DNA from: Psammoneis japonica
Taxonomy: Eukaryota
Assembly: GCA_008632985.1 (NCBI GenBank)
Contig: QPGO01000051.1
Location: 1 to 64,000, forward strand
Length of the DNA: 64,000 nucleotides
Direction of reading: 5' to 3'
Shown here: positions 1-64,000 of the stretch, piece by piece
Layout of the letters: each line of letters begins with the position of its first letter
Position numbering within the stretch: the stretch's first letter is position 1
Translations under genes and position numbers: made by a program
The notes under the pieces: generated by a model
Database searches by the model: none
What the model saw: only the letters and a program-made list of their open reading frames with translations
Told to the model about the DNA's origin: nothing

Positions 1-2689
1 ATTGAATCAATCATCGATCTATTTCATTGGTTGTTCAAACTGTAAGTGAAGACTTTAAGAGCCTACAATGAGAAGTGTGAGGGACACAATGAGGGGCAGC
101 AGAAGCATGCAGGAAGTGAGCAGGCATCGCGAAGTCTGCATGTAACACCGGCATCGTCTTACCATGTGTGTCCCGGGTCTCGCACAGACGCCCCATCGCG
201 GTTGATCCATCTGTCAATGATCACATGCATTGATCACATTGCTCACATCACAACATTGCAAACTGCACAATGGTCGATTGTTGTCAGTGTGACGTTGGCA
301 TCTTTCAGCAACATTTGCACAGCAGCACCGCACCAAAGTGCTCCCATCAAGGATGTCGTGTTCCAGGAGCTCCAGGTGGGACCTGGCAAAGCAGCACCTC
401 TGCTCTCAGCACAGAAGAGAGTTGGCTGTGTGTCATCTGGTCAGCGGGGCATCTCTTGAAGTTGCACGGGTGGTGTGAAGAAACAAGAGTGTGCACTCAA
501 TGAGCGCTGGAAACTGTCTGGGAAGCTTGGAGAGTGTTGAGATCTCGGCTCCTCCAGATGACGAAGCAGGCATCGAAGTGGATGCTGGAGTCTGGGCATC
601 AACTTTGAAGGGGGCAGTGTCAACAAGGCCCCAGCTGTCGCACCTCAGTTGGGTTCCTGGGCAGAAATGGAGGTGGTTGGCACCAACGGTGATGATGACA
701 GCATCTTTTTTGGCATTGAAAGCTGTGGCCATTGCTTTCAAAAGTGACTGTTGTGTCTCAGACATTGCCCGTGGCTTCTCTGGGCATGGGCTTAGAGAAA
801 GCAGCTTGATCTGTGAAGGGTCCAATGCGTTTCAGGTCTACGGCAGTGTTTGCCTGTGGCTTGATGACCTTGTCAATGAGCCAATGGTGCAAAATTGTGC
901 TGGCATTGTTGTGGAGACAGGGTGGTGCAAATCCATCTGGTGTGGCTGATGATGTGCCCAGGATGGCATCAGAGTGCATGCCATTCGGGCAAGCATGTGC
1001 ATCTTTGCATGCAGAGTTGAGGCTAAATTCAAAGAATGATGACATCTTTGTCTCAAATCAACAGCTTTGGTTGACTTGTTGGTCATGGCAGTGTGGTGCA
1101 AAAAATGCTGTGCAGAGCTCTGGTGTGTGCTCTGCAATGCCCTGTTGGCTGGAGCCACAGACAGTGGGAAAATTGGCAAGACGGAGGCAGTCATGTGGTG
1201 TTTTCTCAATGAAAAAAAAAGGAGCTCTGCAGCTGGCACAAACTTTGCTTTGCACTGGCACTTCAATGAGGAATGGCATGGTGACGAACAGACAGAGGGT
1301 CTGTCAGCACAATTCAATGCACACTGGGACAAAGATGATGACACGGTGCTGGTCAGAAAGAAAGCGAGCGGAAGCAAGAGAGGTCTGATGAGACCTTCTG
1401 CAATCTGTGTGTCCTTGTGTCTGTCCATTGGGTGTGTGACTGATGTGCATCACTGGCACACACTGCTCATGACTCAGTGGGCTGACAGGCAGGAAGATGA
1501 TGGCACAAAAGAAAAGCTTTTTTTCGACTTTGTTCTTGATGACAACAGCTGGCCACTGTGCCTTTTCCATGAGTTTGCATTTCACGGTTTCCTGCCTGGT
1601 GTCTTCTTTGAGAAGGTGACCAGCAAGCACTTTTGGTCTGCCTGAGTTTGCTCTCATTGCATTCTCAGATCATGAGCTTGTGTCACATCACCACTCAAAC
1701 ACAAACTGCCAGGGCAAGCACCCAGCTGGTTTGTGGCTTGCCTGTCACCCAAGTCAAGTGCTGGCAACATGGCAACAACACCAAGAAGCCTTGAAAAGGT
1801 CTAAAAACAAGTTGTCCAGGGACGAAGTGCAGCGTGATTGCATCAAATCTTTGGGCAGTGCTGCTGGTTTCTGAAGGGTGAAAGAGATTGGCATTTTGTC
1901 AATGATTGAAGATGACAACTCTGCAGGTTTGCACGATGAACTCAAGGCCAGTTTGCAACAACCAACGTTGAAAGGTCAACCTCAATCTGCGCCCCGTGCA
2001 ATCGCAGATCATCTTTGCACTCTTTGCCAGTGCAGTGCCATTTTGTTGGACTCTTGAGGGACAATGACAAGCTGTCGAACTTGTGACATTGGAAGATCCA
2101 ACAACATCATGTTTGTTGTGCCATCAAGGGCAAGTCCTCTTGCTGTCTGATGCGCTGGCGCTTCTTCTTTTCCGTTGCTTTGCTCCAATGGTGTGCTTTT
2201 CTTTTCCTTGAACACTTGTTGGCAATTGCAGGCAACAACACATTGCAGCTCTCAAGACTCTCTCCCTGCTTGCCATTCTGGCAGCCCCAACTCAGGCATG
2301 TCCAGCTTCATTTCACATTTTTGGTTCTTGTGAATTGGAGGAAAGCGAGCATCTCCAGTTTTTGGATTGACCCCCTTTTGCCACATGCAAAAAAGAAACT
2401 GCCATGTGGGAGCCGGGGAAGTGGCTGCATGTAGAAGCTCACCTTCAAGGTCAATTTTTGTCACAAGAAGGCCTGTGTTTGTGGAACATGCAATGGACTC
2501 AGTCACTTGATGGACACCAACTTCAATGAACGTTGGCTTTTTGACTTGATGGAGGGCAAGGAATTGAGCGTTGCCCAGGAAAATGGTGCCCCAGTCAACT
2601 CCAACAGAAGCAGGCTTCATTGACAGCATCACGATGGGCTCAATGTGGGTGAGATTCCTTGCAATCAAAAAGATGCTGTGAGCTTTTCC

Positions 2690-3300
2690 TGGAACCTTTT
2701 AACAAGGATGCCAAAATTGCTTGCAGCTGGTGGTGATCCGGGACTCTGGACCATCAACAATTTCCTCAGTGAGGAAGAGGTGGACAGGATGACAGAGTTG
2801 ATGCATGGGGTTGGTTGTGATCAAGGCATGTTTGGTCCATGTGCTGTCAGTGACCGAATCCCCAGTTCATGTTCATTGTGAGAGCAACACCAAGGTGTGC
2901 TTCAAGATCTCTCTGGAGAGCATTTGTGAAGGTCCTTGCCAGTTCTCCACTTGCAAACACGAGCCAGACCCCCAAAGATGCAACCTCAGTGGCCGAAATC
3001 AGGGCTGGGTTCAAGAGCTTGTGGTGAACTGAAGTTGAACTTGAAGAACACCTGCGACTCCAGCATGCTTTGAAAGGCAGTCCTCCTGCATCTGCCTTCA
3101 CAGCAATGACAACCAAGCTATCTTGCTGGTGTGCTCTGTCTCTCAGATGGTGACACACTGCTCTTCTTTCCAAATCTTGACATTTTGATCATCCCCAAGA
3201 AAGGGACAGCGGCAATGTTCCTCAGTTTGTGCAAGGATGGAAGTTGCAACCCCTGGCCAACCACTCAGATCAGGCCCATTCAGAAAGTGCTGGAGACTGC
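2690..3300 (+). pseudogene. Decayed prolyl 4-hydroxylase-like (2OG-Fe(II) oxygenase) remnant
   Basis: Fragments in different frames: LWTINNFLSEEEVDRM (cf. P4H 'hnFLSxeEcdxL') and DGDTLLFFPNLDILIIPKKGTAAMFLSLCKDG (cf. 'GGETxFP...vkPkkGdAlxF'). Confidence 0.55.
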
Positions 3301-4932
3301 ACCATGGCACTTTTTTTCTGTAAAGAAGAAGTCCTCGGAAGTGTGGTCTTGTTGGAGGTGGAAGTGCAGGAGAAAGTGCGAAGATCACTGTGGTTTGGTT
3401 CAGCATCACCGGCTGCATTGCCTGCAACAGCTGCATCACTCCCCGAGCTGTTTTTTGGCAGAACACCATGGTCAAGAAAAGGCTGCTGCCATGAAAACAA
3501 TGGGGTTGGCATGCCCAACATTCATGTGGGCAATCATTTGGCATGTTGACTCTTGGAGAACAGGAGATCTTGAAATGGCTTGCAAAACTTTGAGTCCAAT
3601 GACAAAGCATGTCCACCAGAACCAAAGCATGAAGAAACAATGAGATTTTGATGTGGAGAGGGGTCACAGTGGGCCCAGCATCTGCTCAGAGAAGTTGAGA
3701 TGATGGGGGGTGGACAAGGTTTGTTCCAAAGAACACAACTGGACAAAATTTGCAATTTCAACCTTTGGTCTCATGCTTTGTGTTGGAAATTGGTGCTGTG
3801 TTAAAAGCAGGCAGGAAATGCACACTGGCCACCTTCATTTGAGCAATGTGTCAAATGGCTTTTTTCTGTCTTAAGGTCCAACAATGTTGCCAAAAGCTGA
3901 CATGCTCACAACATGTGCAAGCATGAGAAGATGGAAAGCAAGACTCAGCAAGCCATTTTTCCAGCTTGAGTCACAGCCACCTTGGCAGCATCTCTGTCAC
4001 AGCAACCTTGGCCAAGGGCTCCAAGCTCCAAAGTGACAGCAACATGGAGCAAGCACTCCACAGAACCTGCAAATCATCCAGCTCCACAAGAATCAGAGTT
4101 GACAACAAGCACACATGCACTTGCTGCACAAACTGCTTTGCTGGTGAACAAAGCCAAGCTTCAGACTGCCACCCAGGAGCTCAAGTTTGTGGCTGCAGAT
4201 GTTGAGCCAACCAGCACTGCACTGGTGTGTTGGAAAAAATGAGGGCATTGTCAAAGTGCCAGCTGCAGCAAAAAACAAAATTGCCATGCTCCAGATTGTT
4301 GTCTTGCAGCAGCTGGCAAGGAGAAATTGGAATTTTGCATTGTGCACACAAGTCACTTTCTGAAGTGAGTGCTTGCATTGACTGCCATGGCCAGTCTCTT
4401 TCCAGAAAGAATGAAAAGTGCTCTGGAGCAAAATGAGAAAAAAGGAAGCTTGCTTCTCAAGTTGTGAACCTTGCTGAGTTGCAACTTGACAGCACCACCA
4501 CCTTGACCAACCAAAGCCAAGAGCAGGAGATTGGCAAAACAAAGAGCAACAGATCTGACACCTCAATGATGCTCTGGCACAAGAAGTGCAAGTTTCAAAT
4601 TAAACTCTGAGCATTGATCTCAGTCAGTTGTGGCTGCACAAAGTGCAGCTGCCAGTCATGTCAACCAATTGAATGAGCAGATTTGAGACTTCAGAGAGGA
4701 GAAAAGGAGCTGCAGGTGTGTGTGCAATGGGGGGTGCTGTTCTTTAGATTGAGTCATGGGGTGGTCTTTTCCAATCACAGTGCACCAGCATTGATGGTTT
4801 GCTGCACCACAATCCCATGGATGCATGAAGTGAGGTGCAGCACATTGCCACACTTGCATCTTTCCAACGTTGTCACATCCGCCGCACATGTTTGGGTGTT
4901 GATGGGAGCTGATGTGCAGACGTGTGCACAAC

Positions 4933-5185
4933 ACATGCATGACTTTGCATGTTTGAGCACCGTCATTCAGACAGCATTGTTGCCCTTTTTGTTGTGCACA
5001 AACAGGGCACATTTTCAAAGAATGTTGCAAACTTTTTGATGGCATTGTCTGGTGTCAACACATTGAACATGCATGACTTTGCATGTTTGAGCACCATCAT
5101 TCAGACAGCATTGTTGCCCTTTTTGTTGTGCACAAACAGGGCACATTTCCAAAGAATGTTGCAAACTTTTTGATGGCATTGTCTG
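4933..5185. repeat. Two-copy direct tandem repeat, period 134 bp
   Basis: acatgcatgactttgcatgtttgagcacc...tgatggcattgtctg at 4933-5051 and 5067-5185, about two mismatches. Confidence 0.95.
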
Positions 5186-5501
5186 TCATTCTGCACAACA
5201 AGTGTGGCACAGCAGCACACTGTCTTGATGCCAATTGGTGATCAGGGAATCACATCCTGGCATCAAACACAATCTCAACCAACCAGCCATGATGAATCCA
5301 GCAATGGCAGCATTGGAAATCACACCCAGTGGGTGCAGACAACTCCATGCTGTGACACCCAGTGCCAGGGGGAGATTCAAGAAATCTGGACGAAACCTCT
5401 GCCTCCAAGCGCGCGTTGCCTGATCGTACCGTACGCACTGTAGACCTCTAGATGCCCTCTTTTCGACTTCTTCAGTTCCCGGAACTATGACGTGACACGC
5501 A

Positions 5502-8500
5502 ATGCCATCAGAGACCAAATATAACGTTATGGACCTTCCTAATATCGATCATCTTGTAGTGGGCCGGGAGAAAGAGCTGGGACGTTTAAGGCAGTTGTTC
5601 CAAGGGGTTGCCGGTGATGAGGAGGGTGCATCATGTCAGACCCGTCTCTGCCTAGTCCATGGCCTGGGCGGCAGTGGCAAGACAAGTCTTTGTGAACGAG
5701 CGGCCGAGGAATCACCCCTCCACGCTTTTTCTTTCAGGCAAATTCGATCAATTTCAAGACCACGCATCGACGCCGTACAAAGTGATTGTCGATGCGTTCA
5801 ATCCGCTAGTCCCACTTTTGGAACGAAGAGGAGATGCGAAAACCCTGAAACACCTGCGTGGCATTTTACAGAATTCAGAGGCGAGTATCTTATTGCGATT
5901 AGTTCCTTCCTTTGTCGGTTTGGTTACGGAAAATTCAAACGTTTCATCCAAAGAAGCCGAGAATACGAGTACGAGCCATAGTCATCGATCGTCGTTAAAT
6001 CTTGCCTCGGAACGAATCATTGTAGGCTTTCAAACCCTCCTAAGGCGACTCTGTTCGAAGGATTGTCCACTGGTCCTGTTGATGGATGACTTGCAGGTCA
6101 GTTCGTGTATGACATGACGAATATTAATGGATTTTGGTTCTTGCTAACCGCCTGCTATTGTTGCAGTGGAGCGATGCAAATTCACATCGACTGCTCTCCG
6201 CAATCCTAAGCGACTCGGAACTGAAGAGTTTTATGCTGGTTGGATGCTACCGGGATGAAAATAACAGGGAATTTGAACTATTGAGAGTTGATAATAACGA
6301 TCAAAGTGGAGAGATGCTGGTGGATATTGCAGTGGGCCCACTTTCCCTACTTGGAGTCCAAGAAATGGTCGAGCGCATGCTTCGAAACAATGACATGGTC
6401 GACTTGTCGGAATTGATCCATCGCAAGACCCATGGTAATCCCTACTTTGTCATTCAGTTCGTCAAAATGCTTTGCTCTCAGAAACTGGTCAAGTACAACT
6501 TTGGTATGAATCGATGGGAGGTATCGTCTTCTTTAGAAGAAATTTCAGCCAGAACGGACGTGTCAGACAATGTGGTTGGCGTATTGACTGCTCGTATCAA
6601 AAGTCTGGACCCAAATGTCCAACACGTGTTGACAGTTGCCTCATTTATTGGATACCAGTTTGAGTTGCCCCTGCTATGAGACCTGCTTTTAGATGGGGTC
6701 GGACAGGACGAGCAACACCAGGATGTAAAAGAGACAGCCTCGACTCAAAACGAGCAATTCGATCTACGGGATGAGATGGACGTTGCCGCCAGCGAAGGCC
6801 TCATTGAGTCAACTGATGGGCATACCTACAAATTCAGTCATGATCGCATCCAGGAAGCGCTGTACGACATGATTCCGGCGGAATCACCGCGGAGTAAGCT
6901 CCATTATGAGATTGGCATGAAAGTTTGGAATCGATACAAGGACACCAATCCATCCTACGTCTTCTTGGTTGCCCGCCAGCTCAATCGAGGTACAGCCATC
7001 ATGAAAGACTCGAACGACCGACTCTTTCTAGTCGAAATAAATTACAATGCGGCTTTGTTGGCGAGACAGCGGGCGGGCGTTGAAACGGTGTCGCTTCTTC
7101 TTAGGAGCGCCGCCAAGGCTGTAGATACCGGTTTGTGGGAGAGCAAGTACGAGCTGCTTATTGATCTCTACAGCCTTGCAGCGGAAGTTGCTAGCAACCG
7201 AGGCGATTTCGAAACCATGGAGGCCAGCATCAAAGTGGTCGAGGACCATGCTAAAACAAAGCGGGATTTGGTCCGAGTGTGGATGGCTCGAACCTTGGCA
7301 CATGGAGTGACGCGTGAGTTTGCAAGGGGAATCCGAGAAGAACGAAAGATTCTGCAGGTTTTGGGTGAACCACTGCCACGAGTATCCACCATTAGCTTTC
7401 TGTCGGAGCTGCAGAAAACCAAAAAGGTTCTCAAGGGCAAGACTGATGAGGACCTACTTGGAATCAAGACCATGGAATCCGATGACAGGAAAACCGTAAT
7501 GACAATCTTGCAGCAAGGGTCTGTTTTTGGGTGGAATAGCGATAGCACCTATGGAGCGATTTGTTACCTTCGGATGACCCGACTGACGGTTCAAGAAGGA
7601 TGGTGCGAAGTTACTCCCTATGCCTTTTCTGGCTACGCATTCATGCTAGCAGCTTTTGGTGAGACCAAGGAGGCATTTCGCTTCTCGCAGCTAGCGCTAC
7701 GCTCCTGTAGAGGAGAAGAAACGGAACCAGGAACTTGCATGATGGTCCATGGATTCGTGTCCCACTTTGAGTTACCAGCTGCGCAATCGCTGGATCCTTT
7801 ACTGAAAGGTTACCGTTCAGGCCTGGAAACGGGCGCAATGTTTTTTGGAACTATCTGCATGGCAGCCTACTCCAACTTTTACGTTTTTGCTGGCCTTCCA
7901 CTTGAATCGTTTGCCGGTGATATGCAGCAGTTTGCGCAGCAACTACATCTTTGCCGCCAAGAGCTATCCTTGGCGTTTCTTCTTCCTTGGTTGCAGCTTG
8001 CGTTGAACCTTACGGGAAAGAGCGAAGATGCTTTGGATATTTCAAGGAAATCCCTTTCCAACCTCGTCGGGTACACGGACAAAATGTTTTTGGACAAAGT
8101 CCGTGATACTTCAGTTATCGTGAAGGATTATGCACAAGCATACAATGCCTACCTACTCGATCAGGTGGATCTCGCCGAAAGAGCCATTGGTGTCGGTGGA
8201 CGAAGACTCCCTGGAACACAAATTTTGAACCTTCTCTTCATCTTCATTGATGGCATAACCGCCTTTGCCATTCTGAAGAAAAGACGATCATCTCTTGGCA
8301 AGCTCCTACGATTTTACAGGGTTGCAAGGGGGGCTGTCAGGAGTCTCAAAGATCTTACCAAGAAACGTTCGATCAACTCCTGTGGCATCTATGCATTGTT
8401 GTTAGCGGAGAAGGCGGCAGTCCGAATGTGGAACAAGAGGCAAGAATCATCGAAAGATGACGCCGTGAAAAAGCTGTATGACAATGCCATTTCTCAGCTG

Positions 8501-8779
8501 ACCCGCAGTGGATTCATTCACTTTTCCGCAATCGCCAATGAATTGGCCGGGACATGGATGCTTCATCGAGAGGATGTAGCACGGGCGGAGAACTATCTTT
8601 CTCGAGCAGCCGAGTGCTATGCCGAATGGGGAGCTGTAGTCAAAATCGATCAGCTACTATCCAAGTACGGTAATGTTGTTAGGTTTGAAAAGAGCAAAGC
8701 GTCGCTGTTGGAAGATGTTTATGCTCAGTCGTCGCTTCGTGGGCGTGCACAGTACGATGCGTCTATCGATAAGAAGTAA
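5502..8779 (+). pseudogene. STAND/AAA_16-type P-loop ATPase with C-terminal helical region (COG3899-like); interrupted as assembled
   Basis: VGREKEL, Walker A GLGGSGKTSL, SGKFDQ, DDLQW (across intron 6097-6166), KTHGNPYF, YKFSHDRIQEALY, YAEWGA. Frameshift near 5710-5720 and an in-frame TGA at 6677-6679 (ORFs 6134 and 6776 share a frame). Confidence 0.75.
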
Positions 8780-9989
8780 CTTGCATTATTCATTCATCGG
8801 GAAGACGCCCGTTGCGTTTGTTGCAGCGGAGGATTCGACGTGGTGCAGCTTCGCAGGTCAAAGGATTGGTGCCGACAGCATGATTTGAATCAAACTGAAT
8901 CCCCAACGGATGGTTTGACTGTTTTAATGGTGTTTGAGGCGCCATCATCAAGTCCAGTTGGGTCGTATTGCTGTCGGAAAAACAGGAGTACGCGGAGACC
9001 GCTACGCAAAGCATTGTGCATCAATATCTTCTCGGCGAAGGTCACCTCCTGTAAGGCTCAAATCAGAATGGTCCATCAATGCACGGAAAGCTCGTGAAGG
9101 ATTGGAGCTTTGTTGTCACAAGCACAGCTTCGCCACGAAGCCAACTTCTTAAGAAAAGAGGCTCCCCATTTCTTCCTCAGTGTATCATTTGAGATGGCTT
9201 TGATTCGTTCGTGGTTGGTTCATTCCGCGGTATGACTCGGACAGCATTGTTGACCAAGGGATATCGCATTTGTTTGCGTCTGCGTCTGCGTCTTGCGTGG
9301 CCTCTTATAAGCTTGCAGAGTGTTGCCTGATCTAACGTTGCGACGACTTGTACGAGAAGAATCGCCCGCGCGTTCTCCGACTGAGCTAAAGCTGCGCCTA
9401 AAGGTGCAGCAACTGCTCTTCTTGCCTTCGACACCACATTGACCTGGTTCAGATTTTACGAATGAGGATACTTTTTAAACTCTTGTCCATCGAAAACATG
9501 GGAAATCGAAGAAGAGACTGCGCGGTTGGAAGACACCGGAGCAACGCGATCATACTGAAAATGAAGAGTTGCAATTTCATTGCCTATTTTATGCTTCTTG
9601 CTCGTCTTTGGATGGGTGGGTGCTATATGCTTGTACGATGCTACATTCATGTAGAGACCGCATCACAGACCAACGTGGCGCCTTACTTTACCAATCGTCA
9701 TCGTCAGTTTTCATTGCAGCCGGTAATATCACGAGGATCCCAACAAAGACGGCAATGCACCAGAGCAGGCACACGCAGAGGTAAATGCACTTTTGCTTGT
9801 CGGTGCAAGTCACAATGTGAGCTCCCGGCACCCATCCCTCCCCCGCTCTATTCAATTCTTCAATGGTCGGTGGCCTGCTCATTCTAAAAAAGTATGGTTT
9901 TGGATGCGGCGACTTGTCGATGACAACACAGCTGATGAGATGACTGTAAAGGCAGCCAGCAGAGATGGCAACAAGGATGTTTGTAAAAT

Positions 9990-10121
9990 ATGAATGGGAT
10001 GCACGAAGAAGAAACCGAAAGTGTGTCGATGCAGATGACACACGAATGGCATGCACGAAAAAGAAACCGAACGTGGGTTGATCAAGATGACACACGAATG
10101 GGATGCACGAATCAATCATCA
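9990..10121 (+). repeat. Short degenerate tandem repeat (gaatgg(g/c)atgcacgaa x3), possibly an ankyrin-like remnant
   Basis: Three EW(D/H)AR-encoding units at irregular spacing of roughly 50-65 bp; the ankyrin reading is tentative. Confidence 0.5.
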
Positions 10122-10533
10122 TCTTTGCCGGTAGTGGCAACTTAGCTACAACTAATCTCTAAGCTAGAGCTCTCTCTACTAGAGTAGAGCTTTACTCTAG
10201 AGTAAATAGTAGTAGAGAGAACATATTACTTGTAGCAGCTTGTTAGTACCGGCACCGTAACACCGAAGGTTAGACTGAAGACGCGCAGACAGATTGACAT
10301 AATTTTATTCAACCCTTTTAACATGACCGACGGTATAAGTATTTATCTGAGTCGCGCGTCGTCAAGCCGATCTTTCGCGCAAAAAACGCGCGAAATCCTC
10401 GCAACAGAATTCTTCTCACAAAACAGAACGAATCGTCAGCCAGCAGCTTCTCACTTTTCGTGTGGAAGCAAAAAGAAACAGGCATGATTGGAGTTGACAA
10501 GCTGTTGATTTGTTTCTCTATTGACCCATCGTC

Positions 10534-11532
10534 ATGGAAAACAAGTCGATAATTCCGTTACGTCAGCCTCCGACAAGGAGAGTGACAATCACTCGTCACA
10601 TCACTGCGGCGGCAGCACATTCGAATCATCATCATGCTCGTCATGCTGGTATTGATGCATACAAGAGAAACATTATGGCTGGAAGCATGGCTGGAGTAAC
10701 ATCCACGAGTTTGTTTTATCCATTGGATGTGCTTCGTACCAAAATGCAGTCTTCTGGTAAAAAACGTACGCCGCTACGAGAATTCTTTACCAAGACGATT
10801 CGACGTGGCGGCGGTCTCCAAGTGTTGTACACAGGCCTGTCTCTACCACTGTCGGCACAGGCCGTGTACAAGGCGACCCTCTTTACAGTCAATGGTGCTT
10901 CCAAGACGCATCTGTTGGAATACAAGCGACAAGTGCATGGCAAGGACTATCGATTATCACTGCAAGACGAATTCATGTGCGGAGCTCTGGGTGGTGCCGT
11001 GAATGCTGCGCTCTTTGTCACGCCCGTGGAGTTTGTTCGCAACCAGCTAATTGCTGAGCAACAACGTACTGTATCATCTGGTCCGATTCAGGTGGTCAAA
11101 CGTACGCTCTACGAGCAAGGAATTGCGGGTTTGTGGCGTGGAGCCGCCGTTACCGTCACGCGCGATGCGTTGGGATGGGGCTTTTCCTTTTATGTCTATC
11201 ATTCGTGCCGTGCCCATCTTGAATCAAAATACAGGGATGCGGTGGATCCAAATGCAATCACAATAGTTTCGGGTGCCATTACGGGTATTAGTTTCTGGTT
11301 GGTAGCCTTGCCCTTGGATACAGCCAAGACGTTGGTTCAGAATGGATCTGCTCCGTCGGCAAGGGTTGCCCTTCAAGAATCGTTGCGTGCCAGGGGTCCG
11401 TGGAGAACCATGCTTCGGTTCTGTCGAGGATGGCAGTTTGCGTTTGGGAAAGGAGCACCCGCTGCTGCAGTGACTTTGAGTACATTTGACGTTTGTTCTC
11501 GGACGATTTCAGAATATAGATGGATAGAGTAG
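10534..11532 (+). CDS. Mitochondrial carrier family (SLC25) protein
   Basis: Three PX[D/E]XX[K/R] signatures: YPLDVLRTKMQ, TPVEFVRNQL, LPLDTAKTLVQ; intronless 332 aa ORF. Confidence 0.92.
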   Translation: MENKSIIPLRQPPTRRVTITRHITAAAAHSNHHHARHAGIDAYKRNIMAGSMAGVTSTSLFYPLDVLRTKMQSSGKKRTPLREFFTKTIRRGGGLQVLYTGLSLPLSAQAVYKATLFTVNGASKTHLLEYKRQVHGKDYRLSLQDEFMCGALGGAVNAALFVTPVEFVRNQLIAEQQRTVSSGPIQVVKRTLYEQGIAGLWRGAAVTVTRDALGWGFSFYVYHSCRAHLESKYRDAVDPNAITIVSGAITGISFWLVALPLDTAKTLVQNGSAPSARVALQESLRARGPWRTMLRFCRGWQFAFGKGAPAAAVTLSTFDVCSRTISEYRWIE

Positions 11533-11697
11533 TTGACAGTAGAAATGAATGGTTCGTATGATGTTTGTGGATACGTTTGTGCGTATGTTTCAGTTTACCA
11601 GTGAAGCAGCAAGTCGTTTTCACAGCCGTCCATTATAATTGTATTGATTCAATTTAACATAGCATCCATGCAAGCCTTCCACTGAAACCTCCAACTG

Positions 11698-13700
11698 CTA
11701 TGTGAGATAGAACGCAGAGACTGCGTACACCATCCCGATCTTGAACTCTGCCATGTAACATCCGGCACCGCCAAGCATGCCGGGATCCCTAATTCTGAAT
11801 TTCCATGTGCCATTCTTGGCCATGTACTTCATGGTGCCACCACGCACGCCAGTGGCCTCCGAGGCGCCGTTTGATCCCAGCTTACTAACACGCACCAACT
11901 CCGGGCCACTTCCTTCATCATCCGTTTCTTCCGTGCATGAGTTCTCTACCTGAATCTTCAACACGAGTTTGCCGCCAGTGGCACTTGCTGCTTTCCCCTC
12001 CAAGAATGGGCTGCAAAGACGCTTCAAGCTCTTGCTTGGAACAGATGAATCAATCTCCACCCCACCCATTGGCCTCATGCTCTTTGTGGTCAGCTGGTTG
12101 GGAACCAAAGGGCAACTGTCGCAAGTGTCTCCAACGCCGTCGCCATCGCTGTCAGCCTGGTCAGGATTCAAAACCGAGGGGCAGTTGTCCCTGTCATCAA
12201 GAATGCCATCACTGTCAGCATCCCTGAGCTTTAACACAAAGAGACCGTGACCTCCATCGTGCCCCTTCATCATAAAAAAACAGCTCTTGATTCCAAGGCA
12301 TTAGATGGGACAGGCATGAAACAGAACCAATGACCACTTCTGAACTGCCAAGAGCACGATCATGTGCCCAAAGATCTTGCTGCTGTCCACTGTGAGCTTG
12401 GAAATGCAACTTTCCCCAAAAGGGTCTCTGACAACTTGGAGAAGAACCACCCCGACCGGGATTGACATCCTTTGTCATTTCTGTCCGGCGATGGGATCAT
12501 GCACCCACAGCTCTTCTCGATGCAAAAATCCACGGCCTTGAAGTGCAGCATTCCATCCATTGGCACGAAGTCACCTGGCAAAGAACTTCTTTGACCACAA
12601 CAGATGTCCTTCACCATCTTTGTTTCTCAAGTGGTGGGATCATGCACCCAAAGCTCCCATCCATGCACTCCATCAGTTGCAGAGACATGCAGCTTTCCAT
12701 TCGTTGGCACTAAACCACGAAGATAAAAACTGTGTTTGCCTGGCCTGATCTTGACCACATTTGTTTCGTTGTTGGTGGGATCATGCACCCAAAGCTCTTG
12801 TCCATGTGTTCCATCATCAGCAACGAAACACAGCTTTCCATCAAGTGGTGTGAGCCTGAATGGAGAAGAACCACGCCGGCCAGGATTGACATCCTCTGCC
12901 ATTTCTGTGCGCCCGCTGTTGGGATCATGCACCCAAAGCTCTGGTCCATGCATTCCATCATCAGCAACGAAATGAAAAATTCCATTCCCTGGGATCAATT
13001 CCCCCGGGCTGATGTCCTTGACCATCTTTGTTTCATTGTTGGCAGGACCGTGCACATCCAAAGCTCTCGTCCATGCAATCTGCGTTCGGCGGAGAAGTGC
13101 AGGCAGCTTTCCATCAACTGGCAGGAAACTTCCTGGATGAGAATCATGCCAACCGGGATTGACATCCTTTGTCATTTCTGTGCACCCGCCAATCAGATCA
13201 TGCACCCAAAGCTCTCGTTCATGCAGTCCATCACTGGCCGTAAAGAACAGCTTTCCATTCATTGGGATCAATTCCCCCATTTCAGAACTTGTCTCACCCG
13301 GCCCAATGTCCTTGACCATCTTTGTTTTGCAGTTGGTGGGATCATGCATCCAAAGCTCTTGTCCGTGCAATTTGTGGTCTGTGGAGAAATGCAGCTTTCC
13401 ATCAACCAGCGGCAAGTTTCTTGGACAAGAAGCAAGCCGACCAGGATTGACATCCTTGACCATCTTTGTTTTGTCAATGGTGGGATCATGCATCCAGAGC
13501 TCAGAGCTCTCATCCATGCCATCCATCATCAGCCACAAAGTGCAGCTTTCCACCCAGTGGAGTGAAGCTGCATGGAGAAGATTCACCTCCTCCACCTGGA
13601 TTGACATCTGCGACCATTCTGCAATTGCCGCTGATGTGATCATGTGCCCACAGCTCCCTCCCATGCATCTCTAAACATCTGCAGAAAAATGTGCTTTTCC
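11698..13700 (-). pseudogene. ELWxxDGT-type repeat (beta-propeller) protein with C-terminal thrombospondin type-3 Ca-binding repeat; 5' part decayed
   Basis: About 9-10 repeats of ~47 aa (HGxELWxHDPT...MVKDVNPG...GKL[H/C]F.ADDG) spread over several frames; [38 protein letters not shown] in ORF 11698..12273. Confidence 0.85.
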
Positions 13701-14079
13701 CTCCAGGGTGCAAACCAACACTCAACACATGCTTTTGAGCAGGCTTTTCATTCAGATGTCTTGCATGACATCATTGCTGGACACTTGCTCAAACACTGCA
13801 AAATTTTCTTGCAAGAGCCAGTCTCTAATTTGGAGCTGCAAGTCGTGTTTGATGGCTGCAAGCAACTGGACGGAACGACGCTCCTTCTCAATCACAAGGT
13901 CACAGGCTCCATGTTCTTTGTGGAGAACATCCCTCTGCAGACTGAGCTTGATTCAGAAACAATGACGGCTCTCAAGAGCAATGGCTTCTTGCAAAAGATT
14001 CAAAGCTCAAAGCACCCCACCTTGCCCAATGCAAAAAAAGTGTCTGTCACACTGGCTGATGATGGGAGCTCCTTGATCA

Positions 14080-14840
14080 AGTCACACCTGTGCAATTTCC
14101 AACAAAGAGTCCAACTCCTCCTGCAGCAACAAATGTGCCAACACGGGTGCTGACCAAACATCCCACATTGCCTCCATCGTGCACAAGCAGAGAGGTGTGC
14201 AAGGCTGAAAGTCAGGGCAGCAGCATTTTTGTTGATCAGGAATGCAGACCTCCCTTTGTGGAATGGCAAAACCTGCAATGCCTGTGCCACAGCAAGCAAT
14301 GGGAACACACTGCATGTTGTTGCATGTGGTGCTGGAACAATGTGGTCTCTCACATGTTGTCTGTTGCTTTTGGATGGTGTTGCCATGTGAATCAATCCAG
14401 CTGGGGTCACTGTCAGAATTCTGCGGCATGTCTCAACCCCTGAAATTAGAGCCTGAAATGAGTGAATGCTCCAAATGCATTTAAGGATGTTGTGGCAAGG
14501 AGCTCTGCTGTGCATGCATTCTCTCATTGCTTCAAAACAATCACGCAACTTCTTGGAACCGTTTGCAGCACAATCCACAGAAACCCAACATTTGGGATTT
14601 GTTGCATTCTTGTGTGGATGCAACCACAAATGTTGTGGGAATGAATCCTCTGTGATGATCTTTGGAAAGGAGCAACAAACTGGCTGTGATGGACTGTCGA
14701 AGCTTGTCAAAAGTGAGTGCTTGCAGAAAAGGGTCACACTGCTCTTTTGCACAATTGCAACCAATCACAACTGCAACGGTTTTCACATGTTTTGAAACTG
14801 CCACAATTTCTTCCTTCACAATCGTTTGACCTTGCATCTC
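14080..14840 (-). mobile_element. Possible decayed MULE-type transposase / SWIM zinc-finger remnant
   Basis: LLLLSKDHHRGFIPTTFVVASTQE resembles the MULE 'vdxxgxxxpvaf' segment; QQKCCCPDFQ...LCLC resembles a SWIM CxCxxF...C motif. Heavily mutated, tentative. Confidence 0.3.
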
Positions 14841-15149
14841 ACCGCCACAACAAAGTGCAACTCGCCTGCAGAAACTTTTGTGTCATTTGTTGTTTCCTCA
14901 TCACAAGAGCTGTGCTGTTGGGGCAAGCTGTTCCACACACTGCCTGCTGTTCTCCTGCTGCACACTGCATCCTCACTGTTGTTCCAATGCAAATTCAATG
15001 TCGGGTCTCTTGTTCTGCAACATGGCCAGGTTTTCAGCCAACAGCACATCAGCTTGCAGCCAACAAAGATTGGGCCGGCTTCAAACAAGAACAAGATTGA
15101 TGATGAACTCTTGAGGCAATGGTCCTTCATGATGCCTTTGCAGACCAAA

Positions 15150-15975
15150 CCAATTGTGCGATGCACAGGTGACACTCAAATGATCAACATTGTGAGAGAA
15201 AGAATGCAAGAAGAATCTGTGGTCTTGCCACAGCAGCCTCCATGGACCCAGCCCCAATGGACTCTTGATGAGTGCAGTGTCATTGAAGCAAAGGTCAGTT
15301 GTGCTTGGCAGAGCAGCAGACACTGCACTTTGTGAAACGAGGCAGTGCAAAACGATGACTCAAAACGACCCTCCTCACGCTAAAAAGGGCAGCCCTGCAT
15401 TGGACCCACAATGTTCTTGGGATGCCTTGATGCCACCAAACTCCAGCTCAGCTGCATTTGGGCACATCTGAACAAATGCAGAAAGGGATTGTGCATCATC
15501 CCATCAAGTTGATGTGTTGTTGTTGGGATCTGAAGCAGAAATTGCCAACTTTCGAATTTGTGCCAGTTGTCCAAAACAATGATTGACCGCAAATGCGTGA
15601 TTTTTCCACTCCGCTGATTGCAAGAGCAGCACAGTTTTCTCCAGAAGCATTGTTCCCAGTTGCTTTCCTGATGACATTACGGAAGGAGTCTGAAGTGCTC
15701 TTGTTGGTGAAGAAAATGTCAGCGATGCGTTCTTGGTTGAGCGATTCATTGTTGGGCACTTCATTGCACCCCCTGCCACAAACAGCCACTGTCTTTAAAT
15801 CATCCAAGGAAAGACAGGTGAATGTCTTTACCTTGCATTCCATTGGAAGACTGTCAAACACAGCAACAAAAGTGGTGTCTTCATCATCAACTTCATTGTT
15901 GTTGTCAAGACGCTGGCACTTGTGGCACTGGGTTTTGGCAGAAACATCCGGTGGCAACTTGCAAGTCATCATCAA
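15150..15975 (-). pseudogene. F-box protein pseudogene, copy 1
   Basis: FDSLPMECKVKTFTCLSLDDLKTVAVCGRGCNEV matches the F-box pattern (LPxExxxxIFxYLxxxDL); frameshifts downstream. Confidence 0.7.
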
Positions 15976-16367
15976 GAGACTGGACGACTGTGTTGATCAA
16001 ACAAAGGGCAGTTGACACTGCCTTTCTCAAACAGCAAGTGCAACACTCATCTCTCATCCCTCAACTTCCAACTTTTTGGGACTCCCTCAAACGTTTGACT
16101 CATCCGACCAAAATCGAAGGAAGCATCAGCAAGAGTGCACTTTGTGTGTTGAGTGTGCATCTGTTTGTGTGTGTTTTAAAAACATCAGATTGCTTTTGGC
16201 AAACTGGATGCAATCGTGATCATTGGCATCATTTGGACACCAGAGTGTGGCCACATTGATGGACAAATGTTTTCAAATGAAGAACGGAAGTCAAACGAAC
16301 ATGGGTTCTTTTCCTGCAACTCAGTGCTGGCAACTCCAAACTTCAGAAGTCTCTCACTTTCTCAGCT

Positions 16368-17132
16368 GTGATTGACAGAGCAAGTGTTGTCACCATGTCT
16401 GCTTGCCTTCTCTTCTCCATGTTTGAGATCACATCTTTGCTTTGATGAAGAGCTCAGCCGTCCTTGCTTGTTTTCTTGATTTTCTGACATGTCTTCATGA
16501 AAATCTCAAAAGTAAAAGCGCTCTGCATTGAGGAGTCAAAGGGTCTGTCCATTTGCCTTCCCATCCTTTTGACCATTTGTGCTGTCATCCAAGTTTGGTT
16601 TTTGAAAAAGACTCGCGAGACCAGTCTCCAGTGTGAACGCAAAATTGAATTGTTGAGTTGCCGCCTCAAACTTCAGGAGGAACTGCAACAGCATGGCAGC
16701 ACTTCTCTTCAAGGAATGGTGAATCGTCTCAAGCTCAAACAGGAAACTTACAAAATGTTGCATCTCGTTTTGACAAACGTTGTCAAAGACTCAGCCAAAC
16801 ACCCACCCTGCAGCGAATGGAAACTTGAGGATTTAAAACATGAGAGATCCGTTGGTTTGATGCACCGTCACCACAAGTGTCGCAAAGAAATCTGTGGAGA
16901 GTGGACCCTTGAAAAAGCTGAAATCCATCAAGAGCACAAGGGAGCCATTTGCAAGACATTGAGCAAGTTTCTCAAACGTGCTGAGGATGGATGCCCTCAT
17001 GGACCAAAGGCAATTGTGTCAAAAAAGACACAGCATGCATTTCGAAACCACGTTCAGAAAAAGAAAGCCGCCAAGGAAATGGGGGCCAAAATGCTTGAGC
17101 TCGTGCAGAAGATGCAGGCCTTGAAATTGTAA
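16368..17132 (+). pseudogene. Mutated paralog of the 18458..19513 membrane-anchored coiled-coil gene
   Basis: Shares KISKVKA, VWFLKK, one LQxERKIE...GSTSLQGMVNRLKL unit and the C-terminus; Tyr-free; 5' region disrupted. Confidence 0.75.
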
Positions 17133-17223
17133 AGAACAAGGTGAGCATGTGGTCAGTGGGCATCTTCTGGCACCCGACTCATTGTGGTGGTGCTGCTTCT
17201 GCTTGAGCAAGCAAAAAGCCATC

Positions 17224-18033
17224 ACGAGTGCGATGCTCCGGCGATGCTCAAACGCTCAAGATTGCCCAAGAAACAGCACAAGAAACTCATTTGATCATGC
17301 CACAGTTGCCCCCATGAACTCTCAAAAACAGAGTCATTGAAGCAAATGTCAGTTGTGCTTGGCAGAGCAGTGTCTGCTCTGCAAACTGTGAAAGCGGTGC
17401 AGTGATTTAAAAAAAACCTCCTCAGGCTCAAAAGGGCATGAGAGCAGGTGCCCAAAAATTCTCAGGACACCTTGATGCCATTTAGCTCCAGCCCAGTTGC
17501 ATTTGAGCACATCTGAACAAATGCAAAAAGGGATTCTTCGTCTTCCCATCGAGTTGATGCGTTGTTGTTGTTGTTGGGATCTGAGTCGGAAATCACCAAC
17601 TTTCGAACTTGTGGCAGTCGCCCAAAACCAAGACTGCGCAAGTGCAAGATTTTTCCACTCTGCTGATTGCAAGAGTGGCACAGTTTTCTGCAAAAGCATT
17701 GTTCTTGGTTGCTTTCCCAACAGCGTTGCAGAACAAGTCTGAGGTGCTCTTGTTGGTGAAGAAAATGTGGCGGCAATTCGTTCTTGATTGAGCGATTCGT
17801 TGTTGCGTGCTTCATTGCACCTCTTGCTGCAAACAGCCACTGCATTTAAGTTCATCCAAGGAAAGATTGGTGAATGTCTTTACCTTGCAATCCATTGGAA
17901 GACTGTCAAACGTGGCAACAAAAGTGGCATCTTCGTCTTGGGTTTCATCAAGACGCTGGCGCTTGTTGCGCTGGGTTTCGGCTTTGTCACCCGACGGCAA
18001 CTTCAAGAAAATGGATGAGGTAAATCGAAACAA
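17224..18033 (-). pseudogene. F-box protein pseudogene, copy 2
   Basis: FDSLPMDCKVKTFTNLSLDEL then frameshift to AVAVCSKRCNEARNNESLNQERIA; collinear with copy 1. Confidence 0.7.
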
Positions 18034-18457
18034 AGTTTAATTGATGCTGCCTTTCTCAAACAGTGACCACAATGCTCGGCAGCTCTCAAACTTACAACTT
18101 TTTGGGGTTTGGGGGTGTCGCGCATCTCATCACAGTCGCGAGATTCTCATTCAGATCAGCACCCCCCCTCTGACGTTTGACTCATCCGACCAAAATCGAA
18201 GGAACTGACAGTCCCAGTACCGGTATCAGAAGAGTGTAGTTTGTGTGTTCTATATATGTATTTGTTCTTGGATATTAGTGTAATTAATTTTCGGCAAACC
18301 GAGAGCAATCGTGGCCAATGAGCATGGTTTAGACAGAGGAATTTAAATATATTAATGAACAGATGTTTTTAAAATAGAACGGACGTCAAACCAACACGGA
18401 TTCTCCTGCTCGATCCACGCTGATAAGAACACAAATCGTCTCACTTTCTCTGTTGTT

Positions 18458-19513
18458 GTGATCGATAGAGCAAGTATTGTCACCATGACTGCTTACCTTC
18501 TCTTCGATATGCTCAAGCTCGCCATTATGGCTGTTCTTGTTGCTTCTATTGGCATGGAAATCCCTCTCGCTTTGTTCTGCGTCTTCGTTTTGACGAAGAG
18601 CTTGGCCGTCCTTGTTTTCTTGATTTTCCGACGCGTCGTTTCGAAAATCTCAAAAGTAAAAGCGTTCTTCATGAAGGGTCTATCCATTCGCCTTCCCATT
18701 CTTTCTACTGTTCATGCTGTCATCCGAGTTTGGTTTTTGAAAAAGACTGGTGCGACCATTCGCCTTCCCGTCCTTTCTACCATTTATACCGTCATCCGAG
18801 GTTGGTTTTTGAAAGAGAATGTTGCGACCAAGCTCCAACGTGAACGCAAAATCGAAGTATTGAATCGCCACCTCAAGCTCCAGGAGGAACTTCGACAGCA
18901 TGGCAGCACTTCTCTTCAAGGAATGGTGAATCGTCTCAAGCTCCAACGTGAACGCAAAATCGAAGCATGGAATCGCCACCTCAAGCTCCAGGAGGAACTA
19001 CGACAGTATGGCAGCACTTCTCTTCAAGGAATGGTGAATCGTCTCAAGCTCCAACGTGAACGCAAAATCGAAGCATGGAATCGCCACCTCAAGCTCCAGG
19101 AGGAACTACGACAGTATGGCAGCACTTCTCTTCAAGGAATGGTGAATCGTCTCAAGCTCCAACGTGAACGCAAAATCGAAGCATTGAATCGCCACCTCAA
19201 TCTCCAGGAGGAACTACGACAGTATGGCAGCACTTCTCTTCAAGGAATGGTGAATCGTCTCAAGCTCCAACGTGAACGCAAAATCGAAGCATGGAATCGC
19301 CACCTCAAGCTCCAGGAGGAACTACGACAGTATGGCAGCACTTCTCTTCAAGGAATGGCAAATCGTCTCAAGCTCCAACGTGGACTCAGGGAAGTCGCGG
19401 CGAAAAAGATTCCGAACGCATTTCGAAACCACGTTCAGGCAAAGAAAGACGCCAACGAAATAGAAACCAAAATGCTTGACCTCGTGCAGAAGATGCAGGC
19501 CTTGAAATTGTAA
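18458..19513 (+). CDS. Hypothetical protein: N-terminal hydrophobic helices plus five 36-aa coiled-coil-like repeats
   Basis: Open 351 aa frame (first ATG at 18485); repeat KLQRERKIEAWNRHLKLQEELRQYGSTSLQGMVNRL. Confidence 0.65.
   Translation: MIDRASIVTMTAYLLFDMLKLAIMAVLVASIGMEIPLALFCVFVLTKSLAVLVFLIFRRVVSKISKVKAFFMKGLSIRLPILSTVHAVIRVWFLKKTGATIRLPVLSTIYTVIRGWFLKENVATKLQRERKIEVLNRHLKLQEELRQHGSTSLQGMVNRLKLQRERKIEAWNRHLKLQEELRQYGSTSLQGMVNRLKLQRERKIEAWNRHLKLQEELRQYGSTSLQGMVNRLKLQRERKIEALNRHLNLQEELRQYGSTSLQGMVNRLKLQRERKIEAWNRHLKLQEELRQYGSTSLQGMANRLKLQRGLREVAAKKIPNAFRNHVQAKKDANEIETKMLDLVQKMQALKL
18830..19383 (+). repeat. 108-bp coding tandem repeat, five near-identical copies plus a partial
   Basis: Units start at 18830, 18938, 19046, 19154, 19262 and 19370 (partial). 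Confidence 0.97.
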
Positions 19514-20243
19514 AGATTTAGGAGAACGTGCGGTCAGTGGGTATCTTCTGGTACCCGACTCGTTGTGGTGGTGCTACTTCTATTTGAGTAAGCAAAAAGC
19601 CATCGAGTAGCTGATTTAACACGTTGACACTGAAAATTTGCAGGGGCGAGGGAGCGAAAGACACCTTCCACAATTATATGAAACGTTAGAATAATTCACA
19701 TTTCAAGACAAACGATACGTTCCATTTAGAATTATTTGTATAGGTACAATCGTCCAGACTCACAGAAACTGCCGCGTTAAAATCCTCGCAATAAACCGAC
19801 CACGTATCCCAGCGCTGCACCAAATGTAAAGAGTACGAGTCAATGATTCCAACAGCTCTTGTGTTTGGCCACGCATACCACATGCTGATTCGAATTGATG
19901 ATTCCAGCACCTCATGCGTTTGGCTGCGCACATAGCACCTCTTCCAAGCGTAAACCCGAGCGTCCCATCACGGCTGCTTCAACTCCCTTGATACCGGCTA
20001 CCGTCGAGTCCGAGTGATGTGTTGCAGCCACCAAGGCCACGATGTTTGGTCCTCCGACTACGAGTAGGAATCCTACCGTGGCCCCAATCGATGCGGCCAC
20101 CGCCCAACCCGATACCAACAACTTCATACCTCTCTGCTTCCTCCGAATACAACCCCCCTTTCACGTCGCGACTGAAGGATGGGTTTCCGCGACTGAAAAT
20201 CGAAAATTTCAATCTTTAGGCGAATGCCGAGCAAAACACTTGT

Positions 20244-20949
20244 TCATTCCAATTCATGCTGTGCCCATGGAATGCGATGAGCCGCGTATATGCCCTTTTG
20301 TGGACCAACCTTGAGTAAATCATGGTGAGCACCCGTCTCCACAATCGCTCCGTCCTTGATATCAGCGACTTTGTCTGAGAGCCGTCCTGTTGCCCACTTG
20401 TGAGATGACAAGATTATAGCAGCACCCGTTTGTCTCAGTGCAGCTAGAAATCTGGCCTCTTCTGCTTCCGAGATCGCTGCTGTAGTATCATCGAGAATCA
20501 ATATAGATCCAAACAAACATTTGTCAACCGATTTGTGTGATTTGGCTTGGTTGTCATTGTCGTATATCGCCTGAGCTAGAACTTTGGTGAGCAGAACTTT
20601 TGACCACTCTGAAGGAGACGGGAAAATCACCCGAGAATTCCTTGATCAAAGAAATGTCGTGAAAAGAGGAAGAAGAAAAGAGACGACGATCATGCTGGAC
20701 CAGTGTACTATTGCTCGTTCCGTGTATGTTCAAAAGGATGTCCGTCGTCTTGGTCGAGACGAGGTGATGCCACGAGAGCCGTTTTTGGGTCTGTCGGCTT
20801 GTCGTCTCGTACTGTAGAGAGGAAACGTCCTTGTCGAGAAGAGCTATCTTGCTTTTATTCGTGAAAAGGCCGCCACGAAGAGCCTCCGTTGCGCCCACGC
20901 CATCAAGGATGAGAATAAGACTCGGCAAGGCAGACCACAAGTGCCTCAT
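20244..20949 (-). pseudogene. Internally deleted ABC transporter remnant
   Basis: C-terminal NBD motifs ILILDDTTAAI (Walker B/D-loop), IILSSHK (H-loop), IKDGAIVETGAHHDLL..GIYA, preceded only by a short signal-peptide-like ORF; no TMD or Walker A seen. Confidence 0.65.
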
Positions 20950-21658
20950 GCTTTTTCTCGATAGACGAATATGCGTTCGGCGGAGAAGCGTTTTGAGGCT
21001 TGATCAACGGTGTTTGTCAAAGCTCAAAGCGACGACATGACAAATTGCGAGACAGATGAGGTGTGGCTAAAGGCGTTTGCTGAAATCACATTTCCCCTCG
21101 TGATGCACAGTAGAATGAGTGTTTTGCCGCCATGCTGGCACTTGGCAAACACTCGACAATCTCGTCACCCGCCCATGCACGAACTAACTCCCGAGTTTTG
21201 GATGATGGAATGTGGAGGAACCTTCAACGCGCATCATCATGGTGGACAGAACGAGTGGTTTCTCATCTCTAGAGAATATCCTTCAACGTTTACCGACGCA
21301 TCTATTCATCTGAATTCTCATCTTCTCATGCCCGCACAAAAAAACTATGGAATCCAAATCTAAATCGTGAGTTGCGTTTCTTGTTTCGACGACAGACGTA
21401 TGAGTAATGCCAATGTCCAATGACGGAATGACTGGCAGCAGTCACTCGTGAAATGGCATAAGAGTACACAATGACTCTCCTTAGTAAGTGTTATGAAAGG
21501 TCAGAAATGCGCAAATAAGCCCCTCTGAAGCACGACGCATTGCACGATGAAAACTTTTGTAGCCTTCGAGGAGGTCGTCGTCTCTTATAATTGTATTGTT
21601 TCTCTATCTGCCATTTGCTCTCTGCAATCATAATCAGACGAGCGGAAGAAAAGACAGC

Positions 21659-22429
21659 ATGAGATTGGGGCACCAGCTTATCGACAAATGGTTGTGCCTT
21701 TTAGCACTTGGGCTATTGTGTGAGCCGACTAGCGGCAAGAACGAAATGCTGCAGGGACTGCGCGGCGACAGAAAGAACGACGCAATTCTTGTGAGTCACG
21801 ACGCGAGGCTTTTGAAGGACTGCGAGTATTGTGATGCATTGAAGCCCACTGGAATCACGGATTCTCTAGCGGTAATGGTATCTGATGCACTTGGAAGCTT
21901 GGACAAATGTGAGAATGAATCCTGCGTCTCGGACATGGCAAGCTTTGTAGAAACGATACGAATGAGTGAAGAAAAGTACAAGAAGATTACGCCCGATCAA
22001 AGCGCGTTGTTGAAGGATTTTATCAAGGAAGTAAAGAATGAATGCGAAACCAAGATCCGTGAAGAGCAAAAAGCCAAGGCGCAAGCGGAAAAGATAAAGC
22101 ATGGTTTCAAAGAACCAGGCCCATCAAGCAACGTCGATCCTCCCTGTACCTATTGTCCAATGTTTGAGGAAGCGGAATTCCCAGAAAAAGCCATCCATCG
22201 GCTTCGAGTTAAATTTGCTGAGCTTGACAAATGTTGCAAAGTGTTGTGTGCGCGTAATGCGTCTCGGGAGCTGGATAGGGCGCGCCTGCATCTCGAAGAG
22301 AAGAACTTGCTTGATGAACACCAGAGCGAGTTTTGTAAGGATGCAATCAAAGAAGCTCTGGATAACAAGGTGGCCGACATTGAGAAAGCCGCAGAGGAAG
22401 ATACCAAGAGAGAGAAGAACAATGACTAG
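21659..22429 (+). CDS. Predicted secreted protein with two internal Cys-containing helical repeats
   Basis: Signal-like WLCLLALGLLCEPTSG; repeats CEYC...LDKCENESC...EEK...QSALLKDFIKE and CTYC...LDKCCKVLC...EEK...QSEFCKDAIKE. Confidence 0.7.
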   Translation: MRLGHQLIDKWLCLLALGLLCEPTSGKNEMLQGLRGDRKNDAILVSHDARLLKDCEYCDALKPTGITDSLAVMVSDALGSLDKCENESCVSDMASFVETIRMSEEKYKKITPDQSALLKDFIKEVKNECETKIREEQKAKAQAEKIKHGFKEPGPSSNVDPPCTYCPMFEEAEFPEKAIHRLRVKFAELDKCCKVLCARNASRELDRARLHLEEKNLLDEHQSEFCKDAIKEALDNKVADIEKAAEEDTKREKNND

Positions 22430-22744
22430 TGGAAGCTACGAAGATTTCTCTCGATTCAGTTTGTCCATCCGTTCTTTAGAAGTAGCAACATGTGACCCAT
22501 GTGATGAATAAATTCTAGGTTGTTTTCAAGTCATCACGTCCAAAGCTTGTTCAAATTTGTTGGTTGTATCTCCTTTAGAGCTAGAGTGCATGTCCTATGA
22601 AATGAAAGGAGCTGTTAAACAAACTAGTCAAACAGCCTCTTCCGATCCACTCGCTGTGCTTTTGATAGAGAATAACGAGAACGAAAAAGGAGAAACGACT
22701 CTGTCATATTACATTGGCGATTTCTAAATAGAAGTGTATTTTTA

Positions 22745-24027
22745 CTAATGAACACGCCCGACAGCTGCTTCTGATCCGCTGGTGGCGTTACCTTCAGAAT
22801 ACGAGTGTGCTCCAGTTCCAGCGAGTTTGCCGCCAGACACGATTTGATACTCTTCGCGAATCGGTTTGCCAGCCATGAAACACTCGAGAATTTCCCGCAC
22901 ACCAGCCGCATACCTTGCTTGGGCGCTCAAGGTTGTTCCTGATGTGTGAGGCGTCATACCGTGCCAAGGCATTTCCCTCCAAGGATGATCCGCGGGAGGC
23001 GGTTGTGGAAACCACACGTCGCCGGCGTACCCAGCGAGCTTTCCATCCTTGAGTGCCTTGGCAATCACATCGCGGTCGCACAGCTTACCACGTGCCGTGT
23101 TGACCAAGTAAGCACCTTGCTTGAAGAGATCAATGGTATCCGAGTTGACCATGTGCTCCGTCTCGGGATGAAGAGGACAATTTAGCGTAACCACGTCCAT
23201 CTCTTGAACCATGTCGGTCCAGTTTTCCCAGTAGGTGAGATTATACTTTTCCTCGACATCCTTGGGAAGGCGATGACGATCCGCATAGTGTAGCTGACAG
23301 TCAAACGGATGTAGTCGTTTGAGCACCGCAAGTCCAATACGGCCAGCAGCAACCGTCCCCACCTTCATCCCTTCAATGTCGTAGGCACGCTGGACACAAT
23401 CCGCAATGTTCCATTTTCCATCCTTGACAACATGGTAGGACGGAATGTAGTTGCGTGCCAAGGACAAAATCATCATGACGACATGTTCTGAGACCGAAAT
23501 GGAATTGCAATACGTCACTTCGCAGACATCAACATTGTGCTTCATGGCTGCCTCCAGATCAACATGGTCGGAGCCAATGCCCGCCGTGATTGCAGCTTTT
23601 AATTGAGGAGCCTTGGACAAGCGTTCTGCCGTCATGTAGGCCGGATAGAATGGCTGTGAAATGACATAAGAGGCATCAGCCAAATGAGCATCGAATTCCG
23701 AGTCGCTGCCGTCCTTGTCTGCCGTCACGACGAGTTCGTGTCCAGCTGCCTCGAGAAACGAGCGCAATCCTAATTCGCCAGAGACACAACCGAGCAACTC
23801 TCCCGGATTAAAGTCAATACTCGAAGGCGTGGGTGTCGTCTGGCCATCAGGATAGACGGAAATGTCTGGAATGGAGTCTCGAGCATACTTTGGGGGTATC
23901 CAGTGACTGGATCCGGGTAGAGCACCGCGACTATTTTGTCTTGCAAGACCGTCGACGTGCGGAAGCCACGACGAAGACTCAAAGCGGTCGAAGCCTTGGC
24001 ACGAAGAAGAGCACAGCGAGACAACAT
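22745..24027 (-). CDS. FDH: NAD-dependent formate dehydrogenase with mitochondrial transit-like leader (1-nt frameshift at G-run 23892-23896)
   Basis: SQPFYPAY, TAGIGSDHVDL, NSISVSEH, TVAAGRIG, GDVWFPQP, HGMTPHTSG. N-terminus MLSRCALLRAKASTALSLRRGFRTS...KIVAVLYPDPVTGYP lies in the adjacent frame. Confidence 0.93.
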
Positions 24028-24822
24028 GTTGACCGTCAACGGAAGCAGAAAGAAGTGAAGCACTTATCGCAGTGAAACAAAAAACAGCCGACGCAAGTAA
24101 GATCTGAAAAAGGGTTCTCTCAACGGATGAAGGTGTCACCTCTGGATCTTTTCGTTCATATTTCGCGACCAACGAACTGATTCCACGACTGAAGCTCCCC
24201 CCGACGTCTGACCGACCTTTTGCCGTTGCTTTTAATAAATCCTGCCAATGCCCAAAACGTTTATGCTGATCAAATGGGGGGAACTGCCGTATTGGAGAAA
24301 CTTCAAAGTCGAGAAGACTTGTACTAGTCAGCCATACAATGCTCATTACTTTTCTGGTAGAAGAACATTGATGAAATTGGGTTCTCCTGCGCCAAAAAAG
24401 GCTTCTCATTCTCAGCCAGACTTGAAAACGTGAGAAAGCGTCGAGGAGGATGGGAAAGCAGGCACAGCCCAAATCTCAGATGGTCAGGGTCAATGTAATA
24501 CTCCCAGCATATCTGTATCTTTAGGGTCTTTGTACAGTGTGTTCAAAGCCCGTCTTGTTTGACAAGCAGGAAGGTGTGTGGTAATAGGGCCTTGTGCATG
24601 GCCTAAATAGGCTCTTCGTCGTTTTGGGGTTATGTGCTCATCATTCATAACGCGGGAAGCAAAGACGGAAAGAGGTGCGAGGAGACGAAGACGCCACAGC
24701 ACCACCGCAACTAACTACTGTAACATCGGAACTTGCGTTAGAGCTTATAAACAGGCTTATGCTACCGGTATAGATTGATTGAACTTTCGGATAGATAGAT
24801 TCATAACAGACTCCTACATAAA

Positions 24823-25478
24823 ATGGTGAAACCGACTCCAGATAATGTCAAAGAGGTGCTAAGCCAACTGACTTCTTCGCAGCAGGTGGTGCTGCGAGCT
24901 TACATTGCCTCACTCAAGGAAGAGATCAAGGAGGCCGAGACTGCTCTTCGTCAAGCTGAGGACGGAGATCCACATGCTCATTACCATGGACACGAGAAAT
25001 GCACTAGTGGTATGTTATGAACTTGTGTTGTTTTGATTTTTTGTTTGGAAACTTTACTTTTTTCTTATTCACTCCTTCCGATTTTCTTTAACATCTTCGC
25101 TCTTCAGATCATTCCCACGGACACGAACACCACGGTAAGGAAGAAGTTCACAAAGATCATGATCATGCACACGAGCATCATGCCGAAAACGAGGGACACT
25201 CGCACGGGCATGAACACAACGCCGATAAAGAGGAACACTCTCACGGGCATGACCATCAAACCGAAAAAGAGGGACACTCGCATGGGCATGAACACCACGC
25301 CGAAAAGGAGGGACACTCGCACGGGCATGAACACCAGAAGGATGACGACGTTCCTGCGTGGAAAAAGAAAGCCTTAGAAGCAGGCGCATCCGCCGATCCA
25401 ATGGCCGCTCCGTTTGGCGGCTCTTGGAATACAGAGGCAGTAGTGAGTGCCAAAGACGATGATAAAATGGAAGAATAA
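24823..25478 (+). CDS. Small His-rich protein with (H/G)SHGH(E/D)H repeats; 2 exons, intron 25010-25107
   Basis: GT..AG splice joins HGHEKCTS to DHSHGHEHHGKEE...VPAWKKKALEAGASADPMAAPFGGSWNTE...KMEE*. Confidence 0.8.
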
Positions 25479-25565
25479 GCCATAACAGATTCCCATAATC
25501 ATGTGCTACTGTTCTCGTCGGCATACACTACTACTACTGCTTTCCCATCAATTATCGTCCTGTAC

Positions 25566-26747
25566 TCAATCCAACTCGGGCATCTCTTCATCTTCATCAC
25601 CTTCCAAATCGGGCATCTCGTCGACATCGGAGTCATCACCCATGCCGCCGGCCGCTGCACCTCCCATGCCTGCACCCATACCTCCCATGCCACCAGGCAT
25701 TCCTCCGCCCATCATTGGTCCAAGCTTGGCCATTATCTTTTGCATGACGGGGCCAACTTCAGGATCACTCATAACCTCCTGTACCTTTTCTCGATTGGAC
25801 ATGAGTTCCATGGGATTTGACATGAGTTCTTCAAGCGCAGCTCGAACCTTTGGATTCTCCAATTCTTGAGCAATTTCCGGATCCGATGCAAGCATCCCCA
25901 AGAATGCGTCTGCCATGCTACCACCACCTCCTGGCATGCCACCCGGCATACCACCGGGCATACTGCTACTGGCAGAGGCACGCGCCTCGGCTTGTTCCTT
26001 GGCGGCTTCTTCTTGCGCCTTTTTGATTTCCGAGGCACGCTTCTTGAGTTTTTCTTCGTGCGCCAGTTTCGCCTTGACTTGTTCGTGTTCAATCTCTGCC
26101 ATTTTGGTCGTGGCCAGCTTCAAGTCCTCCACAGTGCCCTCATCAAAGTCCACTTGCTGCGCTTCCGACAAGTCGTGTCGAGCATCCTTCCACTGCTCCA
26201 ATTCAATATAAGCCTTGCCGCGCGTCCGCAACGCCTTGGCGGAATCGGGATTCTTCTTGAGCGCCTCGTCACAATCGTGTTTGGCCGCCTTGGGACGTCC
26301 CAATTTCAAGAGACAAATGGCACGATTGGCCAACAATAGTGCGGACGGCTCTGCTGCCAAGACAGCTTGGGTGTACTCTTCCAAGGCCTCTTCCCACTTG
26401 CCGTCAGATTTGAGATCTGCCGCCTTTTGTTTGTGCTCGGCAGCCTTGTCGAAATCTTCGCCTTCCGAGTACATGGGAGGAAAGTCGGCCTCCTTCTCGC
26501 CGTCATCCTCCTCCTCTTCTTCTTCAACTTTAGCCTCAGGGAACTCTTCTCCAGAAAGTTGGGAAATGTAATCCTTAAGCACAGCTTCAGTATGGGAACA
26601 AACAACAGCAGCGTAAGGTGTGAATCGTGAATAAGGATTCTTATTCTCGAGCGGAATGTCGCTCGCGAGTTGCATTTCTTTTCTCTCACCTTGATCAGAC
26701 ACTTCCAACTTTTCAATCACATCCAATACCTCTTGTGGGATAGTCAT
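25566..26747 (-). CDS. ST13: Hsp70-interacting protein (HIP/ST13-like), TPR + STI1 domains
   Basis: Acidic linker, three TPRs (LLANRAICLLKLGRPKAAKHDCDEALKKNPDSAKALRTRGKA), GGMP repeats, DPE-containing STI1 domain; may hide a short in-frame intron near the 5' end. Confidence 0.88.
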   Translation of the reverse strand: MTIPQEVLDVIEKLEVSDQGERKEMQLASDIPLENKNPYSRFTPYAAVVCSHTEAVLKDYISQLSGEEFPEAKVEEEEEEDDGEKEADFPPMYSEGEDFDKAAEHKQKAADLKSDGKWEEALEEYTQAVLAAEPSALLLANRAICLLKLGRPKAAKHDCDEALKKNPDSAKALRTRGKAYIELEQWKDARHDLSEAQQVDFDEGTVEDLKLATTKMAEIEHEQVKAKLAHEEKLKKRASEIKKAQEEAAKEQAEARASASSSMPGGMPGGMPGGGGSMADAFLGMLASDPEIAQELENPKVRAALEELMSNPMELMSNREKVQEVMSDPEVGPVMQKIMAKLGPMMGGGMPGGMGGMGAGMGGAAAGGMGDDSDVDEMPDLEGDEDEEMPELD

Positions 26748-27144
26748 GATTCGTATTGTCCTTGTATGATTGACTTGACGATTGCAGCAACGCTTGTGGT
26801 CGTTGTGATCGAGATCTTTTCGTGTCTTCTGTCTTGCTCGTCTCAGTGAAAATATTTCTTCGGATCTGTATGTAAATCAATATACGGAGCTTGGAGGGAG
26901 TTGTTCTGTCCATCCCACCGTGTCGGAGGGAGATTTTGAGGTGGCACGAGGGACGACGCGCGACGAAAACTCGCGCGAGATCGATCCGACAACGAGACGC
27001 GATAGACGCGCGAGGCACAACGACGGCAAAAAAACAAGACGCCACTACACGTCTGAAGAAAGGCGACCATGTTTCGTATCCAACAAGCCACTTGACTGCC
27101 ATCAAAACTGCTACAAATCATACTAAAGCATTTCAAGACTCATC

Positions 27145-30100
27145 ATGGAGCAATTTCTCGTAGAGCTACAGCAGGAACGAGATCGAGAGGCAGATGAATC
27201 AACTGCTCACTTTTCTCCCAACAATCTATACCAGCAAGCCTCACGAGACTTGTTGGAAGCTCTTTTGAAAGCATCAGAGGAGCAAGAGAAAGAAGCTACG
27301 CAAGAACAAGTCGTTTCAGATGCCACAACAGTCAGTTTCAGTACAGTGGCTTTTGGATTTATGTTCCAAAACATCCTCTGCTCAACTCTTGGGCGGTCCG
27401 TCTCAATTGGCGATTCAAATTGTACGTGCTGCGAATTTAAACGACGAAGCTCAGCAACAGGCTGCTCTGTTTGATGCATTGGGAGAAGACGGTATGGAAG
27501 TCATGTTTGAAATTGTACCTCATTTACAAAGCATTCGAAAACAAATTGCAGAATCATCCATTCCTCAAGACAATAGCACTTTTGCTACTACTCAAAACGA
27601 GACCTTGTTTGATCCAGAGGAACAATTACGACAACAACTGTTACAAGAAGCGCAGGATGCATCTCATGTTGCCGAGCTGACAAGAATAGAAGCAGACGCA
27701 CTGCTACAGCAAAACAATAGCAGTTCGCTAGCTACTCACACGGTGGTTCGTACCAAGGATGTTCAAAAGGCGCAAAAGGACGCCAAAAAGGCAGCCAAAC
27801 GTGCGGCAGCGGCGTGGGCGGCAGCACGAGAAGCGGGGGTCGTGGATGAACAAGACTTGTATCTACAGGCACCTTCTGCAGAAGGATTTGGTAGTGGTGG
27901 TCTTATGAATCGTTCCCGAGAAGAGTTGCAAAGCATGCAATTGTCGCTCGCTCGAGAAGGCACGAGGGAGTACCATCAAGAAAAGGGATTGCCGGCCGGA
28001 ACCGAGCGAGAAATGACGGATGGATACGAGATTGTCACCATTCCTGCACCGGTACGAGAAGCGCAGAATTTACCGGCGAGGTTGCGCATTGACGACACTT
28101 TAGACAGTGCGTCTGCCAAGAGAGCCTTTGCAGGAACAACTAGTTTGAACCCCATGCAGTCCAAAACCTTTGACATTGCCTATCACACTCGCGAAAACAT
28201 GCTGGTTTGTGCTCCAACTGGAGCGGGAAAGACCAATGTAGCAATGTTGACGGTTGTCGCGCATTTTCGCAATGTCGGTCTCTTGCCGGATGCAACGCCA
28301 CAAATGGTGGATACGGGAAAGAAAGTTGTGTACATTGCTCCCATGAAGGCATTGGCACAAGAAGTAGTTTCCAAGTTCTCGTCCAAATTGAATCCATTAG
28401 GCTTTGTCGTCAAGGAACTGACGGGTGACATGCAACTGACACGAGCCGAAGCGGATGCCGCACACGTTCTCGTGACGACACCGGAAAAGTGGGACGTTGT
28501 TACACGAAAGAGTTCCAACGATGACAACTCGTTGGGAAACAGTTGTGGCTTGCTCATTATTGATGAGGTTCACTTGCTGGCTGATGAACGAGGTGCGGTT
28601 ATTGAAAGCGTCGTGGCGCGACTACACCGTCTTGTGGAGAGTCGACAGCGACAAGTCAGAATTGTCGGCTTGTCAGCGACCCTTCCAAACTACAAGGACG
28701 TGGCTGAATTTCTACAAGTCCAACCGGATCGCGGTTTGTTTTACTTTGGACCCGAGTACCGTCCCGTTCCACTACAACAGCAATTTATTGGTTGCATTAC
28801 CCACAGCAATGATCGATATGTAAAGGAAAACAAAATGAATGAAGTTTGTTACGATATCGTTGTGGACTCCTTGCGTCGGGGCCACCAAGTATTGGTCTTT
28901 GTGCATTCGCGAAAGGGCACGGGTGATACAGCCACGGCGCTTACGGAAATAGCACAACACAATGAAGAATTGGAGAGCGTCTTTTGTACTCAAGGCAAAG
29001 AGGGAGCCGCGGGTGACGCGTATAAGCGATACGTCGAACGTGTGCGCAAGTCACGAAACCGCGAAGTTGGTTTGCACTTTGAAAATGGCTTTGGCATTCA
29101 TCACGCAGGTATGCTCCGTGGTGATCGAAAACTATCGGAGCAAATGTTTGCCGATGGAGCAATCAAGGTCTTGTGTTGTACTGCAACCTTGGCGTGGGGA
29201 GTGAACCTACCCTGTCACTCGGTCGTTATCAAGGGAACGGAGGTTTACAATCCCGAAAAGGGAGGAAACGTCGATTTGAGTATATTGGATGTCCAACAAA
29301 TTTTTGGTCGTGCCGGTAGGCCGCAATTCGACACCTCGGGCGAGGCAACGCTCATTACAAACCACAAGGCTCTGGCTCGGTATCTTGACAAACTTGTGCG
29401 AGCTGTGCCTATCGAAAGCACTTCATAAAGCAACTCCCCGACCATTTGAATGCCGAGATTGTAGGTGGAACAGTGGCTAACATTCGCGAGGCCGCCACCT
29501 GGTTGACATATACCTATCTTCATGTTAGGATGCTTCGTAATCCTTTGGCGTATGGGATATCAGCGGACCAAAAAGACGATGATCCGATGTTACGGGGACG
29601 GAGTAAGGAACTGGTTGAAGAAGCCGCCAAACTTCTAGCAGGCAACCACATGATTCGTTATGAGCCAGCAAGCGGTAATCTTTCTTTCAGGGACCTTGGT
29701 CGTGTGGCGGCTCACTTCTATCTTCAAGCCGAGAGTGTTGCGACTTTCAATGAAATGCTGGGACACAATAGCGACCCAACAGATGTTCAGTTATGCCATG
29801 TTATTTGCTGCGCCAGTGAGTTTGAAAATGTTCGAATACGTCAAGAAGAACTCAAAGAATTGGATGGTCTTGTTGAAAAGGCATGCCCGCTCCCAGTAGA
29901 GCCGCCAATTCATGAGTCTTCTGACAAATGTCTTGTGTTGATGCAAGCTTTTATATCCCGGTACGCTGTCCGTAGCTTCACACTAATCTCGGACACAAAC
30001 TACATTGCTTCCAATGGCGGACGGGTGGCGCGGGCCATGTTTGAAATGACACTGAAAAATAGCAAAGCTAGGCCTGCTCTCAAGCTTTTTGCGTATTGCA

Positions 30101-33100
30101 AAGAGTATCGACAAACGAGTGTGGTGGTTTCAAAGTCCTTTGAGACAGTTTGAAGGTGAGCTACGCCATAATGTATTCAATGCTCTCGAGAGCAGAAAAG
30201 TCGGTGCAGAGACTGGGTACACCGCCTTCGAGTCAACGCTTGCCTTGTTGGATATGCATCCCAAGGAGGTTGGTCAGCTCTGCCATTGGGCAAAAGGCGG
30301 CGACAAGGTGCAGAGACTGGTGAGGATGCTACCGCGTGTCGAGGTGGCATGTATGGTAAAGCCCATCACAAGGAGTATCATGCGCTTTCATGTCACTCTA
30401 ACGCCAGCCTTCGAATGGCACGGGCGTTGGCATGGTGGAGCAGAGTCATTTTGGTTGTGGGTCGAAGACGAAAACAATGACAGAATGTGAGTATCGGAAG
30501 GATTGAAAATCTCACAGCTTGCTGAATCGTCTCACCTGTGGCTTAATATTGCTTCTGATAGATTTCATCAAGAACACGTGATTTTTTCTCGACGCACGCA
30601 CCCCGAACCCGTCACACTGGAGCTTGTTATACCTCTTTTAGTGACATCCCCAGTCAGTACTTTGTTCGAATGGTGTCCGATTCATGGGTGGGGGTAGAAA
30701 CGGTAATTCCAGTGTCCTTTCGACACGTACAGATACCGTCACAGACGACGCCTTTCACGGATTTGCTGGACTTGACTCCATTGCCAACAACAGCGCTACA
30801 AGAGTCGAAATATGAACAGCTGTATAGGTTTGATACGTTCAATCCCATTCAGACTCAACTGTTCCATGTATTATATCACACAGATTCACCCGTGCTTCTA
30901 GGAGCGCCCACTGGCTCTGGAAAGACAATTGTTGCTGAGCTTGCTCTTCTCGTAAGTACTTTTTGAAGCATTAGTTGATATCCAGTACTCCAGCTTGATC
31001 TGAATCACATCTTGGTGTATTGCAGAGAATGAAACGAATTCATCCGAAGGGCATTTGTGTGTATATTGCTCCTTTGAAGTCACTTGCCAGAGAGCGACTG
31101 AGGGAGTGGCGCCGAAGCCTTGGATCTCCTCCATTGCGATGGACGGTTCTCGAGCTCTCTGGTGACACGCACCATGACAGAAGTGCATTGAACAAGGCCG
31201 ATGTGCTTGTGTGTACCCCCGAAAAATGGGACCTCATATCTCGTGGATGGCAAGGAAGAAAAGACTCGAGTGGTGAAAGCAACATCATTCATGGTCGCGG
31301 TTTCGTGAAAAGGGTCCGTCTCCTGGTCATCGATGAAATCCACTTGCTTGGTGAAGAAAGAGGTGCGGTGCTGGAAGCGATAGTCAGCAGAACCAGATTC
31401 ATCTCGAAACATATAGAGAATGAGAGGGACACAAGCAAAACGGAAGCCCAAAACGATTCTGAGTCTGGGGCGAATGAAATCACTCGCATTGTCGGGCTTT
31501 CAACTGCTCTTTCTAATCCTTTTGACCTTGCAGATTGGATTGGTATTGACACTTCCACAGACACCGTAAAGGCAAGAAGGGGCCTGTACAACTTTCGTCC
31601 ATCAGTGCGGCCAGTACCCATGACTATCCATATGCAGGGTTTTGCTGGCAAGCATTATTGCCCACGGTAAGTAAACACTGCTGGTATAAACATGTTGTTG
31701 TTTGCTTTGACTTCTTCAATCCTCTGATCATTCCTCCCCTCTCGAAACTTCAGCATGGCGACAATGAACAAGCCGTGCTACAGCGCGATAAAGCATCACT
31801 CGCCCTCGAAACCTGTCATCATCTTTGTAGCTTCAAGACGGCAGACTCGGCTCACCGCCATGGACCTCATCAGTTATGCTGCAGCTGATGAAAACCCTCG
31901 GGCTTTTCTGGGCTGCCCGGATGAATACATCAGATCAATTGCTGAGACACTATCTGACGAGGCTCTTCGTCACACAACTTCGTTTGGAATTGGCCTTCAT
32001 CATGCTGGACTGTCGTCTAAAGACAGAGAGACGTAAGTTGCCTATTTTTTTTTGTTGAGATCTACATTTTTCCTTTGTCTCATTTCTTAAGATTCATTTT
32101 CGTGAAGTGTTGAAACGCTGTTTCTAAATGGGGAAATCCAGGTGCTGGTGGCAACAGGTGGGTCCCTGTCCTACGCGTGACCGAGGACGAAGTCAATTTG
32201 CATTCTAACTTTCTGCTCATCGTCTGCACCAATAGCAACCTTGGCTTGGGGGGTCAATCTTCCTGCCTCTTTTGTAATTGTGAAGGGGACAGAATACTTC
32301 GATGGAAAGACATCTCGTTATGTCGACTACCCCCTTACGGACGTCCTTCAAATGATTGGACGTGCTGGAAGACCCCAGTTTGATACTGAGGGAGTGGCTC
32401 TAGTGATGGTAGCTGAAGAGAAGAAGCCATTTTACAAAGTACGTTGGCATCAATCTAGTGTCACGGAGAAACGTTGTCGAGCGTGTGGACGCCACTAATA
32501 CCATCATTGTCCGTGTGTCGTTTCCTTTCAACAGAAATTTCTATATTCTCCCTTCCCTGTCGAGTCCTGCCTACGTGAACGACTATGCGAGAATATCAAT
32601 GCCGAAATTGCTATTGGTATGATTAATTCCGTTGACGATGCTGTAGGATACTTGAAATGGACGTTCTTTTATAGAAGGGTGAAGCAGAATCCTTCGTTTT
32701 ATGGAGTAGAATCTAACATCGACGAAGATGTCCAGAAGTATCTTGTGACTGTTGTTCAGGGGACGACGTCAAAACTGCATGAACACGGTTGCATCCGCAT
32801 GGAGGATGATTCTAGTTTGATATCGACCCATTTAGGTCAAACCGCGTCAGACTACTACCTCGACCATCGCACGCCGAAGCAGATGCAAATGGGTGTGCGA
32901 GAAACTAGAAAAGTTCTAATGAATTGTCTTTCAGATCCGGACGAGAAGCTTGCTTCAAAGGACATCAATGGTGCAGTCGGTACGTCCCAGTCAACCGGCA
33001 TGCCTTTCTTTCGATCGTCAGAAGTAGATGAGGTTTGTTTTGCTTTGCTTGCATATTATCTGTCGACAACGCACGAGTTCGACGAACTTCCTGTCCGGCA

Positions 33101-34183
33101 CAATGAAGAATTCTTGAATCTTGAACTCAGCAAACGACTGTCCTGGGGAGCCGACGCACGCACTACCTTTGCTGGGTCGAACCGTGATACGAAGGATGAT
33201 CTCGACATAATGGCGGATCCGCACACCAAGTGAGTACCTTGCAGCAGGTTGGAATTGGTCATGCGTAGGCTGAAGAAAGCCCTGGCGCTAACGCAGTTAC
33301 CTTCTCGTATACAGGTGTTTCCTTTTGATACAGGCTCACATGGTACGAGCAAAGCTACCAATGAGTGACTATGTGAATGATACAAGAACTGTCTTAGATC
33401 AGCTTCCCCGACTTTTGGCCGCATTGCAACATGTGGCAAAAGACGACAAGCAAGCGGAAGGAAGTTTTGAGCTGATGTGTCAGCTTTCCAGGACCAAGCA
33501 GCTTGTTCAATCACGAACGATGGTAAGAACGCTGGTGTTCCATTGTTTCGTGTGGAAAACTTGCGCTAACTGTTGTTTGTTTTGGACGTTACTTATAGCC
33601 TGACACTGATCCATTATGCCAAATCCCTGGCATTACTCCAGATTCCCTTCGAAGGTCGAAGAAGAACGGAAAGCACAAGAAGGCGTTGGCATCATTTTTC
33701 ACATTGCGCTCAATGGACAAATCAGAAGCCATGCCTGTGATTCGCGGGGTGTTGCAATCCAATAAAGGGGGCGTCGATCGAGCACTGAATTTCCTTTTCT
33801 CCGTTCCCGCGGTTTCGGTAAAGAACTTGGCAGTATCACATGCTGTTGACAAACAAGATGGCAGAAGCACCGGCAAATTGTCATTCACGGTATGTGCAGA
33901 GTACAGCGCAAGCTTCAATCGCGAATCTGAAACCAGTACGGTTTGTTCTTTTTCGGCCATTTTGGGAAGTCTGAAGCGCCGAGCGCTCTTGAGTCACCGA
34001 GCCGTTGCGATTTCAAGAGAGAATCGAAACGGAAGCGAATCTTCTACCAAGGACGTGATAATGGAATTTGACTGGGCGCAAGCGAATGCTGATGGGGGCG
34101 AAGACGGTGGATCCATGGTTCTGCGGGTAGTATCTGAAGACTTTCGAGGTATCGACATAGAAATGAAAGTGGCGCTCGTATAA
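27145..34183 (+). CDS. ASCC3: ASCC3/Slh1-like dual-cassette Ski2-family helicase (multi-exon)
   Basis: Two cassettes: [26 protein letters not shown] and [26 protein letters not shown], Sec63 domains ([13 protein letters not shown]); several GT-AG introns after ~30487; single-base frameshifts near 27300, 29420, 30087 and 30637. Confidence 0.9.
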
Positions 34184-34288
34184 ACGCAAGAGTCATTTCA
34201 ACCATCTGTTCGTTGTGAACTTTGTACTCGAATCACGAGAGAATTCTTTCGTAAATAACTTGTTTCTAATAATGAAGGTTTCTAATGA

Positions 34289-34702
34289 TTATTGTTCGTG
34301 GTACGTAAACTCAATCCTGTTTCCAGACGGCTCGAAGACCATAGCATGAGTCAGAGGTGTACCCGGTAGCTCCTGGGGTGCGAAATCGCTCGTCACTCCG
34401 TCGAGTGCCGTCACAATGTCATAAACTTCCTTCAGGGCATCTTTGGAAGGGACTTTAATGGCCAGGTGATGCAGGCCTACATTCTTGCGTCTGTCAAAAG
34501 GAGTTGCACCTTCATCCGTTTGCCACAGAGTGACTAGAGATGAGCCGTCGGAGACGAAATACGAAGGGTAGGATTCGCTGCCGCCAACCTTGGAATATCC
34601 AATGGATTCGAAGAACTTGAAGGAAGCTTCAAGGTCGGAGACTGAGAGGCCGACGTGAGAAACTCCGGAGGTAAGGCTTTTATTTGCGCTTGGGATAGAC
34701 AT
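34289..34702 (-). CDS. VOC/glyoxalase-bleomycin resistance family protein
   Basis: GVSHVGLSVSDLEASFKFF, FDRRKNVGLHHLAIKV, EPSGNRIEF; intronless 137 aa. Confidence 0.9.
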   Translation of the reverse strand: MSIPSANKSLTSGVSHVGLSVSDLEASFKFFESIGYSKVGGSESYPSYFVSDGSSLVTLWQTDEGATPFDRRKNVGLHHLAIKVPSKDALKEVYDIVTALDGVTSDFAPQELPGTPLTHAMVFEPSGNRIEFTYHEQ

Positions 34703-35129
34703 GTTGACGAGGTTTAGATTAGCGTTGTTCTTTTGGTTGATGTTTTCTTGATTTTGTGAGCACCCTCATTGTTCCTTCTCCCCCAGACCTGTTGACTGCA
34801 CTGTGCTTCGACGAAGTTCTTGCTTTTGGCGCGCGAAAGCTGCACACGAAGGAATCGATAAAAACATATCAATCACGAGGAATATAAATTTTAATATTAA
34901 TCCGACCAATCAGAGATCGCCCATACCACGAATTATTGCCCTCCTACAGTGTATGGTGTACTGCCCTTGCGACCTTCACCTCCTCATTTTTTCGCCCAAG
35001 CCATTTTCGCATCTCGTTTGTCGAAGATCCCACACCCTCATTGATCATGACATCAGACGCAGGTTGATCTCACAAAACAGAGAAATATCTAAAACAACTA
35101 CATCAAATAATCGATAGCAAGCATTCAGT

Positions 35130-36976
35130 ATGGCTATTGCTTCTTCCCCAGCAACTCCCTTCCACAGAGGTGAAACTTCAGTGCAGGATCGGCTTGGCGT
35201 TAGTTCACACGTCATGTCTTACGGTGCGTTTTCAACATGGTCAATTACCGAAAATGTTATCATTTCCTCCCGGCATAACTTACATAATAAAAACTATGGC
35301 TTTTTATCGTCATTTCAACAGCTCCAAAGGTCATTCGACCCTACATGCCGATTCAACATCGGGAATTTTTCGAGGCACAACCATTCCTGGCTGTTGCGGC
35401 TCGAGATAGCGAGAACAGAATGTGGTCGACACTCCTCACACATCCCGACGGAGAAAATGATTTTGTTACGAGCCCGACCTCCAAGTCTCTTCTAGTTAGG
35501 GGGCTTCCAGTCCCAGGTGATGCATTGCAAGATTCATTAAAGCCTGGATCGGACCTCGGCATCTTAGGAATTGAATTTGCTACGAAACGTCGAAACCGTG
35601 TGAATGGCCGTATAGCTGCGGCATATCCAGAGATCTCATTGGACGGAGAAAAACAAGCAGCAGGCATTGAGTTTGCAGTAGATCAGAGCTTCGGTAATTG
35701 CCCACAGTACATAAAGCCGAGAAAGTGGTGGTCTGCAACTTCGAAAGAGAATAGCAATGCCCAGAACGGACTTATTCAAGGGGAGAAGCTATCCTCGGTA
35801 TCGAAAGAATTATCCTCGAGTCAAATCGACCGCATCAAAAATAGCGAAACTCTCTTTATTGCTACGGGATATCGAGGGCAAGGAGAAGACCCTCGATGGG
35901 GTAATGACGCTTCGCATCGTGGTGGACCTAAAGGCTGGGTCGGTGTTAGGGACAACAAGACTTTGTTACTTCCTGATTTTTCAGGAAACAATCATTTCAA
36001 CTCAATCGGAAACTTGATGATGGATAATCGTATGGGTGTCACCTTTCCTTTATTTGAAACGGGAGGGATGATTCAGCTCACAGGTACCGCCACGGTCGAC
36101 TTTGACGAAGCCATGGCTGCAAGCTTCTACCCTGGAGCAAAAAGGGTCATCGAGTTCTCGATTGAAGAGGTTGTAGAACTACCTGAAGGGTCTCTTCCTC
36201 TTCGATGGACAAACGACGACTTGGAAAACCAAGAACGAACCTTAGAAGTTGTCCGCAAGGAGAAGGAAAGCGAAGATGTGACCAGTTTCTACTTGATGCC
36301 GCGCGATGGAGACCGACAAGATCTATGGAAGTTTAGCCCTGGACAGCACCTCCCCATAACAATCGAGGCAGACAAAGAAAAAACCCTCGACCGAACCTAT
36401 TCACTTTCGGGAAGCACCGATTGGATAGGTTATCGCATATCTGTGAAACGCGAACCTTTTGGAGCGGCGTCGACCCTTCTGCATGACAACATTCACGCTG
36501 GCGACACAATTCAGGTACATCGGCCTGCCGGAGATTTCGTTCTTGAAGGCAGTAGTAATAGAGAGAACACGCTGGTGCTTGTCAGTGCGGGTGTCGGTAT
36601 CACTCCCATTCTGTCTATGCTGCATGCCGTGGTTCGCTCTAACCAAAGACTACCAAAAGCACAAAGAAGAGAAGTACTTTGGGTGCACGGTGCAAGAGAT
36701 GGCGCACACCATCCTTTTCAGGAAGAAGTTAGTGAGCTGGTTGAACTCGGAAATGGTTTTGTGAAGACGCACGTTGCTTATTCGAGACCAAGGGAATTTG
36801 ATACAGAACACGATTCGGAGGGCCGTATTAGTGCAAAGCTCCTAGAAAACTTGGTACCAGACGTTCAAAACGCTGACTTTTATATGTGTGGAACGGGTTC
36901 TTTCATGGCTGACATTGAATCCGGGCTTCAAGAACTTGGTGTCGATCCCAAAAAAATAAAATTTGAAACATTCTAA
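35130..36976 (+). CDS. Pyridoxamine 5'-phosphate oxidase-like (FMN split barrel x2) fused to FNR-like FAD/NAD(P)-binding reductase; intron 35224-35321
   Basis: PFHRGETSVQDRLG, RRNRVNG, QSFGNCPQYI, DASHRGG, GNNHFNSIGN; then RTYSLS, SAGVGITPILSM, FYMCG, FETF. Confidence 0.9.
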
Positions 36977-37177
36977 ATCGTAATCCATAGAGACTTCAGT
37001 GGTACCAAGACTTTTGTCATCGTCTCGAGCTCCCTTTTATTTGTTTTGCGTCTCGTCATTCGCACACTCAACTCGTAGACTCGCTCCGTGCACTCGTGTC
37101 CCCAGAAATGTAATAGCCGTAGTAATAGGGCTAGAGAGAATCCCAACAGCAAGTAGGAGTGTAAGATTGATGTATCG

Positions 37178-38178
37178 CTACCTTCGTAAAATCATCAAAC
37201 CGCCATTCGATAGCTGCCAAAAATCAACCCCTTGACACCATTCGGGAAAGAACTGTAACAAGTTTGTCAGCGCCCGTGTGTGTGGCTCACGAAACAGAAA
37301 AACGCCTTTACCATCCAACAAATCGAGCAACAACGGTGGAGGCTTGCCGTGGGATCCCATAACTTCACTCAACACGTAAACAAAGGTAAACACAAGTAAT
37401 CCAGATGTAGCGTGGTCGTCATGTTGTAGTCGCAAGTGCCGGTGAAACTCAGCGTTGGTTTCGTGATGCAGGGGAAGACTCAAATCGGTAGTTTGGAATG
37501 CAATGTCTTGCCCAGACAACTCGCTAACTCGTGATACGATGGGACCCCAACCCGCGGCATAGTCTGCTACAACAAGTTGAGCATTGTGTGCGCCGGGTGT
37601 ACCATGATACTTTCGAAATAGCATATAACCAAACATGTCGTTTCCGGGGCCACCTCCAATCGACATTACGGAAGATGGAGTTTCCAACGACACTCGGGAC
37701 TCCGAATCTAGCAACGCTTGTTGCGCACTCCTCCATAGCTCAAAGGCAATGACGGCTCGCATGGAAAATTTACGTTGTGCGTAGCCCCAGAGTCCCCCTC
37801 TATGTTTTCAAAGTCGTCTTTGACTTGGAGCCCCTTGCGCATTTTCTTTTGCAACGCCGTGGTTTGTTCCAAACAATTCAGCTTGTCGCCAACAAAGCAT
37901 TTGTTGGACTCGACCAAACCCTGAACGACAAACCTAACATCAGATTGGAGTCGTTTTGCTAATCTTGTTGGTAGCCTGCATATTATGTTGGAGTTTTCAT
38001 CTTTGAATTCTGTAACTTCGTCGGATCCTTTGTCCGTGTCGTTCCACGTTCGGACCGAAGGCGCGATCGAATTGCAATCGGTGCCAAAACACTCATTTCT
38101 GAATGCACGGTTCACCATACCACAGCTGACGCACGTCCATCGTCCATGTCTTTCTTGCAGCGGTCCTGGGAACGTCAT
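37178..38178 (-). CDS. RanBP2-type zinc finger plus SAM-methyltransferase-like protein (frameshift near 37795)
   Basis: WTCVSCGMVNRAFRNECFGTDC; VMSIGGGPGNDMFG (motif I-like), FVYVLSE; two ORFs joined across a G-run. Confidence 0.65.
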
Positions 38179-39297
38179 GGTGATAGCAATAGAATATCGA
38201 ATAAGAGCAACGTCGAAACGTGTGAACGCAACGAGAACGAGAAAGGAAATGAGTGGAGGAAGACAGATTTTGGAAAACAGACATGGTATCGACCTGGCTC
38301 GTGACCTACTGCGTTCTACACAGAAACCTACGGGGTTTTGAAATTTTTGATTTGGCTGGCTCAACCCATTGTGATTCTTCATTGTTCGATATATAAATAA
38401 TGAATGAGGTCATTTCATGACGCGCGACTGAGGAGTGAGTCGTCGTCGCATCAACAATAGAGTGACAGATCATGAACACGGTCGCCTTCGCGTTCGATAA
38501 AATTAGCCGAACCCTGACGTCATGAGAAAAAGGAATCTTTTTCGGTGGATTCACATCTCGCTCGAATTTCAAGTCGTTTGAGTCAGTGCGAAAACAAAGA
38601 TTCCTTTTAGAGTTGTTGCGACGAGCTGATCGCTGATCGACAGTAAAGAACGATCGAGATGGCGGCGATTAAGCTTATTCAATGCAAAGTTCTTTCCTCC
38701 ACGCTCATATGAAAATTTAATAAGAATATGTATTGAAAAGAGTGAAACTTTGAATGTATTCTACAGAAAGTATCGTCGGTAAAGCAGTGCGACGACAAGG
38801 AGCACAGAACCACAGTTGTTGTTGACGTCGTGCGTTGGTTTTTAGGATTTGGGGGCACTAAAAAGCCCAAAAAGGACAAGAACGTAGAATAAAAATCGTA
38901 ATTACGTATTTTATGGGTATAAGAGCATCTCGTGTATGTTATCGTCGCTTCGGTTGTAACGAGTAGCGTGGTGAATGACGCCGTCGTTCGTGGCGTGTGC
39001 TCGTCTCGTCGAATTGATTTTTTGATGGAACGTGCGTTGCGGTGTGAAGACCTATAGTACATTATTTACGTAGATTTCTACACCGCGTTCACTTGCGAAA
39101 AAGCTGAGTGAAGCCAAAACAGCACCCGGATGTGGCTTCACTGCTGTGTTCGCCGACGTCATCTCGGAAAGTAGTGCACGCCAGCATGACGTGGCGAACG
39201 CGAAGACGGTCGCCTTCACTCGTGATCTGTCACTCTAATAACAGCGGCGGCGCGCGGCAGCTGTTCATTTTCTGCTCCATCTGCAACTAAACTGACG

Positions 39298-42200
39298 ATG
39301 GTGGTGAAAGGGCCGAAAGCACTGTTAGCCGAGTCGATTGCAGCGGCTCTTAGTGAGTATTTCGAAGTAGAAGCAGATAACATACAATCTAACCTCTTGA
39401 AAAATACAAAGATCGTGTTGAACGACACCAAGCTCCGCCCGCAGACAAACTATGTCCCCTCTGGTACGAATTCTTTGCAGGCTCTCACGACAGGCGCGGT
39501 GGATCAGGTAGAATTTTCCTGGGAATGGTCAATTGGAAGTGAAACTATAGTCAAGGATGCAACTCTTACGATTCGAGGACTGAAATTCAAAGCTGAACTC
39601 TCTTTTGCTAAAGACAACCCGGAACCCAACAATGTGCCTCTCGACAGTAAACCAACGAGACGAAAGAGCGAATTGCAGCAAATTAAGAAGGAAGGCAGGG
39701 TGCAAGCTTACATTCGTCGTCAAGTCGAACAGATCATTAACGCCCTTACCCTTAACGTGACCGACTTTGAGTTTAGTCTGCTACTCCCACCCGAAGGAGG
39801 TGTTGTTGGTGGGATTTCAGTCGGCGGGCAATCCGTAGAGCTCAAATCGCTCCTTAATCAAGCAGGAAAGGACGAATTGTCCCTGGATGGAAAGCACCAT
39901 TTGAAAAATCAGCTCACGTTTGGGTCTTTCTCTGTCAACATTACCAAGTCAGAATTGGGATCAGTTGCTGTCGATACTTACCCACTCCTGCAGCCGATCA
40001 GTTATCGTGCAATTGCAACTCGATTCAGTGGGAAGCGTTTTGGTGGCTTGAATTCAGGTCTAGAGGTTGTTGGTCTATCGTTACCGTCCGTATCTATGAG
40101 GAAAATCATGGAGGATCGCGGGGTAGTCTTTCATGCCGGCGTTGACCAGATTCAAGTACTGAGTCAGCTCGGCAACCTCGTCTTAGCCTCTTCAGCGGCT
40201 TCCCGACAAGCCGTTGGTGATGTTGCTTTACCGGAATCAATCGACGGACCCAAAGGCGGGAATGGGGACCTGCAAGGCAACGTGCGAGCTGGGGAAGATT
40301 CTTCAACGACTGATGACCAGCTCGATGCCCTCATGAACGAGGTACTGACTGCATCAGTATTTCATTTCCCGGTAACGGGTGTCTCACTTGTCCTCCCAAA
40401 CGACACAAACATCACACTAGAGTCATTCACTCTGAACTATCAGGCTGATGGTACTGTAATGAATGTCATGGGAACCGATGGATCAGGAATTCTGGTTGAC
40501 GACTACCACCTCGTGCGGACCAATTCCAGTTCTAGTAGTCGATGGCTTGTCGACTTTATTTCATCAAAGTTTTCTATCACAGGTGTCGATTTGCCCAAAA
40601 GTGATGACACTGGCAGTGCGGCGTACTTTCACCTTAGGCCAGATGTGCTGAAAAGCCTGGTGGAAGGAATGAAGATGATGGCGGAAGCTGCTGGGGAAAT
40701 GGACTTTAGCTCTTCAGCCCCCAAAGATAATCCGCCGCCGCCGTCGACTAGTCCGGGCTGGGCTTTCGAGGTCAACAGCTGTATCGAGCTTAGACTGGAG
40801 GGAAGTCCTAGTGACTCCAACCCAGAATTCATCGTCGTGTCTGTCGATTCTCCTTCCATGAAGATGCCGTTTGGGAACGCTTCTTGCATTCAATGCAGCG
40901 GGTTGATCGTTGGACCGTGTTCCCACGGGAACCTCTCCGTCGCTATCCCAGGAATAAAGCAAAAAGCAGACAGCGCAGAATTGGATATTGATGGCACGGT
41001 GACCGCCGTTGTTGAGTCATCTGAAGTGGCCCAGAATGCTCAAGATTTCTTGAATGACTTCCTGTCTGCAGTAAAGCCTTCCGATGAAATAAATGCGACC
41101 AATGACCAAAATGGCAGTTCTACTGCCCAAGACGCGTCTAACGCTTCCTCCTTTGATGGATTTGTTTTATCGCTGCCGAAAATTAATTTTGCTACCCTCG
41201 AACCGAATACTCAGGTGATTATGCACGATGTGCGTCTCAGCTCATCGAGGTGCTCTGTCAATTCCATCAATGTTAGTGACGACAAGGGAACCACTGCATC
41301 TGTATCTGGTCTTCGAGCGGTCTTCTCGGATCAGGACAAGTTTCTGGATGTGGATATGATTGAGTCGCTTCATGTGCCCAATTATGCTGCGCTTCTGAAT
41401 CCTATTCGTAATGCGCATATTGGTTTGGAAGACAAAACCCTTGTTGTGAAGCTGAATTCTGTCGATGGAATGTGGTTGGTTGACAAACGCAAAGCTGAAG
41501 ATGCGGAAGAGGCCGAGTCAAAACCAGTACCGTCGCTTCCGTTTCCCGTCAAGCTCTCTGTAAATCGGTTATCGGTCAAGAAAGAACCCGTGATGCCTAA
41601 GACAGACGAGAGCGACAAGGCGAAACAAACAAAAAAGGAGCCAAAGGATATACCTGTCTTCATGTACATGAAAGGTCTAGAAATTGGCGTCATCCCCACG
41701 CCGACCGCAGCAGAAGTCGTAGAGCACGAAGGAAAATTGATTTCGGTCACACACCCCGCCTCGTTAAAGTTCATGGTCGAGGAACTGGAAAATCCAATGG
41801 TACAACTTCGCGAGGCAAGTGTTTCAGCAGTTGTAGATTTGGACGAACCGAAAGAAGAAGTTCGAAGGTTTCGATTCGGTTCTCCTCATCCTATCAAGAT
41901 CCAAGCTGGGTTCTCAGCTGTGGACTGGAAGGGAATGTTCCGAGGCAACAATGCTCCGACGCATGAACCAAACAGAATGCCTCACGCCCATGTCGACAAG
42001 ATAGAGCTTGCTATTGCTTACGACTTTAAGATTGTTACCGGAAAGGACACAAGTGTCGAGATATCGGCATTTGATGGCGACTCAGAGACAACGTCCGCAT
42101 CACTTATTGAACATTACGCGTCCACCGTGAAGAAGTACGCCCCTGATTTCATAACCAACACGGATATAATGGGCGCAAACGTCGTTGATACGGGACTTGC

Positions 42201-43386
42201 AGCCTACGGGGCCTACGCTCTTAAGGCTACACCGTATGGTGGAGCAGCAGTCGGTATCCTTGGTGTCGCAGGTGTAGATGCTGTTTTTGGTGCCCTCCGA
42301 GCTGGTAAACGCAGCAGGGGTGCAAGCCGTGATGAAGGTTACAAACCGGGGGATTTTTGTCGTGGCATTGTGTTCTTAATGTCAGAAGCCACGGTGGCTG
42401 GTGCCGAGAGGAGGGGCGGCGATGACGGCGCCGCAAAGAACCGCTACGTTAATTTTGCGATTGGGGCTGCTCATGGAGCCGGCGGATATGTAGACGACAA
42501 CAAGGCACAGTTAGGAGGTGCAGCAGCTGCCGGTGTAGGGATGGTAGTTGGAACAATGGTTGCAGGGCCTGTTGGCGGCATTGCTGGAGGAGTCTTAGCT
42601 GGCGCGGTCACCACCAAAACGATTCAACATGTCGAGAACAAGTCTAAGGCTGAATCAACGGACGGTAAGACTTTGAGCGGCGTGTTGTTCTTCCTCCTCT
42701 CCATATCGTTTCACTCTTTTGTTGAGCTTCTTTCAAATGACATTGAAAATACAGAAGATGATTTGTCTTCTTCGCAACATGATGAAGAAATTGAGGCGCT
42801 GATTCCTGACCCAGAAGTTGTCGAAAGCATCAAACAGAAACCACAGGGACTCTTGTACAAAAGGAGGGACACCTTTAAATCTCAGTGGCGACCTCGTTGG
42901 TTTGTTCTCGACACTGAAACTCAAGTTTTGTCATATCATTACATATCTAGCAATGCACCTCCTCTTATTGAAACTAAGAAGCCCATGTTTGGCGGCAGGA
43001 AACCAGATACAGTGACGGAATCGCAGCTAGAGCCAGCAACGCACGCCATGGGTTTCCAAGCAGAATCCGAGCAAGGTGTCGAACTCAAAGATTGTGTAGT
43101 GCGGATTGAAGACGGCCTGAGCATACCGGAGAAGTTTCTGTTTGCCTTCTCAATTACTCCGCCAGAAGCGGTTGGCGTTGTTCCATGGTATCTTTCTGCT
43201 ACTACCCAGGAAGCCCGATTCATGTGGGTTGGTATGTTGGCAGAACTGACCGGCCTTGTGAAAGATGAGGAAGCGCTGAAAGACGCCTGCGGAGATGTGC
43301 CAATGGAGGACTTTGTAAGCATGGTCGGTTTTGACAAAGATGCGCTCGTTAGTGCTCGCGAGAGTGAAAGTGAGGACCATACCTAA
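39298..43386 (+). CDS. Large protein with chorein-N-like N-terminus, Gly/Ala-rich hydrophobic segment and C-terminal PH domain
   Basis: 1362 aa ORF; N-terminal LAESIAAALSEYFEV...KIVLNDTKLR; PH motifs QGLLYKRRDTFKSQWRPRWFVLD and WYLSATTQEARFMWV; probable in-frame 90-nt intron 42665-42754. Confidence 0.7.
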   Translation: MVVKGPKALLAESIAAALSEYFEVEADNIQSNLLKNTKIVLNDTKLRPQTNYVPSGTNSLQALTTGAVDQVEFSWEWSIGSETIVKDATLTIRGLKFKAELSFAKDNPEPNNVPLDSKPTRRKSELQQIKKEGRVQAYIRRQVEQIINALTLNVTDFEFSLLLPPEGGVVGGISVGGQSVELKSLLNQAGKDELSLDGKHHLKNQLTFGSFSVNITKSELGSVAVDTYPLLQPISYRAIATRFSGKRFGGLNSGLEVVGLSLPSVSMRKIMEDRGVVFHAGVDQIQVLSQLGNLVLASSAASRQAVGDVALPESIDGPKGGNGDLQGNVRAGEDSSTTDDQLDALMNEVLTASVFHFPVTGVSLVLPNDTNITLESFTLNYQADGTVMNVMGTDGSGILVDDYHLVRTNSSSSSRWLVDFISSKFSITGVDLPKSDDTGSAAYFHLRPDVLKSLVEGMKMMAEAAGEMDFSSSAPKDNPPPPSTSPGWAFEVNSCIELRLEGSPSDSNPEFIVVSVDSPSMKMPFGNASCIQCSGLIVGPCSHGNLSVAIPGIKQKADSAELDIDGTVTAVVESSEVAQNAQDFLNDFLSAVKPSDEINATNDQNGSSTAQDASNASSFDGFVLSLPKINFATLEPNTQVIMHDVRLSSSRCSVNSINVSDDKGTTASVSGLRAVFSDQDKFLDVDMIESLHVPNYAALLNPIRNAHIGLEDKTLVVKLNSVDGMWLVDKRKAEDAEEAESKPVPSLPFPVKLSVNRLSVKKEPVMPKTDESDKAKQTKKEPKDIPVFMYMKGLEIGVIPTPTAAEVVEHEGKLISVTHPASLKFMVEELENPMVQLREASVSAVVDLDEPKEEVRRFRFGSPHPIKIQAGFSAVDWKGMFRGNNAPTHEPNRMPHAHVDKIELAIAYDFKIVTGKDTSVEISAFDGDSETTSASLIEHYASTVKKYAPDFITNTDIMGANVVDTGLAAYGAYALKATPYGGAAVGILGVAGVDAVFGALRAGKRSRGASRDEGYKPGDFCRGIVFLMSEATVAGAERRGGDDGAAKNRYVNFAIGAAHGAGGYVDDNKAQLGGAAAAGVGMVVGTMVAGPVGGIAGGVLAGAVTTKTIQHVENKSKAESTDGKTLSGVLFFLLSISFHSFVELLSNDIENTEDDLSSSQHDEEIEALIPDPEVVESIKQKPQGLLYKRRDTFKSQWRPRWFVLDTETQVLSYHYISSNAPPLIETKKPMFGGRKPDTVTESQLEPATHAMGFQAESEQGVELKDCVVRIEDGLSIPEKFLFAFSITPPEAVGVVPWYLSATTQEARFMWVGMLAELTGLVKDEEALKDACGDVPMEDFVSMVGFDKDALVSARESESEDHT

Positions 43387-43822
43387 CCGGTGGGCCCTAG
43401 AGGCTTTCGAACGTTGAAAGTCGGATGTGGTAATTTCCTGTGCTTCGCAATGGCCCATTCCTCCGAAGGGATGAACCATTGTCCGACGACCACATCGTCT
43501 CATTTGTTAAATAGAGTTTTAAGGGCTTCTACTAGAGTTGATGTTATTGCACTTTCCACTCTCTGCTAGCTAGAGAGTGTGAGCCGAGCCTATGGTCAAA
43601 GAGCCAATGCGGGCAGCGCACATATTATGGTACAGAAGAGCCATTGCGCAGACAGCGTACAGACTACAGACAGTATCACAGAATTGCAGACATAGGCAGA
43701 GCCGATTTCGATTCGCAATTCGCAACCGAATATCACATCGCATTGAACACTATTACAGGTCGTTACATCATCGTTTTCTGAAGGTTATCTTCCACTCACA
43801 GTCCTTTTCGAATAAATAGAGC

Positions 43823-44633
43823 ATGGCGATAAGTCGAGGCTCTGAAGTTTGGTGTTTCCTGTGGAGTACCGTTCTTCTGCATACTCTTTTCTTGGCGGTG
43901 TTTTCTCTTGAAATGCCATCTCCCAGACGAACGCCGCCTCCGTTATCAAGCGAACTGGGTTGTAGTCCGACGCTTTCTATTGTTTTGGGAAAGCAGGGTT
44001 TCTTTTTTGATCCTCTCAATTTTGCCACTGATGAAAACTTTGCGCGATACAGAGAAGCGGAGCTGAAACATGGTCGGATCGCGATGGTGGCAACCATTGG
44101 AATGGTATTTCCCCGAGTACTCGTAGAGCAATTATCTTCCATTGATGCTTTGAAGCGCACAATTGGCTTACCAGAACCTGAAAACGTTTGTGTTGGCGTT
44201 CTGGAGGCCTTGCAGAAAATGACAGTAGAAGGATGGCTGCAAATACTCGTTACATGCGGAGTGTTGGAAATCTTTGTGTTTTACCAACGAAGCTCCCTGG
44301 ACATGCCAGGAGACTATGGAACGGGATACTTGGGATTGAGGGACAAGGCCAGAAACGAGCGGTAAGATTGAGGCGATCTTGTGCTAAGGAATTCTTATCG
44401 ATGGACAAACACGTGTGTTGCTATGGTCATCTTCGTGATTGGCCTCTTCTTCTCACTATCCTTTCTCACAATTCGTCAGTGCTTTGGAATGCGAACTCGA
44501 AAACGGTCGGCTTGCAATGGTTGCATTTCTCCTTCAAGTTGTTTCTGAAATTGTTACCAGGCAACCGGTAGCTGAACAATTACACTTGACGACAAAAATG
44601 ATTGCAGAAACAGTAGCGAGCTCGCAAAGTTAG
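43823..44633 (+). CDS. Light-harvesting complex (FCP/LHC-like) protein; intron 44362-44479
   Basis: FFDPLNFA, RYREAELKHGRIAMVA, PGDYG, ELENGRLAMVA. Confidence 0.92.
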
Positions 44634-45382
44634 CAGTGAGAAACTTCCTCCTCGCCGTTATGAACCGGCGTGACACCATCAAATTCTTCTCAGCTTGGAA
44701 TCGAGCTCTACGGAGTGGCGCTCCTTTCAATGAAGGTCACCGATCGTTGTTTTTGTTCAGCCTAGGGAAACTGAACGCGTCCATCGCAGCTCGAGATCAA
44801 CCTCCTCACCTGTACGTTTGGCGTTACATAAGGAAACAAGGGCCATCTGTAAGGCAAAGTCTGACGGGAAGAGTGTGACCGTGGAATAAAGCAGCTGATC
44901 CTTGAGTACTCTGCTGTTGTTGGTAGTTTGTTGGTGACAACGCAACATCCGCAAATTAATGAGAAGAGGAGATTGGATAGCGCCGTTGAGATAGAACGGA
45001 CGAAAAAGCTGTTTCCGCCTGTTCGTGATTTCGTCATGAGTGAATGTGATGAGAACGTTGACGATGATGCAAAACCAAAAACGACCAATCTATATGCTTT
45101 GAGTCATATATTGAGTTCAGTCTCTCAGTTGCACCAGTAGTTGTATTTTACTATAGTCTACTCTTCGCGGTGTCCAATGAGTCGCGGTCCTTTCTCCATG
45201 CAAGCTAATGTGGTACATGTGAAATACACATTCAACAAGCCTGTTTCCTCCATCGGCGACTGCTCTGAATGTTACCTTATAATAGTTTATGTGCTGTGCG
45301 TTTACTCCTGTTGTATGTCTATGTATCTTCATCCGAGAGGACACTGTGTCCTTCAAAATGCGTAGTGCCATGCACGGCTCTG

Positions 45383-47179
45383 TTATTCCAACAAAGTCTC
45401 AGGCGTTGAGTCATTGAAGGAAAGTTCAGATTCACCACGAATGCAAGGGTCCATCCCCCACATTTCGAGCAAATGCTGAAAGTGATCCCTGTTTCCTACA
45501 AACACGTCTGGATTAGAGAGAAACTGACTTGTTATCCATTCTTGCGTCTTCTTGCCCTGAAAAACCAGTAGCCCTCGAATGTGGTCAAAGTCTTCATTGC
45601 AGATATCGATGGTTTCTGGAAATGCTTTGTCACCCACAAAGTGATTTTTGTTTTCATTTTGAAAGGGCTCGAGTCGCTCCTCCAACTGAAGAAAGTTCTG
45701 CATATCCTGTCGGAAGTCTCCGCTGCGTTTCTCGTCGTTGTCTTCAAGTTGTTCAAGGGAGTACAAGAACACCTTAGCGGGTGACTTTGTCACAGCCATG
45801 TTTTTCCGGCTCGACAGCTCCTGTAACTCATGTGGAGACATGTCCGTCTTTCCAAGCTGCATCAAAAATAACTCAAATCTGGCGCTGTCGGTTGATACAC
45901 CCTTCCATTCCGCGGATCCAACGAGCTCTTCCACCGAAGGGATAGGCTCGTCTTTCTCACCCTTGGTATGAGCTTCGGTAACGCGATAGTTGTAGAAGCT
46001 CTGGAAGTACTTGACAGGATGCCGAACGCCAATCACAATGCGCACGTCTGGGGAGTGGAGCCTCAGACGTTCAATTGCATGTTGTCTTCTTATACCACTT
46101 GGACATTTGACGACGCTCTTGATGGATGAGTCTTCAGCATTGGTTAACGTAGAGAGTGCATCGTCCAGTTTGGTCCTTGCTTCCATGTCAGTGAGACTAG
46201 GATTGGCAATGACACAGTTTTCCCTATCCCCAATCACAGTTTCCTTGTGGTCCTTGAATGCGTAAAGCAGAGAAGTCGTGCCGCATTTGGGAAAGCCAGC
46301 GACAAAAATGTGTAACCGTTTTGATTCAGTTACTGGGTGCGCCTGGACCAGCTCAACGGGATTATCGGAATGCCTTCTTCTACTGGCGGTAGCGGCGGAG
46401 TCTTTCTGATACACACTTCCGAGATCTCTGAATCCTTGCCTAAATCGGTTGCTACTAAACCGACTACCAGCCTGTCTCACAGTCCCGTACCCGTACCTGT
46501 AATTGCTAGACCCTGTCCAGCTGTAACCACTACGTGGGGCGGCATTGTTGTGTCTTCCATTCCAACCCCTGGCGCTCCAGCCGTTTTGCCTAAATCTGGA
46601 TGTTGATGCCCGATTCCCGTTCCAAGTCATACCACCGTTTTGTCTAGATTGGGTTGCTGGAGACCGATTCCCGTTCCAGATCATACTGTTTCGGGAGTTT
46701 TGCGCGCGCTGTCGAATCCAGCTCATGGATCCGCTTCTACCCCCGTGCCAGCTGAGAGTGGGACCTCTTGGACGCGAATTGAAATATCTACTGATCCACG
46801 AGCTGCTACTCCGACTATTCAATGGCGTATCGATATTTGTACCAGCTGAGCCTTCTTGCTGGGGTGGGGGCTCAACCTCAGCCTCACCCTCGCCTGTTGT
46901 ACTTTGCTGAAGAACGCGAATCCAATATTCTGTTTCACTGTGAACATAATCCTCTTTTCTTTTAAAATCAGCTTTTTCGATATTTCCTCCTGGCCACTCT
47001 CCAGTGTCCACGCGAAAAAATTTGCGACGAAGCAGAGTTGGCTTTGGCTGTTCCACAGCATCTTTGTTCGTGTCGCCACTGAAATAAGCATTTTCTTTCT
47101 GAAAGTCATCGAAATGAAAGCCTAGGATGAAAAACAACAAACCAGAAAGACACACACTTGCGGCTAATGAGAAACGCAT
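45383..47179 (-). CDS. Membrane-anchored sulfotransferase-like protein with low-complexity stem
   Basis: N-terminal hydrophobic anchor; 5'-PSB-like FVAGFPKCGTTSL; 3'-PB-like GVRHPVKYFQSFYNYR. Confidence 0.8.
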   Translation of the reverse strand: MRFSLAASVCLSGLLFFILGFHFDDFQKENAYFSGDTNKDAVEQPKPTLLRRKFFRVDTGEWPGGNIEKADFKRKEDYVHSETEYWIRVLQQSTTGEGEAEVEPPPQQEGSAGTNIDTPLNSRSSSSWISRYFNSRPRGPTLSWHGGRSGSMSWIRQRAQNSRNSMIWNGNRSPATQSRQNGGMTWNGNRASTSRFRQNGWSARGWNGRHNNAAPRSGYSWTGSSNYRYGYGTVRQAGSRFSSNRFRQGFRDLGSVYQKDSAATASRRRHSDNPVELVQAHPVTESKRLHIFVAGFPKCGTTSLLYAFKDHKETVIGDRENCVIANPSLTDMEARTKLDDALSTLTNAEDSSIKSVVKCPSGIRRQHAIERLRLHSPDVRIVIGVRHPVKYFQSFYNYRVTEAHTKGEKDEPIPSVEELVGSAEWKGVSTDSARFELFLMQLGKTDMSPHELQELSSRKNMAVTKSPAKVFLYSLEQLEDNDEKRSGDFRQDMQNFLQLEERLEPFQNENKNHFVGDKAFPETIDICNEDFDHIRGLLVFQGKKTQEWITSQFLSNPDVFVGNRDHFQHLLEMWGMDPCIRGESELSFNDSTPETLLE

Positions 47180-47589
47180 GCTTAGGATTCGCTGTGTTTG
47201 TGCAGTGGTATTTTATTGTCAGAATAGCTCCTCTTTGCTCCTTCGCAAAATTACAAACAAATTTGTGACCGTCTGTTGGGAGCTTTTATGACAAACAACG
47301 GCGAAACTGGTCGTGACCCTCCGATCGAACGTGTCTCTCGATGACGATTTATTTTACCATGCACCATACAACATGACGCAATAAGGGCTTCAGTGAGTGT
47401 TTCGTTGGTCGTGACATAAATCAAAAAAATGTGGAGTCATGCAAGAGTCATTATTTTTGTCGGGCAATTTTGTGCAACACACTGAACGGAAAATGAGAAT
47501 GGTCATTCTGGAAGTCCTCGTCATCATGACATTTTCGGGACATCGTAATTCTAGGGGCTCATTTCGTCTCTCTGCTAGAGAGAGCTAAA

Positions 47590-50500
47590 GTGATGAATTG
47601 TGGACAAGAACAACTCTCCAAGACCAATGCTTGCAGTGCCGGTCAGCACCTCCTCAACATCATCAAACCGCTCCTCGCCAGCATTAAACTCCAATTTCAC
47701 AGCATGGGTGCTGTCAAAACCAGGACACTTCTTCGTGCGAGTGGGGTGCCACCACCACCACCATGTGATTGAGTCAGCTTCATGCTCTCAAAGTCAGAGG
47801 AATCAAGTTTTGCCCAGCTGTCAATGCAGGGTTCTTTCAACGATCCAATCATCAAAAAATTGAGCACAATTGTGCAACACAGTCCTTTCCAAGGACTCCA
47901 TCTTGTTCTCCAACTCATCCTGCAGGAGGGATTCGCTCCAGTCTCCATCCCGCTCTTCTGATGACTGCAACTGCAGCGCAAGGTCAAACAAGACAATCAC
48001 TTGAAAGACAAAAAAGAACTGCTGTTGTTTGCCTGGAAGTTGTCAACACAAGCTTCAAACTTGCAACTGTTCTTGCAAACCAGATGGTTCACTCCAAAGA
48101 ATGAGACAAGCTGAAAAATGAGCGAGATTGGCAACAATCTGATCTGAGCACAAAGAGTCACCAAATCCACCACGTCATGATCTTCAACATCTTCTCTTCA
48201 ACACATTGGTCTCTCTTGAGGTCTGACATTCCCTTGGTTGCCTCTTTGCAGTCATCCTTCAAATCGGCAAAAAGCTGGCGTGCACCGTCCATTGTCAGAG
48301 CAGCTGATCATGTTGTCAAACAAGTGTGTCACACCATGAACACCCACTTTTCACAAAACACTCCACACAATCATGACAGAGTCTCTCTTTCTTGTCCTCA
48401 CTTCCCCAACCCCAGACCAGATCCATTGTCAAACCATTGATTGCTTTGGGAGTCAAGTCAAAGAGCTTCTTTTCTCTGCAGCACGACCACTCGCACGACT
48501 TCCATGCAGTCAGGTGAAAATTCACAGTGGAAGAATGACGCTGACTTCTTTGCATCACAAATGATGCTGTCATCATCCCTCATGAGTCCATGATGAGTCA
48601 TGATGATGTCAAGATTGGGGCTCTTGACAAGTGTTGTGAGGAGGGGGGTGCCTCATGCCCCACTCTTGTCCATGCCACATGGATGCAGACAAACATTTGA
48701 CTTGCCATGCTGGTCTTGAATGTCACTCTTGCTCAGGAGGGCCAACTGCAACTTGTTGCCCAATGATCTGGAAATGCACCTGTCCTTGATGCACTCTCCA
48801 TCACCAGGCAGCTGTGGACAATGGTGTGCCACACACCTTGCCTTGAGGCTCAGCTTCCAACAATTTGCCAATGTTCTTCTTTTTGGTCTTGGGAGCTTCA
48901 TTGGCCAATCTCTTAATTTCACACATGTGTCTCCAATCGTTGCAGTGGAGAACATTGGTGCAGCAGTGGACACATGCTCCACTGTCTCAGAGCTCCATTG
49001 TGCCATTTCTCCATGCACTTGCATCAACAACTTGTGTCCAATGTCACATTTGGGTCTTCTGCCCTCATTTCCTTGATGGAGTCCAACACCTGCTGCAAAT
49101 CCAGGGTGTCTTGGTGGAGGTGTGGATTGAGAGTCAGTGTCTTCCAGCTTCCAGTCACTCTTGTTCCACCTCTTCAGCTCTTCCATCACTGCTCTGCAAT
49201 CTTCAACCACTGTTTCTTACATTCTTGGGTTGCTCAGACCTGGGAGTCTCTCTTGACAAACTGGCCAACAGCTCAGTGGCCATGCCTTTGTGACATCGTG
49301 TCACAACACATGCAGAGCTCACATGAATCATTGTTGAAGTGGTTGATGTTCATTTGCAGCCACAGATTGTGGCTGGATGACCCATTCAGTTCAGTGCCCT
49401 GCTTGCCAGGTTGCAGAGGGATTTTTCACCCACATGTGTCAGAGTTCTTGTCTGATGACATAAAGAACAGGAAATGCTCCTTCCATGTGCAAAGTTGACA
49501 ACCCATGCAATGGCTTGTTTGAACTTTCAAAACTTTTTGCCTCGCAGTGGCTCAGTCATCAAGTCTCCAAGCACGTCATCAGCAGGACAGGCCCAGCATT
49601 GCACTCTTAGATTGCCTTCTTCATCTGGTTGGCAACAAAGAAATGCTGAATGCCGAGTGCTCTCAACCACTTCTTGCTGGCACTTTTGCTCCCATGGCTC
49701 CAACAACTTGGACTTAAAGGACTTGTTTGCCTTTTTCCAGGTTCACACATTGCCTGCACAGGTTGGGATCAATGCTCACCAGCATGTCAACCAACACTCC
49801 TGTGATCTTTGCCACAATCCATCTGGCCATTGTCTGCATGGGTGCATTTGGCACATCTGTGCTCATGACATTGCACTTGGCATCAACAATTGCCATCACA
49901 AATGTCCCTTCTGAGGATGCTGGTGGGGTGGCTGACTCATTTTTGCCTGGCCATTCTTGAGTTGGTTTCCCACCGCAACCCATTCTTTGCCCTTTGGTGC
50001 AACCATCATGTTTCTTGACTGGGAACATCAAGGCTGCTGTCGCCTTGGTCCTTTTAGTCAGAGTCATGTCCTTGACTGATGCTGGTGCAAAGCACACTTG
50101 GTCATGCAGTCATGTTTCATTTCTTTCGCTGAGGTGTCATGCCCCCTCTGGCCAAAGAATGCTTTGAGGCCTTCACGCAGCAGATGCTGCTGGGCAAATG
50201 AAATGCCCTCACCTGGTCAGAGTTGGCAGTCAGTCTTGCACACAAAGGGTGCCATTTCCACTGCTGTCTCCACATCACAGTTGACACCATCCTCTTGATT
50301 GGGGCTCAAGTTTGTTTTTTAAATGACGGCAGTGCTTGAGCTTGTTTTGCTCTTGTTGAACTTTGTTTTCTTTGTGCTTGCTTGATTTCATGTTCAAGAA
50401 GGATGATGCAGCACAGCTTGTGCTGCTCCTGCTTGCTCAGCCAGGCATGTCACTTGTCTCTTTCCCATCTGTTGTCTTCATTGGGTTGGTCAGCATCTTG

Positions 50501-53500
50501 TGATGCTGCAGCTTTTTTTGTGTTCCTCATCAACATCTTGATGATCTTCATTTTCTTCATTTCCACAGTCTCTGTCTTGTGCTTCTTGATTGCTGTGCTG
50601 TTGACTGGGACTGAACAATTTCTTCCACAGCCAGAATCTCATTTGCTTCTGCATGCTCATCATTGCTTTGAGTCTGCTTCTTTTTTGTGATCTTCATCAT
50701 CAGACTCGGTCACACAGTTGACATTGTTGTGATCATCTTTGCAACTGCCCTCCTTTCTGTTGCTTTCATTGCTGTCACTTTTGTGGTTGTCTGCTCCTGC
50801 AGTCCACTCAGCATCTTGTGGATTGTCTCAACATTTGCACGTGAATTTAAATTCCTTGAGATGCCTTGTTGTTTGATGGCCATCCTCTCAACTGCCTGCA
50901 CATGCACATCAGTCAGGGGTGCAAGGTGCACTTGCAGGGTTTCAACAGCTTGCCCATGCGCAGGTTCACAGCACAGTGTCCACCCTTGGGCAGATCAAAA
51001 TGTGGTTGCAGGCACATGCTGTCAACACCACGTGCATCCACAGTGTTTGTCAGGTTGTTCTCAATGCATGAGAAATCACAAATTTCCCAAACTGCTGAGC
51101 TGGAAGTGTTTGCAGTGATTGTTCCTTCATTGCACAACAGTGTGTGGAATGTGAGTGTCAGAAATCCCTTCATTCTTTGAGCACATGTTTGCACATGGCA
51201 GCATTCTTGATGACAGCTTGCTTGCACCACATCAACTTGGGTGTCATCTTGCATGGCACATGGTGTGTGGTGGCTTGAGTTTGCTCCTTGATGATCTGCA
51301 TGCTCAGCTCAACTTCAAGCACATGGTCTTTTGCATCATGGAAATCAGTTCCAGATTTCTTGAACTCAGAATCACACTCAACAAAGTCAATCTGCTTGAA
51401 CAGGGCTGTGTTGTTCTGTTGGAGAATCATGTCCAGCACTTCATGAATGTCATCATGTTTCTTGGACCTCAGTCTCATTCTTGATTGGCACTTGATTGTC
51501 TTGTCCCCATGCTTCCATGGTGTCAATGCAGAGGATCATGACTTTTTCTGCTTCTCGCATGTCTCAGGTGGTGTGACCATCATGCTGTTCCTCTCATGGG
51601 AATGGCACCATGCATGCTTGGCCTTGCCTTTTGCTGCACGTCTGTTGGTGGACCCAAAATGGCTCCCATCCTGTCCACCCCATCTCCCAGGCATGGTGCA
51701 GCACTTGTCCAAGGTGTCCACTCCTGTGCTGGTGGATGGCACAACCTTGACCTTCGTCAGATGCACATTGTTCACTGGTCTCTGGCTTGCTGCCATGCTG
51801 AGGGTTGTAGAGCCATTGGCAAGGATGAGTTCATCTGACTCAGTTCCCACACTGGCTTGGCTCAGGATCATCTCTGGACTCTCTCTTCATCCAGCTGGCA
51901 TCTGTGCCATGTGCACTTCTTGCTGCTTTGGCTTTGGCTTGATCTGTCAGATCTGGCAGCATCAGTGCTTGCACTGTTGCTGTCCATGGATGAGTTGTCT
52001 TCATCTTGTGTCAGTGGATGACTCTGTCCCTTGGCACCCAGTTTCTTCCTCTGGTGTTCCTGAGCCATTCATTGTGCACAATCTTGTTCTTGCACTTGCA
52101 GCCAGGGGACTTGTGGTTCAGCTCACCACAGGAGCAGCAGCACACCACATGGTTGTCTTGGTTGCCTGTCTGTGCATGACTTCAGTCAGTTCTTCATGTT
52201 GTTGGACCCATCATCACTTCTCTTGTGGCTGTCTCATTCCTGTTGTTTGAGCGCGCATTGCTCCTCTTGCCATGACATTTTCAAAGATTGTCATCTTTTG
52301 GATGATCCAGCAGTGCATCCATTGCCTTGTCTGGGGTCTTTGGATGCACGTCCTTCCCCAGGCTGCAATCTCTCATAAAACTCTTCTTCAAGCTCTTGTG
52401 AAAGCAATCATTGCTGTTCTCCACAAACTGCTCTTCTCCATGAATGGGTGCATCATTCATGCCTTGTGCGCGCTGCTGCCTTTGGGTCAAACTGGACAAC
52501 TTGATGTGCTCAATGAACCCATCCAGCATTTTTCTTCCCAGACTGTCACTTGTGGCAACTCACTTTTTGTTCTTTTGAATCTTGACAGGTGGTCATTCAG
52601 TGATTTGCACTCTTGTTGTTTCACTTCCAGCATGTGCTTCAGCAAGTCAAACAAAAGGAGGGGCTGATTCATCTTGAGCAGTGTCTCTGCCAGATCATCA
52701 TCCCCCCCAATGCTTGAGTGATTGGGGTTGCCTTGCACTCTCTGCTTCATCAGCTTGGCAAAGCAGTCATCCAGGATCTTGGTGAATGCAGCAATCTTGT
52801 TCTCTTTGAGCTTTTTCACTTTTTTGTTGTGGTCATGGAGCTTGATCTTGCGCTGGTGTTCCAGCTCTTTTTCTTCTTGATGTCTCATCCACATCTCAGT
52901 GTGCGGCAGTCTGTCTTTGATTTGTTGGTTGGCAACTCTGACTTGTGTGCATCTGATGCAGGTTTCTTTTCAATGAAATCTTTGCACTTCACATCTTCTA
53001 AGGATCTTGCCAGATGCAAACCTTGGTCACATTCCTTTTGAATGCAACTGACAACCTTTGCCTTCATCCTTGATGCCTCCACATGTTGAACTGTGAGCAT
53101 TGCTGTTTGAAGTGACAACCAACTTCATCTCAGTCAGGCTGAAAGCTTTTCTTCAGGTTGGTCTTGTTGTTGTTGTTGGAAGACTTGTGACCTCTGTCAC
53201 CTCTGCCTTGGTTGCATTGTTGGCCTCTGCCACTTGCTCTGCATCCTCCTTTGCTGCTCACAATGCAGAGTTTGAACATTGGATGAAACTGTGTGAAGGC
53301 AGTTGAAACAAGTGCCAGATGATGTGCTTGTGACTCTTTGGAGCAAATGTCAAACCAGCAAGTCCTTGTTGTCAAAAGGAAGTCCCACAAGGCTTCCTGT
53401 GCTGCTGGTTGCACTTGCTCTCACTGGCTGCTTTGGTGGCTGTGATTTGTCTGGAAGTCATCAACACAAACTTCAAACTGCCTCACAACATGACAGGTGC

Positions 53501-55340
53501 CCACAAGTGATGCAAAATGCAATTCTCACAAACCAAATGACTCACTCCAAAGAGCAACACAAACTGCTGAAAGGTGAGTGCTGAGATCAGTTGCAACACA
53601 ATCCAAATGCAAGCAGTTGTGATCTGGGTGCTCCAACACAAACACAAATGCATGCACAGGCACATTTGACTCAAAGCTCTGGAAGAAAGAGCTGGGCTTT
53701 GACCTGCTCTTTTGCGCAAGAGAGGAGGTTTGGTCTTGCAAGCACACAAGTGATGTGCACTGCCCGTGGCACTCAATCTTTGAAGCTTTGCAGCTTCAAC
53801 AACCAAACTTTTTTGGTGGTTGGTTTGCACCTGATGTCAGCCTTCACTGCAAGCCCACAAATCATGAGTCAACAACCTCATGTCCAGGTGCTGTGATGGC
53901 CTGTCAACATGGGCTGAATTTGAGTTGAAAATGGAAGGTCATCTTTCTTGTGCAAGCCATGGAGTGAGGGCACATTGTGCTGAACAAAGCAAAATTTTCT
54001 CATGCGCAATCACAATTTTGAAAGCACCTGCACCTTGCACAACAAAAATCAAGCTTTTTGTCATTTTTCAGATTCGCCAAAAAAGTGCTGACACAACCAA
54101 AATTGTCCCACGCAGTTGTGTGCTTTTGTCATTTCAAAATCCTTTGACATTGCCATGACATCATCAAGCAGCTGAATTGAAAAGTTTGCCCCAAGAAATG
54201 GCTGATGCTCACAGCACTGGCTGCATGCAGTGCCAGCATGCCAAGTTTCAAGAAAGTGGGATGGGGTCAACTGTGCCAAACAGGGAGCAGCAACACTGCC
54301 CACAAGTCATTTGATTTGCACAAAGGAAAAGAGGCAAATGATTTGAAAGGTGGCTCCTCCAGTCAAATGCTTGATCGCAGCCACACAAAATGCTCATGCT
54401 GTCATTTTCTCGGTTTGTGTCATTGGAAATTCTAACTGTTTCTGTGTCACCCACATGACACCCAAACGCTTCCTCTTAAAGTGTGCTCTTGTTTTGCATT
54501 TTTGTCAATGACACATCAGTTGTGCATGGCTCTAAAGATTTTTCTAACAAAATGTTTTACAAAAAGCAGCTTGTCAGCTGCAAAGCAGCAAACACGTGTG
54601 TTTGCAATTGCAAAATGCCAATTGCATTTGCCAACAAACCAGTTTGCAAACTGCTTTGCAAATGAGCACAAAGCAAGTGTGCACACCCCACACAGCTTCC
54701 CCCTGTCAGGGGAAGCAGAGGGGGTGCTGGCCTGCACTGAGGTGTGACAAAAAATTTTTTGAATGAAGAGCACAAAACAGCCCCACTCTGCCATCATGTG
54801 TTGTCCATTGTGAGATTTGTGTGCATTTGAAGTGCAAGCCATTCAAGCTCAAATGTGAACCCTGTTTGCAAACTTCCATGGCAAACTGCAAACACTGGTT
54901 GTGCACAATGCACCAAATGAAATCTCCAGTGTGGGCCAATCTTCCAAGGGCCCAGCTGCTGCACTTGAAGCCCATGCCATCAGCACCTTGGCGTGAGCAT
55001 GTTTCTTTTGCCCAAGAAACAAGTCTGCAACACAGGTGGGCAATGAGCCACTTGCCATCAAGAGACAACAGAGATGCACAGACCATTGTCAACCTGTTGT
55101 TGCTTGTGGGATTTTTTGGATGCTTGGTTTCATTCAAAAGGGAGTGAAGAACACACCACGGTGCCATGATGAAGAAAGCAGATTGCAGCAGAGTGGGGCA
55201 GATGTAGACAGGAAACCATCAGCTGTTGTTCATCCTTGGGGTTCATCGGTGAACAACACACATGGTTTTCTGTACATGACATGTGACACCATGAGAGATG
55301 TTGCATCATTTTCTGGCACAAAAGCTGTGGAATGTGTGAT
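47590..55340. other. TpA/CpG-depleted hypermutated domain 3 (most saturated)
   Basis: Roughly 20 TA by eye in ~7.7 kb, very few CG; normal composition resumes at ~55340-55440. Confidence 0.92.
49490..53260 (-). mobile_element. Decayed diatom-type Ty1/copia retrotransposon body (gag-PR-IN-RT-RH), internally deleted
   Basis: Gag-like KENKIAAFTKILDDCFAKLMKQRVQGNPNH; integrase-like IDFVECDSEF and DSMCLQP...GGHCAVNLRMGK; RT KKHDGCTKG...GKPTQEW...SATP...IVDAKCNVMSTDVPNA; RNase H end ...LGDLMTEPLRGKKF. Order is copia-type; LTRs not identified. Confidence 0.85.
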
Positions 55341-55621
55341 TCTACAAAATACAAGAGTCACGGAATTCCACGGAGAATTCGTCGGTGAACAATGCGCATG
55401 CTAACTCTAGTGTTTGTCTAAAAGGTCACACAATGTATGTACCGAAACCTTGAAGAGCCATCGTCATTCAATGGATGCCGAATGAGACTGACTCGTTGTG
55501 ACGATGCAGGATCCGCAGATGAAGGAGAAGCCATGCGATCGACAAGAGTATTGAGTCGGTGTTGTCGCTACCATATGTTGCAACATGTATATTCCTTACT
55601 ATTCACCTTGCCTACTGTGCT

Positions 55622-56963
55622 CTAGTATACAAAGTCTAGTTCATCGGCAGGATGAAGCGGATCCTCTTGACATTGACTGTATCGACAAGCATTCCATACC
55701 CACAAGTTGGCACCTGTAGGAAACAAACGGGACAACAAAGAAATAATGCATAAGTTACTGAAACAACACATCCGACTCGAGTTGCAAACAAAACCACTTA
55801 CCCCACTTGGTTCCCTTGAGAACCGGTCCAGCTCCATGAATAGACAGGGGATCCAACCTGCCGTCGGGCGTCTGACTGTAAAACAGCACCGCGTCTCCCT
55901 TTTTCGGTTTGACGGAAAACTTATTGTAACAATCCCTCGTCAGCCTTGCTTCCCACGAGTCCTCCTTGAGATTGGCTTTCTTGATTAACTCTTCCAACTC
56001 TTCGGCAGGCGGCGGCTCGGCCCCACCGAGGCGTTCGGCCAATTCCAGGGGTTCCTTGAGACGCGGAGCTCGGGGAAAGCATGTTTGACCACCGTGTTCG
56101 GGAGAACTGAGATACAAAAAGACCGTGGCAAAGCGATTGGAACCGCCCTTGGCGGGGTCCCAATTATGATCGGTCGACTGATAGGCCGGAAAGTAATCTT
56201 CGTGAGCGACATAGGCTTGTCCCAATTCATACCTCAAGACTTGAATCCCATCCGCCAGGCTTGGTTCAAAACGGGGCATGCGGAGCAATTCAAAAGATCG
56301 CAGTTTAATAGCATGTGCCGTGGGTGTCGAAATATCAAACGCATTCATACTAGTCCTTGTTTTCAAAACGTCATCGCGTCCGCCTTGGTTCCAACTCTTG
56401 TGTGTCCCTCCCGTCGATTGCGCCATTTTGTACGGATTCTCTTCTGCCGTGGCATATTCAATAAGAGCGTCGGTTTCCTCGTCCGTCATGAAATCGTGAA
56501 CATAAAAGGCCCGAGGCGAGTGATTCAAGACTTCCAATTCAATGGGTTTCTTGGTCTTGGGGGAAATGACTCCGGTAACAATGCGGTGCCCCGGCTTAAA
56601 GGCTGGATACACAAAGTGCGTTCCCGGACGAGTCGGGCCTTCAAACAAAACGTCTGTTGTAATGTTGGAAAGGTCCTGTTTAAAGCCCTGTTCGTTGTAA
56701 TACGACTTATCAGGATCCAACTCGGACAAATTCATAACTTTTCCGTCCTTGCCGGTACCATCGCCGCCGCCATTGGGAAACACAGTGACTGTCTGTGACG
56801 GACATGATTCAGATTCGTCAGAGCAAGAAGAAGTCGTTTCAGTCGCTAGAGACAGAGGCAGAACTGCAAGTAGCAAGCTTAGAGGCAACATGTTGATACG
56901 GTCAGCAGCCTGAGACAGCGGCAGCGCCGCGAGCAACAAGGAGAGACGCATCTTCACGGTCAT
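55622..56963 (-). CDS. Prolyl 4-hydroxylase alpha-like 2OG-Fe(II) dioxygenase; intron 55714-55801
   Basis: PRAFYVHDFMT, RTS, IQVLRYELGQAYVAHEDYF, NRFATVFLYLS, GGQTCFP, KPKKGDAVLFYS, SIHGAGPVLKGTKW|GANLWVWN; signal peptide. Confidence 0.92.
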
Positions 56964-57269
56964 TGTCGCTCCACAAAATGAGAACTGTTGCGTTGAATCG
57001 AAGCGATCTTTTCGCTGATGGCTTGCAGGTTGCAGTGGGAACATTGATTTGCAAAATACCTGAAGATGTTGAATAAAACAAAAATTATTTGAATATTAGC
57101 CCTTGAAGATTATATTAAAATATCAAAAATTCGGTCTTGCATGCGCCCCACATCCCAGTCGCTCTACGCTCTCAGAATATATAAAAAAAATGAGGTCGAC
57201 CATGGCGACATTGCGCTCGTTATTTTATGAACCTGATGCGCTCTGTCACAAGGGAACAAATAATCACAA

Positions 57270-58262
57270 ATGAGATTATGTAGGACCCGACGGGAGCTCT
57301 GTCGAATCGTACTCCTGTCGAGTTTTGTGTTGGGGCTGTGGTGTTATGACATTGCATTTCTCCGTCAGCAGCAACGACCCTCTTTTGCGATAAAGTTTTC
57401 CTCCAACAAGAAGAGAAAACGTTTGCCATCCTTTTCCGACAGAGGCGGTGTCGTGTTGTTTTGGCATGTTGTCAAGACGGGTGGTGTTACCGTCCGAAAA
57501 TCCTTTTATGAATTCCAAAAGCTCAACAAAAACATTGTCGTGGAACGTTCTTGGGTAAAGCGCGACTATGGAAAAGTTGCAAATCAAGTCTACGACTATT
57601 ACTTGAAACCTTCGAATCCAAATGAAATCTTGCTATGGGAACTCCACGGACCTGATGTTCCTGGTATTGTTGACATGAAGCGTGATTTGAGAAAATGGAA
57701 GTCCTTGGCTCGCAAGCACAACAAGGCCTTCTTTTCCTTTACGCTGTTGCGAGAACCCGTTTCGTTGGCTGTAAGCTATTACAATTTTTTTCACGTTGTT
57801 CCAAAACGCAACGTGTATTTCAATGAGACGAATGACGCTAGAATCAAACGACAAGAGGCAGAGCTACTGAATATTACAATTCCAAATCGACAGTGTACCG
57901 CTCTCAGTGGCCGAGGTGGCATGGGAACTCATATCCGACCTCCGCTCCCAGCCGCAGAGGAGACACGTTCTTGTCAAGCGACATTTACAACACTTGACCA
58001 GGAGTTTGATTGGATTGGTGTCACATCCAGATTGACCAATGAAACGTTGCCGCTGCTGACGAAGATGCTCTTTGACAATGCTTCACTCGCAGACACGCTC
58101 CAGTCTTACAATGTTCTAGACACGGGGCAGTCAATGCTGAAAACAAACGACTTGAAGCCGTCTACAATAGAATGGATACGATCTATTTCGAATCATGATT
58201 TGGAAATGTGGAGACGCGTTCAAAGAGACTATACGTCGAACATGTGGGATGACAGCAGTTGA
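57270..58262 (+). CDS. Golgi-type sulfotransferase-like protein
   Basis: Type II anchor; FWHVVKTGGVTV (5'-PSB), FTLLREPVSLAVSYYNF (3'-PB), FDWIGVT. Confidence 0.8.
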   Translation: MRLCRTRRELCRIVLLSSFVLGLWCYDIAFLRQQQRPSFAIKFSSNKKRKRLPSFSDRGGVVLFWHVVKTGGVTVRKSFYEFQKLNKNIVVERSWVKRDYGKVANQVYDYYLKPSNPNEILLWELHGPDVPGIVDMKRDLRKWKSLARKHNKAFFSFTLLREPVSLAVSYYNFFHVVPKRNVYFNETNDARIKRQEAELLNITIPNRQCTALSGRGGMGTHIRPPLPAAEETRSCQATFTTLDQEFDWIGVTSRLTNETLPLLTKMLFDNASLADTLQSYNVLDTGQSMLKTNDLKPSTIEWIRSISNHDLEMWRRVQRDYTSNMWDDSS

Positions 58263-59465
58263 ACGCGAGAAGTTGCTGTCACAAGAAAAGCAAGCCTTTT
58301 CAAGTTTTCTCGGTTCTGCACAGTTTATTGTTTCCTCGTTATGAACGTATTGGTATTCTTCGGACTCGGCTAGAAGTTTTCCGTGTTACTGGTATTCCCA
58401 GAGCTCACAGCCCAGAACACCTGACTGGGCGGCGCTGGCAAAAGGAAAGTGCGATTTTGATTTATAGTCAGGCATCGGTACCTGTACGCCGAAAAAAACT
58501 CATACTTCATTATATGCATACTGTACAGACTTGCAAGACAGTGAATGCCATGGCCGTCCCTGCTTCCCCGCTAGAAACGAATGGCAGTCAGGTCTACGAC
58601 GGTCAACAACCGCCTACGAACAAAGAAAAAGCACTCGATCCTGAACTGATGCGCGCCTTTGAAGAGGTGTTGTGGGAAGATCTAGGGAGTTTTCACCAAG
58701 CCACCTAATGGCTTTGAGAATTGGAGTTGATTTTCAAAAATCGCATTCACGCTATCTTGCTTCAAAAACTTGAACAGTACATTGCTAGGATTGATACCTT
58801 ACGATGAAGTACGTCGAGGGATACGAGGAAGTCATCGTAGGTTTTCGTGGGACACTCGCAGAATCTGGTTGATGACAACAAGGGGTGTTGCAAGAAGCGA
58901 TTTCTGAGACTCCGGGAGTTTCTGATACTCACTTCAGTCCAGTCTTTTGAAGCCTGTCTTGGACTTTGCCGTTTCAATCGGTTGTCGAATGTGTACACAA
59001 AAAACTGACGAGAGATGAGTTGACGCTGCCGATTTTGTCAACGCGTTTGCCGCTCTCTTGTAAGCAAAAGACAGATTCCGGACTCAGTAATTATTGATGT
59101 GGATGGCACCTCTTTTGCGTGTATCGAAATTAATTCATCCGTAGAGATATGAATGAATCATGCGACCGCTTTGGCAGGATAAGGCGGTCGCGTCGGGAAA
59201 GCGCGGCAGCCAAGAATTGAAGAAATACTACCATGCATTTTCATTGGAATTAGAACATATTCTATTTTCCTGCCTCTATTAGCTACGGTAGCTAGGCGCA
59301 CTACATAGGCCGCATTGATGTCCGATCGGCCACATGAGTACTGTACGGTAGACCTAGCGCACAATCAGCACCGTGCTTCTACTGTATAGAGACTGAAGTA
59401 CTCAAACAAAGACGAATCAAGCTCGAATGAACCCCCCACCCTAAAACTCTCGAAGATTACACCCC

Positions 59466-60524
59466 TTACAACTCTTGAAGATTACCAAACATCTCGAATC
59501 CAGTTCCATGCCAGCATAGGGTCGTCTTTGTGCGAACTCGAAAGAAGCGATAAAACGAGTCTGTGCTTTGCACTTTCCAGAAGAATCGGTGTTCCCCCTC
59601 CAGCGCGTCAGTCGCAAACTGTTCTGCGGTATAATTCTTAGTACCGACAAAAGAATCTTCGTCCTCCGAAAACAATCGTTCAATTATGTACCACGTGTCA
59701 TGGTCGAGACCGCCCTCGTGCTCGTGAAGTGCCTTCCACTCCTTACCATCGGTCGATGCCTCAAAGACCCAGGGAGCTTTTAACCCCCTGCAACATTCAT
59801 GTCGAAGAGAGTAGTGTGTTGGACAGAGTGATGCATCTCTTAGCTCAACTATAGCTGTCCATCCATCATCTCCACCGTGGCATGGTGTGAAGCCAGGATG
59901 AGCAAGACCAATATCAATATCTTCTTCGGAAAGTGTTCCACACTGTGGACGATGCTGGACAAACATGGAGCGGCGCAACTCAGACCCAGCATTGTATCGC
60001 TCTCCCCTTTTTTCGTCGTCCTCTGTATCACATATCTCGTCGCACCATCCTCCAACATAGACCTTACCGCTCACGTGGGGATTACGGTATGTTTCGCGCC
60101 CGTAGTCGGTGCCGAGCATGTAGAGTGCACCACGACTCTGGGGATTCGGTGGGCATGGAAACATTGGCGGGTCCAACCTGCTGGCAAGGTCGTCCAAGGC
60201 GTAGAATTTGGCTTCATCGCGAAGCCTGTACCATAGGTCTTTGTTTTCACGGAACGGACGAGGCAGCATGTTGTCGATCTTGCCCGTTCTCAAGAACTCG
60301 AGAACGTACTTGAACAACTCAGGATCGCGGTCGATAAAATAAATCTTTCGTCCCCACTGGTCTTGTCCAACGACACCCCCAGGAGTCATGTCGTTTGTTG
60401 TGTTTCCAAAGCGAGCTGCAAAATACGAGCCATCAACGCGTGTGAGCGTCGAGAGGTATGTTTCAAAGTTTGATCCTCCGACTCGCAATACAACGATGGG
60501 ATCGTCACGACGGTCTTGACTCAT
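59466..60524 (-). CDS. KCTD-type BTB/POZ protein with C-terminal galactose-binding/F5-8-like domain
   Basis: LRVGGSNFETYLSTL, YFIDRDPELFKYVLEFLRTG, EAKFYAL; C-terminal PTHYSLRH...WVFEASTDGKEW...YRFFRV...GFEMFG. Confidence 0.88.
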   Translation of the reverse strand: MSQDRRDDPIVVLRVGGSNFETYLSTLTRVDGSYFAARFGNTTNDMTPGGVVGQDQWGRKIYFIDRDPELFKYVLEFLRTGKIDNMLPRPFRENKDLWYRLRDEAKFYALDDLASRLDPPMFPCPPNPQSRGALYMLGTDYGRETYRNPHVSGKVYVGGWCDEICDTEDDEKRGERYNAGSELRRSMFVQHRPQCGTLSEEDIDIGLAHPGFTPCHGGDDGWTAIVELRDASLCPTHYSLRHECCRGLKAPWVFEASTDGKEWKALHEHEGGLDHDTWYIIERLFSEDEDSFVGTKNYTAEQFATDALEGEHRFFWKVQSTDSFYRFFRVRTKTTLCWHGTGFEMFGNLQEL

Positions 60525-60899
60525 GATTTCAGAAACGATGCTGTTGGGAAGAACTCCAGGCAAAGGTGTATGAAGGGGATTGATATGTGTGAGAGTGTGT
60601 TGCTCGGTTGACTGAGTGAGGCGATCAGTTGAATTGCTCTTTTTCTCTCGAATGTGAATGTCATTGTCGACGGTAGCGGATGATGATGATGATTCTTCGC
60701 GATTCGCGATCTTTCATGAGGGGTCCCGGCCGAGATCCCGCAGTGGTGGTCTGTCTGTACGACATTCCTACACAAATTATGTGCTGACGTCTTTCCATAC
60801 GATCTAACTACAATACAATAAGATACGCGTCTGTCCTTGTCACAAGCACGATCTCAGATTATTTCAAGATTGAAGATGTTCCTCATTCTACCCCATTGT

Positions 60900-63720
60900 T
60901 GTCGCTAATGACCATGTGGTCCGCAAGAAGACACATGCGAAAGGATGGAGGCAATGAAGAATCCAACAATCAACATGTCAATGCGTCTGGGGACGAGGTG
61001 CCGTGCGGTGTCAAGACACGACCTTTTCAGGTTGAATGCCCGGATGGTTGGTTCAATGAGCACCGCAGCATGATTGGACCAGCGAATTGGATCGTGCACA
61101 ATCCATGCTGACGCGCCTTGTCGACCGTTTTGCTTGAATTTCTCCATGCTAGGGAGGTTATCAGAGCCACACAATCTATCCCACTTTGCACGCTTGTTGC
61201 GTTTCTTCTGCACTTTGCTGCACTCAAGTCAAACTCTCGAAATCCGCGCAGCTCCAGCTCTGTGTCTGCGGCAGCAGAGCTGCGACAATCGCAGCATCAC
61301 CTCACTTGTGTCATGCAGCATCAAAATGTCTTCTGATTCCCATGGCATTGAACAAATCAGGTTGTGGCATCCTGCTCCTGGGGACTGTCCGCTGTGGCGC
61401 CGCTTCCAGATTCCGGTCGCACAGCTGGTGGCAGGGAAGAGCACGTGTGGAGCCACTCTGGATCAATCATTGCTGCCATGTTCTGCTCTCAAGCTTTCAC
61501 CCAACCAAGCAACAGCAGATGACCGTCTCACACTTTCACTTCTCGCAGCAACTGCGCGACTTTTGCTGTTGGTCACCCCATCTTCCACGCTGTTCGAGCT
61601 CTCACCACAGCCAATTCCCCATTCTCCTCTGTCTCACCAAGGCTTCCACTCTGATCTCCCAAGGAGGAGGATGACAAATGAGATCTCTTTGGCCACACGT
61701 TCAGCTCCTTCGGTCAAAATCCTCAGTTGGGCCTTGTCCTTGTTGCAGAACTCAACATGTGTTGGAACCGTGTGGAATTGAAAAAACACCAAGAAGAGAC
61801 AAGAAACAACCGCAAACAGAAACAAGGCTTGGTTCTTGGCCCCACTCAACCACACGCGGCTTCCCAAAACTGCAAACAAATGAACCAGCATCCCGGCCTG
61901 GACAAAGCACGTCCCAATGAAAAGAGACGTCCCAATCACATTGGCTCGTGTTTGCCAAACCAGGTTGTCAGAACAGTGATGAAGAAGAAGTGCCACAAAG
62001 AGGCCGACCTCGTAGCTGATCATGAAGCTGAGGGTGAAGTTCGCCTTGAAAAAGAAGACCGATTTTGTCAACCCTGCTGCCACAATCAGAGCAAACACCA
62101 TCAAGTGATGAAAGAGGAGCCTTGAGGTCTGTTTGCTGAATGTGAAGCATCCCAGTGGCGCTGAGAAAATCCTCCGAGCACAGACGGGGGTCTTTGATGT
62201 TGTCAAAGTTCAGAATGGCAGAGAATGCAAAGGACGCCACACCAGCTGGCATGGTTTCGCCGCAAAAGACAATCCAGGCATGAATCGTCGTTCAACCATG
62301 ATGCCAACGAAAAACTCAACATTGTCTGCACTCGCACAAAGTTCCTTCAGTGCCCTTGTTGCCTCTGATGAAGCTCTGAAGTCTTCAAAGCTCTCCAGTC
62401 GAGGGAGATGGAAATGCTCCCGATGGTCATTGAAACCTTGCATCCCTTGAGTTTGCTCATCCTGGATCGTTTGAACTGCGACCTCCTTTGGACAAAAAGG
62501 AACATTGAACGCTTCGATGCTCCCCATGGGAGTGCAATGGAAGGCTCACAAAAAGTCGGCGGGATGATGTTGGGAGTGCATTTCAGGCTTCCAAAGAAAG
62601 TCCAGCCAGGGGCCCTGTGCTCTCTAACTTTCAAACTCAGATTTTCTTGCCACGACTTGTCTGCAAGTTGTGCAGTTTCCCGCCAAAATCCTCAATCCGT
62701 TGGGCCGCGCCTCTTGCACTGCTGCTCATTCTTTTGAAACACTTGCCTGTCCATGGAATGTGATGATGCTGTGGCCTCTTAAAGCCAACAAACCCAAGCA
62801 AGATTGCAGTGACACTCCAGCAGTTAGAAGGGCAAAGGAAGGCCTCCTGCTCTGCAGCCACCAAGAGGAGCACCACATCATGTGTCAAGAAGTTGGTGAC
62901 TTGCTGCTGATGCAAGTGGCTTTCTTGGATGTTGGATGCTGACTGGGCTGTTTTTTGGTGTGACAAACATGCGACAAAAGTCGACACATGATGCGCTCCA
63001 GCCGAGTTTCTTCAGCCCCTGAAAAAACCTGTGTGGCCTGCTCTGAGCCATGAGCCACATGCAGTGACTTGCAAAGCACAGCAAAACAACACACAGGTCC
63101 ATTGCCGGTGGCTCAATGTGCGCCGCGACCTGCAAGCAGCGCGTCCCATTGATGTGCAGCTGCGACGGCCCAAACCCGGGTGGCGCCCCCCCACATGCAT
63201 TTGACAGAGTGTCTCATCATGATGCTGCCATGATCTAAAATTGGTGGTTGTCAATTGGTGATTGTGCATCAATGACTGCATGAGCAGCTGAAACTCTGGT
63301 GCACAAGGCAGAATTTGCTGAGGTCGCTGTGTGAAAAAAGAGCTGCTCCACATTGTGACGTGGGCCCACAGAATTCCATGTGCAAGCCCCGCAGTGTGAC
63401 AATTTGGTCAATGGACCACCTGTCTTCAATGTCCAAAGCTTGACATTTGGCATTTTTTCAAATCTGCCTGCCGACGCCACTCTTTTGAGACACGTTTGAG
63501 GGTGCTGCTGGTGGCTGCAAAAAATGCCAAAAGTTGTTGAGTTGATTTTCCAACAATTGCGCCACAAAATGACACACAAAATGTTGCCAAAGCTATGCAG
63601 AAATGTGAGAACATGACATGAGGCACATGACAAAAACTTCTGTGTCACAGCCCAGTGCTGCCAAGGCATTACGTGTCAGCAAAATCACAGCAGCTGATGA
63701 TTTTTTTCAGGATTGCACCA
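60900..63720. other. TpA-depleted domain 4 (CpG only partly lost)
   Basis: TA nearly absent from ~61190 to ~63660 while many CG remain; TA-rich again from ~63745. Confidence 0.85.
60905..63350 (-). pseudogene. Decayed heme peroxidase-cyclooxygenase family gene followed by a multi-pass membrane region
   Basis: QGFNDHREHFHLPRLESFEDF...ALKELCASADNVEFFVGIMVE matches the PGHS/alpha-DOX pattern 'FNeYRxxFxL....FEel...LxxLYgdvdxvexyxG' with Tyr->His/Cys; hydrophobic ORF 61634..62206 downstream; multiple frameshifts. Confidence 0.7.
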
Positions 63721-63997
63721 CAGACCCCATGGACGGGTTCCAGTCCTAGGTGGGACTCCGTGTGACATTGGGCCCGTAGAATTCTACGTGCGAGCTCCGT
63801 AGTACGAGAATTTAATTAATGCATATATTTATCTTCAACATCAAATAAACTGCCAAGTTTGTGGTACAATTATGCCTCTTGCCACTCGACGTTTTTGCAA
63901 ATGCGCCTGCCCTACGCGATTCTTAAGACATTATAGAATCGCGCTGTAACAAAAAATGTCAAAAGTTGTTGGACGGATCGCTCAATAAGTGTACCGT
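63350..63997. repeat. Diverged direct repeat pair (~63350-63570 and ~63760-63997)
   Basis: tgggccc..agaattc... blocks at 63361 and 63769; caaatctgcctgcc/caaatgcgcctgcc; aaaaatgccaaaagttgttg/aaaaatgtcaaaagttgttg. Confidence 0.8.
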
Positions 63998-64000
63998 NGC

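Follow-up and report, generated by a model that had tools for sequence, protein, structure and literature searches.

Four blocks of the Psammoneis japonica genome have lost nearly all of their TpA dinucleotides; they are probably islands of inactive DNA that were rewritten in place by two dinucleotide-specific transition processes, TpA to TpG or CpA and CpG to TpG or CpA. The window analysed was a stretch of 64,000 nt (GCA_008632985.1 QPGO01000051.1:1-64000), and the limits of the blocks (Table 1) were set from sliding 1-kb windows and TA-free runs. The blocks sum to 21,746 bp, or 34% of the window, and together contained 62 TpA against about 815 predicted from the remainder. In the remaining 42,254 bp the observed/expected (obs/exp) ratios were 0.55 for TA, 1.00 for CG, 1.18 for TG and 1.14 for CA. 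Compared with the rest of the window, the dinucleotide share in the blocks was lower for TA (-3.46%) and CG (-4.09%) and higher for CA (+3.97%) and TG (+3.64%), so that the combined TA and CG loss of 7.55% of dinucleotides was balanced by a TG and CA gain of 7.61%. GC content was 0.47-0.51 within the blocks and 0.478 elsewhere, and GC plots would therefore miss them, as the initial annotation had anticipated. That annotation had described four domains (200-5385, 11960-18150, 47590-55340 and 60900-63720) nearly devoid of TpA, variably depleted of CpG and rich in TpG and CpA; we confirmed them, at the limits given in Table 1.

Table 1. Coordinates of the TpA-poor blocks and of other features located in the window.
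Feature	Coordinates	Strand	Details
D1	161..5427	.	TA 12/349 expected = 0.03; CG 0.21; TG 1.78; CA 1.88 (obs/exp)
D2	11948..18218	.	TA 26/432 expected = 0.06; CG 0.39; TG 1.73; CA 1.61 (obs/exp)
D3	47686..55205	.	TA 16/518 expected = 0.03; CG 0.12; TG 1.80; CA 1.99 (obs/exp)
D4	60907..63594	.	TA 8/163 expected = 0.05; CG 0.54; TG 1.78; CA 1.46 (obs/exp)
ELWxxDGT-repeat / thrombospondin-type-3 pseudogene	11698..13670	-	TIGR04534, E=1.7e-72, 6 repeats
Copy A of ~2-kb tandem duplication	15251..17223	+	Entirely within D2, mutated
Copy B of tandem duplication	17308..19604	+	First ~850 bp mutated; remainder with normal TpA and CpG
Open ORF in copy B	18458-19513	+	In unmutated part
CCHC zinc-knuckle-like motif, single, within D3	52098..52139	-	Pattern C..C....H....C, 1 match in six frames of all four blocks
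Animal-type haem peroxidase gene fragment in D4	62281..62479	-	PF03098, E=6.6e-08, residues 507-572 of minus frame 60803-63997

The loss of TpA was deeper and more uniform across the blocks than the loss of CpG, and in D4 TpA was erased (0.05) but CpG was only half depleted (0.54). The 1-kb windows of the four runs (2.7-7.5 kb) showed TpA ratios of 0.00-0.10 and TpG and CpA ratios mostly of 1.5-2.4, which places them within the cut-offs given for clusters in the available text of a preprint on Bigelowiella natans (three or more 1-kb windows in a row, TpA obs/exp <=0.43, CpA+TpG >=1.52; 10.64898/2026.01.13.699255). No 1-kb window with TA obs/exp <0.2 and TG+CA >1.4 was detected in 236 kb from 29 unrelated loci of related organisms, all of them on gene-rich metagenome contigs. 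The counts of TG and CA per 500 bp differed no more from each other in the blocks than they did outside. At the right border of D1 (5427) the number of TA per 100 bp jumped from 0 to 7, the other borders showed a transition over 200-300 bp, and the right edge of D4 was soft, extending to about 63700. CpG depletion ended at the same borders, which adjoin apparently intact ORFs. The left border of D2 fell within the ELWxxDGT pseudogene, the final ~250 bp of which (11698-11947) lie outside the mutated block and were spared, and its right border, at about 18150-18250, fell within copy B of the tandem duplication, ~250 bp upstream of the start of the open ORF. The borders thus disregard the limits of genes and duplications.

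The direction of the changes was read from this duplication, the two copies of which are 68-86% identical (blastn). We took the unmutated segment 18166-19604 as the ancestral reference and the mutated segment 16084-17223 as derived; the sample is small, being one pair of about 0.9 kb with 44 diagnostic events, and presumes that copy B has stayed in the ancestral state. Among 35 TpA of the unmutated copy, 2 were kept, 15 had become TG and 10 had become CA in the mutated copy; for 45 CpG the corresponding numbers were 14, 16 and 7, and every other dinucleotide was kept at 54-88%. A to G changes occurred at 15/31 TpA adenines compared with 15/193 other adenines (p=1.7e-7), T to C changes at 10/32 TpA thymines compared with 11/196 other thymines (p=9e-5), and C to T changes at 14/41 CpG cytosines compared with 6/126 other cytosines (p=5e-6), while G to A at CpG showed no excess in this pair (5/41 and 11/125). 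Plus-strand events numbered 29 against 15 (p=0.049), and no strand clustering of events was found in the pair (runs test, 21 observed and 20.7 expected). The initial annotation had proposed a second process on silenced or repetitive chromatin, A to G or T to C at TpA, to be checked on polarised spectra, and the 6- to 11-fold excess of TpA transitions over other A/T contexts in the pair supports such a process, acting regionally in decayed DNA alongside CpG decay. Where both copies lie inside D2, CA/TG swaps were the most frequent adjacent double differences (16/48, 10/67, 12/51 and 6/36), and paralogous contigs of the D3 family showed such swaps at 51001/51002 and 51026/51027. Since the swaps separate copies that are both inside a block, the mutation occurred in place, and between the tandem copies it arose after the duplication. 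The direction, the dinucleotide specificity and the strand symmetry of the changes, like their origin in place, were observed directly.

The contents of the blocks were decayed, as had been claimed: a frameshifted ELWxxDGT/TSP3 pseudogene, a haem-peroxidase fragment and a decayed tandem duplicate were found. The ELWxxDGT pseudogene was broken into ORF pieces in at least four frames, with a TSP_3 domain at about 12156-12222. Tyr was present at 1/346 compared with 2.6% in 150 homologs, Cys at 2.0% compared with 0.3% and His at 6.4% compared with 1.1%. At one repeat column where the homologs have Y (0.37), F (0.31) or L (0.25) and C+H at no more than 0.01, the units in the window have H, F, H, C and H. 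The pseudogene belongs to a cellular repeat family; its own Tyr codons have been lost, whereas His and Cys have increased. D3 belongs to a dispersed repeat family. Among 203 contigs matching 46001-56000, assembled from exact 31-letter words of a public run (X1), 128 are 90-95% alike, and the summed contig depth in D3 reached ~5x that of the flanks. The repeat is possibly a decayed retroelement. Its CCHC-like motif weakly suggests a gag remnant, and could be a chance match because the translations of the blocks are rich in Cys and His. The searches for Pfam families in six frames at E<=0.01 gave no match to reverse transcriptase (RT), integrase or gag in any block and no viral or transposon family in the blocks; on the minus strand of D3 no RT, integrase or gag match appeared even at E<=10. 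Long direct repeats flanking D1 or D3 were not found, and the earlier label 'copia' was not confirmed. A Copia (Ty1) LTR retrotransposon would show gag, protease, integrase and RVT_2 domains and flanking LTRs, none of which turned up in these searches, although heavy mutation could mask a true element. D1 contained no Pfam family in six frames (E<=0.01) and no recognisable gene, and a comparison within the window found no repeats for D1 and D4 beyond a 119-bp tandem. From the Pfam searches, foreign or mobile character was demonstrable for no block except for the repeat family of D3.

In the mechanism we propose, the islands would be inactive DNA made up of pseudogenes, a tandem duplicate that is no longer functional and a repeat with dispersed copies. 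Of the two processes, the faster one, which dominates, would convert TpA to TpG or CpA, that is, A to G on either strand; it would act about equally on both strands, run almost to completion and halt 100-300 bp from intact-looking ORFs. The second would be ordinary CpG to TpG/CpA decay, most likely by deamination of 5-methylcytosine (5mC) in methylated silent DNA. The C to T excess at CpG and the CpG ratios of 0.12-0.54, compared with 1.00 outside, fit 5mC-type decay confined to the blocks. The likeness extends to the restriction of CpG to TpG/CpA changes to silent repeat islands, with genes keeping a CpG obs/exp of ~1.0; however, such decay is unable to remove TpA, and D4 has TA at 0.05 and CG at 0.54. 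DNMT5-dependent methylation of transposons is described in diatoms in the available text of a published study (PMC9998398). The targeting would track a silent or methylated chromatin state and not sequence homology, and we infer that the TpA process defends the genome against DNA that is mobile or foreign. It could alternatively be a by-product of some chromatin state. As a broader and tentative proposal, which we consider possible but less likely than not, a DNA-editing defence guided by chromatin may exist in diatoms, and perhaps throughout the stramenopile-alveolate-rhizarian group or even beyond it. It would deaminate adenine at TpA in silenced DNA and, together with 5mC deamination at CpG, would erase TpA and CpG from any heterochromatic sequence, cellular pseudogenes included. 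In this species it would be constitutive and saturated, and silent DNA stripped of every Tyr codon could no longer be translated; GC would stay unaltered, and the signature would therefore be overlooked in composition plots.

By analogy with the proposal made for B. natans, the chemistry may be enzymatic, with a deaminase of ADAT2/TadA-like or other type acting on the adenine of 5'-TpA-3' in DNA. The normal substrates of ADAT2/TadA and ADAR are tRNA or double-stranded RNA. These enzymes convert A to I, which is read as G, at adenines preceded by U or T, matching TpA. The strand symmetry of the changes contradicts an origin by RNA editing with later reverse transcription. A possible but rather unlikely substitute for adenine deamination is a lesion directed at the thymine of TpA, such as 5hmU or 5fU produced by a TET/JBP-type dioxygenase and then mispaired with G. 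TpA is its own reverse complement, which makes A to G and T to C one event; all of the sequence results therefore fit both chemistries, and sequence cannot separate them. The 5hmU of dinoflagellates favours TpA, and 5-formyluracil leads to T to C changes; a literature search on the TpA preference of dinoflagellate 5hmU found no paper. Against the thymine lesion, the sole published proposal for the signature, according to the available text of the preprint, is an ADAT2-like adenine deaminase (10.64898/2026.01.13.699255), and a DNA-deaminating ADAT2 is on record, the amphioxus enzyme being described in the available text as deaminating both A and C in DNA (PMC10354150).

The same in-place hypermutation of TpA could be triggered by duplication, as in fungal RIP, instead of by chromatin, but we consider this unlikely. 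It would accommodate the tandem duplication and the internally repeated ELWxxDGT units of D2, the multi-copy family of D3 and the mutation of segment 15251-16080 as well as its counterpart 17308-18106. However, the segment 18166-19604 of copy B is equally homologous to copy A and yet has normal TpA and CpG, in its non-coding flanks too; the final ~250 bp of the ELWxxDGT pseudogene were unaffected; and D1 and D4 have no in-window repeat except the 119-bp tandem. In filamentous fungi, RIP converts CpA to TpA, so that TpA rises and CpA/TpG and GC fall, and it follows duplicated sequence. The islands resemble its products in being regional, sharp-edged, transition-only and dinucleotide-specific, and in the ruin of repeated or mobile DNA. 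They differ in that TpA is down to 0.03-0.06, CpA/TpG are at 1.5-2.0 and GC is unchanged, and in that the homologous 18166-19604 was spared although RIP tracks duplications. Fungal RIP was rejected on both its spectrum (C to T at CpA) and its mutation of both copies.

Chromatin-guided rewriting in place also has to be weighed against editing before integration, of viral DNA or of retroelement RNA/cDNA in ADAR/APOBEC style, or the arrival of foreign DNA already poor in TA. This is very unlikely. Some borders are very sharp, as at 5427, and the dispersed repeat of D3 contains a single knuckle motif of gag-like type, as such an origin would allow, but the gains of TG and CA are symmetric, where one-strand RNA/cDNA editing predicts just one of them. 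In addition, the borders run through a pseudogene of host type and through the tandem duplication, the tandem copies carry post-duplication CA/TG swaps, and a pseudogene of a cellular repeat family was stripped of Tyr codons. RNA/cDNA editing of the ADAR/APOBEC type was rejected separately: the numbers of TG and CA per 500 bp are about the same, some pseudogenes in the blocks belong to no element, and the borders cross genes. AID and APOBEC3 are cytosine deaminases that act in TC/CC/WRC contexts, in strand-coordinated clusters, and restrict retroelements and viruses. They share with the present case a host-driven, deaminating hypermutation of invading DNA, but their target is cytosine, whereas here it is TpA, with no strand clustering (21 against 20.7 runs).

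To our knowledge, targeted hypermutation of an organism's own chromosome is almost unknown beyond fungal RIP and animal APOBEC/AID. AT-to-GC, TpA-specific hypermutation has been published once so far, going by the available text of a 2026 preprint on the rhizarian alga B. natans (a chlorarachniophyte), where TpA to TpG/CpA hypermutation was demonstrated experimentally in mutation-accumulation lines, and 124 TpA-depleted, CpA+TpG-enriched clusters were mapped (Mettrop et al., 10.64898/2026.01.13.699255). The regional de novo mutation rate expected of this type of process is about 1000x the genome average. The description of the process as undescribed in the initial annotation has thus been overtaken. 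As far as that text goes, both cases are regional, involve TpA to TpG and TpA to CpA transitions on both strands, and run GC-ward, opposite to the usual mutation bias; in the polarised pair, 25/35 TpA changed to TG or CA. The hosts differ, a diatom here and a rhizarian there, as do the TpA ratios (0.03-0.06 here; 0.45 in the giant-virus region, with a cluster cut-off of <=0.43) and the targets (here a repeat together with cellular pseudogenes and one decayed duplicate; integrated giant virus and virophage there). For two genes of the window, the closest relatives bearing a name are from diatoms. The rate was measured de novo in B. natans, whereas the process is known here from sequence comparison. 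CpG loss covers the same blocks here, while the main text of the preprint is without the words 'CpG', 'diatom' and 'stramenopile' (10.64898/2026.01.13.699255). Our analysis extends the known cases to a second lineage, to an erasure that is almost complete, to blocks that have lost CpG as well and to host pseudogenes among the targets. If true, a saturated footprint in a diatom would mean that the process has a greater age or a wider distribution than one lineage can account for, would extend its targets beyond viruses to ordinary dead genes and duplicates, and would set TpA erasure in parallel with CpG methylation decay. Any assembly could then be scanned for the signature (TpA obs/exp <0.1, TpG/CpA doubled, GC unchanged). 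TpA-poor islands defeat homology-based annotation of transposons and genes and skew the mutation spectra and neutral divergence that are estimated from such DNA; they may also flag heterochromatin in genomes without epigenomic data. Genetically tractable diatom species exist, and the enzyme question would therefore be testable.

An artefact of base-calling or polishing on heavily modified DNA, with the TA and CG sites truly present, is extremely unlikely: the assembly technology is unrecorded and X1, the sole DNA run containing the stretch, might stem from the source sample, with its library unrecorded, but the 31-letter-word contigs agree with the window across D3 at a depth of 56-60, miscalls made alike on both strands of the palindromic TpA predict conflicting strands and not clean TG or CA, and the blocks hold frameshifts, transversions and 14-32% paralog divergence, so that the decay is genuine. 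Word depth in the run was alike in the flanks and in D3, and the contigs reproduced the TA-free sequence of D3 with 2-10 differences per piece (>99.6% agreement). Of the read check put forward by the initial annotation, the match to the TA-free sequence was thus obtained; the run is perhaps the assembly's own sample, of unrecorded library type, so that it does not count as independent evidence against miscalled bases. Among 40 of the 55 differences between the window and the run, 27 lay in D3 at sites where the single X1 contig differs, and none lay in the 2.5 kb of flanks (p=6e-4). These 27 included 11 CG<->TG/CA and 4 TA<->TG/CA differences. The residual TA and CG sites of the window were ~25x more often variable than other sites in the comparison with the run, and mutation at TpA and CpG is possibly ongoing.

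Four blocks of the window, D1–D4, were found to be almost devoid of TpA. In 1-kb windows the observed/expected (obs/exp) ratio of TpA dropped from around 0.55 to 0.00–0.10 within these blocks and TpG and CpA rose to 1.5–2.4, and TA-free runs of 200–1400 bp were almost confined to them. With a combined length of 21,746 bp, or 34% of the window, the blocks contain 62 TpA. TpA makes up 3.75% of dinucleotides in the remaining 42,254 bp (obs/exp 0.55 for TpA and 1.00 for CpG), and at this frequency approximately 815 would be expected in the blocks. The initial annotation had claimed such low-TpA blocks, and our mapping confirmed them with limits differing by about 100 bp at most. Relative to the rest of the window, TA and CG in the blocks fell by 3.46 and 4.09 percentage points of all dinucleotides, and CA and TG rose by 3.97 and 3.64 points; the losses are thus balanced by the gains and the dinucleotide bookkeeping closes. 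The GC content was 0.47–0.51 in D1–D4 and 0.478 elsewhere, in agreement with the earlier argument that the TA and CG changes offset each other. Outside the blocks, no 1-kb window combined TpA below 0.2 with TG + CA above 1.4. The same held in a survey of 29 metagenome loci from other eukaryotes that carry relatives of the helicase gene of the window (236 kb); these short, gene-rich contigs of mixed eukaryotes have little bearing on repeats in other diatoms.

Coordinates and characteristics of the TpA-erased blocks, the tandem duplicates and two genes of the window
Feature	Position	Strand	Characteristics
D1	161-5427		TpA obs/exp 0.03, CpG 0.21
D2	11948-18218		TpA obs/exp 0.06, CpG 0.39
D3	47686-55205		TpA obs/exp 0.03, CpG 0.12
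D4	60907-63594		TpA obs/exp 0.05, CpG 0.54
Copy A	15251-17223		entirely within D2
Copy B	17308-19604		first ~850 bp in D2, remainder of normal composition
Formate dehydrogenase gene	22745-24472	-	frame begins at upstream TTG
1362-codon open frame	39298-43386	+	C-terminal PH domain only

The direction of the change could be read from a tandem duplication of about 2 kb, copies A and B, which was found by comparing the window with itself. The unmutated part of copy B, which carries an open 351-codon frame (18458–19513), was taken as the ancestral state and compared with the mutated copy A. Only 2 of 35 TpA of copy B were kept in copy A, 15 having become TG and 10 CA, and of 45 CpG, 14 were kept, 16 were TG and 7 were CA. 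All other dinucleotides were kept at 54–88%; the apparent losses of AT, GT and AC result from the same events read in the overlapping dinucleotide, as in TAT→TGT. A→G changes had occurred at 15 of 31 TpA adenines vs 15 of 193 other adenines (odds ratio 11, p = 1.7e-7), T→C changes at 10 of 32 TpA thymines vs 11 of 196 other thymines (odds ratio 7.6, p = 9e-5), and C→T changes at 14 of 41 CpG cytosines vs 6 of 126 other cytosines (p = 5e-6). An excess of G→A at CpG was absent in this small sample (5/41 vs 11/125). The TpA-erasing hypermutation ('reverse RIP') proposed in the initial annotation called for TpA to show more transitions than other A/T contexts, and this excess was present; the polarised pair and the blocks support the proposal in its direction, its specificity and its regional character.

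If two copies had been mutated in place, many ancestral TA or CG sites would be expected to appear as TG in one of them and as CA in its counterpart. Such CA/TG swaps were the commonest adjacent double difference between copies that both lie inside blocks. They made up 16 of 48 double differences between 15251–16080 and 17308–18106, and 10 of 67, 12 of 51 and 6 of 36 between internal ELWxxDGT repeats. The unmutated tandem repeats of the copy B open reading frame (ORF) showed one CA/TG swap, which was their sole double difference. An independent trace of the process was detected at the protein level. The product of the minus-strand open frame 12627–13667 is still clearly recognisable as an ELWxxDGT repeat protein (TIGR04534, E = 1.7e-72), in which just 1 of 346 residues is Tyr, compared with 2.6% in 150 homologs, and in which Cys (2.0% vs 0.3%), His (6.4% vs 1.1%) and Met (4.6% vs 1.0%) are raised over the same homologs. 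In one column of the repeat the homologs have Y, F or L (frequencies of 0.37, 0.31 and 0.25, with C + H at most 0.01); the units of the window have H, F, H, C and H, and His or Cys in place of Tyr is what TAY→CAY/TGY predicts. Since TA-free DNA is without any Tyr codon, the open frames of the blocks cannot be functional genes.

We consider it very improbable that the low TpA is an artefact of sequencing. If a palindromic dinucleotide were miscalled on both strands alike, clean TG or CA would not result, and the blocks hold frameshifts, transversions and 14–32% divergence between paralogs. Furthermore, D3 was reproduced by contigs of a public run, X1, which is not fully independent of the assembly, as no library type is recorded for it and it may derive from the source sample. 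The exact-word depth of the X1 contigs was 56–60 in the flanks and in D3 alike, and they matched D3 with 2–10 differences per piece. Among the 40 of 55 differences listed, 27 were at positions in D3 where the only X1 contig differs, and the single-base differences listed numbered 0 in 2.5 kb of flanks vs 27 in D3 (p = 6e-4). Of these 27 listed differences, 11 were CG↔TG/CA and 4 were TA↔TG/CA, and the TA and CG positions that remain in the window varied approximately 25 times as often as other positions. This variability fits either ongoing activity of the process or allelic variation produced by it. A 4-base insertion separates the window from X1 at 47438, in the flank of D3.

The blocks were searched for recognisable content. 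D2 contains a frameshifted ELWxxDGT/TSP3 pseudogene and a dead duplicate, and D4 a haem-peroxidase fragment (PF03098, E = 6.6e-8); none was found in D1. D3 belongs to a dispersed repeat family: 128 of 203 X1 contigs over 46001–56000 are 90–95% alike and the summed contig depth in D3 reaches about five times that of the flanks. Paralogous contigs of this family showed TG/CA swaps at 51001/51002 and 51026/51027. A six-frame Pfam scan of D1–D4 returned only TSP_3 and An_peroxidase; no block matched a reverse transcriptase, an integrase or a gag family. When the D3 minus strand was rescanned at E ≤ 10, the sole match was to AP5B1_C, at chance level. Scans for reverse transcriptase, protease and integrase motifs in which Y→C/H was allowed gave uninformative HHCC-type matches, which fell in Cys/His-rich frames, and one CCHC-like motif near 52139 on the minus strand, which is weak evidence. 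The label 'copia' of the initial annotation was therefore not confirmed. D1 contains a 119-bp tandem duplication (4933–5185, 98% identity), both copies of which are already TA-free, so that the duplication is younger than most of the hypermutation.

In each 500-bp bin of the blocks, TG and CA gains differed by no more than the noise level elsewhere in the window, indicating that both strands were targeted. Strand-coordinated clustering was not found in the polarised pair (21 runs vs 20.7 expected), where the plus strand had a marginal excess of events (29 vs 15, p = 0.049). At the right border of D1 (5427) the number of TA per 100 bp changed from 0 to 7, the transitions at the other edges extended over 200–300 bp, and the CpG loss had the same borders as the TpA loss. 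The left border of D2 is located within the ELWxxDGT/TSP3 pseudogene, whose last ~250 bp (11698–11947) are unmutated, and the right border is located within copy B, whose open frame begins about 250 bp further downstream. Neighbouring long ORFs at 47179, 55755 and 60563 lie 340–550 bp from block ends, and 190 bp separate the right border of D3 from the start (55396) of a spliced contig of a second run, X2. The borders track neighbouring, apparently intact ORFs and not sequence units, a pattern that favours chromatin state over homology or foreignness as the putative basis of targeting. The X2 contig skips 88 nt with GT..AG ends (55712–55799, minus strand), and X2 therefore behaves like cDNA; this intron is at the 3′ end of a 2OG-Fe(II) oxygenase gene (ORF 55755–57044, PF13640) that adjoins D3. 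No X2 contig was found over D3, but neither was one found over the neighbouring gene 45383–47179, and the gap over D3 carries no weight as a sign of silencing. Of the runs listed for 46001–56000, none was listed as RNA.

The TpA that remain in D1–D4 (62 by block coordinates, 66 if those touching block edges are included) have non-random flanks, most of them lying in TTAA, CTAA or TTAG. Compared with TpA in the rest of the window, TTAA was enriched 7.3-fold, CTAA 4.3-fold and TTAG 2.9-fold, and none was left at ATAT, GTAT, ATAC or ATAG. Against TG/CA precursors with the same flanks the enrichment was 3.5-fold for TTAA and 2.8-fold for CTAA/TTAG, and TpA was retained at 0 of 1133 sites for ATAT, ATAC/GTAT and GTAC. 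The mutator therefore seems averse to TpA with a 5′ T or a 3′ A, and the surviving contexts may reflect its flank preference.

TpA loss was deeper and more uniform than CpG loss (0.05 vs 0.54 in D4), so that the TpA process is the faster one and probably distinct from CpG decay. A single deaminase for TpA and CpG was considered, but its target base would be the second base of one dinucleotide and the first of the other, and the two losses reach depths that vary from block to block, D4 included; we therefore treat them as two processes. Selection against TA as a nuclease or transposon target site would not account for blocks made up of frameshifted pseudogenes and was rejected. With two processes, the CpG loss is most likely accounted for by putative deamination of 5mC, which leaves the TpA loss unaccounted for. 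Adenine deamination and a thymine lesion, as candidate origins of the latter, are inseparable by sequence. Diatom transposons are reported to be methylated via DNMT5 (PMC9998398).

Fungal RIP converts CpA to TpA and is opposite in direction, since TpA rises there and falls in D1–D4. The initial annotation knew of no named pathway with this signature. We found one direct precedent, TpA hypermutation in the chlorarachniophyte Bigelowiella natans, described in a preprint (Mettrop et al., bioRxiv 10.64898/2026.01.13.699255). In mutation-accumulation lines 231 of 302 new mutations fell in integrated giant virus and virophage sequence; all but one of these were A→G or T→C, and each of those A→G and T→C changes was at TpA. 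The rate was approximately 6e-7 per site per generation. The authors of the preprint suggest that an adenine deaminase resembling ADAT2 acts on DNA, in analogy to the ADAT2 of amphioxus (PMC10354150). The best interpretation of the window is a process of this kind in a distant, second lineage. TpA erasure is near-complete here, with ratios of 0.03–0.06 vs 0.45 in B. natans. Also new relative to that study are the decay of CpG across these blocks, through which the signature escapes GC plots, the cellular pseudogenes and dead duplicate as targets, and the borders along apparently intact ORFs. In the main text of the preprint CpG, diatoms and stramenopiles are not mentioned. In a literature search outside subscription journals, this preprint was the only report of the signature in any organism and none was found in diatoms. 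No paper was found on 5-hydroxymethyluracil at TpA in dinoflagellates.

The genes of the window have long open frames with few short introns, and none of the proteins tested had an identical counterpart in a collection of 5.8 billion proteins. On the basis of two genes, the window is most likely from a diatom; it is not from B. natans. The best named relatives of the formate dehydrogenase were those of the diatoms Pseudictyota dubia (81%) and Attheya (79%), and those of the ASCC3-like helicase were from the diatoms Amphora (59%) and Mayamaea (58%); a protein-atlas comparison of the helicase gave broad eukaryotic families only. The formate dehydrogenase frame is about 170 codons longer than its relatives of 400–440 residues, and bacterial relatives reach 74% identity, so that the family is closely common to bacteria and stramenopiles. 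The 351-codon frame of copy B contains five tandem 108-bp units (18829–19388, plus strand, 94–97% identity), and its protein resembles a low-complexity coiled coil, with weak and probably spurious Pfam matches. The 1362-residue PH-domain protein had no relative at E ≤ 0.001 among the proteins of 749–2384 residues in the same collection. A CpG-rich patch (38001–39500, obs/exp 1.5–1.6), the opposite of D1–D4, covers the region just upstream of this frame and its start.

Follow-up and report, generated by a model that had tools for sequence, protein, structure and literature searches.

About a third of the window (the whole 64-kb stretch of DNA that was analysed) consists of blocks in which nearly all TA and most CG dinucleotides have been mutated to CA or TG. 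The four blocks, of 2.5–7.8 kb, exhibited observed/expected ratios (o/e) of 0.00–0.14 for TpA, 0.04–0.62 for CpG and 1.5–2.3 for CA/TG, whereas the regions outside them, in which intact conserved genes are present, showed an ordinary TA o/e of 0.4–0.7 and a CA/TG o/e of ~1.1. A sequence-only reading had pointed to the loss of TpA from one of two duplicated 73-nt stretches; that observation is one edge of a pattern spanning the whole window.

Position and composition of the TpA-stripped blocks

Block 1 (pos. 100–5400; TA o/e 0.03–0.14, CG o/e 0.09–0.40, CA/TG o/e 1.6–2.0) runs off, or ends near, the start of the window and has a right edge sharp to 100 nt or less, with 0 TA and 1 CG at 5300–5399 and 5 TA and 10 CG at 5400–5499. 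Block 2 (pos. 11950–18100) contains one copy (A) and the left half of the other copy (B) of a tandem duplicate, and its right edge falls in the divergent promoter region upstream of an ORF at 18485–19513; the number of TA per 100 nt was 0–3 up to 18199 and 11 at 18200–18299. Block 3 (pos. 47600–55350) exhibited the strongest CpG depletion (TA o/e 0.00–0.07, CG o/e 0.04–0.18), and in block 4 (pos. 61180–63700; TA o/e 0.05–0.06, CG o/e 0.48–0.62) CpG was only half depleted. The loss of CpG was thus unequal between blocks, while that of TpA was saturated. In 1-kb and 100-nt profiles, three of the block edges were resolved to ~100–200 nt and the remaining ones were more gradual.

The G+C content was 47.8% both within and outside the blocks, and trinucleotides containing none of TA, CG, CA and TG occurred inside at 0.76–1.25 of their outside density. 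Raw counts of CA and TG per kb were balanced, and the two outcomes interleaved with no strand runs. No block resembles another, and copy B is unconverted in its right half; the conversion is not triggered by repeats. A search for tRNA genes, Rfam families and boundary elements revealed none. The block signature was found in none of 1,800 1-kb windows (963 kb) from 80 eukaryote-like metagenome loci, a figure that says nothing of close relatives, since just three of these loci reach 58% identity to the query helicase. In search of a synteny outgroup, metagenomes were also scanned with the mitochondrial carrier next to it, and no relative was revealed.

Direction of change in the tandem duplicate and in a repeat family

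Self-BLAST and global alignment delimited copy A (pos. 15150–17223, plus strand), which lies wholly within block 2, and copy B (pos. 17224–19604, plus strand), which lies within the block up to ~18100 and outside it beyond; since the duplicate straddles a domain edge, it records the states before and after the change. The 73-nt stretches are the inside copy at 17151–17223 and the outside copy at 19532–19604, both on the plus strand, with no TpA and five TpA, respectively. Their designation as a 3′ UTR is plausible from the sequence, because the outside copy begins 19 nt past the TAA stop of the ORF at 18485–19513. As the sequence-only reading had it, they align without gaps and differ at seven positions, all transitions: all five TpA of the outside copy are changed (three to CA and two to TG), and the other two differences are one CpG to CpA and one further T to C. 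With seven differences placed at random, all five TpA would be hit with P ~3.7e-5 (1,000,000 draws). The further examples named there (18458 versus 16368) were recovered in the pairwise alignment, while its comparison of a TATA-like run at ~18251 between inside and outside copy was only approximately right, as the local alignment is gapped.

For the full duplicate, substitutions were tabulated by context in the 797 nt of inside-versus-outside columns that could be aligned reliably. The statement that every TpA is converted is true of the 73 nt but not of the whole duplicate, in which 30 of 32 were lost: the 32 TpA of the outside copy read inside as 12 CA, 13 TG, 2 kept and 5 other, so that 25/32 are CA or TG. 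The 40 CpG of the outside copy read inside as 14 kept, 7 CA, 14 TG and 5 other, and among sites in neither TA nor CG, 68/606 (11%) differ; the kept fractions were therefore 2/32 for TA and 14/40 for CG. No TA was seen inside at any of 48 CA or 51 TG of the outside copy (0/99 in all). The copies also differ by indels.

Three independent polarisations bore out the earlier proposal that the inside copy underwent a directional change from TpA to CpA/TpG, the reverse of repeat-induced point mutation (RIP). The outgroup for polarisation was the ELWxxDGT repeat family, in which Tyr occupies positions that are His or Cys in the block, as expected if TA is ancestral. A hypermutated coding region of this family lies within block 2 (pos. 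12627–13670, minus strand; TIGR04534, E=1.8e-72; six repeats). In one repeat column, the family (2,342 repeats from 150 homologues) has Tyr in 36%, Phe in 45%, His in 0.13% and Cys in 0.38%, and the six repeats of the window read CAT, CAT, CAT, TGT, TTC and TGG. Over the whole region, Tyr amounts to 0.2% versus 2.6% in the family, His to 5.3% versus 1.1% and Cys to 3.3% versus 0.3%. A second column reads CAT in all six repeats of the window, which would be odd for independent events and may represent a native His. Where both copies of the duplicate lie in the block, 14 of 46 adjacent double differences were CA versus TG, the next commonest type reaching 4; such discordance would be expected only if the two copies had resolved an ancestral TA or CG separately, which argues for TA as ancestral. 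Finally, the loss of TA+CG matched the gain of CA/TG within each flank class (40.7/38.8, 19.6/20.8 and 16.3/17.4 per kb, with an outside set that took in pos. 54800–55350 of block 3), which also supports TA as the ancestral state. On these sequence comparisons we regard the polarity, with TA ancestral, as settled.

Flanking-base rule and the genes in and beside the blocks

The loss of TpA was graded by the base after A, in the order TAT > TAC > TAG > TAA, with inside/outside density ratios of 0.01, 0.04, 0.08 and 0.19, respectively. Among tetranucleotides, the ratios, from sets corrected for the block 3 stretch mentioned above, were 0.585 for TTAA, 0.287 for CTAA, 0.095 for GTAA, 0.044 for CTAC, 0.027 for ATAA, 0.017 for GTAC, 0.011 for ATAG and 0 for ATAT, ATAC and CTAG. 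The changing pair is thus A followed by T > C > G >> A, or equivalently T preceded by A > G > C >> T. Nine of the ten classes fit a product model with one factor per strand, calculated by hand as ~0.77 with A as the following base, 0.38 with G, 0.12 with C and 0.035 with T; for CTAG, none was retained versus ~4–5 expected by this model. The duplicate showed the same dependence: YTAY went to TG and CA at 4:0, RTAR went to CA and TG at 4:1, and A>G changes counted per strand occurred at 18/36 TAY versus 7/28 TAR. The two TpA kept in copy A both lie in GTAAA, which is half-susceptible under the simple rule. Off-target A>G at AAY was observed at 10/63 sites in the duplicate, and at block scale there was no depletion of AAT or AAC (ratios 0.86 and 1.03). 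With regard to the base 5′ of CpG, the ratio was lowest for TCGA (0.118) and highest for CCGG/GCGC (~0.44), but the product model fits CpG poorly and the duplicate revealed no clear effect.

Selection for stop codons was considered as the cause of the retained TAA and TAG. The open frames leading up to them were only slightly longer than frames ending in TGA (median 25 versus 20 codons, P=0.05), and this explanation was therefore dropped in favour of the flank rule. Neither the CpG conversion nor the dependence on flanking bases had been stressed in the sequence-only reading.

The intact orphan ORF of copy B (pos. 18485–19513, plus strand; 342 aa), outside the block, is built of 5.1 tandem 108-nt units, and no homologue was found among proteins of 188–599 aa. 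Its counterpart in copy A (pos. 16488–17132, plus strand) is still in frame up to the same TAA stop but lacks the N-terminal part; identity is 36% over 298 columns, and a TGA closes the upstream ATG frame. To judge from these features, the counterpart is probably decayed. The ELWxxDGT-repeat gene is interrupted by an in-frame stop beyond which the repeats resume, and on this sequence evidence it is a pseudogene; its family is mainly bacterial, and the sole organism-named relative found was from a Pirellulales bacterium. Downstream of its repeats and on the same strand, an ORF with thrombospondin type 3 repeats (pos. 11698–12300, minus strand; PF02412, E=3.2e-8, plus NCBIfam matches) straddles the left edge of block 2. 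Because they are deprived of TAA and TAG, the blocks are rich in long ORFs, with 97 of at least 90 aa in ~20 kb. A Pfam scan of 47 of these 97 revealed only sub-threshold matches in the blocks, the TSP_3 match being at the edge, and no viral or transposon domain; decayed domains of either kind in frames below 90 aa may have escaped it.

Origin of the conversion and comparison with known systems

The blocks probably arose by directional mutation of TpA to CpA/TpG together with decay of CpG, both confined to domains, with adenine deamination in silenced chromatin as the proposed underlying reaction. The observations above establish the direction of the change, its confinement to domains, its independence from repetition and its graded flank rule; the enzyme behind the TpA loss is what we infer. 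Within sharply bounded kb-scale domains, a directional process has turned almost every TpA into CpA or TpG, one of its two base pairs undergoing an A:T>G:C change; the majority of CpG in the domains have also become CpA or TpG, and the remaining sequence has stayed at ordinary divergence. In the TpA part, an ADAT2/TadA-like enzyme would deaminate adenine in DNA and would be directed at silenced chromatin, by analogy with what has been proposed for the chlorarachniophyte Bigelowiella natans; the CpG part, which is slower, would result from the usual deamination of 5-methylcytosine within those domains, taken to be silenced and methylated. In their natural tRNA substrate, ADAT2/ADAT3 and TadA act on A34 preceded by U33, and this 5′-U-A would make them a candidate enzyme class, matching the TpA target by analogy; no ADAT2/ADAT3/TadA gene was found in the window. 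Decay of CpG driven by 5-methylcytosine resembles the present case in the change of CpG to TpG/CpA with a matching gain of TpG/CpA in the same domains. It is, however, incapable of producing the TpA loss, and methylation of the blocks is putative; the loss of CpG here is slower than that of TpA and unequal between blocks.

That thymine rather than adenine is attacked seems unlikely, although part of the evidence favours it. A TET/JBP-type oxidase acting on TpA in silenced domains would convert T to 5-hydroxymethyl- or 5-formyl-uracil, or to a base-J-like adduct, and the modified T would mispair with G at replication to give T>C. The attacked base of a changed pair is indistinguishable by sequence, and the flank rule reads equally well from the thymine side. 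In kinetoplastids and dinoflagellates, thymine is preferentially modified where A follows it, and 5-formyluracil causes A:T>G:C mutations; we count both points in favour of thymine attack. However, the 2OG oxygenase at 55755–57044 is of the prolyl-hydroxylase type (PF13640) and not of the TET/JBP family, and the near-complete conversion would demand a very high rate of mispairing.

We give little credence to the blocks being foreign insertions or selected sequences that natively avoid TA and CG, as many RNA viruses do, instead of mutated host DNA. Avoidance of CpG and UpA is known in viruses, at least from the accessible part of the literature, and the blocks contain no recognisable host gene save one of a mainly bacterial family; but a block edge runs through a tandem duplicate, leaving its other half normal, the mass balance and the otherwise unchanged trinucleotides fit the conversion of native-like sequence, and the retained TAA and TAG are not tied to long upstream ORFs, as seen from the medians given above.

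Two further accounts are highly improbable. Heavy base modification in the blocks might have been misread by the sequencer or polisher, such that the TA-less sequence is untrue; domain-wise, both-strand and transition-only changes at palindromic dinucleotides could mimic miscalls at modified sites. Comparison with unitigs (31-letter words, ~33x depth), however, revealed no difference at 14000–15024, 15100–15544, 15689–16717 and 17106–17977, and exact matches over up to 1,025 nt of block, unlike noisy reads, argue against consensus or basecalling error; a single sample and study supplied these reads, in the sole run containing the stretch, which is possibly the assembly's own source, and the reads are therefore not independent support. 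The indels and the 11% divergence at other sites between the duplicate copies, the variation of CpG loss by block under saturated TpA loss, and true gene decay in a block, with the in-frame stop of the ELWxxDGT gene, also speak against miscalls. The other account, equally improbable, holds that dsRNA hyper-edited from A to I was reverse-transcribed or served as a repair template. A 5′ U preference is common to ADAR-type and fungal ADAT-type editing according to the accessible text of the B. natans preprint (Mettrop et al., bioRxiv 10.64898/2026.01.13.699255). Against this, the blocks retain their position, promoter-to-promoter extent and non-coding parts, and the CpG loss is left unexplained. 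ADAR hyper-editing gives strand-coherent A>G clusters with a preference for G as the 3′ neighbour, whereas here CA and TG are balanced, changes of the two strands interleave at nucleotide scale, and the 3′ neighbour is preferred in the order T > C > G > A, with T/C opposite to G.

The polarity of classical RIP, with CA/TG ancestral and TpA gained in the outside copy via C>T at CpA, draws on a bare pairwise difference that is directionless by itself, and its probability is practically nil: it is refuted by the Tyr outgroup and by the CA/TG discordance between the two inside copies, and further opposed by the ordinary composition and intact conserved genes of the outside regions and by the loss of CpG in the blocks, which RIP does not cause. 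As a system, the RIP of ascomycete fungi is alike in being dinucleotide-specific, transition-only, both-strand, region-wide and gene-destroying. It makes TpA from CpA, whereas the blocks lose TpA, and it needs duplicated sequence and mutates both copies, whereas here half a duplicate was spared and unique DNA was mutated.

Full-text literature searches for the block signature revealed only the B. natans preprint and no diatom paper, and the closest known case, as far as the accessible text of that preprint goes, comes from B. natans, where integrated NCLDV and virophage DNA undergoes hypermutation at TpA (Mettrop et al., bioRxiv 10.64898/2026.01.13.699255). Two viral insertions in its mutation-accumulation lines acquired 231 new mutations, of which 230 were A>G or T>C, all at TpA; in culture such mutations arise at ~1e-7 to 1e-6 per site and generation, and the hypermutable regions exhibited almost no G:C>A:T change; the preprint also cites ADAT2 DNA editing in amphioxus and trypanosome (10.64898/2026.01.13.699255). 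The likeness lies in A:T>G:C changes that turn TpA into TpG/CpA on either strand (here 25/32) and are confined to regions. However, B. natans is a chlorarachniophyte, whereas a diatom-like genome is concerned here; depletion is saturated in the present blocks, as against a rho of 0.45 for the NCLDV region of B. natans; and the targets there are viral insertions, whereas no viral or transposon Pfam domain was found in the 47 of 97 block ORFs scanned here. CpG, of which 21/40 became CA/TG here, is not mentioned in the accessible text; nor does that text contain the words ‘trinucleotide’ or ‘flanking’, from which we take it that it reports no flank rule, whereas a graded rule on the following base is measurable here. 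De novo events were recorded in B. natans; none was observed here. New relative to B. natans, as that text describes it, are the saturation, the diatom-like genome, the CpG decay and the occurrence in DNA without a recognisable viral or transposon domain.

A broader but doubtful reading would be that diatom-like algae have a DNA editing system that is directed at chromatin domains, is related to the one in B. natans and is thus perhaps ancient in the SAR lineages; that it erases TpA with 5′-T-A-[T>C>G>>A] specificity in unique and duplicated DNA up to promoter-sharp borders; that one deaminase system makes both the TpA and the CpG conversions; and that the deletion of two of the three stop codons yields long frames as a source of spurious or newborn orphan genes. 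Gene finders will call many block ORFs as orphan genes, and homology searches will miss decayed genes because Tyr becomes His or Cys, and Arg becomes Cys, His or Trp. The saturated blocks hold enough events for the specificity to be read, beyond the reach of the mutation-accumulation study, and the order TAT > TAC > TAG > TAA offers a direct and cheap test of candidate enzymes and of whether the two organisms share an activity. If the explanation favoured here is true, TpA-directed hypermutation would not be peculiar to one chlorarachniophyte and would shape about a third of this 64-kb diatom-like stretch.

Four blocks depleted of TpA and CpG

The sequence-only reading had proposed a directional conversion of TpA, and the analysis supports it; an outgroup now gives its polarity, and the pattern proves to be one of domains across the window. 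Four blocks (block 1, ~100-5400; block 2, ~11950-18100, with a tandem duplicate on its edge; block 3, ~47600-55350; block 4, ~61180-63700) had observed/expected ratios (o/e) of 0.00-0.14 for TpA, 0.04-0.6 for CpG and 1.5-2.3 for CpA and TpG; in interblock DNA, TpA o/e was 0.4-0.7 and CpG o/e ~1.0. Three of the block edges are sharp, within about 100-200 nt, with a more gradual transition at the rest. At the right edge of block 1, 5300-5399 contained 0 TA and 1 CG and 5400-5499 contained 5 TA and 10 CG, and at that of block 2 the TA count rose from 0 (18100-18199) to 11 (18200-18299). Depletion of CpG was uneven (o/e 0.04-0.18 in block 3, ~0.5-0.6 in block 4); since TpA loss was saturated in all blocks and CpG loss varied, the TpA process is the faster one.

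G+C content was 47.8% both inside and outside the blocks, and trinucleotides without TA, CG, CA or TG occurred inside at 0.76-1.25 of their outside density. The per-kb balance of TA+CG lost versus CA/TG gained, computed separately in each purine/pyrimidine flank class, was 40.7 vs 38.8, 19.6 vs 20.8 and 16.3 vs 17.4. The blocks therefore resemble native-type sequence with two dinucleotides rewritten and little else. In block 1, a 134-nt unit (4933-5185; 1.9 copies, 98% identity) lacked TA in both copies, indicating that the hypermutation of block 1 came before this duplication. Part of block 3 (49001-53000) showed a strong T-over-A skew (AT skew -0.18 to -0.33) with raw CA/TG roughly balanced. 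A prolyl-hydroxylase-type 2OG-Fe(II) oxygenase (55755-57044, minus strand; PF13640, E=9.9e-11) lies ~400 nt from the right edge of block 3.

Direction and target of the conversion

The tandem duplicate, comprising copy A (15150-17223) and copy B (17224-19604), straddles the right edge of block 2. The initial comparison of 17151-17223 (inside) with 19532-19604 (outside) was borne out: the 73-nt pair is gapless and differs at 7 sites, all transitions, with 5 of 5 TpA changed (3 to CA, 2 to TG), one CpG changed to CA and one other T to C. If seven differences fell at random, the probability that they included all five TpA would be ~3.7e-5. When substitutions were tabulated by context over 797 reliably aligned columns between copy A inside and copy B outside, the 32 TpA of copy B corresponded in copy A to 12 CA, 13 TG, 2 kept and 5 other, and its 40 CpG to 14 kept, 7 CA, 14 TG and 5 other. 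Among the 99 CA or TG of copy B in these columns, none lay opposite TA in copy A, and 68/606 positions outside TA/CG differed (11%).

The outgroup needed for polarity was provided by an ELWxxDGT-repeat ORF in block 2 (12627-13670, minus strand; TIGR04534, E=1.8e-72, six repeats), whose family (31,986 representatives at E<=0.001) has Tyr where the block has His or Cys. The 150 best homologues supplied 2,342 repeats, which were aligned on their ELW motif. Eleven residues before ELW, these had Phe in 45%, Tyr in 36%, Cys in 0.38% and His in 0.13%; the six repeats of the ORF there read CAT, CAT, CAT, TGT, TTC and TGG. Its composition (Tyr 0.2% vs 2.6% in the family, His 5.3% vs 1.1%, Cys 3.3% vs 0.3%, Met 4.6% vs 1.0%) is that expected from TAY>CAY/TGY, CGY>TGY/CAY and ATA>ATG. 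Where both duplicate copies lie inside the block, CA opposite TG was the leading adjacent double difference (14/46, runner-up 4; 13 by a stricter count). This discordance indicates a TA or CG ancestor resolved separately in each copy after duplication, because a CA or TG ancestor would need two simultaneous changes. The outgroup and the discordance together exclude the polarity of classical RIP, in which TpA would have been gained.

The ELWxxDGT gene is dead, since an in-frame stop interrupts the array and repeats resume beyond it. The decayed gene (12301-13670, minus strand) contains at least seven repeats, followed by thrombospondin type 3 repeats at 11698-12300 (minus strand). Of ten relatives looked up, the only one with an organism name came from a Pirellulales bacterium, so the gene may have been horizontally acquired.

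Hypermutation is not repeat-triggered: what it affects is a chromosomal segment rather than a family of sequences. Besides unique DNA (12000-15150), block 2 contains copy A in full but copy B only in its left half; no similarity was found among the blocks, which are not mutual repeats. On the left, block 2 stops within or beside the ORF with thrombospondin type 3 repeats. On the right it stops in a divergent promoter region, flanked by the decayed minus-strand ORF of copy B and by an intact orphan ORF (18485-19513) that lies outside the block. A comparison with proteins of 188-599 aa yielded no homologue of this orphan. It carries a 108-nt unit in 5.1 copies (18829-19382, 97% identity), of which copy A has one diverged unit; the array is a recent internal expansion.

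One public run, containing 79% of sampled words of 14000-21000, gave unitigs at ~33x word depth with 0 differences over 14000-15024, 15100-15544, 15689-16717 and 17106-17977. This argues against consensus or basecalling error, although it is not independent confirmation because the run may be the assembly's source. For 15400-16000 and 17850-17980, in the minus-strand part of the duplicate, the run has other contigs 85-95% alike at two to seven times base depth, one with a TpA-containing insertion; further paralogues therefore exist elsewhere, and the decayed minus-strand ORF belongs to a multi-copy family.

Flank dependence and possible mechanism

Retention of TpA is non-random and graded by the base following A. 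Inside/outside density ratios across the ten strand-symmetric NTAN classes were 0.585 for TTAA, 0.287 for CTAA/TTAG, 0.095 for GTAA/TTAC, 0.044 for CTAC/GTAG, 0.027 for ATAA/TTAT, 0.017 for GTAC, 0.011 for ATAG/CTAT, and 0 for ATAT (inside 0, outside 106), ATAC/GTAT (0, 237) and CTAG (0, 63). By hand calculation, 9/10 classes were consistent with multiplying two survival factors, one for each strand, that depend on the base following A (A ~0.77, G ~0.38, C ~0.12, T ~0.035); CTAG departed from the model (0 seen, about 4-5 expected). Trinucleotide ratios were 0.01 for TAT, 0.04 for TAC, 0.08 for TAG and 0.19 for TAA. Outcomes in the duplicate followed the same rule (YTAY to TG 4:0, RTAR to CA 4:1; per-strand A>G 18/36 at TAY vs 7/28 at TAR), and the excess of YTGY/RCAR over RTGR/YCAY was 17.7 +/- 15 per kb in 18 block windows vs 5.0 +/- 11.4 in 41 outside (P=5.5e-4). 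Stop-codon selection for the kept TAA/TAG was rejected, as open frames upstream were barely longer than before TGA (median 25 vs 20 codons, P=0.05). No strand-coherent runs, as from processive single-strand editing, were found; CA and TG were interleaved and balanced per kb.

The process demonstrated here is directional, domain-confined and independent of repeats, acts on both strands without strand runs, and follows a graded rule for the +1 base. We know of no simple chemistry that makes C from T, and for this reason the TpA part would be enzymatic adenine deamination in DNA. The enzyme is likely ADAT2/TadA-like, because the tRNA substrate of that family is also U-A, an argument likewise made in a preprint on TpA hypermutation in Bigelowiella natans (Mettrop et al., bioRxiv 10.64898/2026.01.13.699255). 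The hypermutated domains would represent silenced chromatin, and the slower, uneven CpG loss would reflect 5-methylcytosine decay within them. A and C could both be substrates of a single enzyme, although the data do not require this. Modification of thymine instead of adenine deamination would leave an identical sequence footprint, yet we consider it improbable.

Relation to Bigelowiella natans

In a full-text literature search, the signature was found only in the B. natans preprint (bioRxiv 10.64898/2026.01.13.699255). There, two integrated viral regions took 231/302 new mutations in mutation-accumulation lines, 230/231 being A>G or T>C, all on TpA, at ~6e-7 per site per generation, and an ADAT2-like deaminase was proposed. 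The two systems share the dinucleotide, direction and regional confinement. Unlike in B. natans, depletion in the window is saturated, CpG is also lost and a flank rule is measurable; the available preprint text lacks the words "CpG", "trinucleotide", "flanking" and "diatom". TpA makes up ~3.7% of dinucleotides outside the blocks, compared with 6.0% in B. natans (preprint figure). G:C>A:T changes are present in the window, whereas their near-absence defines the B. natans type in that text. The targets there are integrated viral regions, whereas no viral or transposon domain was recognised in the 47 of 97 block ORFs scanned.

The host lineage also differs. The window is intron-poor and eukaryotic, encoding a mitochondrial carrier, an ASCC3-like helicase, a formate dehydrogenase and an STI1-like protein, and the closest organism-named relatives are diatoms for both the dehydrogenase (Pseudictyota dubia 81%, Attheya 79%) and the helicase (Amphora 59%, Mayamaea 58%), with no match above 85% identity. 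Together with the lower TpA level outside the blocks, this points to a diatom-like host distinct from B. natans. A metagenome control (80 loci, 963 kb, each encoding a helicase relative) showed the signature in 0/1,800 1-kb windows; its low-TpA windows came from loci of about 60-77% G+C and had no CA/TG excess. The window is best filed as a further case of a kind described, as far as the literature search shows, only once, in the 2026 B. natans preprint. Because TAA and TAG are nearly absent, long open frames abound in the blocks (97 ORFs >=90 aa on both strands of ~20 kb), and gene predictors would probably annotate many of them as orphan genes.

Follow-up and report, generated by a model that had tools for sequence, protein, structure and literature searches.

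The window, that is, the whole 64-kb stretch of DNA analysed here, holds four domains depleted of the dinucleotide TA (D1, D2, D3 and D4), which are alike in behaviour. By their flanking bases, TA sites are classed as YTAR, as RTAY, or as the one-strand classes YTAY and RTAR, which carry a TAY triplet on a single strand. The features are as follows.

1 to 5427, no strand: D1, with the same composition as D3; 18 TA (YTAR 9, one-strand classes 9, RTAY 0) and no Pfam match.
11947 to 18200, no strand: D2, which combines one copy of a tandem segmental duplication with the relic of an ELWxxDGT-repeat/TSP3 gene of bacterial type.
15840 to 17224, plus strand: depleted member of pair 1, which the segmental duplication forms, 68-86% identical to 17892-19605 and 85-95% identical in purine/pyrimidine space.
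17892 to 19605, plus strand: undepleted copy of pair 1, taken to stand for the ancestral sequence, with normal TA and CG density and an intact 384-aa open reading frame (18359-19513).
47590 to 55340, no strand: D3, a TA- and CG-depleted, CA/TG-saturated block, from 1-kb windows and agreement with DNA run X1.
47791 to 53760, no strand: multi-copy core of D3, a repeat family with a summed contig depth of 188-865 in run X1.
48021 to 48161, plus strand: left copy of a direct repeat, a possible LTR remnant, matching 53439-53620 at 90-98% by BLAST in purine/pyrimidine space.
49509 to 52945, minus strand: Ty1/copia-type polyprotein relic arranged as gag-integrase-RT, interrupted by numerous TGA stops and lacking about 300 aa of RT near 49692.
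53439 to 53620, plus strand: right copy of the direct repeat, a possible LTR remnant, from the same BLAST and contig joints as the left copy.
61100 to 63700, no strand: D4, a haem-peroxidase gene relic (An_peroxidase, E = 5e-8), with TA gone and CG partly lost.
63283 to 63565, plus strand: depleted member of pair 2, a repeat of very high copy number, aligned to 63689-63997, with 0/15 TA kept.
63689 to 63997, plus strand: undepleted copy of pair 2, with 17 TA in 200 bp and a summed contig depth of about 70,000.

The polyprotein relic in D3 had a phmmer match to P0241 (E = 3e-23), and longer relatives carry RVT_2 (PF07727) and zf-CCHC; tblastn matches were collinear over residues 33 to 1687. Pfam searches of six-frame read-throughs of D3 and D1 returned no match. 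What had looked like one long minus-strand frame in D3 was discarded, as its 43 stops in 1439 codons were not below those of other frames. LTRs sought in D3 came down to the direct repeat of 140-180 bp, a permissive alignment of the ends being untrustworthy; X1 contigs joined the direct repeats at 53418 to 48029 and at 53566 to 48151. Outside the multi-copy core, the flanks of D3 (47590-47790 and 53761-55340) are single-copy (depth about 55-60 in X1) and depleted to an equal degree. In D2, where low TA extends to about 18200, the relic matched TIGR04534 (E = 2e-72) as well as TSP_3, and relatives of its ELWxxDGT gene are mostly bacterial. The targets thus include a transposon, the copia relic of D3, and a gene of putatively foreign origin in D2. 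Part of D4 (61200-61600) has 0 TA yet 19 CG. No Rfam family matched within the window. Run X2 is RNA-like, with an 88-nt GT..AG joint in a neighbouring gene; D3 and D4 had no X2 contig, which says nothing on expression.

D3 contains 19 TA in 7751 bp, against about 288 expected at the density outside the domains (1564 TA per 42097 bp). The depletion, first noted in a sequence-only reading that put the total at about 17, is real. Across the 1-kb windows of D3 (48001-55000), observed/expected ratios (o/e) were 0.00-0.07 for TA and 0.04-0.18 for CG, with 1.76-2.33 for CA and 1.59-2.08 for TG (CA/TG about 1.9). The edges of D3 are sharp, the transition falling inside a single 200-bp bin. In the depleted domains CG o/e ranged from 0.04 to 0.4, and NCGN depletion was even across contexts. 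Comparing inside with outside, the losses of TA (0.034) and CG (0.042) balanced a CA/TG gain of 0.078, while mononucleotide composition was the same and AA/TT showed no depletion (in/out ratio 1.04). The window sequence matched independent DNA run X1 across D3; this agreement with short-word contigs at a depth of about 55 led us to reject a nanopore or bisulfite artefact. Among 31 listed sites where the window and run contigs differ within D3 and D4, 19 were CG versus TG/CA, and one of the differences listed was TA versus TG (47686). The domains therefore show both CpG decay and CpG-transition polymorphism, and are probably methylated. No window depleted of both TA and CG was present in 80 metagenome loci (993 kb), few of them from close relatives, defined by homologues of ASCC3, a neighbouring gene.

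The two pairs of duplicates revealed the direction of change. The 49 TA of the undepleted copies correspond in the depleted copies to CA (19), TG (18), kept TA (2) and other (10); TG or CA thus replaced TA at 37/49 sites. Both kept TA lie in GTAA in each copy of pair 1 and are hence ancestral. Transitions outnumbered transversions (205 vs 80), and recoding into purines and pyrimidines raised identity (75 to 88%, 86 to 94%). The change was confined to TpA and modulated by the 3' base: A>G had occurred at 42/101 TA (0.42) vs 31/252 AA (0.12; p = 5e-9) and, per half-site, at 31/56 TAY vs 11/45 TAR (p = 0.002). This bears out the enzyme-like sequence specificity suggested by the earlier reading. 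CG sites decayed as well, 43/70 to TG/CA with 19/70 kept; compared with 2/49 TA kept (p = 0.001), the decay ratio is about 2.5. Both strands were hit. Both the copia relic and the ELW repeats had His or Cys in place of family-conserved Tyr; in the copia relic the two outcomes were equal (Cys 11, His 11), which is strand-symmetric.

The flanks also influenced which product arose. In pair 1, RTAR gave CA 4 times and TG once, and YTAY gave TG 4 times and CA never, so 8/9 sites fit the flank rule that the sequence-only reading had counted at 7 of 8. Pair 2 fitted at 4/6 sites, bringing the DNA pairs to 12/15 (p = 0.018). The rule fitted 15/20 sites overall (p = 0.021) and 16/25 with weak protein-based sites included (p = 0.11); the tests of this rule that use proteins are weak. 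At YTAY Tyr positions of the copia relic, comparison with homologues gave Cys 4 and His 5 in all, and Cys 3 and His 1 where two or more homologues support the site; the single ELW-repeat YTAY site became His, against the rule. CA/TG discordance between the two depleted copies covered 10 sites only, with no flank trend. The ELW repeats were discarded as a source of ancestral TA, their divergence being too ancient, and so were the His/Cys codons of the ELW open reading frame, sorted by preceding base, as an outcome test, which genuine His confounds.

The TA that remain in D3 are TTAA (6), CTAA (4) and TTAG (2), which make 12 YTAR, followed by TTAC (2), ATAA (2), GTAG (2) and one RTAY, a GTAC at 55273, 70 bp from the edge. 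The 12 YTAR agree with the sequence-only reading, which had seen no RTAY. These classes differ from those outside (chi2 = 29.5, p = 4e-7). Pooling the four domains gave 63 TA whose context was complete: 38 YTAR, 24 one-strand and 1 RTAY, compared with 258, 841 and 465 outside (chi2 = 83.5, p = 7e-19), so the NTAN tetranucleotides are depleted unequally. The class order was identical in each of the four domains, extending the earlier remark that D1 and D2 look similar. Persistence of TA was graded by the 3' base, A >> G, then C, then T, with fitted values of 0.83, 0.29, 0.14 and 0.04; the graded fit brought a likelihood gain of 37.6 and then a further 15.7 units. A forward model of product contexts improved from 127.5 to 93.6 only, and does not account for a large GCA/TGC excess and an ACA deficit.

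The sequence-only reading had named the A of TAY as the target, with YTAR spared. The preference for TAY holds, but the binary form overstates it: contexts differ by degree, and all of them are eventually lost. CTAG was found 0 times inside and 68 times outside (p = 4e-5), and 0/10 YTAR of the undepleted copies in the two pairs were still TA in the depleted copies; "spared" therefore means slower, not immune.

On balance, we favour an explanation in which adenines at TpA in silent repeat DNA are deaminated by a TadA/ADAT-like or other deaminase-fold enzyme, alongside CpG decay. D3 is a dead Ty1/copia retrotransposon with its flanks in putatively silent DNA, and its sister domains appear to hold dead genes, one of them bacterial-type. 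Acting equally on both strands, a DNA-level process has converted TpA to TpG or CpA; further TG/CA have come from the ordinary decay of CpG, which is presumably methylated. The TpA process outpaces CpG decay within sharply bounded domains, at a rate set by the base 3' of the adenine (T ~ C > G >> A) and possibly by the +2 base too. Because the rate depends on the 3' base, residual TA pile up in TTAA/TTTAAA-like contexts. What the sequence shows is the signature, along with its direction, its symmetry between strands, its restriction to domains and its dependence on flanks. We infer that the modified base is A rather than T, and that adenine becomes inosine in 5'-T-A-(Y)-3'. The putative deaminase may be recruited to silenced chromatin, as proposed for integrated viruses of Bigelowiella natans.

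The process in D3 is most likely the same as the TpA hypermutation of B. natans, to judge by the likeness of the footprints, here in a stramenopile. According to the B. natans preprint (Mettrop et al., bioRxiv 10.64898/2026.01.13.699255), TpA-poor, CpA+TpG-rich clusters are enriched in transposon domains, and the A>G/T>C changes that mutation-accumulation lines gained in silent viral inserts fell on TpA alone, at a de novo rate about 1000-fold over background and with only some lines active. A TadA/ADAT-like adenine deaminase is the hypothesis of that same text. The footprint thresholds it gives (Rho TpA <=0.43, Rho CpA+TpG >=1.52, at least 3 1-kb windows) are satisfied by D3, D1 and D2. The integrated NCLDV and virophage DNA of B. 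natans likewise changed from TpA to TpG/CpA on both strands in sharply delimited foreign or transposon regions. The two cases differ in several respects. B. natans is a rhizarian, whereas the host here is a stramenopile with diatom-like genes. Depletion here is near-total (TA o/e 0.01-0.07), in contrast to the 0.45 given for the NCLDV DNA in that text. The footprint here, an end state, lies on a copia element and on relics of a bacterial-type gene and a peroxidase rather than on the viral inserts that the text reports. CpG decay is present here, whereas the main text of the preprint does not contain "CpG", "flanking", "context" or "diatom".

Fungal RIP resembles the present process as a domain-limited transition burst that kills repeats and spills into unique flanks. 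Its polarity is opposite: RIP turns CpA into TpA and enriches TpA, whereas here TpA o/e is 0.03 and CpA/TpG about 1.9. On triggering by duplication the observations point both ways: the core of D3 is multi-copy, but its single-copy flanks are equally depleted, one twin of pair 1 is normal and lies outside D2 while its depleted twin lies inside, and the high-copy repeat at 63689-63997 (summed depth near 70,000) is unmutated. Where methylated CpG decays in transposons, CG likewise turns into TG/CA without flank preference, but this accounts for the CG half of the signature only.

As with TadA and ADAT2-ADAT3, a strict T (or U) stands just 5' of the target adenine, a likeness that here is one of sequence signature. 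The native TadA site is U-A-C-G, and the +1 pyrimidine fits it. Amphioxus ADAT2 (BjADAT2) is reported to deaminate DNA; this ADAT, the one shown to edit DNA, prefers adenine in GAA and in hairpin loops, not TA (PMC10354150). Unlike BjADAT2 as described there, the present process hit kilobase domains on both strands, with a +1 preference of T ~ C > G >> A. As for RIP, diatoms have RID-related DNMT4 enzymes (PMC9998398). Our literature searches that combined diatoms with TpA, RIP, hypermutation or 5hmU, or transposons with DNA adenine deaminase, found nothing relevant.

Of the three candidates in the sequence-only reading, a TadA/ADAT-like enzyme fits best, although a change of A at TAY and a modified thymine at RTA are not separable by sequence. 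In the latter case, a TET/JBP-type oxygenase or other enzyme would alter T in 5'-R-T-A-3' to 5hmU, 5fU or similar, which mispairs with G and yields T>C. Such a change at RTA and A>G at TAY are exact complements, and since the motif is self-complementary, all pair and residual counts fit it equally. Thymine hydroxylation in dinoflagellate DNA favours TpA, and base J is located in TpA of kinetoplastid telomeres. On the other hand, TpA loss is not known from 5hmU- or J-rich genomes, and the papers listed in a full-text search on diatoms and 5-hydroxymethyluracil appear to concern dinoflagellates. We consider a modified thymine unlikely.

All TA might instead be removed alike, with the survivors being new TA made by UV-like C>T at dipyrimidines, which turns YCA into YTA on either strand. 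YTAR would then arise by two routes, YTAY/RTAR by one and RTAY by none, so about 50:50:0 is expected, near the observed 38:24:1. The residual-TA pattern on its own could reflect such a creation bias at YCA, which fits about as well; per-source ratios fall between the predictions of additive creation and multiplicative survival, and every TA context was almost wholly lost in the pairs, YTAR included. Removal in the pairs was nevertheless flank-dependent, as was its outcome; moreover, the two kept TA of pair 1 are ancestral rather than new, and CTAG is missing despite common CCAG/CTGG sources. Taken together, these results make the creation of new TA a rather doubtful account.

Over-zealous T:G mismatch repair, by an MBD4/TDG- or Vsr-like activity converting replication T:G mispairs at TpA to C:G on methylated chromatin, is decidedly improbable. 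It would suit domains with CpG decay and CpG-transition polymorphism, and the total absence of CTAG. In E. coli, a loss of CTAG and a gain of CCAG/CTGG are attributed to very-short-patch repair, and the TA to CA/TG change without CTAG resembles that bias. However, all TA are affected here, at a rate above CpG decay (by about 2.5x) and completely where CG is nearly intact, which is hard to achieve through rare replication errors. Furthermore, +1 G, the mimic of deaminated CpG, is not preferred (T and C exceed G).

We give very little weight to error-prone patch synthesis by a Y-family polymerase (Pol eta, with its WA hotspot) during repair of deaminated 5mC. It would be local to methylated DNA and yield A>G at TA, but the lack of AA/TT depletion argues against this second candidate of the earlier reading, as do the low rate of A>G at AA, the few transversions at TA and the loss of all TA where few CG changed. 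It is scarcely credible that A-to-I hyperediting of transposon transcripts was fixed by reverse transcription: editing enzymes do favour U 5' of the edited A, and D3 holds a retrotransposon, yet the equal change of Tyr to Cys and His speaks for both strands, single-copy flanks and non-transposon gene relics are depleted to the same degree, and the duplicate was depleted by position.

TpA-only hypermutation of silent foreign DNA has been reported once so far, in the 2026 preprint on a chlorarachniophyte. A genome that carries diatom-like genes and the end-state footprint would put the process in a second major lineage, one of great ecological weight that includes transformable model species. 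The flank hierarchy (TAT, TAC > TAG >> TAA, with CTAG erased and TTAA lingering) offers a fingerprint for candidate enzymes, which is also checkable against published de novo mutations. Such domains call for caution in annotation: they destroy Tyr codons, flood reading frames with TGA and hide transposons from Pfam, and could pass for foreign DNA or assembly artefacts. Deaminase-SAM-Tudor proteins are limited to stramenopiles according to Iyer et al. (2011). Extending the favoured deaminase, we tentatively suggest that stramenopiles, perhaps the whole SAR group, may have a chromatin-targeted DNA adenine editor of T-A-(T/C) specificity, possibly an ADAT2 paralogue or a deaminase-SAM-Tudor protein, that disables transposons, acquired genes and viruses faster than methyl-CpG decay. 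If true, this editor would mirror fungal RIP and give eukaryotes a second, independent form of genome immunity that works by deamination.

The G+C content was ~48% all along the 64-kb window of Psammoneis japonica, and four sharp-edged blocks within it had lost nearly all TA and CG dinucleotides, with CA/TG almost doubled:

D1, 1-5427: depleted block
D2, 11947 to ~18200: depleted block
D3, 47590-55340: depleted block under study
D4, ~61100-63700: depleted block

In 1-kb windows of D3, observed/expected (o/e) ratios were 0.00-0.07 for TA, 0.04-0.18 for CG and 1.6-2.3 for CA/TG, compared with ~0.5 for TA and ~1.0 for CG outside the four blocks. Mononucleotide composition was the same in blocks and outside, the losses of TA (0.034 of dinucleotides) and CG (0.042) equalled the CA/TG gain (0.078), and AA/TT was unaltered (in/out = 1.04). 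Block edges were resolved to one 200-bp bin. The D3 sequence was reproduced by contigs of an independent DNA sequencing run (X1, depth ~55), which rules out a base-calling or assembly artefact. All four domains also showed a 1.21-fold rise in GC, a fall in AT to 0.91, and GCA/TGC as the most enriched trinucleotide (1.90; AGC/GCT, 1.26). These GC, AT and GCA shifts exceed the prediction from TA and CG conversion and may be explained by weaker A>G change at A-pyrimidine steps lacking a 5' T. A 134-bp tandem duplication in D1 (4924-5190), 98% identical, is far younger than the depletion surrounding it.

D3 retained 19 TA versus ~288 expected from the outside density. The sequence-only reading had proposed that A in TAY is targeted and YTAR spared. 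The YTAR majority it described was confirmed, at 12 of 19 sites (TTAA 6, CTAA 4, TTAG 2; the others TTAC 2, ATAA 2, GTAG 2 and GTAC 1), and the classes differed from those outside (chi2 29.5, p = 4e-7). It had seen no RTAY, and one exists, GTAC at 55273. Pooled over the four domains, YTAR, one-strand and RTAY sites numbered 38/24/1 versus 258/841/465 outside (chi2 83.5, p = 7e-19); the class order was identical in each domain, bearing out the impression that domains 1 and 2 are alike. Under a model with two independent strands, TA persistence by 3' base was 0.83 for A, 0.29 for G, 0.14 for C and 0.04 for T; grouping the bases into purines and pyrimidines raised the log-likelihood by 37.6 units, and treating all four separately added another 15.7. 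CTAG was absent from the domains versus 68 occurrences outside (p = 4e-5), and the +2 position of surviving TA sites was A-rich (0.55 vs. 0.27). These results indicate that the flank rule is graded rather than binary.

We then compared two duplicated segments, taking the undepleted copies as ancestral proxies:

Pair 1, depleted copy 15840-17224 within D2, undepleted copy 17892-19605 outside: tandem segmental duplication
Pair 2, depleted degenerate copy 63283-63565 in D4, undepleted copy 63689-63997 adjoining: very high-copy repeat

The 49 TA of the undepleted copies had become CA (19), TG (18) or other (10) in the depleted copies, and 2 were kept. CG was kept at 19 of 70 sites, so that in the pairs TA decayed ~2.5 times as fast as CG (p = 0.001). 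Per strand, A>G occurred at 31 of 56 TAY versus 11 of 45 TAR (p = 0.002), and at 31 of 252 AA (p = 5e-9 vs. TA). Among sites without a 5' T, AAY changed more often than AAR (21/102 vs. 10/150, p = 0.0015; these changes are unpolarised), which hints that a 3' pyrimidine favours A>G even there. None of ten YTAR sites kept TA in the pairs, indicating that YTAR is slow rather than immune; the proposed flank dependence of removal stands, whereas the proposed sparing does not. Taken alone, the pattern of surviving TA could also come about if C>T at dipyrimidines had generated these TA anew, a route that can never create RTAY. However, the pairs argue for flank-dependent removal, and two surviving TA are demonstrably ancestral.

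One RTAY site of pair 2 reads GTAC in the normal copy (63992) and GCGC in the depleted one (63560), so that both strands were changed and a CpG arose; the CpG pool can thus be supplied by the TpA process. A stretch of D4 (61200-61600) has 0 TA and 19 CG, with CG density near the outside level, showing that TpA erosion can finish before CpG decay advances. The repeat at 63689-64000 has normal TA content, a summed X1 contig depth of ~70,000, numerous contig ends at 63732-63799 and no Rfam family match; its degenerate copy 400 bp upstream, in D4, has lost all 15 TA. The undepleted copy of pair 1 carries five tandem 108-bp units (18829-19388, 94-97% identical), encoding a 36-residue coiled-coil-like repeat in an intact 384-aa ORF (18359-19513); its depleted twin has a single unit (16626-16740).

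D3 had no Pfam match. In an exhaustive phmmer search, the read-through of its minus strand had a single relative, P0241 (E = 3e-23), whose longer homologues bear a Ty1/copia reverse-transcriptase (RT) domain and a zinc knuckle. The copia homologues were collinear with D3 from 52945 down to 49509, with ~300 RT residues absent near 49692. The D3 core (47791-53760) was multi-copy in X1, at a summed depth of 188-865, and its flanks (47590-47790 and 53761-55340) were single-copy and equally depleted. D2 contains an ELWxxDGT-repeat/TSP3 gene relic with mostly bacterial relatives, and D4 a haem-peroxidase relic. The process thus reaches beyond mobile copies, affecting dead genes as well as a retrotransposon and the unique sequence flanking it. 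The D2 relic, of a mainly bacterial gene type (12386-13656, minus strand), has eight ELWxxDGT repeats (TIGR04534, E = 2e-72) and a TSP3 repeat upstream; 347 codons are open, yet all conserved Tyr are replaced by His or Cys. The genes neighbouring the domains are stramenopile: for an ASCC3-type helicase the best relatives reach 66-68%, and the best named, the diatoms Amphora and Mayamaea, 58-59%. A prolyl-4-hydroxylase-like gene has an 88-nt GT..AG intron (55711-55800, minus strand), spliced out in a contig of a second run (X2), which is labelled 'DNA?' and behaves RNA-like.

If flanks choose the strand, sites with TAY on one strand only should yield CA from RTAR and TG from YTAY. Pair 1 gave the predicted product at 8 of 9 such sites and pair 2 at 4 of 6 (together 12/15, p = 0.018). 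At Tyr positions of the copia homologues whose codon follows a pyrimidine, we counted Cys 4 and His 5 over all sites; requiring agreement between two or more homologues left Cys 3 and His 1. One ELW-repeat site ran contrary to prediction. Combining DNA and protein gave 15/20 (p = 0.021), or 16/25 (p = 0.11) with weak sites included. The claim that outcome tracks flank is thus upheld in the DNA pairs and weaker in protein. In a forward model of product contexts, the flank rule gave a modest gain (93.6 vs. 127.5) and did not account for the excess of GCA/TGC or the deficit of ACA.

In the segmental duplication of pair 1, the copy inside the domain was depleted and the copy outside was not; together with the unmutated high-depth repeat, this points to position or chromatin, not copy number, as the trigger. 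Among the differences listed between the window and X1 contigs in D3 and D4, 19 of 31 were CG versus TG/CA, which would fit continuing decay of methylated CpG.

A TadA/ADAT-like adenine deaminase, one of the candidates proposed from sequence, would yield a strict 5' T and 3' pyrimidine preference. Its specificity fits, and thymine modification at RTA, giving an identical signature, fits equally. We tentatively favour deamination, at slightly under even chances, within an overall account that we consider somewhat probable, because of an independent experiment: in the available text of a preprint, mutation-accumulation lines of B. natans, with 231 de novo TpA mutations, show A>G/T>C at TpA only, at a rate of ~6e-7 per site and generation and located in two silent regions of integrated viral DNA (Mettrop et al., bioRxiv 10.64898/2026.01.13.699255). 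TA loss outpacing CpG decay argues against a mismatch-repair by-product. The WA-type polymerase (Pol eta), another earlier candidate, is disfavoured by unchanged AA/TT and by A>G at AA far below TA. RNA editing fixed by retrotransposition is disfavoured by depleted non-mobile DNA and by Tyr replacements (Cys 11, His 11) that show both strands to be alike.

The process is a mirror image of fungal RIP. RID-related DNMT4 enzymes occur in diatoms, according to the available text of PMC9998398. BjADAT2, an ADAT proven to edit DNA, prefers GAA in the accessible part of its report (PMC10354150), a mismatch with the TA pattern here. Deaminase-SAM-Tudor proteins, described as existing in stramenopiles only in the portion available of Iyer et al. 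(2011), are a further lead. The accessible B. natans text also describes 124 TpA-poor, CpA+TpG-rich genomic clusters enriched in transposon domains, and puts forward an ADAT2 homologue as the agent (bioRxiv 10.64898/2026.01.13.699255). As D3 lies within that preprint's footprint thresholds, the present case is best filed as the same kind of TpA hypermutation, in a stramenopile. The terms 'flanking', 'context', 'CpG' and 'diatom' are absent from the preprint's main text (bioRxiv 10.64898/2026.01.13.699255), and our analysis adds to it a flank hierarchy, coupling to CpG decay and near-complete erosion.

Follow-up and report, generated by a model that had tools for sequence, protein, structure and literature searches.

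The genome of the diatom Psammoneis japonica harbours blocks of DNA from which the dinucleotide TpA has been nearly erased by a TpA-specific transition, which is faster than, and locally independent of, the decay of CpG, and which acts after the insertion of the sequences that it hits. In this process a C:G pair almost certainly takes the place of the T:A pair of TpA, and either TpG or CpA results. The window under analysis is a stretch of 64,000 nucleotides at the start of contig C52 (QPGO01000051.1), in a genome of 91.4 Mb, and a two-state segmentation on TpA delimits four blocks within it (161-5426, 11948-18020, 47587-55204 and 60907-63746). Its features are collected in Table 1.

Table 1. 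Features of the 64,000-nucleotide window.
Feature	Position	Strand	Remarks
Domain 1	161..5426	.	TpA survival 0.06, CpG survival 0.22
Domain 2	11948..18020	.	TpA survival 0.10, CpG survival 0.38
Domain 3, late stage	47587..55204	.	TpA survival 0.06, CpG survival 0.12
Intact BTB/POZ-domain gene adjoining the focal domain	59469..60713	-	Untouched control
Focal TpA-erased domain	60907..63730	.	TpA survival 0.09, CpG survival 0.60 vs background
Pseudogene of ~920-aa haem peroxidase (cyclooxygenase-like), with hydrophobic C-terminal part	61721..62704	-	Pfam PF03098, E 1.5e-9
Old decayed MITE relative within the focal domain	63340..63700 (limits approximate)	+	Many 70-87% matches genome-wide; 74-75% identity to the young element over 61-65 bases
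Young unmutated copy of the 390-bp MITE	63732..63997	+	Cut by N at 63998; 20 TpA and 17 CpG all intact inside erased domain

The focal domain (60907-63730) had been described, in the original prediction, as keeping many CpG with almost no TpA, and the motifs quoted there are found exactly at 61111, 61397 and 63121. It holds 10 TpA (observed/expected, o/e, 0.06) and 94 CpG (o/e 0.52), compared with background o/e values of 0.54 and 0.99, respectively. Background windows of equal size contain at least 74 TpA (mean 104), for which a count of 10 has a Poisson probability of ~4e-32. The description is thus right for TpA, of which ~9% is left, and only partly so for CpG, which at 60% left is itself depleted by ~40% relative to the background (P 3e-8). 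The right edge of the domain is only apparent, as an unmutated MITE was inserted at 63732 and TpA-poor DNA resumes behind it, up to contig position ~64600.

The gain of TG+CA in the domain (0.0585/bp) matches the loss of TA+CG (0.0584/bp), so that an ordinary starting composition is enough to explain it. This mass balance speaks against a reading in which the TpA deficit is a by-product that follows passively, and arithmetically, from 5mC deamination or from the starting composition. CpG decay can indeed lower the TpA o/e indirectly (Duret and Galtier, via PMC3829696), but in simulations where 40%, 88% and 100% of the CpG in background DNA were converted, the TpA o/e fell to 0.49, 0.45 and 0.44, never near the observed 0.06. 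Moreover, the TA sites themselves change to TG or CA in alignments to known ancestors, with no tie to changes at neighbouring CpG. The original prediction that TpA loss is not a by-product of this kind is borne out, and we give the by-product reading a practically negligible probability.

Short-read contigs from run X1 (depth ~55), which is possibly the source sample or a close strain, differ from the assembly at 13 of 1841 bases in 61192-63031 and at 1 of 2233 in neighbouring genes; they carry the same erased sequence, so the domain is no assembly artefact. Among the 40 differences listed out of 356, there are 32 inside domains: 20 oppose CG to TG/CA, 2 oppose TA to TG/CA, and 10 are of other types. 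Listed CG-type differences affect 9 of the ~77 CpG of the focal domain and 1 of 347 in gene-bearing stretches (P 1e-6), which indicates that CpG there is still decaying while TpA is exhausted. In domain 3 the figure is 9 of ~40 CpG (P 0.18 against the focal domain). At 60786 and 60797, between the BTB/POZ gene and the left edge of the focal domain, TG and CA in the assembly face TA and CG in run X1; to judge from these two sites only, the domain may be creeping toward the gene.

The peroxidase pseudogene within the focal domain has one stop, frameshifts and an internal deletion, and its homologs (P0001-P0003) share 36-60% identity with it; one member of their cluster bears the source name prostaglandin-endoperoxide synthase 2. 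Among the residues conserved in these homologs, the pseudogene keeps 1 of 8 Tyr and 5 of 14 Arg, compared with 110 of 156 others (P 0.002), and four of the lost Tyr, which are encoded by TAY codons, are now Cys or His. No intact parent was found in the genome, where the closest own peroxidase reaches 27%, and therefore the ancestor of the domain is known at the protein level only. Likewise, no DNA match to 60907-63300 appeared in the genome search (best 40 of 149 candidates scored) or among the loci compared, a word-index protein search with the pseudogene fragment gave no match, and the ESM Atlas returned no usable match to the hydrophobic frame.

Over 264 kb of the contig, 17 TpA-low blocks make up 28% of the DNA, with a TpA o/e of 0.02-0.06 compared with ~0.55 between them. 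TpA survival in these blocks lies within 0.03-0.11, and CpG survival within 0.11-0.75. Segments low in CpG, found independently, overlap TpA-low blocks in 15 of 15 cases, and no CpG-only domain was seen in the 264 kb. As the original prediction had pointed out, domain 3 is poor in both dinucleotides (TpA o/e 0.03, CpG o/e 0.13), and 17224-18050, at the right edge of domain 2, is intermediate (TpA o/e 0.10, CpG o/e 0.63); what sets the focal domain apart from domain 3 is its CpG (odds ratio 4.9, P 5e-21), with no difference in TpA (P 0.28). From the edge of the blocks to their core, CpG survival declines from 0.65 to 0.22 and TpA survival is flat (0.06-0.08), a gradient that is informative for CpG only, since the block edges were set by TpA. 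In several flanks TpA is absent over a kilobase with CpG at the background level. A two-process simulation at a ratio of 7:1 reproduces both the focal domain (TpA 0.03, CpG 0.59) and domain 3 (0.03, 0.14).

A MITE family with a known starting sequence provides the rates. The element, of 390 bp, has terminal inverted repeats and a 4-bp target duplication that is exact in 27 of 29 full copies. A 24-mer of it without TA or CG is kept by 310 copies, and the first 100 in contig order were analysed, a choice that is blind to the TA/CG state and biased toward copies with little other change. In these copies 1249 of 2745 TpA had changed and 337 of 2650 CpG, with 104 private transitions and 64 transversions per 26204 other sites; at AA, 26 private events occurred over 69 positions. 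The fates of TpA were TG (696), CA (543), CG (10) and all else (27). Changed CpG, likewise, gave almost exclusively TpG or CpA. More TpA than CpG had been lost in 89 copies, with the reverse in 8 and a tie in 3; one copy (L108) had changed 25 of its 29 TpA and none of its 28 CpG. The pooled TpA:CpG hazard ratio is ~7, with values of 6.4-11.9 in all six subfamilies with at least six copies, and of 2.9, 8.6, 8.0, 7.0, 7.1 and 5.3 by bin, where the lowest bin is inflated by CpG changes common to subfamily members. A site-aware estimate gives 45 (36-58), but a handful of hot sites, and doses that lie at the bound of the fit, dominate it, and ~7 is therefore taken as the robust lower figure. That TpA is lost faster than CpG and saturates first, as originally predicted, agrees with these data, and the contrary outcome, a proportional scaling of the two losses, was tested for and not found.

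Both losses are nonetheless correlated across copies (rho 0.78) as well as across domains (rho 0.59), which indicates common targets, and at a given TpA dose CpG change shows overdispersion (chi-square 151 on 98, P 5e-4). Hence, the claim that they are uncoupled stands for rate and chemistry, but not for targeting. The direction of change (TG or CA) is as concordant between copies as expected by chance (0.644 vs 0.651), and such independence places the hits after insertion. Copies are bimodal in TpA loss, with 44 below 0.3, 8 between and 48 at 0.6 or more. This pattern partly follows subfamily, which fits waves of transposition, and two subfamilies are split internally, given which there may be an on/off element. 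As regards the original proposal that the domains form a time or dose series, the subfamily structure, the edge-to-core CpG gradients and the strain differences lean to time, although time and methylation dose are not fully separable.

Two further observations concern the surroundings of the copies: most of them, unmutated ones included, sit within TpA-erased DNA, and in the set L095-L184 the flanks of heavily hit copies have a higher CpG o/e than those of barely hit ones (0.73 vs 0.54, P 0.003); CpG (methylation) that is still dense may go with a stronger mutator. For a one-shot burst the evidence is mixed: the copies are bimodal, but CpG climbs in step with TpA and strands are uncoordinated, so that the data neither favour nor eliminate such a model.

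In a tandem peroxidase pair on contig C41 (intact L055, dead L057), 59 of 71 TA have become TG or CA and 9 are kept; for CG the figures are 96 of 132 and 29. A>G changes affect 43% of the A after T compared with 2-4% after A, C or G (3.8% at AA), and C>T changes affect 36% of the C at CpG compared with 2-4% elsewhere (6 of 330 at CpA); TG has turned into TA at 2 of 331 sites and into CG at 3 of 331. The apparent TpA:CpG ratio is only ~1.4 in this old pair (TA 9/71 and CG 29/132 kept), which we tentatively put down to a floor of resistant sites. On contig C82, L061:277-2586 and L056:160-2394 form a reciprocal mosaic, in which the erased gene differs between the copies and the middle is untouched in either; here targeting follows the dead part, not the duplication.

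In the sense strand of the three dead genes of these pairs (L055/L057 and L061/L056), TA became TG 60 times and CA 29 times (P 0.001), compared with 81 to 79 for CG. A transcription-strand bias is possible, but context is uncontrolled on three gene pairs alone, and we thus do not claim it. Silicon-transporter pseudogenes were tried as additional sense-oriented pairs and set aside, given that the two erased copies could not be aligned and that the remaining five are not erased. This family counts 24 matches in the genome (best E 2e-208), as befits a diatom, and it includes a 1511-aa open frame with three silicon-transporter domains in tandem (G000:C38:226311-230342). Separately, the near-identical duplicates L058/L060, L185/L186 and L221/L222 (at least 99% in two aligned pairs) show zero change at TA or CG; some of them may be second haplotypes or very recent duplications.

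Another group of readings invokes selection, biased gene conversion, descent from a master copy already mutated, or artefacts of assembly or base calling. In their favour, TpA loss partly follows MITE subfamily, but copies agree in the direction of change no more than chance allows, the DNA that is hit is non-coding or dead, and the short-read contigs show the same erased sequence. Besides, only TA and CG change, and they do so in opposite GC directions. We regard all these readings as very improbable.

TpA sites are far from equivalent, and in the MITE their rates span more than 100-fold. The A of TAY changes ~4.7 times faster than that of TAR (0.77 vs 0.17, P 5e-4, MITE copies), and over the 17 domains site survival is 0.004 for RTAY, 0.053 for YTAY, 0.048 for RTAR and 0.226 for YTAR. 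In five gene/repeat pairs, a pool that left out a sixth pair with a shared decayed partner, the direction predicted by the TAY rule won by 46 to 20; RTAR alone went against it, with 15 TG to 12 CA. Hits fall on both strands, independently per copy, and there is no same-strand clustering within copies (0.514 vs 0.491, P 0.13), a pattern that a burst on single-stranded DNA would leave and whose absence counts against the deaminase scheme proposed below.

These local rules also weigh on a coupled explanation, in which an error-prone polymerase (eta- or iota-like) fills patches at T:G mismatches derived from 5mC and places G opposite T. It would account for the sharing of domains and copies by both losses (rho 0.78), and for the CpG-richer flanks of heavily hit copies. 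However, polymerase eta has a WA signature, in which A>G changes gather around the initiating lesion and affect AA as well as TA, and AA is hardly hit either in the MITE copies or in the C41 pair. TpA hits beside a converted CpG number 249, compared with 247.3 expected, and strands are uncoordinated. Moreover, the rate of a TpA site drops with the CpG count within 15 bases (rho -0.43), and TpA changes outnumber CpG changes by ~4 to 1. On this evidence the polymerase route seems quite unlikely.

We favour instead a scheme with two separate transitions acting on the same silenced DNA, that is, transposons, dead genes and their flanks. One turns CpG into TpG or CpA, most simply through deamination of 5-methylcytosine, a cause suggested by the DNMT5-dependent CG methylation of diatom transposons together with the DNMT genes of this genome. 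The other, ~7 times faster on pooled sites and more at the best ones, would be down to a floor, the resistant YTAR sites, at a time when CpG is still being lost, and the focal domain would represent a younger or edge-like stage. The likeliest chemistry would be that of a candidate TadA/ADAT-type deaminase working at silent chromatin on the A of 5'-TA(Y)-3', with replication past inosine fixing the change; as every hit destroys its own target, TG/CA would be a sink. Taken as a whole, deaminase included, this scheme seems to us slightly better than an even bet.

Adenine deamination of the TadA/ADAT type, by analogy with engineered TadA, is suggested by the strict 5' T, the purity of the transitions and the YAY > YAR hierarchy, and we hold it to be about as probable as its opposite. 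We know of no natural enzyme pathway established for the targeted A-to-G editing of chromosomal DNA. Against the analogy, TadA-derived editors accept CA, which is not hit in Psammoneis japonica. Among such editors, ABE3.1 and ABE8e-YA act on A>G in DNA with a preference of YAC or YAY over YAR (PMC12528748); they are engineered and work on displaced single strands, whereas the process described here needs a 5' T, and the likeness is one of motif only.

The genome encodes ADAT2, a TadA-like gene, two ADAT1/ADAR-like genes and metabolic deaminases. Four family searches, run exon by exon and giving counts that are lower bounds, turned up neither a further TadA/ADAT paralog nor a fusion of a deaminase with a chromatin-reading domain. 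The ADAT2 (G000:C26) has an Asn at the position that was matched by eye to the one tied to DNA editing, and ordinary ADAT2s generally have Asn at that position too. The two ADAT1/ADAR-like genes are separate (L209-L212, G000:C40 and C79). At L189:313-1785 (G000:C79), a 2OG-Fe(II) dioxygenase and a cytidine/TadA-fold deaminase domain share one frame, which may belong to nucleobase metabolism, and two decayed OTT1508-like deaminase fragments (L220 and L236, G000:C92) lie in or at the edge of TpA-erased DNA; of this family only fragments, and no intact gene, were found.

The lesion could sit on the A or on the opposite T, both being compatible with the sequence. In the second case, a T in RTA context that is oxidised or alkylated would pair with G, or a mismatch glycosylase would fix C. 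A change of TA to TG on one strand is TA to CA on the other, and therefore all the counts fit this reading equally; 5-formyluracil and O4-methylthymine do pair with G, and the genome has 27 matches to C5-methyltransferase-like genes, many of them of unassigned role. Nevertheless, the TpA context resembles the preference of TadA-type enzymes, and to our knowledge no enzyme has such a thymine specificity, so we judge a thymine lesion unlikely. N6-methylation of the adenine of TpA in silent domains, followed by deamination or misreading, is another route that would give A>G transitions limited to marked domains, but no positive evidence for it emerged and ApT without a 5' T is not hit. Eukaryotic 6mA lies mostly at ApT in active genes, and we deem this route improbable.

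Two observations concern DNA methyltransferases. A chromodomain frame adjoins a DNA methyltransferase frame at L202 (G000:C34), resembling the chromodomain-bearing DNMT4 of diatoms (PMC9998398). A repeated element carries a C5 DNA methyltransferase gene at L199 (G000:C301), L200, L201 and L205 (G000:C297); in L199 and L200 this gene has a TpA o/e of 0.03-0.09 and a CpG o/e of 0.78-0.84, with long open frames, and it looks like a mobile or viral DNMT that has so far gone through TpA loss only.

RIP, the premeiotic process of ascomycetes that depends on RID (DNMT4 class), offers a comparison. As described with RIPCAL, it also ruins transposons and duplicates through dense, dinucleotide-specific transitions. 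However, RIP changes C to T at CpA and creates TpA, whereas the process in Psammoneis removes it (C>T at CpA 6/330, TG to TA 2/331). RIP also needs duplication and hits both copies, while here L055 is intact beside the decayed L057, and MITE copies of 97-100% identity can be untouched. In Phaeodactylum, CG methylation is DNMT5-dependent and lies on transposons (PMC9998398, an article with no occurrence of 'TpA'). This methylation, followed by deamination of 5mC, would explain the CpG half of our results, with its CpG-specific C>T and the nine CG-type strain differences listed in the focal domain, but it cannot remove TpA (floor 0.44 vs 0.06).

The closest likeness is with Bigelowiella natans, in which TpA-specific hypermutation of integrated NCLDV and virophage DNA is described in the main text of a preprint (Mettrop et al., bioRxiv 10.64898/2026.01.13.699255). 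According to this text, two viral inserts took 231 of 302 de novo changes, which lay almost without exception at TpA and arose in some lines only, at a rate ~1000-fold over baseline per generation; ADAT2 is proposed as a candidate, with an Asn at a position tied to DNA editing, and the authors suggest that transposons may be targets too (10.64898/2026.01.13.699255). As in our case, A>G/T>C changes at TpA only give TpG/CpA, and blocks are hit and genes spared. Single-copy DNA can be hit in B. natans, and the focal domain may be a comparable case. Unlike those viral inserts, the focal domain contains a peroxidase pseudogene of host type along with MITE copies. Here a diatom is the host, MITEs and pseudogenes are hit together with their flanks, 28% of 264 kb is affected, and erasure is near-complete. 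Psammoneis blocks show, in addition, the slower decay of CpG and the TAY preference. The main text of the preprint, supplements and their mutation list apart, has no occurrence of 'CpG', 'diatom', 'context' or 'trinucleotide', and the top-ranked part of larger result sets in our literature search held no report of TpA hypermutation in diatoms. Judged on that main text, this 2026 preprint on two viral inserts is the one precedent found, to which the diatom case adds the comparison with CpG and the TAY motif.

The series of at least 310 MITE copies contributes dated stages, a sequence motif and a measure of how fast TpA goes compared with CpG, and both the search for the enzyme and the link with DNA methylation are directly testable in a group with knockouts (DNMT5 in Phaeodactylum). 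In practical terms, TpA content dates very young insertions and CpG content older ones, and transposon ages and pseudogene divergences are inflated in such genomes. A natural DNA adenine deaminase specific for TAY, if true, would be of interest to the builders of base editors. As a more tentative proposal, to which we give somewhat less than an even chance, a natural DNA adenine editor directed to chromatin may serve diatoms as a permanent defence of the genome; it would read silenced chromatin rather than duplication, edit 5'-TAY-3' on both strands faster than methylated CpG decays, and spread into flanks ahead of CpG loss, with about a quarter of the Psammoneis genome rewritten; together with B. 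natans, it would point to a shared or convergent stramenopile/rhizarian pathway.
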